DNA from: Mobula hypostoma
Taxonomy: Eukaryota
Direction of reading: 5' to 3'
Assembly (NCBI RefSeq): GCF_963921235.1
Contig: NC_086108.1
Location: 79,548,001-79,612,000, forward strand
Length of the DNA: 64,000 nt
Shown here: positions 1-64,000 of the stretch, one piece after another
Layout of the letters: the number at the start of each line of letters is the position of its first letter
How positions within the stretch are numbered: position 1 is the stretch's first letter
The notes under the pieces: generated by a model
What the model was told of the DNA's origin: nothing
Seen by the model: the letters and a program-made list of their open reading frames with translations, nothing else
The model's database searches: none
Program-made: the position numbers and the translations under genes

Positions 1-959
1 CTCCTGAATCGCCGCCTTCACCACTGGTGCACATGGCTGCAATGTATACTGCCTACGAATTTGTACTGCCATTCTCTGCTCAGGGTATTTGACAGTTCCT
101 CAAACCCACAACTTCTACCATGAGAAAGGATAAGAGTAACAGTCACATGGAATCACCATCACCCACAGGTCCCCTCCAATTTGCACACCATCCTGACTTG
201 GAAATATATCACTGGTCACTGGAACTGAATCCTGGAGCGGTCTGAGTTTACCAGCAGATCTACAGTGCTTTTATGAAATGGCTCACAACCACCTTAGTGA
301 TAATCTTTGAATGTCGGTCCTGCTGGCAGTACACAGGTCGTAAAAGAATAAAAGGATGATCTTGGTAACAAATCTTTTCAGATCTGATTTCTAGGATCTT
401 CCCTGGGAGTTTTGCTTTCCTCAGCAGTATTTATAGCCCTTCAATTAGTTAAAAATGGTAGCTCCCTGAGAAAAAAAATACCTCTATAATAAAATTGTAC
501 TTTATATGGTGACTTATGAAAAGAATCTTTATTTTTGAGTTGCAGTTATTTTAGACCCTTTTCATACTGTCGGTGCTGATACTGATTTTAATTCACCTGC
601 TAACAGTGACTGTGTTGAACATGCTAAACACTTGACCGTAAGTGGACTGCAACTCAAGAGTGCTGGCCCTATCTGTTTTTTGCTTGACACCTAGAGGAGT
701 CCAGTTTGCTTCAGAAGTCAGTGTTACATTCAGGAATAGAAACTCGGTCTATTTTCTTACTGTTCCTTAGCACAGAGGTCAGTTGTGTTGTTATTCCCTC
801 CTCTCCCTCTATACCACACCTCCGTAAAGAAAGCCCAAAACAAGGCTGGTTTATGGTCATGTGCACAAGTGCAGTGAGGTACCGACACGATGAAGGCTTG
901 CTTGCAGTAGCATCACAGTCACATAGATACAAATGCTGCACAGAACATAATTATACCAT

Positions 960-1200
960 ACATATCAGCACACACTAAATGCTGGAGGTGAGCAGGTGAG
1001 GCAGCACTTGAATAAATAGTCAGCGTTTCAGGCCAAGACCCTTCTTCAGAACTGGAAAGGAAGGAGGAAGAGGCCAGAACAAAAAAGGTAGGGGGAGGGG
1101 AAGAAGGATCGCTGGAAGGTGATGGGTGAAGCCAGGTTGAGTGGGAAAGGTAAAGAGCTGGAGAAGAAGGAATATGATAGGAGAGGGGAGTGGGTACATG
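960..1200 (-). mobile_element. PLE 3' tail fragment with degenerate hammerhead (similar solo tails at ~31370-31640 -, ~44378-44600 -, ~48200-48320 -, ~58800-58930 +, ~59388-59518 -)
   Basis: Shared gatgctggaggaactcagcagg-like tail and cgtttcaggcc.agacccttc.tcag motif. Confidence 0.65.
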
Positions 1201-1483
1201 TATACCATACCATATGCCATCCATGTACCTGCCTGTTTGACCCAAGTTATCGGTCACCTCTCTGAATTAATGTGTTTCAATCTCAAATCTTACCTAACAC
1301 TGCTCTGAAGTGCTTTAAGGTATTGATATACAGTGTTTTTACAGGGATGTAACTATCACTTCATCCAAAACTTTTAAACATTGATCCTTGTAGGAGCTTC
1401 ATAGTGCTGTTAAGGTATTTCATGACATATAAAGTGCATTCTGAACTGGTAGTCTCTTGTTGTTTACCTACTTCCTATCTTGA

Positions 1484-1696
<213 letters not shown>

Positions 1697-1743
1697 TGAC
1701 TGAAGAGAAGAGTGGTAAGGGATGCTCTGACAATGTCTTTAAA

Positions 1744-2040
1744 GCACGGTAGCATAGCAAATAAGCATGATGCTTCACAGCGCGAGTTATTACTGCCGCT
1801 GTCTGTAAGGAGTTTCTATGTTCCCGTGGCTGCATGGGTATCTTCCAGGTGTTCCGGTTTTCTCCCACATTTCAAAGACGTGCGGGTTAGAGTTAGTGAG
1901 TTGTGGGCGTGCTTTGTCAGTGCTGGAAGCATGGCAACACTTGCAGAGTGCCCAGCACAACCTTCGCTGATTTGATTTGACGCAAACGATGCATTTCCCT
2001 GTATGCTCCAATGTGCATGTGACAAATAAAACTAATCCTT
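1744..2040 (+). mobile_element. tRNA/V-domain-type SINE (related copies ~30870-31140 -, ~32580-32830 -, ~39345-39645 -, ~58340-58585 +)
   Basis: V-like core gggtatcttccaggtgttccggttttctcccaca...aaagac. Tail catgtgacaaataaa. Confidence 0.7.
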
Positions 2041-3266
2041 TTCTTCCTTAAATCTCCCTGGGTTACAACTTCACACTGCTTGTACTTTAAACGTGTGGGG
2101 CAGGTTATTGAACTCAACAAAGAGTTACCTTGTTTATATAAAAGGAGACAGCCTCATTTTCGAAAACAGGCATGGGTAGAGTGGATGTGGAGACGATGTT
2201 TCCTATAGTGGATAAGTCGAGAGCCAGAGGGCACAGTCTCAGAATAGAAAGAAGTCCTTTTGAACCCAGATGAGGAGGAATTTCTTCAGCCAGACAATGG
2301 TGAACCTCTAGAAATCATTGCCACATAAGACTATGGAGGACAAGTCACGGGGTATATTTAAAGTGGAGGTTGATAGGTTCTTGATTAAAAGGCAGGAGAA
2401 TGGTGTTCAGAGAGATAATAAATCAGGCATGATGGAATGGCAAAACAGACTTGATGTGCCAAGTGGCCTAATACTGCTCTCGTGACTTGTACAGGATTCC
2501 AGTCAAGACAGAGTTCTTATTTGGCTCAAGAAACCAATTGCTAACTACTGCAAATGTGTAGATTTCCAGATGACTGATTTAGCTATGTGAAGGAGTTTTT
2601 ATTTCTGAAAAACTTGGCTTGCCCTTGCACATCATCATAGCACGTTGCTGTTGACCATATAAAAATTTCAGCATATGTAATTTTCACAGTAACAGTAGGC
2701 ACAATTTTGATGAAACTGCACCAACTATATTTCCAGAAAGATGAGCAGTGTAGAAATGTAGAATAAAGGATGAATCTGAAAATTTGTTCCAGGCAACAAC
2801 CCCTTGAGACGCGAATCACATTTACAAGAACTATGTTCCAGCAGTTCATGACAGTCAAATGATCTCCAGCAATGGTTCTACACTTCATCAGCTTCCCAAC
2901 TTCCATTAAAAACATTTACTTTAGAACTCGCCAATATAGATTTCCTCAGCTTATTTTGGTTTGTTTAAAGAGAGGTATTTGTGGTTTGTTGGCTAACCCA
3001 ATTTGAAGTGAAACATACTCAGTCATGCTGTGAGAATTGAAGTTACAAAAACAGCCCTTTAGGCTCTGCCTAGATGGAAACGGTAGCTGATGTAACTAAA
3101 AGTAATAGGCATTGCTACTGGGGGAAGAAATATCTCTGTCTCTCTCCACAAACACACAAGGATTCCCATCCTATGCAGCGATGGCTGCTCTTCTATTCTG
3201 TCAACTGGAAATATAGATATTTGAAAAGGAGATGAGAATGAAAAGTTAAACAAATGGTAAATATTC

Positions 3267-3485
3267 TCACAGAACGCTAGAGGAATTCAGCAGGCCAGGC
3301 AGCACCTATGGAAAAGAGTAAACTGTCAAAGTTTCGGGCTGAGACCCTTCAGCAGTACCCTGATAAAGGGTCTCAGTCCAAAACGCCGACTGTACTCTTT
3401 TCCATAGATGCTGCCTGGCTTGCTGAGTTCCTCCAGCATTTTGTGTGTGTTGCTTGGATTTCCAGCATCTGCAGATCTTTTTCTT
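3267..3485. mobile_element. Degenerate PLE-tail hairpin element
   Basis: gaggaattcagcaggccaggcagcacctatggaaaagagta... pairs with ...tactcttttccatagatgctgcctggcttgctgagttcctc, with two decayed hammerhead cores meeting near 3358. Confidence 0.75.
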
Positions 3486-3904
3486 ATTTAGTGAATGTCT
3501 TCCTCAGTCATGGACTGTCCATTGTTACAAAGAATAGAATGCTTGCAACTGAACTTACATTTTTGTTCATATCCACTAACATTAATTTAAGCTGGACCTT
3601 AAATTTAGCTTTAAAGTTTAATTGATATTGAAAATTTGGGGTTATACAAAAAGAAAAGAAGATGTAATGTCATACACCCAGTCCAATATTCTTAGAAGCA
3701 AGAGAAAGAATAAAAAGTTGTTTTGATTTTCCTTAAAAATAACAACCATTGACATAATTGATCATAGAAACCTTCAGTGCCATACCACTATGAACCTCTC
3801 TCATACTGATCCATTTGGTCCTGTCAGGTGATAGCTGTAGTATTTTTAAAAATCTCCTCACCCTCTGCATTGTTACATCATGGAGGTCTGTAATTCGATT
3901 ATTT

Positions 3905-5340
3905 TATAAGTCCATAAGATACAAGAGCAGAATTAAGCCATTTGGTCATTTGGCTCGGTGAGTCTGCTCTGCCATTTTATCATGACTGATCCATTTTCCC
4001 TCTCAGCCCCAATCTCCTGCCTTCTCCCCGTATCCCTTGGTGCCCAGATTAATCAAAAATCTATCAACTTCTGTCTTAAATATACCCTATGACTTGGCCT
4101 CCACAGCTGCTTGTGGCAACGAATTCCACAGATTCTTATCTCTCCAGGTAAGGAACTTCCTCCTCGTCTCTGTTCTAAAATGATGCCCCTCTATTCTGAA
4201 GCTGTGTCCTCCAGTCTTCGACTCTCCCACCACAGGAAACATTCTCTTCACATCGACTTTGTCAAAGCCTTTCAACATTCGATAGGTTTCAATGAGGTCA
4301 CCCCTCATTCATTTGAATTCCAGTGAGAAGAGACCCAGTGCCCTCAAATGTTCATCGTATGATAGACCTTTCAATACTGGAAACATTTTTGTCAATCCCC
4401 TCTGAACCCAATGTCAGCACATCATTTCTTAGATAAGGGCCCAGAACTGCTCACAATACCCCAAGTGAGGCCTCACCAGTGCTTTATAAAGCCTCAACAT
4501 TACATCCTTGCTTTTATATTTTAGTTCTCTCTAAATGAATGCTAAAATCGTATTTGCTATCCTCACCACAGACTCAACCTGCAAAATAACCTTTAGAGAA
4601 TCCTGCACACAGACTCCCAAGTCCCTTTGCACTTCAGATTTTTAAAATTTTCTCTCCAGTTACAAAATAGTCTACGCTTTTATTTCTGCTACCAAAGTGC
4701 ATGACCACACACTTCCCAACACTGTATTCCATCTGCCACTTCTTCGTCCATTCTCCTAATCCGTCTAATTTATTCTGTAGCCCCTCTGCTTCCTCAAAAC
4801 TACCTACCCCTCTACCTGTCTTCATATTGTCTACAAACTTGGCCACAAAGCCATCAATTTTGCCATATAACATAAAAAGAAGCGGTCCCAACACAAACTC
4901 CTGTGGAACACCTCTAGTCACCGGCATCCAACCAGAAAAGGCTCCCTTTATTCTCACTCTTTGCCTCCTGCCAATCAGCCAATGCTCTAACCATTTTAGT
5001 ATCTTTCCTGTGATACCATGGGCTCGTAGCTTGTTAAGCAGCCCCACGTTTGGCACCTTGTCAAAGGCCTTCTGAAAATCCAAGTACACAACATCCAGTG
5101 ATTCTCCTTTGTCTATCCTGCTTGTTATTTCTTCAAAGAATTCCAACAGATTTGTCAGGCAAGATTTTCTGTTAAGGAAACCAAGCAGCCTACGGGCTAT
5201 TTTATCGTCTGCCTGCAAGTATCCCGAAACCACATTCTTAACAATCGACTACAACATCTTCCCAACCACTGAGGTCAAACTAACTGGCCCATAATTTCCT
5301 TACTCTGCCTTTCTCACTTCTGGGAAAGTGGAGTGACATA
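3905..5340 (-). mobile_element. CR1 LINE 3' portion (RT)
   Basis: ORF 4634..5233 YLDFQKAFDKV, GVPQ, KFVDN. ORF 4087..4308 RGDLIETYR...WNSLP. Confidence 0.88.
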
Positions 5341-5926
5341 TGCAATTTTCCAGTATTCCTGAACCATGCCAGAACCCCTGGAAAATAAGTTTGCTTTCAC
5401 ATCTGTTCCCCTGGCATGCACCTCTCTTTATTCAGTTCTATGACATTTCTTCTGGCCAATATCCAGTTTTGGATGGGCTGTACTATCTTCAGTTAAATTT
5501 TGGGAAGATCGAATCATTCACAATTTCACTTGTCTATAACCTCCTTAGTAGCCATAGAAAGAAGTTATGTTTAGCAATTAAACAATTGAGGCAATATCTT
5601 TTCTATTATCTTTGGGTCCCTTTAACTTTTTGGCCATGTTTTGCATTCCATGTGAGATTCTGAGTTTTTAAAAGTAGCCACCTACCGTACTGGTGTGAAA
5701 ATGAACTAATCACATTGCATCATAATTTAACAATTTAGAGAGTGGTTGTTAAATACTTTTTTTTACATTAAGTTTGTGATTTCAACATTTTTTCCCTGTG
5801 CAACATTCTTTGTGTTTCTTTCTTTTCCAAAAAGTGAACTTCTTTAAAAAAAAATTCTTCAAAATGAAGAGGATATCATTTGATGCAGTATTGTTTCTCG
5901 GGATCGCCCTTAAATTTCCTTCCTGA

Positions 5927-6160
<234 letters not shown>

Positions 6161-8429
6161 TGACCTTTCTCCAGACTGCTTTCCCCGATTATAAACTTGA
6201 TCAGGTATCACACTGCATTTGTTATTCAGCAAAGATAATGTATAAAATAGAACATGAAACAAAGGAATGAGGAGAACAGCTTCCAATTTTAGAAGCACAG
6301 AGCAGGAGCTGTCAGCATCTTTAAATTTAAAAGACAAGCTATACATTTTAGGTTTGTTCCCTTCAGCTCTGAAGACAAGAAGACAAGCAAACAAGCATTT
6401 TAATAATGCTCAAAAGAAGTTAACAGAAAGGAAAGGAAAGAAGCAAAATAACCACATTGACATGGAGCTGACAGGCAGCCGACTGCTTCAGTTAATCTAT
6501 TCGATGATATTAAGGTCATCAGCGGAATCATCAGGGATGTGAAAGAGGGGAAAAGTAATATTCATGAAGATGAAAAGGCGTACAAACAAATGTTTACAAA
6601 TATAGGGAAAATTAAATAATAGATAAAAGAGAAAGCTCCCTGTGTAAATGCAGGGGACTAGAGGCTGTAATGTGGAGCATAAAATAAACAACTTGAGGAA
6701 CTCAGCAGGTCATGCAGCGTCTTTGGAAGAAAAGGAATGGTTGGATTTCGAAATGGGACTCGTTTAGGACTCTGAATACTTTCCTTCCATGGATACTGTC
6801 TGATCTATTGAGTTCCTCCAGTGGTTTTATTTTAGGCTCTCTTTGAAATTAAGCAACAAAATTCAAGTGAAAAGTAACGTATTTAACAGGAGTAAGCAGA
6901 GGAAAGGCAAAACCATTCTATAGGCTCAATTGGCAATGAACTGGTTCCCCATGGCAAAGAATCCACCTCTTCTGCCACATGCGGTCAGGCCCTACCCCAT
7001 CAGAAGATCTCCAGGCTATGACAGAAATGAAAGGTAGTTAGGAACTGAAGATGTTACAGTGACTGTTCAGACCTCTGACTGGAGAAAGCCCGGCAGGAAG
7101 ATGAGAATTTCTCCGAATACTCTTTGAACTTCTGTGGAATGAGGTCGATGTGAATTTTTAAATCCTCTATAATTTAAAAAAAAATTCATAAAAATAATTT
7201 ACAAATGCAGAAAGCAAGTAGGTTGATGGGGAAAAAAGTAGGATACGGTACTGAAAGTTGAGAGTACATTATGTGAATTGAAAAGCTTTTAAATGTCATC
7301 CTGCATCCTTGCTGATGTGATATGCTCTATTTATTTCCCATTTGTGCACTCGAGAAATGTGCATGACCGGTAATGTTAATAGAAACAATCCATAACTAAA
7401 TAAAAGGTATGGTTCATTCCATAATGATAAATTTGTGGGCATTTCTGCTATCTTATTTTGGTTTATGCATTTCAATATTGATGTTTGCCTGTATTAATGT
7501 TCATTCTATTTTAAATCTGTTGGTTGGAAACCACCTGAATGACCAAGTGTTATCCTGAAATCTCTCTGTCATAACATTCACTCTAATGGCATTATTGCTG
7601 GGAATGGTGAGCTATAGACAATGTTGTCCACTTGATTCAATATTGAAAGATTATCATTCATCAGGAAGAGTGGGATCATCCCTTTTGCCAATAACTAGCA
7701 GAATAGATAAAGAGGAATGAGTGTTTGTGTTCTATGTGCTTTTCAGAATCAGAGTCACGTTTAATATCCCCAGCATATGTCGTGAAATATGTTAACTTTG
7801 TGGCAGCAGTACAATGCAGTACATGATAAATATAGGAAAAATCTGAATTACAGTAAGTATATAAATGTGTATTGAATAGTTAAAATAAGTAGTGCAAAAA
7901 CAGAATTTTTTTTAAAGTACTCACGTAGTATTCATGGGTTTAATGTCCATTTAGAAATCAGATGGCAGAGGGGAAGAAGCTGTTCCTGAATCGCTGAGTG
8001 TGTATCTCCTACCTGATGGTAACAGTGAGAAGAGGGAATGTCCTGGGTGGTGGGAGTCCTTAGTGATGGACATTGCCTTTCTGAGGCACCGCTCCTTGAA
8101 GATGTCTTGGTTAGTATGGAGGCTAATACCCCTGATGGGGCTGATGAATTTTACAACTTTCTGCAGCTTACTTAGATCCTGTGCAGTAGCCGCCCCCATA
8201 CCTGATGGTGATGCAGCCTGTCAGAATGCTCTCCACAATGTATCTAGAAGTTTTCAAGTGTTTTAGGTGACAAACCAAATCTCCTCAAACTCCTCATGAA
8301 GTATAGCCACTGTATAGGGCCTTTGATAAGGTGCAACAGAAGGAATTATAATACAAAGGAAAATCATTAAAAAACATTTTAGCTTAGTTGAACAGCGTCA
8401 GCGCTGTTATGCAATTAAACCCATTATAT

Positions 8430-8895
8430 TCAATAAAAATACCATCTAGGTAGTCTCCAGCCCCTTTGTATGAACATAGAATTATCCAACTTCCAGTAAT
8501 TCCCTCCCCCTCCCTTTCTTTATCCCTATGAACCTCTGCCCCCTCCCCCAGCTGCCTATCACCTCCCTTATGGTTCTGCCTCCTTCTACTACCCATTGTG
8601 TTTTCCCCTATTCTTTCTTCACCTTTCCTGCCCATCCCCTCCTGCTTCCCCTCCCCCACCCCTTTATCTTTCCCCTGACTGGCTTTTCACCTGGAACCTA
8701 CCAGCCTTCTCCTTCCCACCCTCCCCCCCACCTTCTTTATAGGGCCTCTGCCCCTTCCCTCTTCAGTCCTGATGAAGGGTTCCGGCCCGAAACGTTGACT
8801 GATCGTTTCCACGGATGCTGCCCGACCTGCTGAGTTCCTTCAACGTATTGTGAGTGTTGCTTTGACCCCAGCATCTGCAGTGTATTTTGTGTTTA
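8430..8895 (+). mobile_element. PLE 3' fragment (end of endonuclease, pyrimidine-rich UTR, hammerhead, tail)
   Basis: Similar to 53670-54128, ending gatgctgcccgacctgctgagttcc...cagcatctgcag. Confidence 0.75.
8764..8801 (+). ncRNA. Minimal type I hammerhead ribozyme motif
   Basis: CAGTC-CTGATGA-A-GGGT TCCG GCCC-GAAAC-GTT^GACTG, with a perfect 5-bp stem I CAGTC/GACTG. Confidence 0.8.
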
Positions 8896-9059
8896 AAACT
8901 AATTTCTTGTTTCTCCAAATTCTTATGTGATAATAATTGTCTGAAATTATATTTGTGTTCAGCTTCAAGTGGCCTATCATAACCACAAAAACAATCTGAG
9001 GAAGCAACACCTTAAAAACAAATTTGCTGTCCAGTGTTTTTGAACAGAATTAGAGCACT

Positions 9060-10920
9060 TGGGAAATAAAACTGAAAATGCTGGAATAACTCGGCATGAC
9101 AAGCAGCATCTGCGGAAAGAGAAACAATTAACTTTTCAGGTCCAGGGTCCTCCTTCGTCAAAAGCAAGAAAAAGAGAAGCAAGTTGGTCTGGGTAGCAGG
9201 AAAGGGTGATTGGTGGGACAAAGCTTGTAGGATGAAATAATGAATACAAGATTCTGCGCGTGCTGGAAATCCAAAGCAACATGCACAAAGATGCTGGAGA
9301 AACTCTGCAGGTCAGGCAGCATCTGTGGAGAGGAATAAACTGTGGATGTTTCAGGCCGAGACCCTTCACCAGCACTTGAAAGGAAGGGGGAAGAAGCCAA
9401 GTAAGAAATGGAGGCAGGAAAAGGAGTACAAGCTAACAGATAATAGGTAATACCATTGAGGGGGAAGGGGATGAAGTAAGAAGCAGGTTTCAATTTGACT
9501 TCCCATTCCCCTTTTGACATGTCAGCCCGTGGCCGCCTGTTCTGCTGCAATGGGGCTACTCTTGGGTTGCAGGAGCAACACCTCATACTCTGTCAGGGTC
9601 TCTGACCTGCCAGCATTAACACTAGTTTCTCTAACTTAGGGTAATTTCTCCCCCCTGCCCCTTCTCTTTTCCTCACCTGCCTCTGGTAGCCCTCCTCCTC
9701 CCCCTTTGCCCATGGCGCACTGTCCTCTCCTATCAGATTCCTCCTCCTGCAGCCCTTCACTTCTTCCAGCCATCTTGGCCCAAAAAAAAACACCTGTTTA
9801 ATTCCCCTCCATAGATGCTGCCTGACCTGCTGAGTTCCTCCAGCATTATGAAGGTGAAATAATGGTTTAGTTATTGTGATGTGAAATGTGTTGCAAATGT
9901 GGTTTAGACTATGCAAACAAAAATGAGGAAAAAAAGGAGGATAGCAGACAAAAGTGGACAAATAGACAAAGAAGAACAAATTAACTAAAAGTGGAGAATG
10001 TGATGTTGGGTCCTATAGGATTGTGTCCTAAAAACAATGAGGTGTTGTTCCTTTAGCTTGTATTGTAAAAGTGAAGGAGGTCACAGTCGGAAAGGGAAGA
10101 TTGATAGTAGGATGCAAATTAAAATGGCAGGCAACAGAGATCAGGGTTTATCGCTGTCGTCTTGAGTACAGGTTCTCTGTGAAGTCATCACCCAAACCGT
10201 GTGTGGTTTCTTCACTGTAAAGGAGGCCATCTTTTGAACAAGTAATACAGTAATCTAGACTGGAGGAATTACAAGTGAGTTGTTCTTTCGCTTGGAAATT
10301 CTGTCCAGTACCCTGGATGGTGGGGTGTGAAGAAGTGAAGGGATGGGTGTTGCTCCTCTTGCAGTTGCATGGGAAGGGGCTGTACAATGGGGACTATTAG
10401 ACAGAGACAGAAGAGCAGACAGTGAACCATTTCAAAATGTTGAAACAGAGGGGAATGCGTGTCTGACGATGGAATCTTGTTGGAGCTGGCAGAAACTTTG
10501 AAAGACACTGCAATGAATTCAGAGCTGGTGTGATACAGACTGGGGACCTCAATTTTTGTTCTGTTCGGGAGGAGAAGGGGAGAGAGCAGAGCTACAGGAA
10601 ATAGGTCAGATGCATTCCGGGGTTCTTTCTATGAAAGTAAAGTGGAGCCATAATTAAGAGAGAAGCAAGCAATTTGGAGTCAACTGTACAGAAGATTTCT
10701 TCAATGGATCAAATGTGATGAAGGAGGAGGAAATGGGAGGATGGAATAGAGTCCTTACTGGAGGTAAGGTGGATGGAAAGTAACTATGCAGGGTCTGTCA
10801 ATCTTGGTTGCTACTCTTATCACTTGCGATGAAAATGGAGAAGGGAAGGGAGAGTCAGAGATGGAACATATGAAGATGGGAGCAGGTTAGAAGTCTACAA
10901 AGGTAATGGAATTTTTGACC
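9060..10920 (-). mobile_element. Old degenerate Penelope-like element (interrupted by 9243-9850)
   Basis: ORF 10148..10387 PFPCNCKR...PTIQG..QNFQ...DYCITCSKDGLLY.EET matches the linker/GIY-YIG of the 51694-53733 ORF. Tail at 9060-9240. Confidence 0.7.
9243..9850. mobile_element. Tail-out inverted PLE insertion nested in an older PLE
   Basis: Minus-strand 3' tail ~9243-9487, then a plus-strand GIY-YIG C-terminal remnant and tail ~9488-9850. tgaaataatg is duplicated at 9233-9242 and 9855-9864. Confidence 0.7.
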
Positions 10921-13900
10921 TGCAGGAATTCTATACATTCTCTGATATTAAATTGGACCATTGAACCATCGAATTAGCACAATATTTCGGTCAACGTCTT
11001 GTGACTAGTGGGGTTGTAGGGATCAGTGCTGGCACCCCTGGCTATTCACAATCCATATTAATGATCTGGTTCAGGGGACCAAGTGTAATATAAACAAGCT
11101 TGATACAAAGCTGAGAAGCAGTGTGATTTGTAAGGAAAATGCAGAGAGGCTTCTTGGGGATAAAGACAATCTACATATAAGGATGAGGATGTGACAGATG
11201 GAATATAATGTGAAAGAGGGTATCCACTTTGGTGGGAAAAAAACCAGAAAGTCAGAATATTTTTAATTGGTGAGGGACCAGCATATTGGTGTAGTCACGA
11301 TGAAGGCATGGTAGTGACTAAACTTCATTTGGACCTTGAGAAGATTTAGTATGCCATCAATTTGCTAGCAAATTTCTACAGATGTACCGTGGAGGGGCAT
11401 ACGGACTGGTTGCATCACTGTCTGGTTCGGGGGTACCAATGCACAGGATTAAAAGAGCCAGCACAGGGTTTGAAGCTCAGCAAGCTCCATCTCGGGCACA
11501 AACTTCCCCATCACTGAGGACATCTTCAAAATACAATGCTCACCATCGGCACATGCCCTCATCTATTACTACTATCAGAGAGAAGGTGCAGGAATTTGAA
11601 GACCCATGCGCAGTGTTTTAGGAACAGTTTCTTCCCTTCTGGCGTAAGAATTCCGAATAGTCTGTGAACTCGTGAACACTATCTCATTATTCCTCTTCTG
11701 GGCCACCTAATATTTTTAATGATAACTGCAAATAATTTGGCACTGTACTACTGCCACAGAACAAAAAATTTCACGACTTATGTCAGTGACAATAAATGTG
11801 AATCTGATTCTATTGGTGTTCACTGTCAACTCCATAGTAAGTGAATCAGGAAGTTATTTGTAAGAACAGCAAGCAATTAGGCAGGCAAATCATACATTGG
11901 CATCTATTGCACAAGAGCTTGAATTAATGCATCTTTCCAAAATTATATAGGAGCCTCACCAGGACCACTCTTGGAAAATTGTGGACAGTTCAGCAGGGAT
12001 TTCCTTGGAATTGATGAAATTCAATGCAGGTTTACTAGATTGATTCCTGGCATCAGGGTGGGGGAATTGTCCTACCAGGAGATGTTAAGCAGACTGGCTT
12101 ATATTCACTTGGCTTAGAAGAGTAGGAAGTGATCTGTTTGAAACATCCAGCACTGTTAAAGGATTTGACAAGGCTGATGTAGGCAACGGTGATGTTTTCA
12201 TGTGGTTGGGCATATTGGGAACCAAGTGCCCGAAAACAAGAGGTCAGTACTTTAGCCTTGAAATTTCTTCATTCGAAAGGGTGGTAAATCTTTGGCATTC
12301 ACTCTCCACGTGGGTGTGGAGGCTCAGTCGTGAAAAATAAGACTGATAGACATTTGGATATTCTGGAAATGACATCTGAAGATAATACAGGAAAATGGTG
12401 CAGAAGGAAAAGATTGACCATTATCTTGCCGAGTGGTGGAGCAGGTGCGATGAGCTAAATAGTGCCTCTACGTCTGGTGTTCCTTTGTTCTCCCGCTCTA
12501 ATTTCAGAGATGGATACTATACAGAATGTTGCAAGAGGCTGCCGGAGGGGCATGGTTGGTGGAGGTGAGCATATGGGCTGTGAGTGGTCATGTCTGGGGG
12601 TCACAAAGTTGGTTCAGTTTTATGCAGATCCTTGGCAGAAGGCTGTACAGCACTTAACACTCCATGAGTGACAATGTGAAATGGTTCCTGTTTGGCACGT
12701 GCAGTAAAATTGTCAGGAAAATGAACTAGGAAAGAATCAGAAACAGGTTTAATATCACGGGCATATTTCATGACATTTGTTAACTTTGCAGCAGCAGTAC
12801 AATGCAATACATAATAATAGAGAGAAAACTGTGAATTACAGTAAATATGTGAATATCTTAAATAGCTAAATTAAATGTGTAGTGAAAAAATTAGAAATTT
12901 TTTTAAAAAGGTGAGGTCGTGTTCATGGGTTCATTGTCCATTCAGAAATCTTTTGGTGGAGGGGAGGAAGCATTCTTGAATCACTGAGTGTATCCTTTCA
13001 GGCTTCTGTACCTCCTTGCTGATGGTAGCCAATGAGAAATCGACATGAAAAAGTGCTTTCTAGACTTATAGTGCCCAGGCTGTTCGTGAGCTTGTTCTGT
13101 ACATAGAGAGAAATCGTAACAAAGAAACTGCACTTGCGAAAGCAAGCAAAGGTTAACTGATGTCTTGTGGCTCATGGCGCAGAATTAGCAGGAGAGAGGA
13201 GTGGGAGGTGGAAGCATGGTGAAGTGGACCAGCGTAAAAGAATGGGAAAAACATGAATTTGAAGCTGTCATTTAACACAGAGGACCCCAGGAAAAAAAAA
13301 TGGTCCATCACCGCTTCACACATTAGCTCACTAGATATCTTTGTAGGAGTTCTAAAATAAATAAGACTCCACTCATGTTGTGCAGCTAGGGAAATATATC
13401 TAAATCCTCATAAATTACTGTGCAGCTGAAAATTGAATTTACTTGTACCTTCATCATAAAATAATACTTCAATGCAAACGAGATCTGTGGAAGAGGATTA
13501 AATGCCTTTCATTCTGTCCTGATTTTTCTTGGTGAAGATTAGAAACCAATAGCTCCTATTTCTGTCTACGCAGTATTGTGGCTCTAGATTAAAACCTAAT
13601 TACATGTAACAGGAGAAAAATGGCATCTGTATTCAATATGAACCCGAAAGCTGACCTTAATCTTCCGCTGTGGTAGCGCATTCAATTCAGAATGTCTTTT
13701 GAATAAGCTGTCAGTAAGCAAAGGAAAAGGAGAGGCAAAAAAATTAATACCATAACCCAGTTTGACGAGATGGTGATTATTCAGCTACAGCAGATTCTGT
13801 TTCAGTCAACACAGCTTTACTGTGGCATAAATATGATGAATCCATTGGTCAGGGCTGAAGGATTTACAGTTCCAACAGGACAGAGTCGAATTGCATCTGT

Positions 13901-14653
13901 AGTCTGCGAGCTGGTGATAATTTAGTCCTTTTTTCATTTGCTTAATGGAATGCTTCACAGCAGCTTTCTCTTCCATTATTTATGGAAGAATTCCACTTTG
14001 TGTATATGTTCTTTAAGAACTTGAACCTGCTTGCCTTTGATTTGTAGTCACCTTTTATAGTACTTCTAGTACCTAAATGGGAAGCAATGTGTTGCCCTCC
14101 ACCATTCATTTCAGTGACTGAATTAAGATTACTTCAGTCTAATTGTACTAAAGTTGGAGAAAATATCGCAAATAACGATATGTGCAGCTTCAAACTTAAG
14201 TTTAGTCTGACATTAAATAAATTGGAGTTTTGTAAATATAATTTTCAAATGCACTGTTTAGTAAGATGCCTTGGCAGTACTTTTGTTAGATTCCCTACTT
14301 ACGTTGTTGGTCTGCTGAGCCTCCATCACTACCCCATCAAGGAAGCCGGTATTTATATCCCACCTTTCAAAATCTCCCCTCTCATTTGGTGCTCTTGTAA
14401 GTATCTTGAAACTTCGAAAATTGTCTGCAGGATGTTGGTCTACAATGCAACCTACAGTTTCAATAAATAAATGAAGTTCAAAAGTCATGTCAGATAAAAA
14501 AAAAATTCCACCACAAAAAACAGATTCAAAAATTTGGTACCAATTTGAATCAAGTGCTGAGTGGCTAATGAGTATTTTGTTTTGACAAATGCACATGTTT
14601 AATCTTGTTGACACAGCTCAGTATGAAACTATTGGTTTCAGAGATTTACCTCT

Positions 14654-16035
14654 AGTTCAAAGTTCATAGTAAATTTATTATTAATGTAAATAATGTCACA
14701 ACCTTGAGATTTGTTTTCTTGTGGGCAATCGCAGTATATACAGGAAACACAATAGAATTGATGAAATATCACAACGACAAATGTCCAAATACAAAAAAAG
14801 AGGGGGAAATAATAATAATAAAGCTATAAATATCTACAACATGAAATGAAGAGTGAGTCGGGTTCAGCAAGAATGATTCAGTGAAGGGGCAAGTGAAGTT
14901 ATCCCCTATGGTTCAAGAGCCTGATGGTTGGGGGGAGAATAACTGTTCCTGAATCTGCTGGTGCATTCCCTGAGGCTCCAGTAACAACTTCCTGATAGCA
15001 GCAGTGAGAAAGAGCATGGCTTGGATGATGCGGAGCCCTAGATGATGGGTGCTGTTTTCCTGCGGCACTGCTCCATGTGGATGTGCTTAGGGCGGTGAGG
15101 GCTTTATCCGTGATAAAATGGGCTGTATTCATTACTCTTTGTAGGCTTTTCCATGCAAGGGCATTGGTGCTTCCATCCCAGGCTGTGATGAAACTGGTCA
15201 ATATACTCTCCACCGCACACCTATTGAAGTTTGTCAAAGTTCTAGATGACATGCCGAATCTGCGCCAACTTCTCAGAAAGTAGAGGCGCTGTCATGCTTT
15301 CTTCATAATGGCACTTACTTGCTGGACCCAGGACAGATCCTCTGAAATGATAACACCAAGGATTTAAAAGTTGCTGACGCTCTCCACTGCTGATCACCCA
15401 ATGAAGACTGGTGCATAGACCTCCAAGTTCCTCCACCTGAAGTCAATTATCATCTCCTTGGTCTTTCTGACATTGAGCGATAGGTTGTTGTGGTACCATT
15501 CCTCCAGAGTTTCAGTCTCCCTCCAATATGCTGATACATCACCACCCTTGATATGGCCAAGGACAATGGTGTCATCAGCAAACTTAGATATGGCATTGGA
15601 GCTGTGCTTAGCCTTACAGTCATAAGTATAAAAATGAGTAGAGCAGGAGCTAAGCAGACAGCCTATGCTGAAGGAGATTGTGGAGGAGATGTTGTTGCCA
15701 ATCTGAACTGACTGAAGTCTGCAAGTGAGGAAATTGAAGATCCATTTGCAGAAGGAGGTATTGAAGCCAAGGTCTTGAAACTTAATTAGTTTTGAGGGGA
15801 TGATAGTATAAAATGCCAAGCTGTAGTCAATGAAGAGCTTCCTGATGTATGTATCTTCATTGTACAGATGTTTCAGGGTTAAGAGAAGAAGGCAATGAAT
15901 TGACATCTGCTGTTGACCTGTTGTATCAGTAGACAAACGGAAATGGATTTAAGTTGCTCTCAGGCAGGAGTTGATATGTTTCATCACTAACCTCTCAAAG
16001 TTCTTCATCACAGTGGATGTAAATGCTATTGGACA
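14654..16035 (-). mobile_element. Rex1/Babar-like LINE 3' portion
   Basis: [53 protein letters not shown]. Tail aataaatttactatgaactttgaact on the minus strand. Confidence 0.8.
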
Positions 16036-16557
16036 ATAACTGATGCTCATACCTGGAGTTAGATTCAAGCCACAGTAGCCGAATCATTTGGATCATTTAT
16101 AACAATGGGTATTTTCATGGAGCCGGGAATAACTTGTGTATATTCTTAGTTTTTGTTTTAAGTGAGGTATGCCTGGATGACGTTGTGGCTTGGTGATGTA
16201 TGCCATTCACATAATTTGCATATAATTGTGTTAGTGCTCAATCTGTTCAGTATACAAAACCCAGCTATCTGTTGTGTAATCAGACACGTCAATCTTTCCG
16301 ATGTAGCCAACCATTTCTGCTTTTTTTGAAAATGATGATTATTATCACTGCTTATGAACCCATAAATTTGTCTGTTTTCTGCCTTTTTTAAAACTTGAGC
16401 ACATGCTGCACTGCTTTTTTTACTTGACCATTTCTAGCTGCACTTTTTTTTAACTTGCCCTTTTCTCACCGCGCTTTTTTTAAAAACTCACATGCCTCAC
16501 TGCGCTTCAACAGGTAGGTAGTTGTCGTGGGTTAGCTTAAAACTTCGTTGTTGCCAC

Positions 16558-16733
16558 TGTTATGTCTTGTAACACCAGAACATAAAACTGATTCAAAGAA
16601 AACAAACGGAGTAATTTGTGTATGTTCTTCTTTTTTACTTTAAGCAAGATGTGATGTCATTCACATAATTTACATATAATGAACGAAAATTGTCACAATA
16701 TTGTTCAAATAGTACTGAAATATTAAATACATG
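16558..16733. repeat. Dispersed repeat (possible solo-LTR remnant), partly duplicated at ~16110-16235
   Basis: taa.ttgtgtat.ttctt...tttaag...cattcacataattt.catataat occurs twice in direct orientation. This copy begins tgtt. Confidence 0.4.
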
Positions 16734-17229
16734 ATTGCCTTACATTCCACTCTTTGATTCTTCCCAAACTTCTCTGAGAAAATACTAAAATACACTAAAA
16801 GCTGTTTCAAAGGCAGAAAATGGAAATTTGCTTTTTCTGTCCTATAGTAATGTCACATATGGTTCAGCAGGAGGGCCAGTTGGGTATCGTTGGCATTGGC
16901 TGTCATAGAACATAGAACATTCATGACTATGTTATGGTAGCCAGGCTCCACCTATTAAGTATTTTATTCAATCGTTAGAGGAGATTGTTGATAAATGATA
17001 TGTATGCTGAGCCTTTGAGTTATTGCATTATTCCTGTCTATTCAGGTGAAATGGTTCCATGGTGTGCCTGGCACAATCTCCAAAAACGGCAACAATTTTT
17101 ACTAATAAAGCATATTCTTTTCTAAACCAGAATGTTTGCTTCTTGATCGTAAGAGTAGAGGCATTTGTATTGATAACTCCTTAAGTCTTGTTTCCTCAGA
17201 AGCCTATTGACTAATGACGTGACAGAACA

Positions 17230-19766
17230 CAATGAATTAAAGGAGGAGGGGTAGTGTTACTAGTCAGGGAAAAGGTCATGGCAGTGCTTCGTCAGGACAG
17301 ACTAAGAGAACTCGACCAGTGCGGCATTATGGGTGGAACTGAGAAATAAGAAAGGTATGACCACATTAATGGGGCTATATCACAGACTACCTATTTGGAG
17401 GAACAAATTTGTAACGGGATCGCAGACTACTGTAGGAAACATAAGGTTGTTATTGTAGATGATTTTAACTTTCAACGTATTGATTGGGAATCCCATACTG
17501 TAAAAGGACTGGATGGGATAGACTTCGTCTAATGTGTTCAGGAAAGTTTCCTTCATCAGTCCATAGATTTCCCAATGAGAGACTGTGCGATACTAGATCC
17601 GCAATCAGGGAATGAGACAGGGCAGATGTCAGAAATTTGTGTAGGGGAACACTTTGCATCCAGTGACCATAATGCTATTTGTTTCAAAGTAAATCTGCAA
17701 AAAGATAGATCTGGTCCGTGGGTTGGGATTCTAAATTGGAGAAAGGCCAATTTTGATGGTATCAGAAATGATCTGCCAAGTGCAGGGAATCTTGCTCTTC
17801 AAGAAATATTGAGGCCCTGGTTAAGAGGAAAAAAGAGGCGCATAGCAGTTATAGGTGGTAGGAACAGATGAGGTGCTTAAGGAATATAAGAAATGCAAGA
17901 GAACACAAAAAAGAAATCAGGAAGGCTAAAAGAAGGCATGAAGTTGCTCTAGCTGACAAGGTGAAGGAGAATCGTAAGGGATTCTACACATAAATTTAGA
18001 GCAAAAGGATTGCAAGGGACAAAATTACTCCTCTGGAAGATCAGAGTGGTCATCCATGTGTGGAGCCAAAACAGACTGGGGATATCTTAAATGAATTCTT
18101 TGCATCTGCATTTACTTAGGAGGCAGACACAGGGTCTGTAGAGGTGAGGCAAAGCAGCACCAACTTCATGGACCCTGTACAGATGACATAAAAGGAGGTG
18201 TTTGCTACCCTGAGGCATATCAGAGTGGATAAATCCCCAGGGCCTCTCAAGGTGTTCCTTTGGATTCTACCAGAAGCAGGTGCAGAAATTGCCAGGACCT
18301 TAGTGGAGATGCATAAATCACCCTTAGCGACCCAAGAGGTATCAGAAGATTGGAGGATAGGTAATGTTGTTCTGCTGTTTAAAAAAGGCTCTAAGCATAA
18401 GGCAGCAAATTATAGGGCAGTGAGTCTGACGTCAGTTGTGGGAAAGTTATTGGAAGGTATTCTAAGGGACTGGATATTTAAGTATTTGGATAGACCATTA
18501 AGGATAGTCAGCATGGCTTCGTGTGTGGTAGGTCATGTCTAACCAATCTTGGAGGGTTTTTCAATGAAATTAGCAGAAAAGTGGATGAAGACAATGCAGT
18601 GGATATGTCTACATGGTCTTCATTAAGGTGTTTGATAAGGTCCCGCATTGGAGATTGATCAAGAAAGTCCAGTCGCTCAGCATTCAAACTGAGGTAGTAA
18701 ATTGAATTAGATATTGGCATTGTGGGAGAAGCCAGAGAGTGGTGGTAGATGGTTGACTCTTTGACTGGAGGCCTGTGACTAGTGGTGTGCTGCAGGGATC
18801 AGTGCTAAGTCTGTTGTTTGTCATCTGTATCAATGATCTGGCTGATATTGTGGTTAACTGGATCAGTAAATTTGTAGATGACACCAAAATTGGGGATGTA
18901 GTAGACAGCAAGGAAGGCTATCATGACTTGCAGAGAGATCTGCATCAGCTGGAAAAATGGGCTAAAAAATGGCAGATGGAAGTTAATATGGACGTGCACT
19001 TCGGTAGGACCAACCAGGGTAGGTCTTACACAGTGAACAGTAGGGCACTGAGGAGTGTGTTAGAACAAAGGGATCTTGGAATACAGGTACATAGTTCATT
19101 GAAAGTTGTGTCACTGGTAGATAGAGTCATAAAGAATGCTTTTGGCACATTGGCCTTCATAAATCAATGTATTGAGTACAGGAGATTGGATGTTATGTTG
19201 AATTTCTATAAGATGTTGGTGAGGCCTAATTTGGAGTATTGTGTGCAGTTTTGGTCATCTACCTACAGGAAAGATGTGAACAGGGTTGAAAGTGTACAGA
19301 GAAAATTTACAGGGACGTTGCCAGGTCTAGAGGACGTGAGCTCTTAGGAAAGATTGAATAGGTTAGGACTATATTCTTTAAAACATAGAAAAATGAGAGG
19401 AGATTTGATAAAGGTTTACAAAATTATGAGGAGTATAGCTAGGGTAAATATAAATAGGCTTTTTCCACTGAGGTTGGGTGGGACTACAACCAGAGTTCAA
19501 GGATTAAGAGTGAAAGGTGAGAGGTTTAAGAGGAACATGAAGTGAAACTTTGTGAGAGTGTAGAGTCAGCTGCTAGCACAAGTGGTGCATGTGAGCTCAA
19601 TTTCAACGTTTAAGAGAAGGCTGGATAGGTACATGAATAGTAGGGGTATGGAGGGCTGTGGTCCTGGTATAGGTCGATGGGAGTAGGCCGTTTAAGTAGG
19701 TTTGGCATGGTCTAGATGGCCCAAAGGGCCTGTTTCTGTGCCGTACTTCTCTATGACTCTATGACT
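17230..19766 (+). mobile_element. CR1 LINE ORF2 remnant with 3' tail
   Basis: KSPGP, NYRAVSLTS, QGSVL, KFVDDTK, VRPNLEYCVQFW. Tail ctatgactctatgact. Confidence 0.88.
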
Positions 19767-20563
19767 TACTATTTCTGTGTATATCTGAGCTCAGGACAGG
19801 TGCAAACATGTTGTATTTTCTTTTATTTAGTATTTACTTGTAAATAGAATAGAGATGAACAAAGTCAGTGGGCAAGGTGATAAATTGATAATAGAATCAT
19901 ATGCTTGTGTATTCATAGAGTCTGAGATTACATAGATCTTTTAGCCATTATAAAAGACAAGGAGAGTGTCTGTAAGGATATGACTGAAGGAATACTTGAA
20001 CATAGGACACTATATAGCACACTACATTCTCTTTGACCCAAAATGTGGTGCTGACCTTTTAACCTATTCTAAGGTCAATCTAACCCTGCACTCATGCAGA
20101 GGGTGCCTTCCATTTTTCTATCATTCAGGTGCCTATCCAAGCATTTCTTAAATGCCCCTAATGTGTCTGCCTCTACCACCACCTGTGCCAGGGCATTCCA
20201 TGCATTTATCACTCTCTGTGTGAAGAACTTACCTCGATGATGGCCCTGGTATTAACCGTTTCTGCCCTGGGAAAAAGTCTCTGGCTATTTTCTCGATCTA
20301 TGCCTCTTATGATCTTGAACACCTCCATCACGTCACCTTTGGAAGTACCTCTTTTTTCTGAGCGCATAATTCTAGAGGTAGTTATTAACTAATTAAATAA
20401 ATGTGCATTAGTTACTGAATACAGAAGGAAGTGATTCAGCCATGCATGCTAGTTGTAGCTTTTTGAAGTAGGAATCCCTGTTTAGTATCACATGAAGTCC
20501 TCTTTCTCATCTTTCAATATTTGGCCAGCACCCATTCAGAATTATGTTTGGATAAATATTTCA

Positions 20564-20771
20564 AAAACGCAAACAACAGGAATTCTGCAGATGCTGGAAA
20601 TTCAAGCAACACGCATCAAAGTTGCTGGTGAACGCAGCAGGCCAGGCAGCATCTCTAGGAAGAGGTACAGTCGACGTTTCAGGCTGAGACGCTTCGTCTG
20701 ATGAAGGGTCTCGGCCTGAAACGTCGACTGTACCTCTTCCTAGAGATGCTGCCTGGCCTGCTGCGTTCACC
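20564..20771. mobile_element. 208-bp hairpin mini-element derived from the PLE 3' end, 15-bp TSD
   Basis: Arms 20627-20698 and 20700-20771 are reverse complements with 3 differences in 72 nt. Flanks tggataaatatttca (20549-20563) and tggataagtatttca (20772-20786). Confidence 0.9.
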
Positions 20772-21160
20772 TGGATAAGTATTTCACTGTCTCATTTGAT
20801 GTAGACTTACAGACCCTGACAATTGTCACCGGGGGAAAAATTCCCTTCATCCCCTCCTCCTCTAAATCTGTGATCAGTGATAACTATCCAAAAGGAATAA
20901 ACTTTCTGTCTACTCTATAACCAGCTCACATCTTTCTGAAAAGGTCACATCATAACAGTCTTACAGGAAGAACAGTCGTCACCATTACAATGTTTCCTCA
21001 TTCTAGTAACATCCTGATTCACTCTTTATGTTCTTTTTCTAAGCAATTGTATCTTTCCTGGCAGCCAGAATTGTCATCTGAGGCCTGGCCTAGCAAGGTT
21101 CCAGTTTAATTTCACTTTTTATATTCTATGCTTCCTTTTGCACCAAGTAAGTCTAATAAG

Positions 21161-21677
21161 CAGACATCCCACCTCTCCTGGAAGTTCCGGGAGTCTCCCA
21201 CATATTAATAGTGGCTCCCTGATGCCCGCAAATTATATACAATATCACGGAAATCAATTTTTTTGCGAGCAAGAGAAAACGAGAGAGCGCGTGAGCAAGA
21301 GAGAGAGCGCGCGAGCAAGAGAGAGAGCGCGAGAGCACGCCATGGCAGGGTGTATAAAAGGTGCGTCACCCCAGACTACACTAAAGTGTACCCCTGCCTA
21401 ATAGGGGTCAAAAATAATGACAGTGTTGCTTACTGCACTGTTTGCAACAGTGACTTTTCTGTTGCCCATGGTGGGTTAAAATGTAAAAGACATGTTGAGG
21501 TGAGTTTAACAGGTGTCATTTGTTCATTAGCATAGCTAACATTATTTAAACTAGCTGGCTAGCTGCTAAGGAGCTACTCTATTGCAGACATCCCACCTCT
21601 CCCGGAAGTTCCAGGAGTCTCCGGCAAATTGATGGTGCTACCTCCCTGAAATGAGTTTTTGCAGGGTGGGATGTCTG
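21161..21677 (+). mobile_element. Non-autonomous hAT-like DNA transposon, 13-bp TIRs, 6-bp TSD
   Basis: aataag|CAGACATCCCACC...GGTGGGATGTCTG|aataag. Internal BED-like zinc finger remnant AYCTVCNSDFSVAHGG..KRHVE. Confidence 0.8.
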
Positions 21678-24402
21678 AATAAGTTTAGTGCCAATTTCTG
21701 AAGGAGAGACTGTACTCAATCAAAGCAATTTGTAAAAATCCAGGAAGAGAGAAAGAGAATGTAAAGGAGAGGTTTTGTGTGCATTTTTTAGAAATTGGTG
21801 AATTGATTTGGATTATTGTTGTCGTACTTACCGCATGCAGGAAATCTTGTCTTGTGTACCATTCATACAGATCAGTACATTACAGCAGTGCTCTGAGACA
21901 GTACAAGGTGAAACAATAACCAAAATGCATAAAGTATTACAACTACAGAGAAAGTACAGTGCGGGAGGAGAGACATGGGAGATTGAAGATTCTGGAATGA
22001 GGAACAACGCAAAAGATGCTGGAGGAACTCAGTAGGTCAGGGAGCATCATTACAGGGACATGGGAAGCTCTGCTCTCAAGTCAAGACACTGCATCAGGTC
22101 TTATCATGGTGACCGCTGAGTTCTCCCAGCAGTGTGTTTTCGCCAAGGGAAGTGACAACACAGGTAAATGTGGCCATAAAATTGATAACTTGGAATCCTT
22201 GAACTTGTGTCCTAAGACACTGAGTGCAGCAGCAAGTGATAAATTTGTACATAATTTATTTTGGCCTCCATTAGTGTATTCTCTGCACAAAACTAGAATG
22301 ATATAAAGCCAGTAAAAGGTGTCTCGCCAGGATTGAGAGTTCCAGTTATAAAGAAAGACTTGAGAAGATGAGCTTTTTAACTACAATTGATAAGGTTAGG
22401 AGTTGCCTGGTTGTAATCTTCAAGATTATAACTGGTTCCAGTGAAATACATTGTGATAAATTTCTTTCACAGACCAGTGAGACAGTAATAAGTGAACACG
22501 AATTTCAGATCACAGAATGAGTTAACAGGGGTTGAAATTCTCATTACTTAACAGCTATCTTTTGACACATTACAGTATCTGTTTGACTTTCTCTTTAATA
22601 TAGTTTTTATATTGAGAATTAAAACATTTTCTACATGGGCTTACATTATCCGGCCCATTTTGGCAAAATTCACATTTGCTCTAGTTCAAACTAAAACTAA
22701 CTGGACGTGGTGTATTTTTCAGCCAGTGCAGATAGTGCACTATAAGGTTCACCCAATTGTGATACAGCATGACCAGGTTTATTCTCAGGGTGGCATGTGG
22801 AAATTAAGAGTTGCATCAAGCAGTCTCATGACCAACATGGCAATGGGATTCTATGTGTTTAAATGTCATGTGGATTCAAAACTTGAGTTCTAACTCCTTT
22901 GTCACTGCGTCTCAAGCTTACAAATCTTTCCTGAAGCATATTTATTTTTAACTTTATATCTTTACAAATTGCAAATAAAATGCATTTTATGGTGTGTATA
23001 CTATTGCTTGAGAGTCTAATAAATTAATTTCACTCCAAGTAATGCACCCTGTTTAACTGTATAGTTACATATGCAGTACAATAAATAGTAGCTGTTCCAA
23101 GATCTACTAAAACATCATTTCATATTTTTGGTGTACTTGTACATACTATTCTTTCCTCTCAGAGAATCTCTGCAAACACATCCTGTCATGTAGAGTGAAT
23201 TACAGCAGTACAAACTCCCCCAGCTCCTGGTGCATTAAATCCTGCAGTATATTCTGCACCACATGTGGTTATTAGTAGATAAGCGTGTATGGCACAGAGA
23301 AGGGTTGACTTAATTATTTTAAGATAAATCAATTATTATTCTAATTTATCATGTGTGCCTTTTCCATTATTAGTTATAGATAGCCTACCTACCTACAGCA
23401 TTGTAATACACTATCGTGCATCTCTCATAGCAAATTTAGCAATGGGGTAAGTGTCCAGTATGTAATAAAGCTTTTATTTTAAATTCTTTTGCCTACATTG
23501 CAAAGCATTCGATGTAGATTTTTGTGAAACCAGAATTTAATTTTCTGTTTATGGTCACTCTTAAGCCTCGAAGGTCTGAGACTCTGGGACTCTTGGCCTG
23601 AACTCGACACCTCCCCAGATTTCTTTCTGGCTATCTCCTCTCTCCACTCCCAGTCCTATTTCAGGGTCCCAATTTGAACATGCCACCACAGATGCTGATT
23701 GACTTGCTGAGTTCCTACAGTGGTTTGTTCTTTGTTCTAAAAATATGTTTTCTACCAATGCTATTTTCAAATTTTATTTATGAAAGGAAATTTAGAGACA
23801 ATTCAGAAAAGTTTTAAGAATTTTCTCTTGAAGACCAGATTCTCATTGAGCTACCATAAGAAGACCTGGACAAGCGCAAGAGGGAATATGAGGAGGATTA
23901 AAATAGGCTAGGCTAGAATTGGTGTAAACATACAGTACTTTGCACATATCTATAGTGGTAAAGGAGCAGGGGGAGGGGAATCACGGGTGGGAAAAGGAGG
24001 AGGGAATGGGAAGCACCAGAGGGATATTATTTAATGATCAAAAAATCGATTGCTTGGAATCAAATGACCTTGCCTGGTGTCCCAGGGCTGGGTGTGTCTG
24101 CACCCGTGCCATCCCCCTCTGCTGGCACTCCTCTCTCAAATGTCCCACACCCCTCCTGCCGTGTTCCACTCTCACCATTCCCAACATCCTTTCTTTGTGC
24201 CACATTTACAGACTCGCTCTCTGCTTCACGTTGACAAATACAGTACTGTACAAAAGTCTCAGGCACTCTAGCTATATAGAGTGCCTATAAAAAGTATTCA
24301 CCCCCTTTGGAAATTTTCCTGTTTAATTGTTTTACAACATTGAATCACAGTGGATTTAATTTGGCTTTTTTGACACTGATCAACAGAAAAAGACTCTTCC
24401 GT

Positions 24403-25446
24403 TTCAGAATGGCAGGCAGTGACTAGTGGGGTACCGCAAGGCTCAGTGTTGGGACCCCAGTTGTTTACAATATATATTAATGACTTAGACGAGGGAATTA
24501 AATGCAGTATCTCCAAGTTTGCAGATGACACGAAGCTGGGTGGTAGTGTTAGCTGTGAGGAGGATGCTAAGAGGATGCAGGGTGACTTGGATAGGTTAGG
24601 TGAGTGGGCAAATTCATGGCAGATGCAATTTAATATGGATAAATGTGAGGTTATCCACTTTGGTAGCAAGAACAGGAAAACAGATTATTATCTGAATGGT
24701 GGCCAATTAGGAAAAGGGGAAGTGCAATGAGACCTGGGTGTCATTGTACACCAGTCATTGAAAGTGGGCATGCAGGTACAGCAGGCGGTGAAAAAGGCGA
24801 ATGGTATGCTGGCATTCATAGCAAGAGGATTCGAGTACAGGAGCAGGGAGGTACTACTGCAGTTGTACAAGGCCTTGGTGAGACCACATCTGAAGTATTG
24901 TGTGCAGTTTTGGTCTCCTAATCTGAGGAAAGACATTCTTGCCATAGTGGGAGTACAAAGAAGGTTCACCAGATTGATTCCTGGGATGGCAGGACCTTCA
25001 TATGATGAAAGACTGGATCGACTAGGCTTATACTCTCTGGAATTTAGAAGATTGAGGGGTGATCTGATTGAAACGTATAAAATTCTAAAGGGATTGGACA
25101 GGCTAGATGCAGGAAGATTGTTCCTGATGTTGGGGAAGTCCAGAACAAGGAGTCACAGTTTGAGGATAAAGGGGAAGCCTTTTAGGACCAAGATTAGGAA
25201 AAACTTCTTCACACAGAGAGTGGTGAATCTGTGGAATTCTCTGCCACAGGAAACAGTTGAGGTCAGTTCATTGGGTATATTTAAGAGGGAGTTAGATATG
25301 GCCCTTGTGGCTAAAGGGATCGGGGGTATGGAGGGAAGGCAGGTACAGGGTTCTGAGTTGGATGATCAGCCATGATTGTACTGAATGGCGGTGCAGGCTC
25401 GAAGGGCCGAATGGCCTACTGCTGCACCTATTTTCTATGTTTATGT
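24403..25446 (+). mobile_element. Young CR1 3' fragment inserted in the left Tc1 TIR
   Basis: TSGVPQGSVLGP, KFADDTK, RGDLIETYK. Tail ttttctatgtttatgt. Confidence 0.9.
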
Positions 25447-25666
25447 AAAATGAAAACAGATCTCTGCAAAGTGAAATAAATTAATTACAAATATAAAACA
25501 CAAAATAATTGATTGCATAAGTATATGAAACACCATATCATCACTGGTGCAGCCAATTGGTTTTAGAAGCCACGTAATTAGTTAAATGGAGATCATTGTG
25601 TGAAGTCAAGGTGTCTTAATTGATTGTAGTAAAAATACACCTGTATTTTGCAAGGTCCAACTGCTG

Positions 25667-26660
25667 GTGAGTCAGTATCCTGGCAAAAACTACACCTTGA
25701 AGATAAAAGAATATTCCAAGCAACTCTGTGAAAATGTTGTTGAAAATCATGAGCCAGGAGGTGGATACAAGAAAATTTCCAAGTCTCTGAATATCCCTTG
25801 GAGTACAGTTACATCAATCATAAATACATGGAAAGAATATGGCACAGCTGTAAATCAGCCTCGAGCAGGTCGTCCTCAAAAACTAAGTGACTTTGGAAGA
25901 AGGGGACTAGTGAGGGAGGCCATCAAGAGACCTACGACAAGCCTGGAAGAGTAACAAGCTTCAGTGGCTGAGATGGGAGAAACTATGCATACAACAACTG
26001 TTGCTTGGGTGCCTAACCCATTGCAGCTTTATGGGAGAGTGGCAAAGAGAATGCTACTGTTGAAAAAAAATCTTAAATGAGATCTCGGCTAGAGTTTGCC
26101 AGAAGGCATGTGGGAGACCCTGATATCAGCTGGAGGAAAGTTCTATGGTCTGATGAAACCAAAATTGAGCTTTTTGGCCATCAGGCTAAACATTATGTTT
26201 GGTGTAACACTGCACATCATCTAAAACACACCATGATGCATGGTGGTGGCTGCATCATGCTGTGGGGAGGCTTCACTGTAGCAAGCCCTGGTAGGCTTGT
26301 GAAGATAGAGGGTAAAATTAATGCAACAAAATGCAGGGAAATCCTGGAGGAAAACCTGATGCAGTGTGCGAGAACTGCGACCTGGGAGAAGATTTGTTTT
26401 CCGGCAAGACAATGACCACAAGCATAAAGCCAAAGCTAAAGAGGAATGTCAAGGTTAATGTCCTGGAGTGGCCAAGTCAGAGTCCAGACCTCAATCCAAT
26501 TGAGAATTTGTGGCTGGACTTGAAAAGGGTTGTTCAGTAACGATCCCCGTGCAATCTGACAGAGCTTGAACAGTTTTGTAAAAAAAGAATTTGGAAAAAA
26601 TGCAGTGTCCAGATGTGCAAAGCTGATAGAGACTTATCCACATAGACTCAATGTTGTAAT
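25667..26660 (+). pseudogene. Tc1 transposase remnant (HTH + DDE)
   Basis: [61 protein letters not shown] across ORFs 25667, 26077 and 26331. Confidence 0.88.
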
Positions 26661-26738
26661 TGTAGTTGCATTTGCTTAATACTGAATTGAAGAGGGTGAA
26701 TACTTATGCAAACAATTATTTTGTGTTTTATATTTGTA

Positions 26739-27282
26739 TCCGGGGATAGTAATGGAGACAAGCTCCCACTATCTGTTATATGCTCCCAAAGGCGTGCACC
26801 TCAAATAGCCTCTGACAACCAACTCTGGCTCCTGGCTTTCACATGAGGCTTAGCTACTAAGCCCGGTTGAACCATTTCTACTGATAGACGAAGGGGCAAA
26901 TGCGAGTTATTGGCCCCTTAAAACCAGTCACTTCTGGCAGACGGGGCTCATTAGCCATGGTGGGCAGCTCACCTAGGAGAAGGAAGACTCTGATCTCAAA
27001 CCTCTGCTGCCTTGGAGATATACTCACTCATGGGAAAGGCTTCAGGAATAAACCCCGAGGCAAAAATCCGAAGCTGGAGTCCCTAAGGCAGTCCTACATT
27101 GAGTTCAATGCTGACTGACAATTCCTGCGACACTTCTGGTATCAAACGGTCTCTGCCGTTCCTTTGGCTTCATCAGATGCATGGAGGGGGGAGCTTGCTC
27201 TCCATTTCGTACTGCCCAGGCTTGAATATCTAGACAGCTAGGATGCAATATCCATGATCAACTCTGACCAACAGAGGCCCTC
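26739..27282 (+). mobile_element. Non-coding non-autonomous retroposon (possibly RTE-related) inserted in the right Tc1 TIR
   Basis: Flanked by atatttgta (26730-26738) and acatttgta (27283-27291). Homologous to 38825-39153. RTE affinity rests on recall of the ctaggagaagga..actctga motif only. Confidence 0.6.
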
Positions 27283-27867
27283 ACATTTGTAATTAATTTA
27301 GATCACTGTACAGAATTGCTTTCACTTTGACATGAAAGAGTCTTTTTCAGTTAATCAGTGTCAAAAAAAGGCAATTTAAATCTGCTGTGACTCAATGTGG
27401 TAAAACAATAAAATTTGAAAACTTCCAGGGGTACTTTTTATAGGCACTATATAGCTGTTTGATTAATGCTGGGGACTTGGTGGGACTTGGTTTCCATGTT
27501 GTATCTCCCTCTGACACAATGATTATTAAAACATTAATGGTTGAAACTTAACGGCCTTTTCTTCAGAGGAAAATAAAATTTGTTTTCCAGGTGAAAGTCT
27601 GTAAAACAAAGTGTTGCAACATAGCCATTGATTAGCCCCAAAAGGTACAATATTGAACAGGTATGGGTTATGGAAAAAATAACCTTTTAAGAGTGCAGAA
27701 AATTTTAAAGAGTTTTGTTGTGTGAGAAAGTGAACATTGTAGTGCACATTTCAGTTCTAATATTTGATATTACATGCTACTTTTTCTTCTCTGTGCTGAT
27801 TGGACTCATTCCACAATTTGTCTAATTCCTAGGTTACAGTCTACGTAATTTGACACAGAAATGATAG

Positions 27868-28137
<270 letters not shown>

Positions 28138-29704
28138 TGAACTTTTCGAAGCGATGAATTTATTTCTCAGGAGAATGTCAGTTCACATTAAATATGACAG
28201 TGGATGCCTGGAAGCAACTATAGGACTATTAGTGGAAGAGGACCTAGCTAACATGGGATGGAAAACTGCAACTTTGTTCTTAACTCTGGATTAAAATTTA
28301 AATATCTGTTCTACACATCGCTGTTTAGAGTTCTTCCTTGACTTTGCCTTGCTTTGGTTTCCAAGACATGTTTATTTGATGGGTTTATTTATTTCAGAGA
28401 TCTTTTAGCGAGCAGGCACCTGGGGCTTATGCTAAGCAAGGCATGTATGATAGTTAGATTTGGAATTCTTGTTATCATATTGGGTATTCGGTTTGGATTT
28501 TAATGCAGAAATTAGGTATCAACACATACACTGTTGGGAATAGCTCAAGAAGTTACTCCCAATTTTAACAGCCTTATTCACATTTTATGTCTTACCAATA
28601 GAAAAATGTAACTCATTACTATTTCAGAAAATTGGTTACCTCAGTCAGAGGAAATGAGATGTTATATAAAAAGAATCCCGGTTACATCTCTGATTTATGT
28701 TGCACGTCCTTTAAAATATCTCTACACTGAAATAATGGCTAGGGGGAGATGGTGGCAAATTCACAGAAAAATTAATTTACCGTTGAAGTAGTATTTGTGC
28801 ACTGTCTGTTATGTTTTCATAAAATCCTCAAGGTGAAAAATTTGAATACGTTTTCACTAACAAATATAATCAATAAAGCTCAAGGGGAAAGTCTGAGTGA
28901 CCTTTAGAATTTTTTAACAGCTACGATGAATTTTGATCATTATCATCTTTCAATTAGCCTGTTATTTTTGTTTTTTCCCTACTTAATCTATTTTCAGTTA
29001 GACAGTATTTGTATTGGAAGAAATATTGAGATTATGAGAGAAGAATCCCAATTTTCTTCAATAAAAATAAAGAGGGAATTGTCATCTGCGTGTATACTAA
29101 ATATTTTATGATAAATATATGCAAACTGCATATTTTAAAGTTGAGTCGTGAACTGTCCCTTGTTTTGTCATTGTAAGTTATTGCTAGTGAAAATTTAAGT
29201 GACAGTTCAGTGGAACATATGTAAACTGAACATCTTAACAGTAAATGAGCCACATAAAGAGCTCAGCTGCTGACAAGTGGTGGAAAAAGAGATGCGATCC
29301 AAAGGAATTTCAACAGTGATTAAGAACATAGTTGAATTACATAGAATTTTACAGCACAGAATCAGAGCATTCAGTTCAATGCTTCTGTCCTGATCTGATC
29401 CTAACATTCAAATGTTAATACTACCAGACTCAGGGTAGCTGAGTAATCAGATGGTAGAACCACTCGTGCTGATTCTGAGAATGTGGACTTGCCAGGAAGA
29501 GATGCAATGATTATAAGTAGTATAAAGTCACAAGACTATAAAGCATCAGTGGAGTTGACTAATCAGAGAAGATGTTGACTGCTTTGTAGTCTACATCTTT
29601 AATCTAAATTATCATGAGGCTATGATTAAATAAATAAGTTAGTTTTCAAATAGATTATTCTGTAATTGGTTATATGGTATATGTAATGTGGTAACATGGA
29701 CGTG

Positions 29705-30003
29705 TTGGCGCATGGCCAAGTGGTTAAGGCATCGGTCCAGTGATCTGAAGGTCGCTAGTTCGAGACTTGGCTGAGGCAGCGTGTTGTGTCCTTGAGTAAG
29801 GCACTTAACCACACATTGCTCTGCGACGACACCAGTGCCAAGCTGTATTGGCCCTAGTGCCCTTCCCTTGGACAATATCGGTGGTGTGGAGAGGGGACCA
29901 GCATGGGCAACTGCTGGTCTTCCATACAACCTTGCCCAGGCCTGCGTCCTAGAAACCCCCCAAGGCACAAATCCATGGTCTTACGAGACTAACGAATGCC
30001 TAT
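29705..30003 (+). mobile_element. tRNA-derived SINE with CORE-like central segment
   Basis: A box tggccaagtgg, B box-like agttcgag, then gtgtccttgagtaaggcacttaacc (resembles MIR/CORE). 3' half shared with 38970-39153. Confidence 0.7.
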
Positions 30004-33000
30004 ATTTAAAAAAATTGACTGAATTAACTTACACATCTTTTACTTCAAATAGTTTATTAATCTATGGAACTGGTTGCCATGGAGAGCAGTGGAGGCCAAG
30101 TCGTTGGCTGTATTTAAGGCAGAGATTGATAGGTTCTTGATTGATAAAAGGGTTACAGGTTACAGGGAGAATGGGGTTCAGTTTAAGAAAAAATCAGGCA
30201 TGATTGTATAGCAGAGCAGACTCGGTCAGCAGAATAGCCTAATTCTGTTTCTATATTTTATGGTTTTATTCCAGAGGTATGAAACTATCTCATTTTACTC
30301 TTGGGATGTTACCCCAAAAATGAGAGATCAAAGTTTAATGAGTGCATTTAAAATAACTTCTTGTTAGATGAAGCATAATGCAAAGGTATTCTTAAGCCCT
30401 AAAATTTAATCACAGCAGATTTATCAATATGTAAATCAATGACCGTTAGATGAATCAATAGTCTTGAAATATAGAAGAAGGTGGGAACAGAATCCATCAG
30501 CAAGATCAACCCAATATAGGAGATGCGAGACATGGGAAGGATATTGCTGGCAGTGTTAAATTATGCACAAGGCATAGCTACACAGGGGTGAGGTCATCCA
30601 AGGACTGCTTGAATCTCATTGATATTTCTGCTGTGAGCATCAGGAAATTTTCACCTAACTAATTTACATCTGGCAGGAAATAGACTTTGTCAGGGAAAAT
30701 TGTTCCAAGAAGTTGTAGCAAGTTCTTTGCACTGTGTTTTTCAAGGGTCCATGTGAAAATACCATCTTGTGTATTATTACTAAAATAGATTCTTGTGCAG
30801 GTTGATATTTCCACTGGTTTGAACCAAGTCATTCTTTCCATGAACTTAGATGTTTCCATATTGTAACCATAGGTTTCTATCTTTATTGAGATACATTGCG
30901 GAATAGACCCTTCTGGCCCTTTGAGCTGTACCTAACAATCCCCCAATATTAATCCTAACCCAATCACGAGACAGTTTACAATGACCAATTAACCTATCAA
31001 CTGGTACATCTTTGGACTGTGGGGCCCGGAGGAAACCCATACAGTCACGGGGAGAACGTACAAACTCCTGACAGGCAGCAGCGGGAAATGAACCCTGGGT
31101 CACCGGTACTGTAAAACCTTGTGCTAACCACTATGCTACCTATCTCTGGATAGGTTCCAGTAAGGTGAATTTTGTTTATCCTGCCCAAATTTAATTCTAA
31201 TTGCATTTTAATTCTAATTCCAATTCCATTGTATTGGTGCGTAGAGTCTTGGAAATTGGCATATCAGAAGTTCAATCATGCCTGTGCCACCAAAACAAAA
31301 AGACGCACACAGAATGCTGGAGGGGAAAAGAATCAGGCAAGAAGTCAATGTTAAAAAGGTTAACACACACAGAATGCTAGAGGAACTCAGCATCTATGGA
31401 GAGGCATAAAGGGCCGTAGTTTGGGCCAAGAACCTTCATCAGGTGTCGAAGGAAGGGGGAAGAAGCCAGAATAAGAAGCTGGGGCGAGGGGAAAGAATAC
31501 AAACTGGAAGGTTATAGGTGAATCCAGGTGAGGGGCAGGTAGGGGTGTTGGGGAGAGAGGATGAGGTAAGAAGCTGGGTGGTGATAGGTGGAAAAAGTAA
31601 AGGGCTGAAGACGAAGGAATCTGATAGGACAGGAGAGTGAAAAAGGCTAAATATTGAGGCTAATCCTACTCTCTAGCTCTTTATCCAGACCAGTTTCAGC
31701 TTTCAGCTCTCAAATGATCAAAGTGTTTTCTAAACATGTTAGCAATTTCTGCCTCCACCATCACTTCATCCCAGCTATCCTTGGAAAGCTTCAGCTTCAT
31801 GGAAGATACTTTTAAATACATTTGACTGCAGAGCTGCTCCCTCACAGCCCCAGTGTTTGGGGTTAATCCTGCCGTGTGGATGGAATTTGCACATCCTCCC
31901 TGCGACCATGTGTCATTTCCAGGCGTTCCAGCTTCTCCTCATGTCCTGACCAAGTGGGTTTGTAGTTTACTGGCCACTGTACGATGCCCCCGTTTGGCAA
32001 ATGACTGAGCGTTACTGGAATGAGAGGAATATTGGTTACAGGAGAAGTTAATGGGATTGTGATGTAAAACAGAATCGAGTTGATGAACAGTAAGAGCTCC
32101 TAAACATGAAAACATGATCTGCTATTGAAATACTGTCCACACCGTCCTCCTCCTTTAGGAGGGTGTCTTTCAAGATGATGTTCACTGCTTATTTTATATC
32201 TCAAAAACAGTAAGTTATTTTGCTGCAATTGTAGAACCCTGGCATCAGCATGCTGTACATGAAGAGTAGTGGGGCCTGCTGTTGATCTTTTTGGAACAAC
32301 TTTCTGTTGACCATGTTCACCTCAGCACACAGATATACTCACCAATTTGTTAATATTATTCATTCCAGCAACTTCTTCGTCAAGTTAAAGACTAATTAAC
32401 GTAAAATATTTTATGACTATTTTATTCAGTTTTTTTGGAGGAGGTGTGTTTCTTTCTTGGACCAGGCAAATTTATTCCCCATCTGTTGGATGTGCAGGAG
32501 GTTGCATCAGGTGTCCTTCCATGTGGTAAACACCTCTAAAACAGAATACTTCAGATAGTTAGTGATTAAAAAAGATAACAGATTAGCTTTATTTGTCACG
32601 CGTGCATCGAAACATACAGTGAAATGCACCGTTTGCTTCAACTATCAACAAAGTCTGAGATGTGCTGGAGGCACTAACAGAACATGCTCACAACCTGCTA
32701 ACCGTAGCTCATATGTCTTTGGAATATGGGTGGAAACCAGAACACCTGGAGGAAACCCACAGGGTGAATGTACAAACTCCTTATAGGCAGCAGTGAGAAT
32801 TGAACCCTGAACTTCTGATCACTGGTACCACCAATAGAGATGTACTGGGATGGGAGGGTGAGAGGCTGCAGCAGTGGGGTGAAGTCAAGTTGTGTGCGAG
32901 ATGTGTTAAATTCTCTTACTTGAAAGATATTAATGAGCTGGTTAGATTTGTAGGACAGTCAAATAATTTCTGTGATAATTTTATCTATTATCCTTATATT

Positions 33001-34395
33001 AACAGATCTATTTAATTAATAATTTACACTCTGCATGGGATTTGAACTCTCAATCTTTAATACATCAGGACTACAGTCACTGCACTAGCAGATTGATGAT
33101 ATAAAGAGCTAATTTAGGGTGTGTTTTAAGTAGATTTATTAAAGATGTTATCTATTTTGGAAAAAGCTGTCATGTTCACCAGTTTCAATTTCTAGCTGAC
33201 ACAAGGGACTGGCATTATATGTTGCTTTCAATTTAGTATTTATATACATAAATATTGGTTTACCACAGCATGGGAAATGCAGTGTACAATAAAAATTATT
33301 GAACTTGAATGTTCTTTTGAATTAATTACACAAAACCAAGGAATTATACTGATCGTTTAATGAATATTATATGTGCTAACGTAGACTGCAGGTGGTATTC
33401 CATCATAGTTACGGATGCTTCTAAGATGCACCATGAATTTCTTTTAAGAATTCATGCTGTGAAAGTGTGAATTCTAATTTTGGGATTTGTAGAACATCAC
33501 AAATGAACTACAGAATTGTACTTTTCAAAGAGGTTCTGTTTGAGAGAGGCGTAGTACACTCAGTAAAGATTAAAACTCTTGCAGGAATTCCATTTGATAA
33601 CCATTTGATACTAATATATGGCTGATGAAATCATATTTTCAGCAAATCAAAAAAAGTAAGATATCTGATTAATTTATCTGATGTTCTGGCATCCATTTGT
33701 TTCTAAAAGATAGTGCAGAAAATATCCAGTAAACAAAGGCCTGTTAGATTAATCCATCTGTTCTCATATTATCTGTCAGTCAGTACGTGCTAATCTGTCA
33801 AAACTGGTCTCCGATTAAATATGCAGGGTAATCTTTTTTGGATGGATTTCAGCACCAAACGTTAACATGAGAATACATAACTTATCTCATGTTGATAATC
33901 TAGTTTATCCATACCCTTATACCATCTCTTGTTTAGCTTTGTCTCAACACATCTAGCAACTGATATGCCAGTTATACTGTTGTCTGTCTTTGACCTTAAG
34001 TTCTCCTTAGAACAGTTATTCTCACTCAGTCTGCTCTCTCTGGTTTCAACTCTGCTCCATGAATGCTTGAATGAATGTGGCAGACAGCTAGTTTGATGCT
34101 TCACCACCAGATCCATAGACAAAGTGCATTGGCCACATAAACCAGTGTGATGCACCGCACACGGACCCTTGAGTGGCTTTCATTCAGTGGATTAAAGAAA
34201 GAAAAAAAACAACAGAAACAGCTGGCTGGATGGTCTCACTCTTGAGACTTCCTTATTGCTGAAGATTGTTGTTAAAAAGCGGAAAGCGGCCAGTGAGTGA
34301 GTGGGTCAGTGAAGGAGTGGAGCTTTGAGGCTTTGACTCGAGAGGCTTCGATGAGAAGAGGCGGAGGACAAGCTTGCTCGCAGTTAGTCTTTACA

Positions 34396-35335
34396 ATGTC
34401 TCCTGAGACAGTGATGTGCCTCTCATGTGAGATGTGGCAGTCTTGGGGGAACTCCCCTCTCCCGCAGAGTCACATCTGTCAGAAGTGCATATGGCTGGGC
34501 GAGCTGGAAGACCGTGTAAGAAATCTGGAGCACACCTGGATGACCTTCGACTCATAAGGGAGAATGAGGCAGTCATAGATGAGAGCTACTGGGAGGTAGT
34601 CACACCTAGGCTGTTGGAAGCAGGTTGTTGGGTGACAGTCAGAGGGGGAAAGTGAAGGTGAGCAGACAGGTAGTGCAGAGCACCCCAGTAGCCATTCCCC
34701 TGAATAATAAGTTTACCGTCCTGGATACTGTTGGCGGGAACGACCGACCAGGTGTGAGCCAGGGTGGCAGGGCCTCCGGCACTGAGTCTGAGCCGGTGGT
34801 GCAGAAGGGTGGGACAGAGAAGAGGAGAGCTGTCGTCATTGGAGACTCTATAGTCAGGGGAGCAGACAGGAGATTTTGTGGACGTGAGAAGGACACCCGC
34901 ATGGTTTGTTGCCTCCCGGGTGCCAGGGTCCGGGATGTCTCTAACCGGGTGCACGACATCCTGGTACGAGAGGGAAAGCAACCAGAAGTCATGACACATG
35001 TTGGGACCAACGACATAGGCAGGAAGAGGGATGAGGTCCTGAAGTGTGAGTTTCGGGAACTAGGCAGAAGGCTGAAGAACAGGACCTCAAGGGTGGCGTT
35101 CTCAGGATTGTTGCCAGTGCTACGTGACAGAGATGATAAGAATTGGAGGAGATGGCAGTTGAATGCGTGGCTGAGGAGTTGGTGCAAGGGGCAGGGTTTT
35201 AGATTTTTGAATCATTGGGATCTCTTCCAGGGAAGGTGGGACCTGTACAGATTGGATGGGTTGCACTTGAACTCGAGAGGGAGCAATATCCTTGCAGGTA
35301 GGTTTTCTAGCATGGTTCGGGAGCGTTTAAACTAA
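34396..35335 (+). pseudogene. CR1 ORF1: CxxC..CxxC zinc finger + SGNH/GDSL esterase-like domain, frameshifted
   Basis: MSPETVMCLSCEMW...HICQKC, then VVIGDSIVR, LPGA, HVGTNDI and DGLHLN in ORF 34625..35335. Confidence 0.85.
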
Positions 35336-35370
35336 TTTGCAAGGGGGATGGGACCCAGACCGATAGAGCA

Positions 35371-38225
35371 GTGAAAGAAGTGCATGGAGTAAAGCCAGAT
35401 CTAACATATAGAGAGGCTTTGAGAAAAGAGAAGCAGAATAAACAGTGTAAAGACAGTAAGGTAGAAGGGCTGAAATATGTGTACCTCAATGCAAGAAGCA
35501 TCAGGAACAAAGGTGATGAACTGAGAGCTTGGATACATACATGGAATTATGATGCAGTGGCCATTACAGAGACTTGGCTGGCACCAGGGCAGGAATGGAT
35601 TCTCAATATTCCTGGATTTCAGTGCTTTAAAAGGGATAGAGAGGGTGGAAAAAGGAGAGGAGGGGTGGCATTACTGGTCAGGAATACTATTGCAGCTACA
35701 GGAAGGGTGGGTAATGTAGCAGGATCCTCTTTTGAGTCAGTATGGGTGGAAGTCAGGAACAGGAAGGGAGCAGTTACTCTATTGGGTGTATTCTATAGGC
35801 CCCCTGGTAGCAGCAGAGATACAGAGGAGCAGATTGGGAGGCATATTTTGGAAAGGTTCAAAAATAACAGGGTTGTTATCATGGGTGACTTTAACTTCCC
35901 TAATATTGATTGGCACATGATTAGTTCCAAGGGTTTAGATGGGGCAGAGTTTGTTAAGTGTGTCCAGGACAGATTCCTGTCACGGTATGTGGACAGGCCG
36001 ACTAGGGGGAATGCCATACTAGATCTAGTACTAGGTAATGAACCGGGTCAGGTCACAGATCTCTCAGTGGGTGAGCATCTGGGGAACAATGACCACCGCT
36101 CCCTGGCCTTTAGCATTATCATGGAAAAGGATAGAATCAGAGAGGACAGGAAAATGTTTAATTGGGGAAGGGCAAGTTATGAGGCTATAAGGCTAGAACT
36201 TGCGGGTGTGAATTGGGATGATGTTTTTGCAGGGAAATGTACTATGGACATGTGGTCAATGTTTAGAGATCTCTTGCAGGATGTTAGGGATAAATGTGTC
36301 CCGGTGAGGAAGATAAAGAATGGTAGGGTGAAGGAACCATGGGTGACAAGTGAGGTGGAAAATCTAGTCAGGTAGAAGAAGGCAGCATACATGAGGTTTA
36401 GGAAGCAGGGATCAGATGGGTCTATTGAGGAATATAGGGAAGCAAGAAAGGAGCTTAAGAAGGGGCTGAGAAGAGCAAGAAGGGGGCATGAGAAAGCCTT
36501 GGTGAGTAGGGTAAAGGAAAACCTCAAGGCATTCTTCAACTATGTGAAGAAAAAAAGGATGACAGGAGTGAAGGTAGGACCGATTAGAGATAAAGGTGGG
36601 AAGATGTGCCTGGAGGCTGTGGAAGTGAGCGAGGTCCTCAATGAATACTTCTCTTCGGTATTCACCAATGAGAGGGAACTTGATGATGGTGAGGACAGTA
36701 TGAGTGAGTTTGATGTTCTGGAGCATGCTGATATTAAGGGAGTGGAGGTGTTGGAGTTGTTAAAATACATTAGGACAGATAAGTCCCCGGGGCCTGACGG
36801 AATATTCCCCAGGCTGCTCCACGAGGCGAGGGAAGAGATTGCTGAGCCTCTGGCTAGGATCTTTATGTCCTCGTTGTCCACAGAAATGGTACCGGAGGAT
36901 TGGAGGGAGGCGAATGTTGTCCCCTTGTTCAAAAAAGGTAGTAGGGATAGTCCGGGTAATTATAGACCAGTGAGCCTTACGTCTGTGGTGGGAAAGCTGT
37001 TGGAAAAGATTCTTAGAGACTGGATCTCTGGGCATTTAGAGAATCATGATCTGATCAGGGACAGTCGGCATGGCTTTGTGAAGGGCAGATCGTGTCTAAC
37101 AAGCCTGATAGAGTTCTTTGAGGAGGTGACCAGGCATATAGATGAGGGTAGTGCAGTGGATGTGATCTATATGGATTTTAATAAGGCATTTGACAAGCTT
37201 CCACACAGCAGGCTTATTCAGAAAGTCAGAAGGCAAGGGATCCAGGAAGTTTCTCCAGGTGGATTCAGAATTGGCTTGCCTGCAGAAGGCAGAGGGTCGT
37301 GGTGGAGGGAGTACATTCAGATTGGAGGATTGTGACTAGTGGTGTCCGACAAGGATCTGTTCTGGGACCTCTACTTTTCGTGATTTTTATTAATGACCTG
37401 GATGTGGGGGTAGAAGGGTGGGTTGGCAAGTTTGCAGACAACACAAAGGTTGGTGTTGTAGATAGCGTAGAGGATTGTTGAAGATTGCAGAGAGACATTG
37501 ATAGGATGCAGAATTGGGCTGAGAAGTGGCAGATGGAGTTCAACCCGGAGAAGTGTGAGGTGGTACACTTTGGAAGGACAAACACCAAGGCAGAGTACGA
37601 AGTAAATGGCAGGATATTTGGTTGTGTGGAGGAGCAGAGGGATCTGGGGGTACATGTCCACAGATCCCTGAAAGTTGCCTCACAGGTGGATAGGGTAGTT
37701 GAGAAAGCTTATGGGGTGTTAGCTTTCATAAGTCGAAGGATAGAGTTTAAGAGTCGCGATGTAATGATGCAGCTCTATAAAACTCTGGTTAGGCCACACT
37801 TGGAGTACTGTGTCCAGTTCTGGTCACCTCACTATAGGAAGGATGTGGAAGCATTGGAAAAGGTACAGAGGAGATTTACCAGGATGCTGCCTGGTTTAGA
37901 GAGTTTGCATTATGGTCAGAGATTAAGGGAGCTAGGGCTTTGCTCTTTGGAGAGAAGGAGGATGAGAGGAGACATGATAGAGGTGTTCAAGATAAGAAGA
38001 GGAATAGATAGAGTGGATAGCCAGCGCCTCTTCCCCAGGGCACCACTGCTCAATACAAGAGGACATGGCTTTAAGGTAAGGGGTGGGAAGTTCAAGGGGG
38101 ATATTAGAGGAAGGTTTTTTACTCAGAGAGTGGTTGGTGCGTGGAATGCACTGCCTGAGTCAGTGGTGGAGGCAGATACACTAGTGAAGTTTAAGACTAC
38201 TAGACAGGTACATGGAGGAATTTAA
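35371..38225 (+). pseudogene. CR1 ORF2 (APE + RT) with stops and frameshifts
   Basis: YLNARSI, AITETWL, GGGVAL, YRPP, MGDFNFP, LDLV, NDH, KSPGPDG, NYRPVSLTS, QGSVLGP, FADN (from FADD). Stops at 36373-36375 and 37479-37481, frameshift near 37250. Confidence 0.9.
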
Positions 38226-38824
38226 GGTGGGTGCTTATATGGGAAGCAGGGTTTGAGGGTCGGCACAACATTGTGGGCCGAAAGGCCTGTACTGTGCTGT
38301 ACTATTCTATGTTCTATGTTCTAATACCTGTCACCCATTTCCACCACCTTTGCCTCCAACTTAGGGTCACGAACCAGCCTGTTGTTTTCCTCTTTCCCCT
38401 GATAAATGGGTCCAAAATCATTGGCAAGTGCAGAAATCTTTTGAGGCTTAATTGGCAAGATGTATGGATAATGTTTCCCTCGGCTGGGGTGTGTCCAGAA
38501 CACAGATCGGAATACAGTCTCCAAAAAGGAGGCCAAACAGTGAGGACACAGAGGAGATTTATTTTCACCCCACCAAATGGGGTGCAGTGAATTTTTGGAA
38601 TTATATACCCAAAATGGCAGTGAAAGTTCAATCGCTGAACATATTCGAGAAAGACATTTGATGTCTTTCCTGTGGTCTGAGAACACTTGCTTCCATAACT
38701 CTATTCACAGTCAACTGCTGACAAAACAACTTCTCATCATGGCCTTCTTGTTCACTAATATTGTGAATAGTTTTCTCCTCTGCATTGTCTCCCTGTCCTA
38801 TAAATTAACCACTACCACCCAAAT

Positions 38825-39153
38825 AGGAAAACTCTGATTTTAAACCTCCACTACCTTGCAGCCATACCCACCCATGGAAAAGGCTTCAGGAGTAAATCAC
38901 GAGGAAGAAATCCGGAGCCGGGGTCCCTAAGAGAGTTTAATGTTGTTTACAGCTTCACTCTGGTAACCTCTGCGACAACACTGGTGCCAAGCTGTATCAG
39001 CGCTTGCCCTTCCCTTGGACTACATCAGTGATGTGGAGAGGGGGAACCCGCTGCATGGGCAACAGCCAGTTTTTCAAATCTTGCGCCCTGGAGAGGACAC
39101 AGTCCACCAGAGGCACAAACCTATGATCCCCTGGGATCGACAGCCGCCTATTA
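38825..39153 (+). mobile_element. Non-coding retroposon fragment related to 26739-27282 and to the 3' half of the 29705 SINE
   Basis: Shared actctga...aaacctc...ggcttcagga.taaa...aaatccg.agc...gtccctaag with 26739-27282, and ctgcgac.acac..gtgccaagctgtat with the SINE. Confidence 0.6.
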
Positions 39154-42100
39154 CTACCCAACTGATACTTCACCCCGACATCCATGAAGCCTACAGCTAC
39201 ATCTCCACCTCTCTTCCCTTTAGAAGTCCTTGAAGATGGTACAGCCAAGTTCCTCACCATATTTTGTGGAAAACTCAAACTTTGAATCTTTGCAGGCTGC
39301 AAGGAGCCAACTCTGCCTCAAAACCTCCCTTTAAAAAAAGAAAAGGATTAGCTTTATTTCTCACATGTACATTGAAACATCGAAAGTGAAATGCATCCTT
39401 TGCGTCAAATTAAATCAGCAAGGATTGTGCTGGGCAGCGTACAAATATCGCTGTGCTTCCAGCCCGCAACACACTAACCCTAACCATATGTCTTTGGAGT
39501 GTGGGATACAGGACACCCAGAGGAAACCCACGTGGTCACAGGGAGAATGTGCAAACTCCTTTCAGTCAGCTGTGGGAATCAAATCCCGATCGGTGATCAC
39601 TGCCACCATAAAGCTATTGCGCTAATCGCTACACTGCCGTGCCATACTTGACTGGTCTGCAGTCTTTAAATTGTTGGAGTGCTGGATGAACTGAAATTCC
39701 CTTCAGGTGAGAAATGAGTAGATTGATACATTGTTCTCAGTAACTGCCATGAGCTCCATTCCCTTGGCGCATCCCTGTCCTTGGCTGCTAACTGAAATTG
39801 AACCAGAGTGTTCACAGCCTTAGTCCCGGAAGATTTTAAAACCACAGGTCTGTGCCATTGCAAACACAGTCTGCTTCTGCTCTGAATTATTTCCCGATGA
39901 GTTGTAATCTATTCTAGCCCCCAAATCCCTGGCAATTTAATCCCCTTAAATCTAGGTTCTTTATCATTCCTAAATTAAATCGTTTTACCATTGATGACTA
40001 TATTTTTAACTATCAGCTCTCCTCAATCAAAGAGAGTACTAGAAATTCTCAGCAGCTTGCCCTGCATGGGAAGAGAAACAGATTTGATGTTTCTGATTGA
40101 AGACCTGAACTAGGAAGGAGAGAAAGGAAGCTGAGTAAACTGCAAGAAAGGTCAGGAAGGGGGGTGGTGGGGGGTGGTGTGGGTTGTTGGGGAACAGATT
40201 ATTGTTTTCTTTTTTCTCTCTAGCGATGGAGAACACCTACCAGGCATGTCTTCCTGCTCTACATTTCACAACTCCTGCGTTCTTTGTCTCTCTGCTTTTG
40301 CGTGTGCTCTCACTCACTATCCACTCCCATTAACTCATTTTCTGGTGAAGCCCAGCGACTACTTATTGGCAGCAAACGAAACAAAGTATACAACTAAATA
40401 CTTCATTATTTACATCTTTCTGGTAAAATTTATGGTAAGCAATCCCTGCGAACAGTGGAGAGGCAAGGCTAAGTCGAGGGTCAAAGCACTCAGGTGTGAA
40501 GTGAGCTGGAGGCAAAACGTGGCAGCAGGGTCCGAGCCCAGACCATAACAATGCAGTAGGACCCAGGTCCCAGAGCAAGAAATGACCTGATGTTTGGATG
40601 ATTCAAATGCTGGGCCAGATGCATTGAAAGGGAGAGTGATGGGAACAAAGGCAAGCATCAGGCCAGTTCTGTTTGCTGCTCAGCCCTTTGCTAAGCTAAG
40701 GCTGTGGCCTGCTTTGGCCACTCTCAGCTTCACGCCTGTGGGCTCCGCGACATTTACTCGGCTCTGCGCTGAGCTGAGGCTGCGGCTGTGGCCTGCTCTG
40801 GGATTTGTGTACGTGGACTCACTTTCATTCTGAATATTATTTGCTTGCTTTTATGGTTTGCATGAATTTTTTTCTCTTTCTCTCTGCGCATTGAGTGTTT
40901 GACTGTCTTTCTTTGAAATTTTTTTTGGCGTTTCTTTGTTTCGTGGCTGCCTGTAAAGAGACGAGTCTCAGGGTTGTATAACGTGCACATACTTTGATAA
41001 TAAATGTACTTTGAAGTTTTGAATTTTGTTTTACAGCTTTTACCCCATTCACCCCTGTTTTACGCTATTAGGGATATCCTGCCACGCTGCATTCTCTTTT
41101 CCCTTCTTCCCAAGTCTCAGGAAGGGTCTTCAACCTGAAACGTTAACTGTTTCTCTTCCCACAGGTGCGCCTCAACCTGCTGAGCATTTACAGTATTTTG
41201 TCTGTTTTATTTTGCATTACATTTTCAACTACTTTGGGTTTTCTGCCTTCCTCAATATTTGTCCTCATAGCTCCCTCCATCTCTTTTCTGTCTACTAGAA
41301 TAGTATTATTATCTGGCTTTTTGACTTGGTGAGAAGTTTTGTTTGATTTAGTTCCTGTGAGATACATTTTACTAAACTTGTTATGTGATTGGCACTATAT
41401 AAATACATTGCCAATATTGGTGTTGCTAGCCAAAAAGTTTTAATCTCACTACTTTTGACAACACTCACCCTGCAAATGCAGATATTAAACCAATGGGAAA
41501 AATGGTACAGCTAACTATGTATAGAATTAATTTGTTAAATTCCAGTGCAGAGGTACAAAGATGACTAAGGCTGTAGAATAAATTAATTATCCATCTGTTT
41601 CTGTGATTACTTTGTAACTTGAAGGAGAAGATAACTATTTGGAGTATTATCACGAATATAGCTTGCTTATAAGTTCCAACTAATTAAAAGTTGTACTTCC
41701 TGGTAAGGGCATTCTTTTCCTTGATTGCAAAACCCACCTTAGAAGTGACACAATTTCACTTGAGTACAGTACAGCAGCCAGCTGTGGATGCCAGAAGAAC
41801 AGAGTTAAAATTGTAGTTTAATAATCTCTTATCAGTCTAGGATTAGCATCCATAATGTGCACAAGGGTGAAATGGAAATCTGAGATAAGGTACCACTCTT
41901 TGGAATGGATGAATCAGAAATACGAATATGTGGAGTTGGCCCTTCCTCCTCTCCGCCCACTAAAGAATTATGGGAAGTTTGATCAACGAGATGCATGTTC
42001 CATTCTAATTGGGAGAGAAATTTGTTTCTGCTTTAGAACATAGAACATAGAATAGTACAGCATAGTACAGGCCCTTCAGCCAACAATGTTGTGCCGACCC

Positions 42101-43268
42101 TTAAACCCTGCCTCCCATATACCCCCCCACCTTAAATTCCTCCATATACCTACTAGCCAAGTTAAAATCTGCCGCAGCAAATTTTGTATCGTTAATCTTT
42201 TGTGCGTATAAATAGACAAAAATCATTACATAGCGTACAATGCTGAAATGATTTTTCCTTTCATATTTCCATTCCAGAAATTACCATTCCTTTTAAAGAA
42301 CATTTGTTAACTCCCCTCTCAGCATGCCAACTGAGTTGAAATTTTGAAATACAGATTCTGTTTCCACAAGAACAATATTATAATATGCTAAGCTAATTTT
42401 AAACAGGAATAGATATTCATTCAGTCAGAAGTAGTGGAGTCCCATTTCTCACTGATAAAATCTGTTGCTTAAAACTTATCAGTTTTGGAAATGGTTATGG
42501 AAAAAAATAACTATTTGAGGGAATGGAGTAAATACCTACCAGCTAAAATGCTTCCCTGTAGAGTAAACTTAGTTTTCAGTCTCCTTGAAATTCACTATCA
42601 TACAACCTGCATGGATCTAACTTGTTGCATCCAGTTCCGCAATTTCCCACAACCGTATTGCAGTGCTTTCAGTTTAAGATGCTTTTTACTTAACAACGTT
42701 TACCATTGACTCGTTTGGCTCACATGCTTCTGTGCTCACGTTAATATGATTGATGTTTGTATTTGTGATATGCATTCCTGTCTTTAATTACCATAAAGCA
42801 TGGCTATTTTCTAAATATGGTAAATACTTGTCTGCTGTTCCAAACTTATCTCGTGCACACCTTTAACGTACAATGTGAGCTGCTATTGTTTAGGGTTTAG
42901 GATTGGATGTCCATGTGTTGAGCTGATAATCAATCATTCTAGTGCTCTTGAAGTGAGCAGAAGTCAGATGCTGGGCTTTTATTCTCCATTTACTTTGTAG
43001 TGAAAAAAGGAAATAGCGAGAAACCATGGAGCAATATGTGCCCTTATTGTCAATTGTAGAGCAGAAGTTGGTCTGGTTTGTGACAAGTAGCCTTCCTGAT
43101 TATTTGACTGGGCAGTTTGGAAGAGAGGCATCTGTCTGTGTGTATCTCCTTCTCCTTCTCTCTGATCTAATATTTCATATAGACGGATAATTTTACAAAA
43201 ATTTTGAGAGATTTTTCATTTCCTACATCAATTTTTCTTGTGGCCTATCTGAATAAAATTGCCAAGTC

Positions 43269-43652
43269 CATAAGACCATAAGACAAAGGAGCAGAAGTCG
43301 GCCATTCGGCCCATCGAGTCTGCTCCGCCGTTTCATCATGAGCTGATCTATTCTCCCATTTAGTCCCACTCCCCCGCCTTCTCACCATAACCTTTGATGC
43401 CCTGGCTACTCAGATACCTATCAATCTCTGCCTTAAATACACCCAATGACTTGGCCTCCACTGCTGCCCGTGGCAACAAATTCCATAGATTCACCACCCT
43501 CTGACTAAAAAAGTTTCTTCGCATTTCTGTTCTGAATGGGCGCCCTTCAATCCTTAAGTCATGCCCTCTCGTACTAGACTCCCCCATCATGGGAAACAAC
43601 TTTGCCACATCCATTCTGTCCATGCCTTTCAACATTTGAAATGTTTCTATGA
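43269..43652 (-). mobile_element. Young CR1 3' end (other CR1 ends at ~2170-2480 +, ~10990-12470 +, ~19995-20340 -, ~42036-42152 -, ~57345-57545 -, ~60500-61130 +, ~61550-62165 -, ~63710-64000 -)
   Basis: ORF 43360..43635 RGHDLRI...RRNFFSQRVVNLWN. Tail (cataagac)n. Confidence 0.85.
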
Positions 43653-45126
43653 TGTTAGGATGTTATTCACCTGTGTGTGCCAAAAAAAAAGGATAAGAAT
43701 AGTTAATCTTGGTTCACGTTAAACCCTATAGCTGGAGAGAGAAAATAAAGGGTTTCCAGACGATGAGTTGAATACAGATTTGAATCAGATCCCAATGATG
43801 AAAGAACACAGGGCTAATCAATAATGACATCCAGTCCCCTTGACTCTACAGCAATTTTGTTTTCCGTTTTTACTTAAATCATGCATGGGATCAGTTGCTG
43901 AATACTCAGGTGGCCAGTCTCTCTGTGTGAGTTTAAATACTGAGCGCTGGCAGATTGCATAACTGTGAAGGAATGATAGATGAACCAGTTCTCTACTTGC
44001 CAAACAGAGCATTAGCTTTGGCTGGAGAGAAAACAGAAGTAGCAACAATAACTGTTTATCCTCAGCCACCACCCTCATGTCCTAACACAGGACTAACATT
44101 TCAGCTCAGTCTTCATGAGTTCAGGTCATTGACCTAACAATAACTTAGCTTCTCCCTTCTCAGTTTGTTTTCCTTTGACTTAACTTTGCTGAGACCAGAA
44201 TCTCAACCACATACAAAGAGAGGAGCAAAGATTTGAAATTAATGACAGGACCTAACTTTTTTTTCCTCACTTGCTGACTGGCAGTACAAACAGGTCAGGA
44301 AACCGGCTGAAAGGTGGAGAGGAAGGCCTCCAGTACCATGCTCCAGCTCAGAGCACAGCAGACAGTAGGAAAGTATAAATACAAGATGCTGGAAATCTAG
44401 AGCACTGCACACAGCGTGCTGGAGGAGCTCAGCAGATCAGGCAACATCTATGGATAGGAATAAACAGTCGAAGTTTCAGTCCGAGACCCTTCATCAGAAA
44501 GCTTTGAAGTGGAGAGCAGAATGGACAGGTGGAGGAAGAGCACATGCTGGAAGAGGGACCAAGGAAAGATGGATGAGTGGGATTTGGAGAGATTGAGGGA
44601 GTGAAGAGCTATGGTTGTCCGTATGGTGTACGTAAAAATTAATAGATGAGGGTTCTGCAGAAATTGTGGAGTTTCATTTGCTGTGCTGTATTGAGCATGA
44701 TTTGATTAGGGGCATCTGATCACAAAGAAGGGGCTATGATTGTGCTTGGGGTGTATGTAATTGTTGGGGTTCACTGGTTAGCATAGCTAGAGTTACATTC
44801 ATGAGAATAGTGAGTTTAGATGGAGGGAGAACATCTAATGGATACTGACTGAGTAGGAAAATGGCCAGGGGAGAACTTCTGTTCTTCCTAGCCTTAAGCA
44901 ATGTTAGGCACTTGCTGGTTCCCACTGCCTGTCAGCTACCAGCTTTTCTATACCCAGCAAAGCTGACTACTGTACAGCGCTTAAATGCAAAACAGAGCTG
45001 CTGGTAGTTAAAATCAGAAATGGGAATGCTGGCACGAGGAAATCTGCAGATGCTGGAAATTCAAGCAACGCACATCAAAGTTGCTGGTGAACGCAGCAGG
45101 CCAGGCAGCATCTCTAGGAAGAGGTA

Positions 45127-45165
45127 CGGTCGACGTTTCGGGACGAGACCCTTCATCAGGACTAA
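45127..45165 (-). ncRNA. Minimal type I hammerhead ribozyme motif in PLE 3' fragment (~45034-45180)
   Basis: Minus strand TTAGTC-CTGATGA-AGGGTCTCGTCCC-GAAAC-GTC^GACCG. Confidence 0.75.
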
Positions 45166-45625
45166 CTGAAAGAAGAGCTAGGATAAGAGATAGGATAAGA
45201 AGAACTGGGGTAAGATTTGTCATTTTTGAGTTTTGAACAGTGAGTCCCCATTCCCAAGGTGCTCAGAAACAAGCATTTTAATCTTAATTTCAGATGGACA
45301 TGTATATTGTTTAATAAATGATAAATATTTAGGGAGATGGCAGTCTGTGTTGTGTTCGTGTGGAAATACCTGAAGCAAAATTACCTGAAATATAAAACAG
45401 TTTCAGAGGTTTTGTGTGAACATCGGTCTCTATCTGAGGCTAAACTTGCTCAACGCTGTATGAAACCTCCTTCTGCTTTATTGTTCTGTGAAACTAGGAA
45501 AGCCAATGAATGACTGGTTTGCCATTGTTGTCATGGTGGGCTAACATTTTAGCTGTTTTACAAACCCTTGTAGTTACATGCAGGAGATAATATTGAGTGA
45601 AGTGAGGGACTTGGGACAAGTTTGA

Positions 45626-45922
<297 letters not shown>

Positions 45923-46002
45923 TAAAACTTACTTTTATAAGTGTTTCCGTACTCCAGTCTAAAACAAAATGGTTCGATTCTAATCTGTCATTACTTCCTT
46001 AA

Positions 46003-46182
<180 letters not shown>

Positions 46183-46493
46183 TGATGTAGTCACACAGTC
46201 GTTTTCAAACATAAATAACACAGAAGTGGGCCAAAGTGCAGATGGAACAACGTTGGAAATAAATGCAAGTTAAATTAGCAAGGTGCTAATCATACAGCAT
46301 CCATGGAGAAAATAGGCCAGTTTAAGATTTACAGTCATTTCAATGAAGTGTTGCTTTTAACATTTTAGATGCTCTGTGTTCTCCATCAATGCATATTGAC
46401 CTGAGAGTCGGCAGGATTTTCTGTTTTGGTTACTGCCTTATGTTGGTATTCAGGGTTGAGTTTGGGGAAAGTCCCTAATTGGAAGTTACCAGT

Positions 46494-47478
46494 GTTCAAA
46501 GTTCAAAGTAAATTTATTATCAAAGTACATACATCTCACCATATACAACCCTGAGATTCATTTTCTTGTGGGCATTTGCAGTAAATACAAAGAAACACAA
46601 AAGAATCAATGAAAAACTACACACAACAAAGACGGACAAACAACCAGTGTGCAAGAGACAACAAGCCATGCAAATAAAAAAGAGAAAAATAATTCAACAA
46701 ACACGTAAACAAACGAACAATTGATATTGAGAACACAAGTTGTAGAGTTATTGAAAGTGAGTCAATTGGTTGTGGAATAAGTTCAGTGTTGGGTGATTGA
46801 AGTTATCCTTTCTAGTTCAAGGGCCGAGTGGTTCAGGGGAAATAACTGTTGCTGAACCTGGTGGTGTGGGACCTGGGGCTCCTGTACCTCCTTCCTGATG
46901 GCAGCAGCAAGAAGAGAGCATGACCCAGATGGTGGGGGTCCTTGATGATGGACGCTGGTTTCCTGCAACAGCACTCCTTGTACATGTGCTTAATGGTGGG
47001 GAAGGCCTCACCCGTGATGAACTGGCTGTGTCCAGAACTTTTTGTAGGCTTTTCTGTTCAAGGGCATTGGTGTTTTTATACCAGGCTGTGATGAAACTAA
47101 TCAGACTACTCTCCACCATGCAGCCATAGAAGTTATGCAAAGTTTTAGATGACATGCCGAATCTTTGCAAACTTCTAAGAAAGTAGAGGTGCTGCCGTGT
47201 CTTCTTGGTAATAGCACATACATACTGGCCCCAGGACAAATCCTCTGAAATAATAACACTGAGGAATTTAAAGTTGCCAACCCTCTCCATCTGTAATCCT
47301 CTGATGAGAACTGGCTCATGGACCTCTGGATTCCTCCTCTTGTAGCCAATGATCAGCTCTTTAGTCTTGCTGGCGGTGATTGGGAGATTGTTGATGAGGC
47401 ACCATTCAGCCAGATTTTCAATCTCTGTCCTGTATGCTGTTTCGGCGAAGAACAGTGGGGTCATCAACAAACTTAAAC
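46494..47478 (-). mobile_element. Rex1/Babar-like LINE 3' portion (shorter copies at ~7745-8310 -, ~11300-11810 +, ~12735-13050 -, ~54685-55020 -)
   Basis: ORF 46817..47470 LAEWCLINNL...KTKELII...FKFL...HLYFLR...ITAWY. Same tail as the 14654 copy. Confidence 0.8.
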
Positions 47479-49457
47479 TTAAAGTTAAATTTATATGAAT
47501 GCTATTGAGACTTTTAAAAGTATCTTTCTTGTTTTTTTAAAGGGATTGTTGAGATTGGTTTAATCACATAGTAAAGAAACCCTGCAACATTTAAATGTTC
47601 ACAAATATCTCAATATTCGCTACTATTTAATATGTATTTTGTATACAACTATTATTTCTATCTTTATAAATAATAATGGAAGGATCCTGCTTGGCCCATC
47701 AAATCTATACTACCTCTCAGAGGACTGCTTCCCAATTCTCTGCAGCTTCCCTGTAAACCATTCTCTCTCAGTTGCCTGTCGACTGTGATTCTCCTGCTAC
47801 CCACGGGTGTTGGAGGCAATTCACGGCATCCAGTTAGCCGACCATCCTACGTGCCTTTGGGACGCAGGATGAAACTGGAGCACCAGAGAACCCCATACAT
47901 TCACAGGGAGAACAGGCAAACAGCACCAGAGGCCAGGATTGACCCTGCTGTGTTGTTGGAGTTGTGCCCAAGCAGCTCCGGCTGCTGCATCACCATGGTG
48001 ACAGTAACCTGTCACTGACTGTGACCACCTGAGGTGTTTGCTGCCTGTGAAGATGAGGCAGCAGTAAACACCATCCCTCCTCACCGAAGTGGAATGCATT
48101 TCAAAATTCTCACTGATTTTCTTTAGCCACTTTATCGTTCTAACGCTGTTAGTCCTCCTACTATCCTATGCAAGCCAGCTTCACAGCACAGCAGTCATCA
48201 GCACAAGAAATTTTACAGATGCTGGAAATCCATTGTAAATGTTGGAGGAACTTAGCAGGTCAGGCAGTATCAATGGAGAGGAATAAACAGTCAACGTTTT
48301 GGGCCAAACTCTTCACCAGTGCACCTGTGCTTGCAGACAGTGGAGAACAAGTTCTTCTCTCGTCTCTTGCTTCAGGATTACAATGGAGTAACAGCTGCGC
48401 ATTTGAATCGCCTCACATAATATCAAGAAATGGCTGAGAAAACTCAGCAGTAAAGGCCCAGCTGTAGTATTAGAGACCCGTGCTCCAGAAACTGCCGTGT
48501 CTCTGGCCAAACTGTTGCAGTGTGGCTACAGTGCTGGTAATTACCCAACCATGTGGAAAATTGCCCAGGTATTTTCTGTTCACGCAAAAAAAAATGCAGG
48601 GCAATCCCTTCTGGCCAATTACTGCCCAGTCGGTCCACTGTCAATCCTCAGCAAAGTGATTCAAGGAGTCATGGATAGTTTCAGATTCAGGTTTTTAATC
48701 ACATGTACCTCAATGCATACTGTTGAATATGCTGGTTGCGTTGACAACCAGCACATCCAAGGATGCGTGGGGGCAGCCCACAAGTGTACACACTCAGAAT
48801 AGCATCAGAGTAGCATGTCAACAATGTCCTACAGGGCAACAAACAGTTCTGTCAAGCCACTGTTGTTTCCCAGCAATGGCTCACCGTTGCTCAGTTTGGG
48901 TTTTGCCTGTACCCTTCAGTTCCTGGCCTTAGCCCAGCCTTCATGCATGCAGGGACCAAATATAAATTCCAGAGGTGCAATGAGACTTGACTGTCCTAGA
49001 TAACAAGGTAGCATTTGACATCATGATGACCTTATAAAATCAGTGAGCAGGTATCAAAAGACAAACACTTCATAGCCTGTTTAATGGACGTAGTTGTGGC
49101 TGTTGGTGATCAATCATCCCAGCCCCAGGACATCAGTGCAGCAGTTCCCTGACTCAATGTCCTAGGTACAACCATTGTCAGCTGCTCATTCAATGACATG
49201 CTTTCTATTACAAGGTCCATAATTGCATAGTGTTCAATGCTATTTGCATTTTCCTTCGTAAGTGAAGCAACCAGTTCCTGCACGAAGCAAAATAGCAATC
49301 ACCTCTCTATAATTGAAAGGAGTGATGTGGGTTATTTGAATCTTTATCATGGAAAGACCCTACATCTACCAATGGTATGTTTAAAATATTCAGGTAGGCC
49401 TGACAGAGTTCTACTCTGGTGAGTTTTCTTTCTGGTCAGGTGCTATGATAATCATAA

Positions 49458-49646
<189 letters not shown>

Positions 49647-50931
49647 TAAGGGGGAGGGGGTCTTCTCGTTTCTTCAGCCTGTTTGCTCCAGTTGGTTTGT
49701 CACCAACTTCCACATATAACCACTGGAGGGAGCACTTATGCAAAAGCTTTGCTTTTGTAGACAGATGGTTGACGAACACCAGTTCTGTAATTCTGATATT
49801 GGATGCCTTGCTGTTTTGAATCCCGTTTGCTTTTGATTAGAATCAAATATTAAGATGGTCCCAAATATATCCACAGTCAGTGTGCATTCTGCCATCCAGA
49901 AATCCAATTCATGGCAGTTGGGAATTTCAATTTAGTTAATTAAAATGTTTTAATTATTGAAGCAACCCCATCAAAACATGTTTTTGGTTGTAGTGCACTA
50001 CTAACATGTGGGGAAGCAGATTGTTGTGGAAAGTGTGATATTCAATTCTGTTGTTCAGTTCTATTTGCACTTCATTGGAAAATGCAGCAGCCCATATCTG
50101 CCTGCAGTAAGATCTAGGCAACTTGCAGACGTGGGATATTACATAGCAGATAAGATTTATGCTTTGGCAATGACACTGCCAATAAGGGAGAGTCTAATCA
50201 CATACCCTTAGTATTTACCCGCATCCCTATCACTCAGTATCATTAAAAGCCTGATCAGTAACGTCAATACCACAGCTAAAAGAACAGCTCAGAGGCTGGG
50301 GTTTCTACGCTGGGTAGCTCACTGTCTGAGTCCCAAAGGCCTTTTCACCATCTGCAGGGTACAAATAAGGAGCCTGACGGAACACTTCCTAACCAGGGGA
50401 GATGGCGGCAATTCTAGAAGAGCTGCTGCCCCTCAATCCTGACCTTCGTTACTCTCTGAGTAGAGAATGCACATTCTCCCTCTGACAAAGTGCTTTGGTT
50501 TCCTCTCAACATCCCAAAGCTGTGCAATTGAGTGGTGAGTTTTCTGCTGCAAATAAGAGGTAGAATGATTCAGGTCAGGGAGATGGATGTGGAGAAAATA
50601 AAGCGGAATTTGTCTAGGATCAAGAGAATGCAGGTGCTGGAATATGGAGCAAATAACAAGCTGCTAGAGGAATAGTGTAAATGGGCTTTGATGGCTAGTG
50701 TGATCTGTAGGCCTTGTTTTATGCTGCTTGGCTCCAAGAGTTCAACATGTCTCTTAAATGGTACGCCATCTGCAATCAGTTTTGCTCCTTCCGTAACCAG
50801 CACATACCATGGTTGTAATTCCTACCCTGCAGAATGGAAACAGGAATTCTGCAGATGCTGGAAATTCAAGCAACACACATCAAAGTTGCTGATGAACGCA
50901 GCAGGTCAGGCAGCATCTGTAGGAAGAGGTG

Positions 50932-50969
50932 CAGTCGACGTTTTAGGCCGAGACCCTTCGTCAGGACTA
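50932..50969 (-). ncRNA. Hammerhead motif in the inverted arm, GAAA core mutated to AAAA
   Basis: Minus strand TAGTC-CTGACGA-AGGGTCTCGGCCT-AAAAC-GTC-GACTG. Position 50944 is t where other copies have c. Confidence 0.7.
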
Positions 50970-51693
50970 ACTGAAGGAAGAGTGAGTAAGGGATTTGAAA
51001 GTTGGAGGGGGAGGGGGAGATCCAAAATGATAGGAGAAGACAGGAGGGGGAGGGATAGAGCCAAGAGCTGGACAGGTGATAGGCAAAAGGGGATACGAGA
51101 GGATCATGGGACAGGAGGTCCGGGAAGAAAGACAAGGGGTGGGGGGGAGGACCCAGAGGATGGGCAAGAGGTATATTCAGAGGGACAGAGGGAGAAAAAG
51201 GAGAGTGAGAGAAAGAATGTGTGCATAAAAATAAGTAACAGATGGGGTACGAGGGGGAGGTGGGGCCTTAGCGGAAGTTAGAGAAGTCGATGTTCATACC
51301 ATCAGGTTGGAGGCTACCCAGACGGAATATAAGGTGTTGTTCCTCCAACCTGAATGTGGCTTCATCTTTACAGTAGAGGAGGCCATGGATAGACATGTCA
51401 GAATGGGAATGGGATGTGGAATTAAAATGTGTGGCCACTGGGAGATCCTGCTTTCTCTGGCGGACAGAGCGTAGATGTTCAGCAAAGCGGTCTCCCAGTC
51501 TGCGTCGGGTCTCGCCAATATATAAAAGGCCGCATCAGGAGCACCGGATGCAGTATATCACCCCAGTCGACTCACAGGTGAAGTGTTGCCTCACCTGGAA
51601 GGACTGTTTGGGGCCCTGAATGTTGGTAAGGGAGGAAATGAAAGGGCATGTGTAGCACTTGTTCCGCTTACATGGATAAGTGCCAGGAGGGGA

Positions 51694-53733
51694 GCCTACT
51701 TCTTCGGCAAGGACTCTTCCACGCCCACCGATGACCCCTTCTCCCGTCTTCAACCCTCCTCTTCTTCATGGACACCCCGCTCTGGTCATCTGCCTGCTCT
51801 GGATCTCTTTATCGCTAATTGCCGACGGGACATCAACTGTCTCGACTTCACTGCACCTTGTCCCCATTCCAACCTCACTCCTTCGGAACGCTCTGCTCTC
51901 CACTCCCTCCGCACTAATCCTAACCTTATTATTAAACCCGCCGATAAGGGGGGTGCTGTTGTAGTCTGGCGTACTGACCTCTACCTTGCCGAGGCACAGC
52001 GACAACTCGCGGATACCTCCTCTTATTTACCCCTCGATCGTGACTCCACTAAGGAGCACCAGGCCATTTGTCTCCCACACCATCACCGACTTTATCCGCT
52101 CAGGGGATCTCCCATCCACTGCCACCAACCTTATAGTTCCAACACCCCGCACTTCCCGTTTCTACCTCCTACCCAAGATCCACAAACCTGCCTGTCCTGG
52201 CCGACCTATTGTCTCAGCTTGCTCCTGCCCCACCGAACTTGTTTCTGCATACCTCGACACAGTTTTATCACCCCTTGTTCAATCCCTTCCTACCTATGTT
52301 CGTGACACTTCTCACGCTCTTAAACTTTTCGATGATTTTAAGTTCCCTGGCCCCCACCGCTTTATTTTCACCATGGATGTCCAGTCCTTATATACTTCCA
52401 TCCCCCATCAGGAAGGTCTCAAAGCTCTACGCTTCTTTTTGGATTCCAGACCTAATCAGTTCCCCTCTACCACCACTCTGCTCCGTCTAGCGGAATTAGT
52501 CCTTACTCTTAATAATTTCTCCTTCGGCTCCTCCCACTTCCTCCAAACTAAAGGTGTAGCTATGGGCACCCGTATGGGTCCTAGCTATGCCTGCCTTTTT
52601 GTTGGGTTTGTGGAACAATCTATGTTCCGTGCCTATTCTGGTATCTGTCCCCCACTTTTCCTTCGCTACATCGACGACTGCATTGGCGCTGCTTCCTGCA
52701 CGCATGCAGAACTCGTTGACTTTATTAACTTTGCCTCCAACTTTCACCCTGCCCTCAAGTTTACCTGGTCTATTTCTGACACCTCCCTCCCCTTTCTAGA
52801 TCTTTCTGTCTCTGTCTCTGGAGACAGCTTATCCACTGATGTCTACTATAAGCCTACTGACTCTCACAGCTATCTGGACTATTCCTCTTCTCACCCTGTC
52901 TCTTGCAAAAACGCCATCCCCTTCTCGCAATTCCTCCGTCTCCGCCGCATCTGCTCTCAGGATGAGGCTTTTCATTCTAGGACGAGGGAGATGTCTTCCT
53001 TTTTTAAAGAAAGGGGCTTCCCTTCCTCCACTATCAACTCTGCTCTTAAACGCATCTCCCCCATTTCACGTACATCTGCTCTCACTCCATCCTCCCGCCA
53101 CCCCACTAGGAATAGGGTTCCCCTGGTCCTCACCTACCACCCCACCAGCCTCCGGGTCCAACATATTATTCTCCGTAACTTCCGCCACCTCCAACGGGAT
53201 CCCACCACTAAGCACATCTTTCCCTCCCCCTCTCTCTCTGCATTCCGCAGGGATCGCTCCCTACGCAACTCCCTTGTCCATTCGTCCCCCCATCCCTCCC
53301 CACTGATCTCCCTCCTGGCACTTATCCGTGTAAGTGGAACAAGTGCTACACATGCCCTTACACTTCCTCCCTTACCACCATTCAGGGCCCCAAACAGTCC
53401 TTCCAGGTGAGGCAACACTTCACCTGTGAGTCGACTGGGGTGACATACTGCGTCCGGTGCTCCCGATGTGGCCTTTTATATATTGGCGAGACCCAACGCA
53501 GACTGGGAGACCGCTTTGCTGAGCATCTACGCTCTGTCCGCCAGAGAAAGCAGGATCTCCCAGTGGCCACACATTTTAATTCCACATCCCATTCCCATTC
53601 TGACATGTCTATCCACGGCCTCCTCTACTGTAAAGATGAAGCCACACTCAGGTTGGAGGAACAACACCTTATATTCCGTCTGGGCAGCCTCCAACCTGAT
53701 GGCATGAACATTGACTTCTCTAACTTCCGCTAA
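51694..53733 (+). pseudogene. PLE ORF: reverse transcriptase + Cys linker + GIY-YIG endonuclease, two frameshifts
   Basis: Motifs IKPADKGGAVV, YLLPKIHK, GRPIVS, MDVQSLYTSIP, GVAMGTRMGPSYA, RYIDD, PFLD, YYKPT. Linker C-x4-C-x2-C (PCKWNKCYTC). Endonuclease VTYCVRCSRC..YIGET.R...RFAEH, ending GMN. Frameshifts near 52067 and ~53295 split it over ORFs 51583.., 51986.. and 53407..53733. Confidence 0.92.
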
Positions 53734-54029
53734 GGCCCCACCTCCCCCTCGTACCCCATCTGTTACTTATTTTTATGCACACATTCTTTCTCTCACTCTC
53801 CTTTTTCTCCCTCTGTCCCTCTGAATATACCCCTTGCCCATCCTCTGGGTCAACCCCCCACTCCTTGTCTTTCTTCCCGGACCTCCTGTCCCATGATCCT
53901 CTCGTATCCCTTTTGCCTATCACCTGTCCAGCTCTTGGCTCTATCCCTCCCCCTCCTGTCTTCTCCTATCATTTTGGATCTCCCCCTCCCCCTCCAACTT
54001 TCAAATCCCTTACTCACTCTTCCTTCAGT

Positions 54030-54067
54030 TAGTTCTGACGAAGGGTCTCGGCCTGAAACGTCGACTG
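54030..54067 (+). ncRNA. Minimal type I hammerhead ribozyme motif in the PLE 3' region
   Basis: TAGTT-CTGACGA-AGGGTCTCGGCCT-GAAAC-GTC^GACTG: core CUGANGA and GAAA, stem II hairpin, GUC triplet (predicted cut after 54062), stem I AGTT/GACT, stem III reduced to palindromic ACGT. Confidence 0.8.
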
Positions 54068-55167
54068 CACCTCTTCCTACAGATGCTGCCTGGCCTGCTG
54101 CGTTCACCAGCAACTTTGATGTGTGTTGCCTGCAGAATGGAGGTCATTCTGTCAGCATCTCCTAAACTGGTGATCTCTATTGCTAAATAGACTGGATGGA
54201 TGGAAATGCTGCCAGCGTACGGTCCCCTCCAAGTTACGAACCTGAGTAAGAAGTTCACTGCTGTTCCTTTATCATCACTGGGTTAAACTAATGAAACACG
54301 CCACCCGTAATGAGAAGACTGCAGTAATTCAAGCTGGTCATCAAGTGCCGCCTCCTTACCAGCAATGGCTATAGTCCATAAGTAAATGAAAATCATGTGA
54401 GGTTCCAACCAGCAGACTTTTTATAGTCACCCATATACTTCTTTTAGTTTATTAGTTAACGTGATGTTACTGATTAACTGTGGAATCTGTATCAGTATTG
54501 GTAATATGGGTAAGGATGATAAAGGAGTCTGTAAGTACGCCAAGACAAAGCTGTGTGCAAACTGCACAATTACCATGCAAATAAACAAGTTTCTAGCAGT
54601 GTAATTATTTGTAGTTTGTTTGAAAATACAGCACCCCTCTACAAATAGTTTAGTTTATAATCACAGAAGTTAAAGAAAGTTTTGTTCAAAGTAAATTAAT
54701 TATCCAAGTACATACTTGCCACCATATGCACCCCGGAGAATCATTTTCTTACGCGCATTCACAATAGAGACATGATAGCATGAATGAAAAACAGCACACA
54801 ACAAGATGGACAAACAACCCCATGTGCAAAACACAAACTGTGCAAGTACAAAAAAAATAATAAATAAACAATAAATATTGGGAACATGAGATGAATTGTC
54901 CTTGAAAGTGAGTCCATAGCTTGAGGGAACAGTTCAGTGTTAGGGTGAGTGAAGTTATCCCTTCTGGATCAAGAGCCTGATTAGGGGAATAACTGTTCCT
55001 GAACTTGGTGGTGTGAGTCCACGTGGTATATTAAAACTTTCAATCCCAGATCTTACTGTAAGGACATTGTTTATTGAATATAGAATTGTGGTGAGATATT
55101 GCCCATGCTTAATTCATAAAACCAATGGAAAGTGTATGGATTTTTTAACATACCATAATAAACATGA

Positions 55168-55551
<384 letters not shown>

Positions 55552-56451
55552 TAGTCATATATTTGTAAGAAAAGGACTTGCCACTGTTACACTTGGGAAA
55601 ATATTCTAGAGAATGCAGTGAATTAGAACACCACTCCGTCAGTTCCAAAAGCGGTAACTTGAGCAGCAAGGCTGGATTCATACGCTATGGTCTGCTTTTG
55701 TTACTCTCAAAGGTCAGCGAGAAATAGTGCAAAGCCTTCCTTTCTTTGAGCTCATAAGTTAACTACCTGCTCCAGGAGTTTGAATTACTTTGATAGCTGT
55801 TGATCTACAGCTAGGTGACCAAGTTAGCTTAACTTCCAGATTTTTTCACTGTTATTGGATTGACTTTTGACTTCCCCTGAACCACTGAGAAAACATTCTA
55901 TTCCATTATATCCGTAACACAGTAATTTCATAAACCAGCCACGCTAAATTATTTCAGGGTGTGCTGGTAAGTACAAAAGTGCATTTATTTCTGATATACA
56001 ATTGAATTAAAGACAGGGATTTTAAAAACTTGTACCTCCAGCAAGAAAATATTCTATTCTATAGTGCTTCATCCAGTTGTCATCAGCGGAAGGCCTATAA
56101 AACTTCTGGATTAGTGATTATTTCCATCAAAGTTATCAAAGATTAGTGGAAATTCAGTCCTTCAGTTTTGTGGTTTGCAGCAATTACTTGTGAGGAAAAA
56201 TAAGAAACATGAGTAGCAGGAAGCTTGAGGATATCTTCATTTCATATTTATATCAATGATTCTTGACAAGGAAGACAGCTCTTTAGTTTCAAGGAAAAGC
56301 AATACTCAATTGAAAAAAAAAGCTGCAGCATCTGTAAGGAACAAATTGAAAAATACTGAAGTCTTCTACATAAACTTTCATACAATGTAATATATTTATG
56401 TAAAAATTCATGAGGATTTTTCTCTTTCAACCAAACTGATGACAATTCTGA

Positions 56452-56835
<384 letters not shown>

Positions 56836-57870
56836 TGATGTCCTGCAGGAATGTGAGTCAGCTATTGAGTACAATGGAAAGCATAGAGACAGGTGTATGT
56901 GGTGCAAGAAAAATCCAATTTCTTTTCTTACAGTAAAAGTGGCAAAATTAGAGCAATTCTAATGCACCATCTGAGAAATGGTTACATTGTGCTTAAATCA
57001 GAAGAAGTGAAAGGATGCCTGCTATTTTGTTGTTTTATCTAGGGAACACTCAGTTCCTAGGCATCTGCTGAGCTGAATCTGTAACCTCTTTATTTATCCT
57101 CATGTTCCCTGAAGCACTCTACTTGGCACGCTGCCAAAAGATGTAACACAATGGACAAGTATCATACTGGACGTAGGAGGGAACGATGCCATCTCAGATA
57201 CTTTTTGTGACAGAATAGAACCTACTTTCTAGATTTTAGTTTGCACCTAGAACCCTTGTGCATATTATGGTCTGTGCGATGAGGTAGCGATAAAAGTAAA
57301 GCCAGATACATGAGGTGTTTCTTTTTCATTTCAATGATGGCCGTAAGACATAGGAGCAGAATTAGGCCATTCATCTCTGCCATTTCATCACGGCTGATTT
57401 ATTAGCTCTCTCAAGCCCAGTCTTCTGCTTTCTCCTCATAGCCTTTGGCACCCTCACTAATCAAGAACCTATCAACCTCCGCTTTAAATGACTTGGCCTC
57501 CACAGCTTGCCTGTAGCATTAAGACTCACAGGTTCAACACCCCCTGACAAGGACAACTCCACTTGGAGAAGCAGTCAAAATATATTGCGCTAAAGTCAGA
57601 GTATTCAGTAGGGTTCTTGGTTAAAGTTTGATAGGGTAGCATCTTCACAGAAAACTCTCCACTCCTACAAACTGAGTTCTACCTGGGAACTGTCCAAATT
57701 GAAGGGAATATACTCTGTGTTTTCCCCCCCAACTTGATCTCTGTGGAGTGGGAAAATGAGTCTGTGTTTTGTGATCATGACTGCAATAATTATTTTCTGT
57801 ACATAGGAATTTGGAAAGAAAAACCATGAAGCAATGGAGATATAGCAGTTTAAAATGAACCATTCACTGA

Positions 57871-58146
<276 letters not shown>

Positions 58147-59884
58147 TAGTCGGTGCAAACAAGAAGGAACTTTGATGTTCATGCTACTTAATCTTTTCGA
58201 TGAAATGGTGATGTGAAAGCATGGTGTCTATGGTTTGCCATTCAATAAATTTCAGTTAGCCAGTGGTACACTAGGGTTGTAAGGGAGCAAGTCCTTTGGC
58301 TGTGCTGCTTGCTGCTTGGGAAGAACAAAAATTAAAAGTAGCGGTTAGCACGGCGCAATTACAGCATGGGGCATTCCGGAGTTTGGAGTTAAATTCTGAT
58401 GCCATTCTGTAAGGAGTGTCTGTACATCCTCCCTGTGGAATACGTGGGTTTTCTCCAGGTCCTCAGGTTTCCTCCTACAGTCCAATGATTAGGTTCGGGT
58501 TAATCAGGTCTGCCAGCGGTTGCTGGGGCAGTGTGGCTTGTGGGGCTGGAAAAGCCTACTCCACGCCGTAATGGCTAAATAAAATAACTGCTTTTCTGAG
58601 AGAGGGGAGTCATTCTGCTGAGCTTAATCTGAGCATGCAAAATCCCATGCCAGCTTTGCAGCAAAATGTTGCTGATGTATCTTTAAAATATTTTCCAAAA
58701 ATTCTAATTGGGATATGAAATCTGCAATTTTCTAGACCACAATGCTTGTTTATTCATACTGTAAGTGTGATTTGTATTTTCAAAAAATCTTCATGTATTG
58801 TCCTGAAGAAAGATCTTGGGCCGAGAAATCAAGTATTTACTCTTTTCAGTAGATACTGCCTGGCCTACTGAGTTCCTCCAGCATTTTTGTTGCTTAGGAT
58901 TTCCAGCATCTGCAGATTTTCTTCTGTTCATATATTTAAAGATGTTTTTCTTTAATTGTGCTTTATTGATATATTGTATGCTCAATATGGTAAGTATAAT
59001 ATTTTGTATATTATTAAAATCCTTCCTGATTTAATAAAATATGCAGAACTACAGTTCAAATCATGTCACGTTTTCTGGATTAAAGAGAATTCCCTAGGTC
59101 TTGCTTTATAGGGAGTTAGTCGTGGGTAGAAATGACCTTTTATTGATTCTGCTTTATCGGACAACTGCGTTGCTGCTGGTAGATGAGAGACATCTGAATG
59201 GTGCACCAAGTAGGAGAGGCTCTTGTTCATAAGTTCATACATAACGCACAGGATGATTGTATGAACGTCCAGTCTTCTGTACAACAGGACTGAAATATGA
59301 TGGTACTAACATGTTAGATTGTTAAAATAAAATCAAATTTCAGCAGTCTAAAGGCACTCAGTGTTTATTGTCCTCAGAGTTATAGACACAAGAGATTCTT
59401 GTAGATGCTGGAAATCTGGGATAAGGCAGACAAAATGCTGGAGGAACTCAGCAGTTCAGGCAGCACCCATGGAAAGGAATAAAGAGTCGATGTTTCAGAC
59501 CTAGATCCTTCATTAAGACGCTGTCCTCATTACTAATTGCGTTAACGTTCCATAGTGTTCTCAGTGCACTGAGATTCACTGTAATACATGTTCACTAGTT
59601 GCCATTTTAAGTGCAGATATATTTGCCCATACATATCATTAATAACCACAGTGCATTCTAACTATTTAAAAATGAATTAATGGGGACATATATTACTGAT
59701 TTTGTAAGTAGTGATTATTTAAATTCATTCTTAGCATTCATAGGATTTATTCTAGATTTTTCCCTATCCACCCTGCCTTTGACTTTGCGACTACATAGAT
59801 AACCTTCAAGTATTAACAATTTTTATTCTAATACTAAGTTCTGTAAGGTAGAATGGCTTGCTGAAAATAAGGGAAAAGACTTCA

Positions 59885-60130
59885 AAGATATGAAATAAAA
59901 ATGGAAGATGCTGGAAGCTCTCAGCAGGTTAGGCAACATTAGTGGAAAGAGAAACAAGGTTATTATTTCAAGTCCAAGACCCTCTAACTGAGGAAAAGAA
60001 AAGAGGTTTAAGTATATCTCAGTTATCTCCCTTTCTCAGTTCAGATGAAGGGTCTCTTATTTGGAACGTTAAATGTTTCTCTCTCCACAGATGCTGCCTG
60101 ATCTGCTGAGTGTTTCCAGAATTCGCTTAC
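59885..60130. mobile_element. Old PLE-tail hairpin element
   Basis: ctcagcaggttaggcaacattagtggaaagagaaaca versus tgtttctctctccacagatgctgcctgatctgctgag. Decayed core cagatgaagggtc...ggaacgtt. Confidence 0.65.
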
Positions 60131-61186
60131 TCTCAGATTTATCTATTTCTGTCCCCACTGGTGACGTATTACCCGGTATCCACCCCTTTCTGTCCTCGGA
60201 AAATAGGCAGGTGACCTAAGGCACTTTGTCCCATGATGAAGTTTTTCAGATGCCAAACTGTTAGCACATACTATAGAAACCAGGCTGATTACAAAAATAA
60301 AATCGGGGGAAAGTAAAAGAGGAACAAAGGAAGAGCATAACAACAAGAGAATACAACATATTCTATAGCCGTATGAATAGGGGAAGAACATAGCCAATAT
60401 ATTAAATGAGGTTTACTTCATTCTTCAACAAGGAAGAAAATGCAGGTGGAGTCTCAGCAAAGGGAGGTTCTGGATGGGCTAGAAATTGATGCAGCACAGA
60501 GACCAAAAAGGCAAGCTGCATTTAAAGTGGATAAATGCCATGGAATTGTTCCCAGGTGGCTGAGGAAATTGCGGAGGCCACGGCCATAATCATCCTTGCA
60601 TCTATAGGTTCAGGTGATGTACTTGAGTGCTTGAAAGTGCAAGAGTTACACCCTTGTTCAGAAAGGCTGAACAAGGGATAAAGCCAATAATTACGGACTT
60701 CAAGTAGTTATGGACAGGCTGGTGGATGAATAGCTGGCAGGTGTGTTAATGTTAATGAAAGGGAAATGCAGGAAGAATGGGAAGAGGCAATATAAAGTAG
60801 GTGACAAAATAGTAAAAGATGTACAAGGGCCAAGAAATACTGACGCAACTTGAGGCGCAGGGTAAAAGAGTGCATTTGTTATTGGAAGTCCCAAAAGGAT
60901 TTTTTTTTTGACATGAAGTGGTTAAGGTCTGGAATACACTGTCAGGAGTAATAGTGGTTGCAATTTCATTCGTAGTTTTCAAAAGGAAGCTGGATAACTA
61001 TGTGAAAGGAACAAATTTCCTGGGGTTGGGGGGAGGTGGGGAGGCTGTATTTATTCTAACATAAAGCCGATGCTAACTGGGCAGACTGAATGGCGTCCTT
61101 CTGTATGGCATCCATTCTTTGACTCTGTGAACTGAACAGTAGTGGCATGACGTGGCAGCCAACAGCATCTAAGTAACTTATTCTGA

Positions 61187-61414
<228 letters not shown>

Positions 61415-62609
61415 TAGCAAGAGCAAATCTCAGGGAGGCAAGGAGAGTAAATACACGAGCCAAGGCAAAGCATTGCTAGAGATCTGAAACACACTATTTG
61501 GCTTAAGTCAGCCTATTGAAAGATGGAGAACTTGAAATGATCATGAATGGAGTAGGAAAATAAAGAACAGCTGCAGTTGTAGGCCAAATGACCCCCTGAG
61601 CCTGATCCACCAATCAAAACTGATATGGTCAATCTGATTTTTGACCTTAAATCCACTTTTCTGCTCAATCCCTATAATCCTTGATTATATTGTAGTCCAA
61701 TTATGTATTAATTTAAGTTTTGAATATACTAAATTATTTTGCATCCACTGTTTCTGGGGTAAAGAATTCCAAAGGTTTGCAACCCTTTTGAGAAAATAAA
61801 TTTTAAAACCATACATAGGAGCAGAATTGTGTCATTTAGCCCATTGAGTCTGCTCCGCCATTCAGTCTTGGCTGACTTGTTATCTCACTCAGCCCTATTC
61901 TCCTGCCTTTTCCCATAACCACTGGCATTTTTACTAATCAAGAACCTATCGTCCTCTGCATTAACTATTTCCAGTGACTTGACCTCCACAGTCTGTGGCA
62001 ATGAATTCCACAGATTCACCACCCTCTGGCTAAAGAAATTTCACCTCATTTCATGATCTAAATGACACCCTTGATTACTGAGCCTGTGCCCTCTGGTCCT
62101 AGAACCCCACTCCATAGGAAACGGCCCTCTCCCCATCTGCTCTATTTAGGCCTTTCAATATTCAATATGCAAATTTTGAAATGTCATCCACACCACACGT
62201 TTGATGTTTCTGTTCCCAAGGTTTTACCTAATCTGTGAGAACCTCCTGAATTATTGGGTCATGGACAACCAACAGTTGTCAACAAGTGACTGCTAGTAAT
62301 GCTTTGTTCATGAAATAAGAGCATGAGAAATCTGTTGATCAGAGCTTCTCTTTCCCCTTCCTTACCCTGCTTTGCCCCCTGATTTAGAGTGGACTTTTGT
62401 CATTTACTCTGTCATGGTGAACCTAAAAACAAAGTACTCCCTGCCAACACTTCTTCCACACACCCTTCTTCATTTGTTCAGAAGGAGCAACCGTAGTGAA
62501 AATGGAAATAGTGCTTTTTCCAGGGCCACACTGAAGTATCGCAGACACAGTGCTGTCATCTTAGACCATATGCTGAGAATGATTGTGGCTTAAAGCAGAG
62601 ACATAATGA

Positions 62610-62732
<123 letters not shown>

Positions 62733-62889
62733 TAACATAATCATTGTACTAAACTTTGCAAAGTTTACAGTCAAAATTTTTATCAGTTCACAGTTCATCA
62801 TTTATTTTATCTCAAGGGAAGAGAACTGTGGGATTGCAAGTTATATCTTATGCTATTTTTTCCATTTTAATATATTTGATGGTAACTGC

Positions 62890-63709
62890 ATTATAATTAC
62901 TGAACCATGGCTGAAAGGAGATTATAGCTGGGAGCCTAATGTCCAAGGATACACTTTGTATTTGAAGAACAGGCAGGAAGGCAGAGAGGGCTGCATTGCT
63001 TTGTTGGTAAAAAACTGAAATCAAATCATTGGAAAGAGGTGACATAGGGTTGGAAGGTGTTGAATCATTGTGGATAGAGCTAACGAACTGCAAGGGTGAA
63101 ATGGTCCAGATGGGAGTTGTATACAGACTCCCGAACAGTAGTCATGTGGGACTTCAATATGCAGGTATTCTGGGAAAATCAGGTTGGTGCTGGATTACAG
63201 GAGGGGGAAATTCTGGAGTGCCTACGAGATGGCTTTTTAGAGCAGCTTGTGGTTGAACCCACTAGGGGATCAGCTATTCTGGATTGAGTGTTGGGCGATG
63301 AACCAGAATTGATGAGAGAGCTCAAGGTAAAAGAACCCTTAGGGGCAAGTGATCATCATATGATCAAATTCGCCCTGAAACTTGAGAAGAAGAAGCTAAA
63401 GTCAGATGTATCAGTATACTGTGAAGTAAATGGAATTACAGAGGCATGAGGGAGGAGTTGGCCAGAATTGTTTGGAAAAGAACACTGGCAGAGATGATGG
63501 CACAACAGCAATGGCAGAAATTTCTGGAAGCTTTTCGGAAGGCACAGGATATATACATCCCAAAGAGAAAGAAGTATTCTAAGGGAAAGATGACACAACT
63601 GTAGCTAACAAGAGAAGTCAAAGCCAACATAAAAGTCAAGGAGAGAGCATATAATAGAGCAAAAATTAGTGGGAAGTTAGAGGATTGGGTAGATTTTAAA
63701 AACCAAAAG
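62890..63709 (+). mobile_element. CR1 endonuclease-region remnant, cut by an opposite-strand CR1 3' end at ~63710
   Basis: ITEPWL, VESLWIEL, GVVYRLPN, FLEQLVVEPTRGSAILD. Confidence 0.75.
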
Positions 63710-64000
63710 AAACATAGAAACATAGAAAACCTACAGCACAATACAGGCCCTTCGGCCCACAATGCTGTACAAGACATGTACTTACTTTAGAAATTACCTA
63801 GGGTTACCCATAGCCCTCTATGTTTCTAAGCTCCATGTACCTATCCAGGAGCCTCTTAAAAAGATCCTATTGTATCCGCCTCCACCACAGTCGCCAGCAG
63901 CCCATTCCACGAATTCACCATTCTCTGCATAAAAAACTTACCCCAGACATCCCCTCTGTACTTGTTTCCAAGCGCCTTAAAACTGTGCCCTCTCGTGTTA

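Follow-up and report, generated by a model that had tools for sequence, protein, structure and literature searches.

Do hammerhead ribozyme motifs lying in the introns of a host gene cut its pre-mRNA? The question arises in a 64,000-nt window of the Mobula hypostoma genome (the whole stretch that was analyzed; positions are counted within it and strands are given relative to it), where ZSWIM5 is encoded on the + strand from 1487 to 62732 by 11 coding exons. Exons 1 to 6 lie at approximately 1487-1642, 5939-6088, 27907-28086, 45737-45913, 46018-46167, and 49503-49640, and exons 7 to 11 at approximately 55270-55533, 56461-56598, 57991-58146, 61196-61360, and 62643-62732. The motifs are hammerheads in the 3' pseudo-LTR (pLTR) ends of a Penelope-like retroelement (PLE). 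We consider the copies in ZSWIM5 likely to be inert passengers from PLE insertions, predicted to be paired to nearby antisense copies and likely not to cut the pre-mRNA (probability of roughly 0.86). RNA contigs of four of nine listed runs over 54200-63000 give cover that is mostly repeat-derived, and contigs cannot show RNA ends.

A profile search recovered 24 copies of the motif in the window, 10 sense and 14 antisense relative to ZSWIM5, in line with the original prediction that it recurs more than 12 times. A scan for core, stems, and a 2-nt palindrome gave three matches in the window and none in each of 100 dinucleotide shuffles, and a chance match was rejected. An Rfam scan gave no match to hammerhead families at E ≤ 10. 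A microRNA reading was also rejected; the mir-3926 match at 20664-20734 falls under the gathering score and reflects only a perfect hairpin. The core, palindrome, and stems are all kept in 3 of the 24 copies (8764..8801 [+], 54030..54067 [+], and 45127..45164 [-]), at the coordinates and with the motif first proposed for them. The CUGANGA/GAAA/UH core is present in these three and in the copy at 20698, and in all four helix III is collapsed to a palindromic ACGT (15.2-16.2), as had been predicted; the same holds for the consensuses of all four subfamilies.

The hammerhead at 8764 is an intact minimal type I form from an older, small subfamily, with a GUU triplet and a predicted cut after 8796, while the intact copy at 54030 belongs to a young, high-copy subfamily and has a GUC triplet and a predicted cut after 54062; both cut positions agree with those originally given. 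Each has a stem I of 5 bp, a stem II of 4 bp, and an extra unpaired A between positions 9 and 10.1. The 10.1-11.1 pair is G-C in 8764, 45127, and the three older consensuses and G.U in 54030 and the young consensus; TG at 11.1-12, which makes the G.U form the dominant young variant, occurs in 41 of 58 young copies. The antisense hammerhead at 45127 has an intact core and a stem II of 3 bp; the pLTR end that contains it (45040-45178) is short and young.

Several other copies are incomplete. A fold-back insertion at 20581..20774 consists of two opposed pLTR ends, in both orientations, the sense arm of which begins at the core (20698) and is paired in the hairpin; the description of 20698-20730 (+) as a core lacking the 5' strand of stem I was correct. 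An older fold-back (3265..3477, both orientations) is made of two decayed pLTR ends with broken cores in both. The supposedly intact core at 44465-44498 (-) did not stand: it belongs to a decayed antisense copy (44382..44517) that retains the core letters but has ACTT for a palindrome, has lost stem I including its 5' strand, and has no hammerhead fold. The 8764 hammerhead is borne on a pLTR 3' end (8753..8884, +), and the same intron holds a decayed pLTR end in the opposite orientation (9250..9385, -) that is predicted to pair with 33 of the 38 nt of this hammerhead. A pyrimidine-rich stretch upstream of the 8753..8884 end (8439-8512) shows a 70% match to the pLTR.

The 54030 hammerhead closes a 3.3-kb PLE insertion with a reverse transcriptase (RT), a GIY-YIG domain, an inverted arm, a tail, and a target-site duplication (TSD) of 12 bp (50827..50838 and 54130..54141, both +; 13 bp on the left with one ambiguous C). 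The inverted, 5'-truncated arm (50839..51691, -) lies in the same intron as 54030 and shows 96.7% identity over 825 bp (50867-51691); position 12 of its own hammerhead (50932-50969) is A. A tail of about 30 nt is found on the left arm only (50839 to about 50869). The RT frame (51965..53410, +) matches RVT_1 at an E value of 9e-6, below the Pfam cut-off, with the DKG motif just upstream in a different frame. It is followed by a C-x4-C-x2-C linker and, at the C terminus, by a GIY-YIG endonuclease (53212..53733, +; E value of 1.3e-4, at the Pfam cut-off). RT and GIY-YIG are in adjacent frames, and the open reading frame (ORF) of the insertion is split over several frames. The 3' pLTR follows (53734..54129, +), placing the hammerhead about 300 nt past the GIY-YIG stop and about 60 nt before the element end.

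This kind of ribozyme is already known (Cervera and De la Pena 2014, PMC4209133), and the assignment to minimal, dimer-type, type I hammerheads of PLEs is supported by that paper, in the excerpts drawn on here, and by the anatomy of the element. As in the metazoan PLE hammerheads described there, which include those of the fish elements Xena, Poseidon, and Neptune, the motif is of type I, has a helix III palindrome, resides in the pLTR, and carries an unpaired nucleotide between 9 and 10.1. Mostly single copies of truncated elements and opposite-strand pairs 100-700 bp apart are also shared. Unlike the examples in those excerpts, the host is a cartilaginous fish, stem II has only 4 bp, the young variant has G.U, and 39,061 identical 33-mers compare with about 4,000-9,000 motifs in coelacanth and Xenopus. 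A literature search found no work joining hammerhead ribozyme, shark, and Neptune.

The insertion resembles Neptune/Nematis PLEs (Craig et al. 2021, PMC8557442, as excerpted) in having RT followed by a C-terminal GIY-YIG with a CX2-5CxxC linker, 5' truncation, an adjacent inverted truncated copy, a pLTR hammerhead, and a one-sided tail (30-40 bp there, about 30 nt here). This likeness is one of domain layout, linker, and insertion form. Unlike the elements in those excerpts, the insertion has a broken ORF, no upstream tandem pLTR, and a clear 12-bp TSD. A minimal pLTR hammerhead and a tail signature are likewise found in PAc, a Poseidon element of Anolis (Frangieh et al. 2024, PMC11167929), which differs, in the excerpted text, in its clade, in having no Cys linker, and in having been assayed for activity. 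Non-LTR retrozymes (bioRxiv 10.64898/2026.07.22.740005) are similarly of type I, derived from PLE pLTRs, and common in introns; according to the part of the preprint consulted, they occur in the one chondrichthyan sampled and are somewhat depleted in Xenopus introns. Retrozymes form head-to-tail tandem arrays, whereas the copies described here are dispersed or inverted. A retrozyme array was rejected, as the nearest intact same-strand copies in 1.86 Mb of sampled genes are at least 3.4 kb apart and come from separate insertions. The CPEB3 HDV-like ribozyme (PMC10919898; self-cleavage half-life of 2-3 min) and the amniote intronic hammerheads (PMC6765202) are likewise self-cleaving motifs that lie within introns in the sense orientation. 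Both are, in the excerpts drawn on, conserved single loci, unlike these repeat copies without stem III, which have unbiased strand and near-neutral decay.

An exact 33-mer of the motif occurs 39,061 times in the 3.48-Gb genome (48,862 times when two sites are left degenerate; the reversed control gives 0), and thus ZSWIM5 is not special. All four subfamily consensuses keep the core, ACGT, and stems, with variation among them in N7, H17, loop 2, and flanks, which indicates selection in the element lineage and not for the host. On our reading, the motifs in ZSWIM5 introns were left by ordinary truncated and inverted insertions of this very abundant retrotransposon. Only in the active lineage of the element would the ribozyme persist, working there by dimerization across tandem pLTRs or with the help of the element's protein. 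In a host intron, the monomer would form a rod with its core letters paired with the palindrome or, alternatively, a long double-stranded RNA with the inverted arm. A rod with paired core letters is the predicted fold of the 54030-type monomer, from nearest-neighbor energies that leave out Mg2+, tertiary contacts, and proteins. According to the excerpts drawn on, minimal hammerheads do not cleave as monomers and do so only weakly as dimers (PMC4209133), the Anolis PLE hammerhead requires protein (PMC11167929), and slow intronic ribozymes leave splicing unaffected (Fong 2009, cited in PMC10919898).

The hammerhead at 8764 is predicted to be paired with an antisense copy about 550 nt away, and that at 54030 would form a duplex of about 810 bp with the inverted arm, pairing all 38 of its nucleotides. 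In a sample of eight genes (1.86 Mb, with 490 motif copies, 37 of them fully intact), an antisense partner within 5 kb able to pair at least 25 of the 38 nt was found for 18 of the 20 intact sense copies, including all four in ZSWIM5.

Strand bias was absent from the same eight genes, in which 241 of the 490 copies are sense. Depletion of intact cores on the sense strand, which the original prediction had put forward as a check, was not seen: 20 fully intact copies are sense and 17 antisense (P = 0.74; 95% confidence interval, 0.37 to 0.71), a sample small enough that depletion under about 40% would escape notice. Nor does strand differ between intact and broken copies (Fisher P = 0.60); the 12 core letters are kept in 84 of the 490. 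Among single CpG variants of the 33-mer genome-wide, core-killing changes occur at about the same rate as harmless ones, with counts of 2,832 for N7 C→T, 2,393 for G→A in the palindrome, 1,962 for C→T in the loop, and 1,752 for G8→A. That G8→A is the least common of these four speaks against the passenger reading. CpG decay of the palindrome is symmetric (CA, 80; TG, 77; 296 copies).

Excess conservation or covariation of core and stem positions across genomic copies, the absence of which had been named as evidence against cleavage, is largely lacking. There was no covariation across genomic copies, 9 of the 10 stem positions tested being within 0.03 of the marginal expectation, and palindrome pairing was lower than expected. 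In old copies the core is slightly less decayed than base-matched downstream DNA (254 changes observed versus 285 expected; P = 0.048), for which subfamily mixing and profile bias could account. In young copies, a low core divergence (10/522 versus 59/1508; P = 0.035) disappeared after subfamily-variant columns were dropped and bases matched (10 versus 13; P = 0.48) and was therefore rejected as evidence of selection. At the level of the family, near-neutral decay without covariation or strand bias gives no sign of host selection.

One alternative would extend inertness to the active elements themselves, with the young hammerhead already a relic that no longer cleaves, or else a structural cue marking where transcripts start or reverse transcription stops. 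It would draw on the predicted rod and on the G.U of the young variant, at a pair where G-C is called highly conserved (PMC4209133, in the excerpts drawn on). Consistent with it, the 5' ends of young copies cluster around the front of the hammerhead (16 of 81 from -8 to +3 relative to C3), whereas only 1 of 81 falls at the cut site (+25 to +31). The scarcity of ends at the cut site agrees with the lack of cut ends in PAc RNA-seq in the excerpted PMC11167929, where hammerhead mutants also insert in vitro. We nevertheless consider it unlikely. Every catalytic position and the palindrome are kept in all four consensuses despite flank divergence, and at the CpG that they share, G8→A is outnumbered 1.6-fold by the tolerated N7 variant; both observations are compatible with selection for catalysis in source elements. 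Either way, the conclusion for the host gene stands.

It is considerably less probable that some intronic sense copies cut host pre-mRNA at a low level and that selection mainly keeps those masked by inverted arms. Such cutting would rely on close same-strand partners, on help from PLE protein, or on motifs in other transcripts acting in trans. The tens of thousands of identical copies could make partners of the last kind abundant, and protein-assisted cleavage is known in the Anolis PLE (PMC11167929, as excerpted). Partners within 5 kb are lacking for 2 of 20 intact sense copies versus 6 of 17 antisense ones (Fisher P = 0.11), and within 10 kb for 0 of 20 versus 2 of 17. However, this difference is not significant at any of six distance cut-offs (P = 0.11 to 0.75), and the trend is absent at 0.5 to 2 kb. 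Broken copies lean likewise (17 sense versus 23 antisense without a partner), overall strand bias is absent, core-killing variants are not enriched, and PLE insertion ordinarily produces inverted arms (PMC8557442, as excerpted). Slightly less probable still is the general form of this idea, by which the tens of thousands of intronic dimer-type hammerheads are latent pre-mRNA cutters activated in trans or by PLE protein, with inverted arms as a safety catch and unmasked sense copies selected against.

The original prediction, that 8764 and 54030 dimerize by ACGU pairing within a single nascent ZSWIM5 transcript and cleave the two introns that hold them as it is made, is extremely improbable. 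Both are intact sense copies with ACGT in a single pre-mRNA, and compatible swapped stem I strands allow a dimer to be drawn. They belong, however, to subfamilies of different age and occupy separate introns (6089-27906 for 8764, 49641-55269 for 54030), with 45,266 nt and four exons between them. At 3.5-4.1 kb/min, a mammalian rate from the excerpted PMC10919898, 54030 would be made 11-13 min after 8764, and transcription of the intron with 8764 would have ended 6-7 min before 54030 appears. The effective concentration is estimated at 15-43 nM for a coil or about 1 µM if compacted, and the active heterodimer is disfavored by a crude +8.5 kcal/mol against the monomer ensembles. By the time 54030 is transcribed, its inverted arm has already been made and would pair it. 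The Kd values of the energy model were not taken at face value, because it omits Mg2+ and core contacts.

With the ZSWIM5 copies read as inert passengers of PLE insertion, the finding is an ordinary one, in that both the ribozyme motif and the class of retroelement carrying it are already known. The 39,061 identical copies nevertheless make this a well-powered genome in which to ask about the host cost of PLE hammerheads, a first measurement of which, in the eight-gene sample, suggests none. Depletion of unmasked sense copies, or the finding of cut ends, would be the first in vivo evidence of PLE hammerhead cleavage and, if true, would tie the geometry of PLE insertion to host tolerance.

The minimal hammerhead motif is present in the window where the original prediction placed it, and a profile search (motif plus ~90 bases downstream) found 24 copies there, 10 on the plus strand and 14 on the minus strand. 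A scan that required the core together with both stems and an insert of 2 nt at stem III returned three matches, named here by window coordinate (8764+, 54030+, and 45127−), and none across 100 dinucleotide shuffles. The predicted cuts are also rightly placed and would fall after 8796 (GUU) and after 54062 (GUC). The copy at 44465, claimed to be intact, is not: it lacks stem I and has ACTT as its palindrome. No hammerhead family appeared in an Rfam scan of the window at E ≤ 10, probably because stem III is missing.

The 54030 copy terminates a Penelope-like element (PLE) insertion on its 3′ side. Domain and frame searches place a reverse transcriptase (RT) frame at 51965 to 53410 (+) and a GIY-YIG frame with a C-x4-C-x2-C linker at 53212 to 53733 (+). 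The insertion also has an inverted arm (50867 to 51691, −; 96.7% identity over 825 bp) with ~30 additional bases not found on the other arm, and a 12-bp target site duplication (50827 to 50838 and 54130 to 54141). This layout is the one described for endonuclease-positive PLEs in PMC8557442, and the linker is of the Neptune or Nematis type, which makes these the candidate clades. The remaining window copies are short pseudo-LTR (pLTR) ends, including two fold-back pairs (20581 to 20774 and 3265 to 3477). The 33-mer at 54035 to 54067 has 39,061 exact occurrences in the 3.48-Gb genome and 48,862 with two degenerate sites, and its reversed control has none. The introns also hold a near-full-length sense CR1/L2-type LINE (34610 to 38225, +), whose GDSL-esterase-like ORF1, AP endonuclease, and RT frames are interrupted by stops and frame changes, and other dispersed repeats, LINE fragments with RT-like frames (7745 to 8001 and 12733 to 12991; 14655 to 15533 and 46494 to 47439).

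The peptide of a window exon matched ZSWIM5 proteins, and the ray protein P0011 places 11 ZSWIM5 exons on the plus strand, with 92 to 100% identity in nine and 82 to 86% in two whose alignments extend into intron. These identities suggest a ray-like cartilaginous fish as the source of the genome. The gene spans ~245 kb in total; 244 kb of it contain 87 profile matches versus 509 in the entire 1.86-Mb sample, and its hammerhead load is therefore not unusual. For the strand test, 1.8 Mb from eight genes was combined with the window and oriented by protein or CUB-domain matches (the seven non-ZSWIM5 gene names are our own labels). The 509 matches gave 490 past inclusion and 296 spanning the entire hammerhead. 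Sense/antisense counts in the eight-gene sample were 241/249 for all copies, 45/39 for intact cores, 20/17 for fully intact copies (P = 0.74; CI, 0.37 to 0.71), and 127/132 for broken copies. This sample reveals no depletion of intact copies on the sense strand, although a modest one would escape it.

It had further been proposed that 8764 and 54030 dimerize in cis and cut the introns. Such a dimer can be drawn, with ACGU in both copies and compatible stem I strands, but distance, energy, and nearer partners oppose it. The copies lie in different introns (6089 to 27906 and 49641 to 55269), separated by four exons and 45,266 nt. Crude estimates give an effective concentration of 15 to 43 nM as a coil or ~1 µM if compacted, and the active heterodimer is predicted at +8.5 kcal/mol relative to the monomer ensembles, an energy without Mg2+ or tertiary terms. 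At a mammalian elongation rate quoted in PMC10919898, 54030 would be made 11 to 13 min after 8764 and 6 to 7 min after completion of the 8764 intron, so 8764 has likely already been spliced out. Nearer antisense partners are predicted to outcompete the distant pairing. Another intact sense hammerhead in ZSWIM5 (G000:C50:~79536490 in the searched assembly) lies 11.5 kb upstream of the window and 20.3 kb from 8764, in another intron, with antisense copies close by.

Folding predicts that antisense copies mask the hammerheads. The inverted arm is transcribed before 54030 and is predicted to form with it an ~810-bp duplex that takes up all 38 nt of this hammerhead. The 8764 copy is predicted to pair with the antisense copy at 9250 to 9385, its hammerhead stems having probabilities of 0.0, and hairpins are predicted to enclose the copies at 20698 and 3360. 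Even with only local flanks folded, the modeled stem II probability is 0.001 to 0.002, and isolated 38-mers are predicted to form rods in which core letters pair with the palindrome. In the most amplified young subfamily, C at N7 would let GACG pair with CGUC, giving an inactive rod. An opposite-strand copy lies within 500 nt of 214 of the 490 copies and within 5 kb of 422, and of the 20 intact sense copies, 18 (among them all four in ZSWIM5) have an antisense partner at ≤5 kb that could pair at least 25 of 38 nt. Intact copies unmasked at 5 kb number 2/20 sense versus 6/17 antisense (P = 0.11), which counts against reading them as passengers; the difference is absent at cutoffs of 0.5 to 2 kb, and unmasked broken copies at 5 kb (17 sense, 23 antisense) lean the same way. 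In the ZSWIM5 pre-mRNA, the ~810-bp double-stranded RNA predicted from the inverted arms (50867 to 54132) would probably be open to A-to-I editing or to processing into small RNAs.

According to PMC4209133, minimal hammerheads have no activity as monomers and low activity as dimers. For the Anolis PLE, hammerhead cleavage requires protein, insertion can proceed in vitro without the hammerhead, and RNA-seq shows no cut ends (PMC11167929); slow intronic ribozymes leave splicing unaffected (Fong 2009, as cited in PMC10919898). This literature suggests that in a tandem source element, two pLTR hammerheads may dimerize, or the element's protein may chaperone them. Among 81 young copies, the window's own included, BLAST edges place one 5′ end near the cut site, 16 within −8 to +3 of C3, and 47 within −36 to +47, a cluster at the hammerhead front and not the cleavage site. 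The scarcity of starts at the cut site is in line with uncut templates. The window copies 20698, 3360, and 44497 are also truncated around the hammerhead front.

Genome-wide, single CpG variants of the 33-mer (degenerate-site count minus exact count) number 1,752 for G8→A, 2,393 for palindrome G→A, 1,962 for loop C→T, and 2,832 for N7 C→T; therefore, damaging and harmless changes accumulate at 4.5 to 6.1% and 5.0 to 7.2%, respectively. Palindrome CpG decay is symmetric (CA, 80; TG, 77; CG, 87; n = 296 copies). Covariation in the stems was not borne out, with pairing at 10 stem positions exceeding marginal expectation by ≤0.03. Non-CpG core changes number 10 versus 13 expected from downstream DNA in 58 young copies (P = 0.48) and 254 versus 285, slightly below downstream DNA, in 238 old ones (P = 0.048). 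The motif does not pass this test of selection as a host-functional intronic ribozyme, and the window copies are not a retrozyme array. In each of four clusters of at least five copies (73, 67, 6, and 6), the majority sequence retains the core, ACGT, and stems; these sequences vary at N7, H17, loop 2, and the flanks. One inverted pair (G000:C1:5490702-5490734, −, and 5491325-5491357, +) has the same palindrome-breaking change in both arms, which suggests either that a broken palindrome in the source RNA did not prevent its copying or that conversion of the arms took place.

The window copies have the testable sequence features of the minimal hammerheads of metazoan PLEs and would work in the same mode. 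Those hammerheads carry G10.1-C11.1, whereas the young subfamily here has G·U (in 54030, window position 54054 is 11.1), the state of the most amplified young subfamily genome-wide. Our literature search turned up no description of this shark/ray family; a 2026 preprint reports hammerheads derived from PLEs in one chondrichthyan (bioRxiv 10.64898/2026.07.22.740005). Judged by sequence, the window hammerheads are a further case of the already known PLE minimal hammerhead, which, in our reading, is kept in the replicating element lineage and decays after insertion.

Follow-up and report, generated by a model that had tools for sequence, protein, structure and literature searches.

The hairpin at positions 20549-20786 is an ordinary, dated integration product of a Penelope-like element (PLE), of a type already described, and it sits in an intron of ZSWIM5. 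Its structure, its PLE origin, the empty site in other organisms and its intronic position are shown by the sequence evidence. For its formation we think it probable that an endonuclease-positive (EN+) PLE primed on both strands of its target, that the two products were joined and that this one-off insertion, dead since then, decayed in place; the two priming events, the joining and the lost mobility are what we infer. Positions refer to the window, the whole stretch of 64,000 nucleotides that was analyzed, and offsets are numbered from the C of CTGA as 0. The parts of the hairpin are as follows.

20549-20563, + strand: left copy of the target site duplication (TSD), 14 of 15 positions matching the right copy; a single copy is present where contigs of runs X9 and X10 show the empty site.
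20564-20626, - strand: extension that lengthens the long arm by 63 nt (offsets +74 to +136) and contains the optional PLE "tail" and a long-class 3' end.
20627-20698, - strand: long (left) arm, an antisense PLE end module whose 5' truncation, at +2, falls within the hammerhead core.
20698-20699, + strand: junction; 20698 is common to both arms (1-nt microhomology) and 20699 is the unpaired centre.
20698-20771, + strand: short (right) arm in sense orientation, offsets 0 to +73; core box, helix II and GAAA box are present, the 5' strand of helix I is missing.
20772-20786, + strand: right TSD copy, matching the left copy at 14 of 15 positions.

The insert between the TSD copies is 208 bp long. 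Its two 72-nt arms (20627-20698 and 20700-20771) differ at 3 of 72 positions around a 1-nt centre inside CTGA, with about 63 nt extra at the left, exactly as the original prediction described them. The centre base, 20699, is the unpaired T of CTGA (20698-20701). Counted from the centre, the differences are at positions 3, 8 and 14 and are thus bunched near the hairpin tip (p = 0.006, calculated after the pattern was noticed), and the longest perfect run of the stem is 58 bp in the outer part of the arms. Two of the three differences fall on CpG sites. One such site is at offset +4, where the arms differ and both bases are present in other copies. Folded as the + strand, the hairpin reaches -163 kcal/mol (z = -20.2), with 0 of 200 shuffles equally stable. 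The left copy including its extension is antisense and runs from +136 down to +2. The extension could be aligned as far as about +122/+125 with the 45030 and 50839 copies, and its last 11 nt had no partner within the window. If C is ancestral at +4, a direction that is uncertain, all three differences within 20685-20702 are changed cytosines of the + strand, the non-template strand of the host gene.

Three relatives of the hairpin in the window were compared with it.

50839-54128, + strand: long relative, a 3.3-kb, 5'-truncated and frameshifted PLE with RT, linker motif and GIY-YIG, an inverted 5'-truncated copy at 50839-51691 and a 12-13-bp TSD.
45030-45189, - strand: solo copy from the subfamily of the hairpin arms, with its 5' end truncated at about -30.
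3259-3480, no strand assigned: hairpin of an older subfamily, built alike, with its centre at about 3354-3357, arms ending a few bases from the core start, with one long and one short end.

The RT of the 3.3-kb element matched PF00078 with an E-value of 9e-06 (26 bits, below the curated cut-off of 29.6), and its GIY-YIG domain, located after PF00078, matched PF01541 at the cut-off (E 1.3e-04). In the frame 53212-53733 there is a linker motif, C-X4-C-X2-C, recognized by eye against the published CX2-5CxxC definition; such a motif before the endonuclease is a feature of Neptune and Nematis (PMC8557442). The clade name Neptune/Nematis for the 3.3-kb element is a lead that this motif offers. The hairpin arms differ at 3-7 of 72 positions from the copies at 45030-45189, 50839-51691 and 54000-54128, in agreement with the match to the tails at about 45 kb and 54 kb reported from the first reading of the DNA. 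By this alignment the hairpin is the end module of an EN+ PLE. At +33 and +45 both of its arms share their bases with the 45030 copy and not with the 3.3-kb copy, so the latter is not the parent and the arms come from a sister subfamily.

The arms of the 3.3-kb element are identical at 798 of 823 positions. Its left arm extends to +125, the right one only to +97, and the right has 1.6 kb absent from the left. The hairpin shares with it the end module, the head-to-head layout with a long and a short end, and a TSD, which bears out the description of the hairpin as a minimal form of the 3.3-kb architecture; with an empty site found in two organisms, the same features support calling it an extreme truncation product. 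The arms of the older hairpin at 3259-3480 gave 72 identities, 14 mismatches and 2 gaps in a gapped alignment. A convincing TSD was sought and not found for this hairpin (best 8/12) or for the 45-kb copy. The flank of the older hairpin (3257-3268) resembles the AT-rich target at 20549-20563, by target preference or by chance.

The intact neighbours have a hammerhead motif with CTGANGA and GAAA, one additional base ahead of helix II, a G-C closing pair and a helix I of 4 bp; a helix III stem is absent. All four helix I pairs are present in the copies at 54035 and 50964, the latter with an altered GAAA box. The right hairpin arm kept the core and one of the four helix I pairs, the left arm lost the CTGANGA box, and both are without the 5' strand of helix I. 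Read against this motif, the hammerheads of the arms are relics, cut at the core and buried in the stem, with no working ribozyme. The phrase "back-to-back ribozyme tails" needs one qualification: both arms are PLE end modules, but neither is a complete minimal hammerhead. Across the window Rfam returned 0 matches at the gathering score, and no Rfam hammerhead family matched even an intact neighbour; because of this, the hammerhead call rests on a descriptor built by hand. We also considered and rejected ribozyme cutting as the origin of the junction. The predicted cut follows the 28th base from the C of CTGA and the junction is at 0/+2, about 26 nt upstream, so cleavage did not define it.

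A pyrimidine tract and AG right before the core at 54020-54038, and likewise in the copies at 50964, 45159, 8765 and 1050, resembles a splice acceptor, and many copies start nearby. An AG occurs 3 times in 284 nt upstream of the core, two of them within 8 nt of it. In Drosophila Penelope an intron ends at the 5' end of helix I (PMC4209133). We keep a putative splice acceptor as no more than a lead for the pile-up of 5' ends, because spliced RNA would run on into an upstream exon. Copies on the + strand in ZSWIM5 introns could themselves act as candidate cryptic acceptors.

Contigs from four public runs with four organism labels (4 of the 24 runs listed, none of them an RNA run) were aligned to 20050-21300. 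In runs X9 (record 25) and X10 (record 10) a single contig follows the left flank to 20563, has 6 letters and resumes at 20795. These contigs are the empty site with one target copy; the gap has 6 letters against 8 expected because X5 is without 2 letters at 20793. In runs X1 and X5, contigs at single-copy depth enter the element from each flank by 24-28 letters (in X1 with 0 other letters). Being 24-28 letters inside, these junction contigs fall below the bridge threshold of 31 letters, and X1 is possibly the window's own source. Among the pieces listed from the four runs, none spans the hairpin centre. The 15-bp TSD was found as predicted, at 14 of 15 positions, and no other site in the window is within 2 mismatches of it. 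The original prediction had also made the element depend on its presence in raw reads and had proposed an empty-site check: both junctions are in contigs of X1 and X5, and two more distant organisms, X9 and X10, have one target copy in their contigs. The hairpin is a real insertion.

The flanks diverge from the window at 9 of 773 positions in X5 (1.2%), 33 of 659 in X9 (5.0%) and 56 of 682 in X10, which dates the insertion between the nearer split (X5) and the next one (X9). The arms diverge from each other by 4.2% (3/72; 95% interval 0.9-11.7), compatible with the flank values of 1.2% in the filled and 5.0% in the nearer empty organism. The value fits neutral decay during this period, the interval being wide. 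The hairpin, present in two of the organisms and missing from the two others, is a clean phylogenetic marker.

The host of the insertion is a gene known by its exons.

6089-27906, + strand: ZSWIM5 intron of 21.8 kb, delimited by tblastn exon hits, with GT/AG at its ends.

With four named ZSWIM5 proteins, tblastn gave 11 exon hits in order on the + strand between 1487 and 62732. They cover residues 255-837 of a 1122-aa relative, and the entire window is inside the gene. Close matches of the exons to ZSWIM5 of rays and a shark place the host among the cartilaginous fishes. Pfam (0 of 6 frames), PDB and Atlas gave no identification of the host exon; the protein search identified ZSWIM5. As the hairpin is in an intron of this gene, dsRNA from it is plausible. 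If ZSWIM5 is transcribed, its pre-mRNA would contain a stem about 70 bp long that includes 58 perfect pairs, and on the ZSWIM5 strand two of the three arm differences become G-U pairs. Long stems of this kind are ADAR substrates. Intronic copies would yield long dsRNA in the manner of Drosophila, where inverted Penelope copies matched siRNAs (PMC3681739).

We collected 23 end-module hits in the window, 22 with nhmmer and one more by blastn. Ten of them form five head-to-head pairs (3259-3480, 9241-9857, the 20549-20786 hairpin, 50839-54128 and 59905-60116), with 9241-9857 and 59905-60116 called from orientation and spacing alone. At the 3' end, 9 hits are short (+73 to +97), 11 are long (about +109 to +136) and 3 are unscored. 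Four of the five pairs combine a long with a short end, a proportion that is not significant alone, and the fifth has one unscored end. At the 5' end, 10 hits stop within -13 to +5, 7 at -30 or beyond, and 6 are unscored; the first group is maybe inflated because old subfamilies diverge upstream of the core.

The public contigs show that the end module is a very abundant repeat, with a summed arm depth in the millions against 6-20 in the flanks, a figure that gives no copy number. A second abundant repeat, at 21161-21275, is covered far more deeply by X1 and X5 than by X9 and X10. Among the joints listed (15 of 772), 14 join an antisense piece, which ends at 13 places in 20601-20674, to a sense piece. 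Thirteen of these 14 resume at 20698-20708, a pile-up that is partly an edge effect because the sense arm of the reference starts at 20698. Several other junctions, found in more than one organism, have one or two contigs at a depth of 70-196, where the flanks have 6-10. For the junction 20640 to 20698 the depth is 78.4 in one X1 contig, 125.4 in two X5 contigs and 9.3 in one X10 contig. The junctions of other loci at about tenfold single-copy depth are 20640-20698, 20607-20704, 20644-20703, 20654-20744 and 20674-20708, candidate hot spots of recurrence or replicated junctions. Such multi-copy junctions may have formed repeatedly where a few letters are shared, or may descend from a master locus that already had the junction. 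The varied junctions, together with the five pairs in the window, favour repeated independent formation.

In the mechanism that we favour, the PLE protein would make one cut in each strand of an AT-rich target, with a spacing of 15 bp taken from the TSD. Each free 3' end would prime RT on the element RNA, one from the long start at +136 and one from +73, and both cDNAs would end where the hammerhead motif begins on its 5' side. A single shared base would connect them, and gap filling would then leave a head-to-head hairpin between the TSD copies, open to later decay. Purified PLE protein does cut and extend both strands, and its RT starts at two internal sites downstream of the hammerhead (PMC11167929); this two-strand priming is that of a lizard Poseidon-clade element in vitro, not of the hairpin's PLE family. 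An inverted 5'-truncated copy, a one-sided tail and a TSD are typical features of PLE insertions (PMC8557442, PMC3846280). The 3.3-kb element is not one self-copied cDNA, because each of its arms has sequence missing from the other. The short arm of the hairpin ends at +73 and the next short-class end in the window lies 9 nt beyond it, so +73 is not clearly an RT start site.

That end would require no start site under self-priming, the main rival to two-strand priming, which we consider possible but rather unlikely. The long-arm cDNA would fold back near the 5' edge of the hammerhead, copy 72 nt and join the other target end, the loop being trimmed later; the product would be equally dead. Palindromic head-to-head PLE junctions have been interpreted in this way (PMC3846280), young copies have a possible fold-back site at the centre (offsets -10 to +3, where a 4-bp inverted repeat encloses a 6-nt loop), and the outer 58 bp of the arms are identical. 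However, with a stem of at least 3 and a loop of at least 3, no fold-back register yields the 1-nt centre directly, and the observed centre demands a further 9-nt deletion. The 3.3-kb relative could not be made by self-priming either. The difference between the arms at +4, with both bases seen elsewhere, also speaks against self-priming, but as a CpG site it is perhaps simple decay.

The original prediction had raised a self-propagating family, of which the hairpin would be a daughter: read-through RNA of an older head-to-head locus would be reverse-transcribed from the long tail and the junction inherited as a unit. Some junctions do occur, in more than one organism, at about tenfold flank depth, the RT of PLEs begins at internal sites and copies any sequence that lies upstream (PMC11167929), pLTRs move passenger DNA in trans (PMC3846280), and putatively non-autonomous PLE families are present in Chlamydomonas (PMC8557442). 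We nevertheless find this origin improbable. The junctions are heterogeneous, and those in multiple copies sit at short shared letters, where independent recurrence would be expected in an abundant family. The older hairpin at 3259-3480 is of a different subfamily with a different centre. On the ZSWIM5 strand only the short arm is sense, ending before every other scored 3' end, which would make the hairpin locus a poor master. A 15-mer across the hairpin junction has one exact site in the window, a weak test, and a family of the hairpin's own is unlikely. Pattern scans found 0 loci in metagenome contigs, viral contigs and prokaryote genomes, as expected of an animal repeat. Were hammerhead-edge hairpins nonetheless copied as units by PLE protein, a prospect to which we give little credence, they would form fold-back, non-autonomous retro-families whose perfect 70-bp stems, spread in great number through the introns of the lineage, would be a built-in source of dsRNA directed at the RT-start region of the element. 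The pile-up of 5' ends at the hammerhead edge would then mark a fixed step of the PLE cycle, be it the RNA 5' end, a splice acceptor or a fold-back site; no such step was found in the literature searched.

Three further readings are in our view very improbable: a MITE mobilized by a DNA transposase, a host hairpin under selection (resembling a miRNA or serving editing) and an assembly artefact. The stem of the hairpin is long and near-perfect, miRNA precursor models match it (best mir-789, 52 bits), and the arm differences cluster at the tip (the post hoc p = 0.006). The Rfam matches are far under the gathering scores and reflect a generic stem, and a miRNA precursor identity based on such E-value-level matches was rejected. 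The insertion is absent from two related organisms and the arm divergence fits neutral decay; against an artefact, the junction ends were found in a second organism and study. A MITE has terminal inverted repeats at both ends and a short TSD of fixed length. Here 63 nt lie outside the arm at the left end, so the repeats are not terminal on both sides, and the TSD varies, with 15 bp against 12-13 bp in the relative. The duplication is of the retro-insertion type, and the "MITE-like" reading raised at first has no direct support.

Other sequences in the window also drew attention. Long frames at 34610-38225 resemble what we take to be a CR1-type LINE (endonuclease and RT), with the APE/RT frames on the - strand, and there is presumably an esterase-like frame on the + strand at 34610-35335. 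The segments 38206-38324 and 42033-42151 are 119-nt inverted repeats, 92% complementary and 3.7 kb apart, possibly the ends of a DNA transposon.

As a decayed insertion of a described type, the single locus matters little. As a population, these very numerous short insertions are a record of how PLE integration begins and ends, a point that the PLE literature, in the portions available, leaves unsettled. We found no literature, by titles and abstract openings, on this PLE family or on replicating PLE hairpins, including sharks and rays, twin priming and palindromic non-autonomous PLEs; Repbase, supplements and most subscription papers lay outside the scope of the search. Very short 5'-truncated PLE insertions are described in Chlamydomonas (PMC9977147).

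Among known systems, Pen2a_Av of Adineta vaga (Arkhipova et al. 2013, PMC3846280; Craig et al. 2021, PMC8557442) shares with the hairpin an inverted 5'-truncated copy, a one-sided tail, a variable TSD and a near-palindromic junction. Unlike in insertions of the Pen2a_Av type, only the last 74 nt of one copy and 135 nt of the other remain in the hairpin, which makes the entire insert a non-coding hairpin. Its extension is 63 nt against a published tail of 30-40 bp, and its TSD 15 bp against 8-10. Anolis Poseidon in vitro (Frangieh et al. 2024, PMC11167929) similarly has an AT-rich target, both strands cut and extended, and two RT starts that account for the tail. It differs in clade, as the hairpin's family has the Neptune/Nematis linker cysteine motif, and the available text of PMC11167929 does not describe joined head-to-head products. 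The minimal type I hammerheads of PLE pseudo-LTRs (Cervera and De la Pena 2014, PMC4209133) fit the intact neighbours in the window, whereas the motifs of the insert are incomplete and locked in a long stem. In Schistosoma, hammerhead pairs occur 100-700 bp apart on opposite strands (PMC4209133). The non-LTR retrozymes (bioRxiv 10.64898/2026.07.22.740005) are likewise short, non-coding, PLE-derived and hammerhead-bearing. They are, however, head-to-tail tandems with complete type I hammerheads, while the hairpin is head-to-head and has none complete.

Follow-up and report, generated by a model that had tools for sequence, protein, structure and literature searches.

The two-armed unit at positions 50826–54141 of a 64,000-nt stretch of Mobula hypostoma DNA (hereafter, the window) is probably, at odds of roughly 70%, a dead 5'-truncated copy of a Neptune-type Penelope-like element (PLE) joined to an inverted, second 5'-truncated copy, both delivered by a single insertion event. 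The element belongs to a very abundant PLE family of a ray, with 311,564 family contig records in one run. The preliminary description of the unit had proposed a recent insertion, and the insertion indeed proved fairly young, although the copy is broken and unable to mobilise itself. In published PLE insertions, an inverted arm, a target-site duplication (TSD) and a one-sided tail are normal, and this locus adds one more example. Most likely, each target strand primed reverse transcription separately, possibly on two different RNAs.

Coding remains and clade of the main copy

The main copy (51692–54128, plus strand; 2437 nt) carries a reverse transcriptase (RT), linker and GIY-YIG frame with two frameshifts, as first described, in three pieces of 124, 404 and 147 aa without an internal stop. 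The first piece (51694–52065) begins mid-protein and includes the DKG motif (51943–51951). A frameshift in a T run (52066–52069; tblastn frame change near 52067) separates it from the second piece (52070–53281), which comprises the RT core, with TMDV and YIDD (52667–52678), and the thumb. A second frame change in a C run (53282–53289, near 53285) is followed by the third piece (53290–53733, including the stop), with a CX4CxxC linker (53329–53355) and a CCHH-type GIY-YIG endonuclease (EN). All three pieces lie on the plus strand, and family contigs show a one-letter difference at both frameshift sites, 52067 and 53285. The 3' untranslated or pLTR region occupies 53734–54128 on the same strand.

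Piece 2 matched Pfam RVT_1 with an E-value of 9e-6, under the gathering score, while piece 3 matched GIY-YIG at the gathering score (E = 1.3e-4); a profile match to an intron-associated GIY-YIG endonuclease had an E-value of 0.0095. The DKG motif and the catalytic aspartates of TMDV and YIDD are those of a telomerase-like RT, and the C-terminal GIY-YIG domain retains the residues C, C, H, H and R, E, N. In the GIY box, the main copy has GVTY, the left arm GVIY. The structure model of the RT (pLDDT 92) has a predicted RT fold. Among the matches listed, the highest query TM-scores of the model were to telomerases (0.58, 0.55, 0.54 and 0.54), whereas by E-value group II and retron RTs ranked above telomerases. 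A single-sequence search of the PDB gave 0 matches.

The extent of the 5' truncation can be judged from 120 long homologs. Forty-two of them are under 1000 aa and align within the first 10 residues of the copy; these have a median length of 904 aa, with a median of 227 residues upstream of the copy's start. The N-terminal (K/R)GLx(F/Y) motif occurs in 108 of the 120 homologs and is absent from the copy, and the pLTR reading frames did not match the N-termini of the 120 homologs. A repeat comparison of the unit found no direct repeat upstream of the main copy that could serve as a direct pLTR. The copy thus has neither the complete ORF with an N-terminal GxKF/Y region nor the upstream direct pLTR of an autonomous PLE. 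The term "near-intact" given to it earlier does not hold for a frame that starts mid-protein, with some 227 of about 904 residues missing at its N-terminus, two frameshifts and no upstream direct pLTR. The suggestion of autonomy fails likewise, since about a quarter of the RT-EN protein is gone, the frame is shifted twice and the left hammerhead core is mutated.

By its motifs, the element fits the Neptune type, as had been proposed from the Cys linker. The linker, CKWNKCYTC, conforms to the CX2-5CxxC pattern between RT and EN, which PMC8557442 describes as common to Neptune, Nematis and Naiad and absent in Poseidon. The spacer between CxxC and the first C of CCHH is 23 aa long here; in Fig. 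S2 of PMC8557442 we counted, by eye, 25–27 aa for Neptune and 7 aa for Nematis. Together with a GLN-type C-terminus, the long spacer speaks against Nematis, by a criterion that is our own reading of the figure and not that paper's definition. Again by eye, the RT3–RT4 stretch looks like DreriNep1 and XtropNep4 in Fig. S1 of PMC8557442, a paper that finds Neptune paraphyletic. Naiad and Chlamys were rejected, as the EN here is C-terminal and not N-terminal, the motif is DKG and not DKA or DK, and there is no IFD between RT3 and RT4. Hydra elements (no CCHH, a CxCX5C linker and DKT) were rejected as well, given the CCHH residues, the DKG motif and the CX4CxxC linker. At the amino acid level, the copy is 90–96% identical to the Mobula hypostoma gene models P0001, P0005 and P0082, 85% to P0003 of Hypanus sabinus and 72% to P0002 of Chiloscyllium punctatum. 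These models hold family members, but as unnamed fragments or exonised pieces, and our literature search found no paper on a ray Penelope family.

Two arms within a single target-site duplication

The second copy (50839–51691, minus strand) contains the linker, the EN, the 3' UTR, a hammerhead motif and the tail. It had been described as an inverted copy, about 855 bp long, of the element's own 3' end, some 97% identical and differing mostly by transitions; we measured 853 nt and, by blastn, 96.8% identity over 821 columns between 50871–51691 (minus strand) and 53310–54128 (plus strand). The arms differ by 24 substitutions (20 transitions and 4 transversions, 8 of the 24 at CpG) and 2 indel columns, and a 25th difference in the alignment, at 54130, falls inside the TSD. 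The left arm carries a stop codon in its EN part (51535–51537). The two 5'-truncated copies meet head to head at 51691/51692, either bluntly or with a 3-nt GAG overlap and one extra G.

The claim that both ends stop in the 3' tail about 30 nt apart was borne out, with the left arm extending 32 nt further than the right end. These 32 nt (50839–50870, minus strand), which have no counterpart at the right end, make the tail one-sided; they close off the inverted arm on its outer side and continue as in the window copy at 20575–20698. Loose ends of family contigs at 50842 indicate that many family copies end in the tail. The unit thereby combines inverted terminal repeats enclosed by a TSD, which in PLEs may be direct or inverted, with a hammerhead-bearing pLTR and the optional tail of 30–40 bp.

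Hammerhead motifs were recognised at both ends at the outset, and the right one stands with its core intact. This minimal type-I motif (54030–54067, plus strand) consists of CUGACGA, an extra A, a 4-bp stem II with two G-U pairs, GAAA and GUC, has a predicted cut after 54062, and fits the min-HHR description in PMC4209133. The left motif (50932–50969, minus strand) has a broken core; an A replaces G12 at 50944, so that the conserved GAAA box reads AAAA. Both share with the metazoan PLE hammerheads described in PMC4209133 the type I form, the extra nucleotide after A9 and a palindromic minimal helix III, but in both arms G-U replaces the conserved G10.1-C11.1 pair, and G12 is gone from the left motif. 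That paper reports such motifs from Neptune elements of fish and also in pairs on opposite strands. As the two motifs here lie on opposite strands, no dimer is possible within one transcript. The monomers folded no better than shuffled sequences (z = 0.57 and -0.15). Rfam, run over the window, detected no hammerhead; its three matches were one weak snoRNA and, at the 20.7-kb palindrome, chance similarities to microRNAs.

The whole unit is bounded, as initially reported, by an exact 13-bp direct repeat, CCTGCAGAATGGA, at 50826–50838 and 54129–54141 on the plus strand. An orthologous site without the insertion had been suggested as a check, and the left half of it held. Contigs of a close relative, organism B (3298 nt; runs X7 and X8, one sample), agree with the left flank up to position 50838 precisely and leave the stretch there, with 15 and 14 differences per 1039 nt over 49800–50838. 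They continue for 738 letters beyond 50838, presumably into the right flank. The comparison covered 49800–53300. The site in organism B thus behaves, on its left side and in one sample, as an apparent empty site. A contig of organism D ends at 50456, before the insertion site. The lone TSD around the whole unit and the empty-site signature in organism B support one insertion event for both arms, in agreement with the preliminary description.

It is very improbable that two separate insertions or a later recombination brought the arms together. Two source copies would make the arms diverge more than the flanks of the two species, and they do, at 24/819 (2.9%) versus 15/1039 (1.4%) in the orthologous flank (Fisher p = 0.033). 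The excess is not significant when CpG changes are removed (16/~761; Fisher p = 0.36), and a codon test between the arms was not significant either (7 synonymous of 16; p = 0.05–0.20). The lone TSD bounds both arms, inspection by eye revealed no repeated word of more than 3 nt on either side of the left arm alone, and the same layout recurs in the window at 20549–20786, within a 15-bp TSD with 1 mismatch. Among 10 ray-like proteins, no linked subfamily haplotype of the left arm was found. The codon test, the divergence outside CpG and the haplotypes also bear on the number of templates; the two cDNAs may have been copied from different RNA molecules.

An assembly or fold-back read artefact is extremely improbable. 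PMC8557442 warns that such structures trouble assemblies, and none of the contigs listed bridges the junction at 51691/51692, although an uncovered junction proves nothing; the continuation of the arm past it in family contigs is visible as a loose end. An artefact would yield identical arms, in contrast to the 24 differing sites, 20 of them transitions, and would leave no exact TSD. Moreover, a contig of run X1, possibly the source sample, leaves the unique flank and covers the first 27 nt of the inverted tail without a difference, a length below our 31-nt bridging rule.

Origin of the inverted arm

Priming from both target strands, already proposed from the offset ends, is the best reading, given the 32-nt tail offset and the published in vitro extension of both strands. 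In this mechanism, the GIY-YIG endonuclease of an active source element would nick the two strands 13 nt apart, as suggested by the TSD, producing two 3' ends. Each 3' end would then prime reverse transcription on element RNA, with start points 32 nt apart in the tail. One cDNA ran for 2437 nt and the other for 853 nt, both stopping early. Their ends would then be ligated head to head, using microhomology little if at all, presumably followed by gap filling. The insertion is younger than the split from organism B, and the copy has decayed afterwards.

The protein of a Poseidon PLE, a predicted dimer, cuts and extends both strands in vitro, with RT starts at two sites bracketing the tail (PMC11167929). 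That evidence comes from a Poseidon element, whereas this copy is Neptune-type. PLE insertions are described as typically pairing a 5'-truncated copy with an inverted one next to it, and as carrying a tail of 30–40 bp on one side only (PMC8557442, PMC3846280). Our literature search on both-strand PLE priming with inverted copies and a dimer found only PMC11167929, and a search on Penelope twin priming found nothing related.

Alternatively, a single priming event could be followed by self-priming fold-back, or by a jump to antisense element RNA, which would make the inverted arm. Arkhipova et al. 2013 (PMC3846280) argue for antisense-template self-priming from palindromes at inverted junctions, and two short units of the window (20.6 kb and 3.3 kb) have a nearly symmetrical turning point at the hammerhead core. 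We regard this route as rather unlikely here, where the two sides of the junction come from positions 1.6 kb apart in the element, with an overlap of at most 3 nt and no palindrome. The right-hand cDNA could not have been the template of the left arm, which has 32 tail nt missing at the right end, and fold-back on that cDNA offers no source for them. For a jump to antisense RNA, the stop in the tail, a region where many family copies terminate, would need to be coincidence.

Both-strand priming could be combined with base pairing at the right end, although this addition is distinctly unlikely. The target 3' end would have annealed to 9–10 matching nt of the tail, with 15 nt of tail skipped at initiation or deleted later. 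Part of the TSD (54130–54138, CTGCAGAAT) is identical to 9 nt of the tail (50846–50854, minus strand), and the bottom-strand primer could pair with tail positions 16–25 by 9 Watson-Crick pairs and 1 wobble. Only 108 of 57,262 background 13-mers share 9 nt with the tail, and in the 45-kb copy the 3' junction is followed by 7 nt that occur in the tail. Matches of at least 7 nt were seen at 2 of 5 junctions (nominal p = 5e-4), p-values for the tail match being too small because recognisable decayed tails were masked from the background. However, the match was noticed post hoc, the left junction and both 20.6-kb junctions show at most 4 nt, the 45-kb junction has no TSD proving that its 7 nt are target, and the RNA sites at which initiation was seen in PMC11167929 have no homology to the cut DNA. 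The target also contains a 7-bp inverted repeat (54133–54139 and 54145–54151), with the top-strand nick position within its loop; the overlap with the tail and the hairpin were both seen post hoc and at few sites. A more speculative scheme still, to which we give little probability, treats the tail as a target-capture element. A nicked 3' overhang would anneal to a tail word, or the EN would prefer tail-like or hairpin DNA; the RT would start shortly upstream, looping out RNA, and the second subunit would prime the other strand on a different RNA. If true, the tail would capture the target, beyond being a mere gap between two start sites.

Known systems and the wider family

Pen2a_Av and the scaffold-304 Pen2 of Adineta vaga (PMC3846280) likewise have an inverted 5' copy, a TSD round the whole unit and a one-sided tail; their TSDs are about 9–10 bp, with a 31-bp tail on one inverted end. 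The inverted part there is a pLTR of about 180–220 bp beside a direct pLTR, often palindromic, whereas here there is no direct 5' pLTR, the 853-nt arm includes the whole EN, the junction has no palindrome and the element is Neptune-type. The scheme in Fig. 2 of Craig et al. 2021 (PMC8557442) shares with our unit the 5'-truncated body, the adjoining inverted 5'-truncated copy, the one-sided tail of 30–40 bp, the hammerhead in the pLTR and the C-terminal EN with the CX2-5CxxC linker (Neptune/Nematis), but our unit has no partial tandem. The target here is not a microsatellite, while PMC8557442 ties the linker to a Neptune microsatellite bias. PAc, a Poseidon element of Anolis carolinensis (PMC11167929), shares the cutting and extension of both strands and two RT starts bracketing the tail; its insertion is independent of the hammerhead. 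As described there, PAc differs in its clade, in having no linker finger, and in preferring ATT in AT-rich DNA, and its initiation is not homologous to the target, whereas the target here shares 9 nt with the tail.

The short hammerhead repeats of the window had been attributed to this copy's family, an attribution that is too simple, as the two closest (20.6 kb and 45.1 kb; 91–94% identity) share variants missing here, GTACC and TAGAG in place of GCACC and TACAG. The remaining ones are mostly 69–85% identical. The outer ends of the 20.6-kb unit lie 63 nt apart and not about 30, so start sites were not fixed in every copy. No TSD of at least 12 nt was found for 7 of the 9 window units tested. 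A metagenome scan for further junctions with 17 nt gave 118 matches, the best spanning only 25–33 nt, which were taken as chance; with 26 nt there were 0 matches.

As one dead copy with a published pattern, the single locus matters little. Its value lies in how cleanly it records PLE integration: the TSD is exact, a close relative seems to have the site empty, the arms are unequal, and only the inverted one has a tail. Of the two candidate origins of inverted PLE ends, antisense self-priming and both-strand priming, this copy favours the latter. Given the abundance of the family, a genome-wide census could decide the origin of the inverted ends and test the match between tail and target.

Structure and coding content of the insertion

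The Penelope-like element (PLE) insertion at 50826-54141 is bounded by an exact 13-bp direct repeat (50826-50838 and 54129-54141), the target-site duplication (TSD) that the preliminary description had claimed for the whole unit. Between the TSD copies lie an inverted arm of 853 nt on the minus strand (50839-51691) and a main copy of 2437 nt on the plus strand (51692-54128). The arm, described as an inverted copy of the element's own 3' end at about 97% identity, proved to be 96.8% identical to 53310-54128 across 821 columns. Of the 24 substitutions, 20 are transitions, the claimed majority, and 8 fall at CpG; a further 2 columns are indels. The element 3' end reaches 32 nt further in the inverted arm than at the right end, close to the estimated ~30 nt. 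The inner junction (51691|51692) is palindrome-free, and either blunt or formed by a 3-nt overlap plus one extra G.

The frame of reverse transcriptase (RT), Cys linker and GIY-YIG endonuclease (EN) with two frameshifts was recovered as claimed. Its three open pieces (124, 404 and 147 aa) bear DKG, TMDV, YIDD, the CX4CxxC linker and a CCHH-type GIY-YIG domain. Both frameshifts sit in homopolymer runs, where family contigs vary by one letter, and could reflect slippage or faulty assembly. The RT-piece structure model is confident (pLDDT 92), with telomerases giving the top TM-scores among the matches listed. The best protein matches were gene models of Mobula hypostoma (90–96% identity) and Hypanus sabinus, which points to a ray as the host. 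Assembly proteins and coral/echinoderm entries (P0007-P0031; Oculina, Anneissia) are 53–59% identical to the ray RT over ~85% of the query, a high level of cross-phylum conservation. Element pieces also occur in chitinase-domain, DIPK1C, mucin-2 and RTP3-like ray/shark gene models (P0005, P0013, P0122, P0127), through either exonisation or annotation error.

The label "near-intact" had to be dropped. Completeness was gauged on the 42 of 120 long homologs whose length is below 1000 aa and whose alignment begins at the first residues of the copy; their median length is 904 aa, with a median of 227 residues ahead of the copy's start point. The studied copy lacks these residues, an N-terminal motif present in 108/120 long homologs, and a direct PLE terminal repeat region (pLTR) upstream of the main copy. 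It is a dead 5'-truncated product.

The motifs agree with the proposed Neptune type, a placement based on motifs rather than on a tree with labelled references. In a comparison by eye with Fig. S2 of PMC8557442, the C-terminus and the spacer of 23 aa that follows CxxC look like those in the Neptune rows and unlike those in the Nematis rows. By the excerpted descriptions in that paper, the linker rules out Poseidon, the C-terminal EN and DKG rule out Naiad and Chlamys, and CCHH rules out Hydra.

Hammerhead motifs had been reported at both ends. The right one (54030-54067) matches the minimal type-I description excerpted from PMC4209133, with a G-U at G10.1-C11.1, a pair usually conserved, while the left one has lost G12. 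In monomer folding, neither motif was better than shuffles. The hammerhead is dispensable for insertion in vitro, according to part of PMC11167929.

Origin and age of the two arms

The layout comprises one TSD, a head-to-head junction and two 3' ends pointing outward, 32 nt apart in the tail. Since the inverted arm has tail sequence (50839-50870) absent at the other end, it was not made by fold-back copying from the first cDNA. In excerpts of PMC11167929, both strands are cut and then extended by a Poseidon protein, with two start sites bracketing the tail. The single TSD, the outward 3' ends and the confinement of the tail to the inverted arm favour the earlier proposal of priming from both strands: both target ends would prime separately, and the two cDNAs would be joined end to end, a course to which we assign a probability of roughly 70%. 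Antisense self-priming, described in part of PMC3846280, could also make an inverted arm; it suits the short symmetric units elsewhere in the window, but fits the studied unit less well. Arm divergence exceeds flank divergence (2.9% vs 1.4%; Fisher p = 0.033), which would fit two source RNAs; with CpG sites removed, the excess loses significance (p = 0.36). Synonymous changes are not significantly enriched between the arms (7 of 16; p = 0.05–0.20), nor did the left arm's variants form a linked subfamily haplotype among 10 ray-like proteins.

The studied insertion is a tidy instance of an already known PLE pattern. The scheme in the PMC8557442 excerpts has the same features, giving as typical a 5'-truncated copy placed in inverted orientation at the 5' end and a tail of 30–40 bp on one side. 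Comparable units in the PMC3846280 excerpts have 9–10-bp TSDs and a 31-bp tail (here 13 bp and 32 nt). Excerpts of bioRxiv 10.64898/2026.07.22.740005 and PMC9977147 held nothing bearing on insertion mechanism, and a search of the literature, repeat libraries aside, turned up no publication about this family in rays.

A left-flank search found 60% of the sampled words in organism B, a close relative. Two runs from a single B sample each yielded a contig of 3298 nt that matched 49800-50838, with 15 and 14 differences, then departed exactly at the last TSD base for 738 letters off the stretch. The empty-site check proposed earlier thus gave, over the left flank it covers, a departure as at an empty site. 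Because the B contigs leave at this base, the insertion is probably younger than the split, at about 1.4–1.6% flank divergence. In another run (X1), possibly of the source sample, a contig passes from the flank into 27 nt of inverted tail with 0 differences; among the pieces listed, none bridged the inner junction.

Other repeats in the window

A second two-armed unit, from a sister subfamily, occupies 20549-20786 and is enclosed by a TSD of 15 bp whose copies differ at one position. The turning point of this unit is the hammerhead core, 63 nt separate its ends (tail +43 and -20), and its left flank (20525-20548) resembles a decayed tail. The same subfamily has a short minus-strand copy at 45018-45190, where 7 nt beyond the 3' end are also present in the tail and a TSD was not found. 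An older fold-back unit (3268-3478; arms ~80% alike) likewise turns just upstream of the hammerhead core; a TSD was not found for it. Older PLE fragments cluster on both strands at 9235-9860 and 10115-10611 and include EN-coding remnants with about 35–48% aa identity to homologs. Decayed hammerhead-bearing PLE ends (8765-8880, 41115-41182, 44343-44497, 48175-48319, 58800-58937, 59395-59519, 60038-60111 and 991-1068) are mostly 69–85% alike to the studied copy; that at 8765-8880 retains the whole hammerhead core, and its cut site reads GUU.

Four long stop-free plus-strand frames of 241–354 aa (34610-38222) look by eye like what we take to be a broken CR1-type LINE, with related fragments at 24731-25372 and 4637-5248. 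Another repeat family (14655-15533 and 46494-47439; 71% alike) has a 239-aa minus-strand frame at 46820-47536 and a further piece at 54852-55013.

Tail likeness of the target

The TSD and the tail have 9 nt in common, as do 108/57,262 background 13-mers and the tail. Primer pairing potential is 10 bases at the tail match vs 4 (one wobble) at the real junction. An inverted repeat of 7 bp is also present in the target, and the nick in the top strand falls inside its loop; 0.6–0.7% of background sites equal the target in folding or pairing. For tail likeness, the surroundings of the second TSD-bounded unit rank within the top 2%, at a window size picked after the match was seen, and tail matches of at least 7 nt occur at 2/5 junctions. 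These tail-match and hairpin figures are post hoc, from few sites, against a background with recognisable tails masked. According to excerpts of PMC11167929, earlier work found the tail to be needed for EN recognition and to permit nicking within the element's own pLTR. Thus even a tail-like target bias, if true, would be an extension of known biology.
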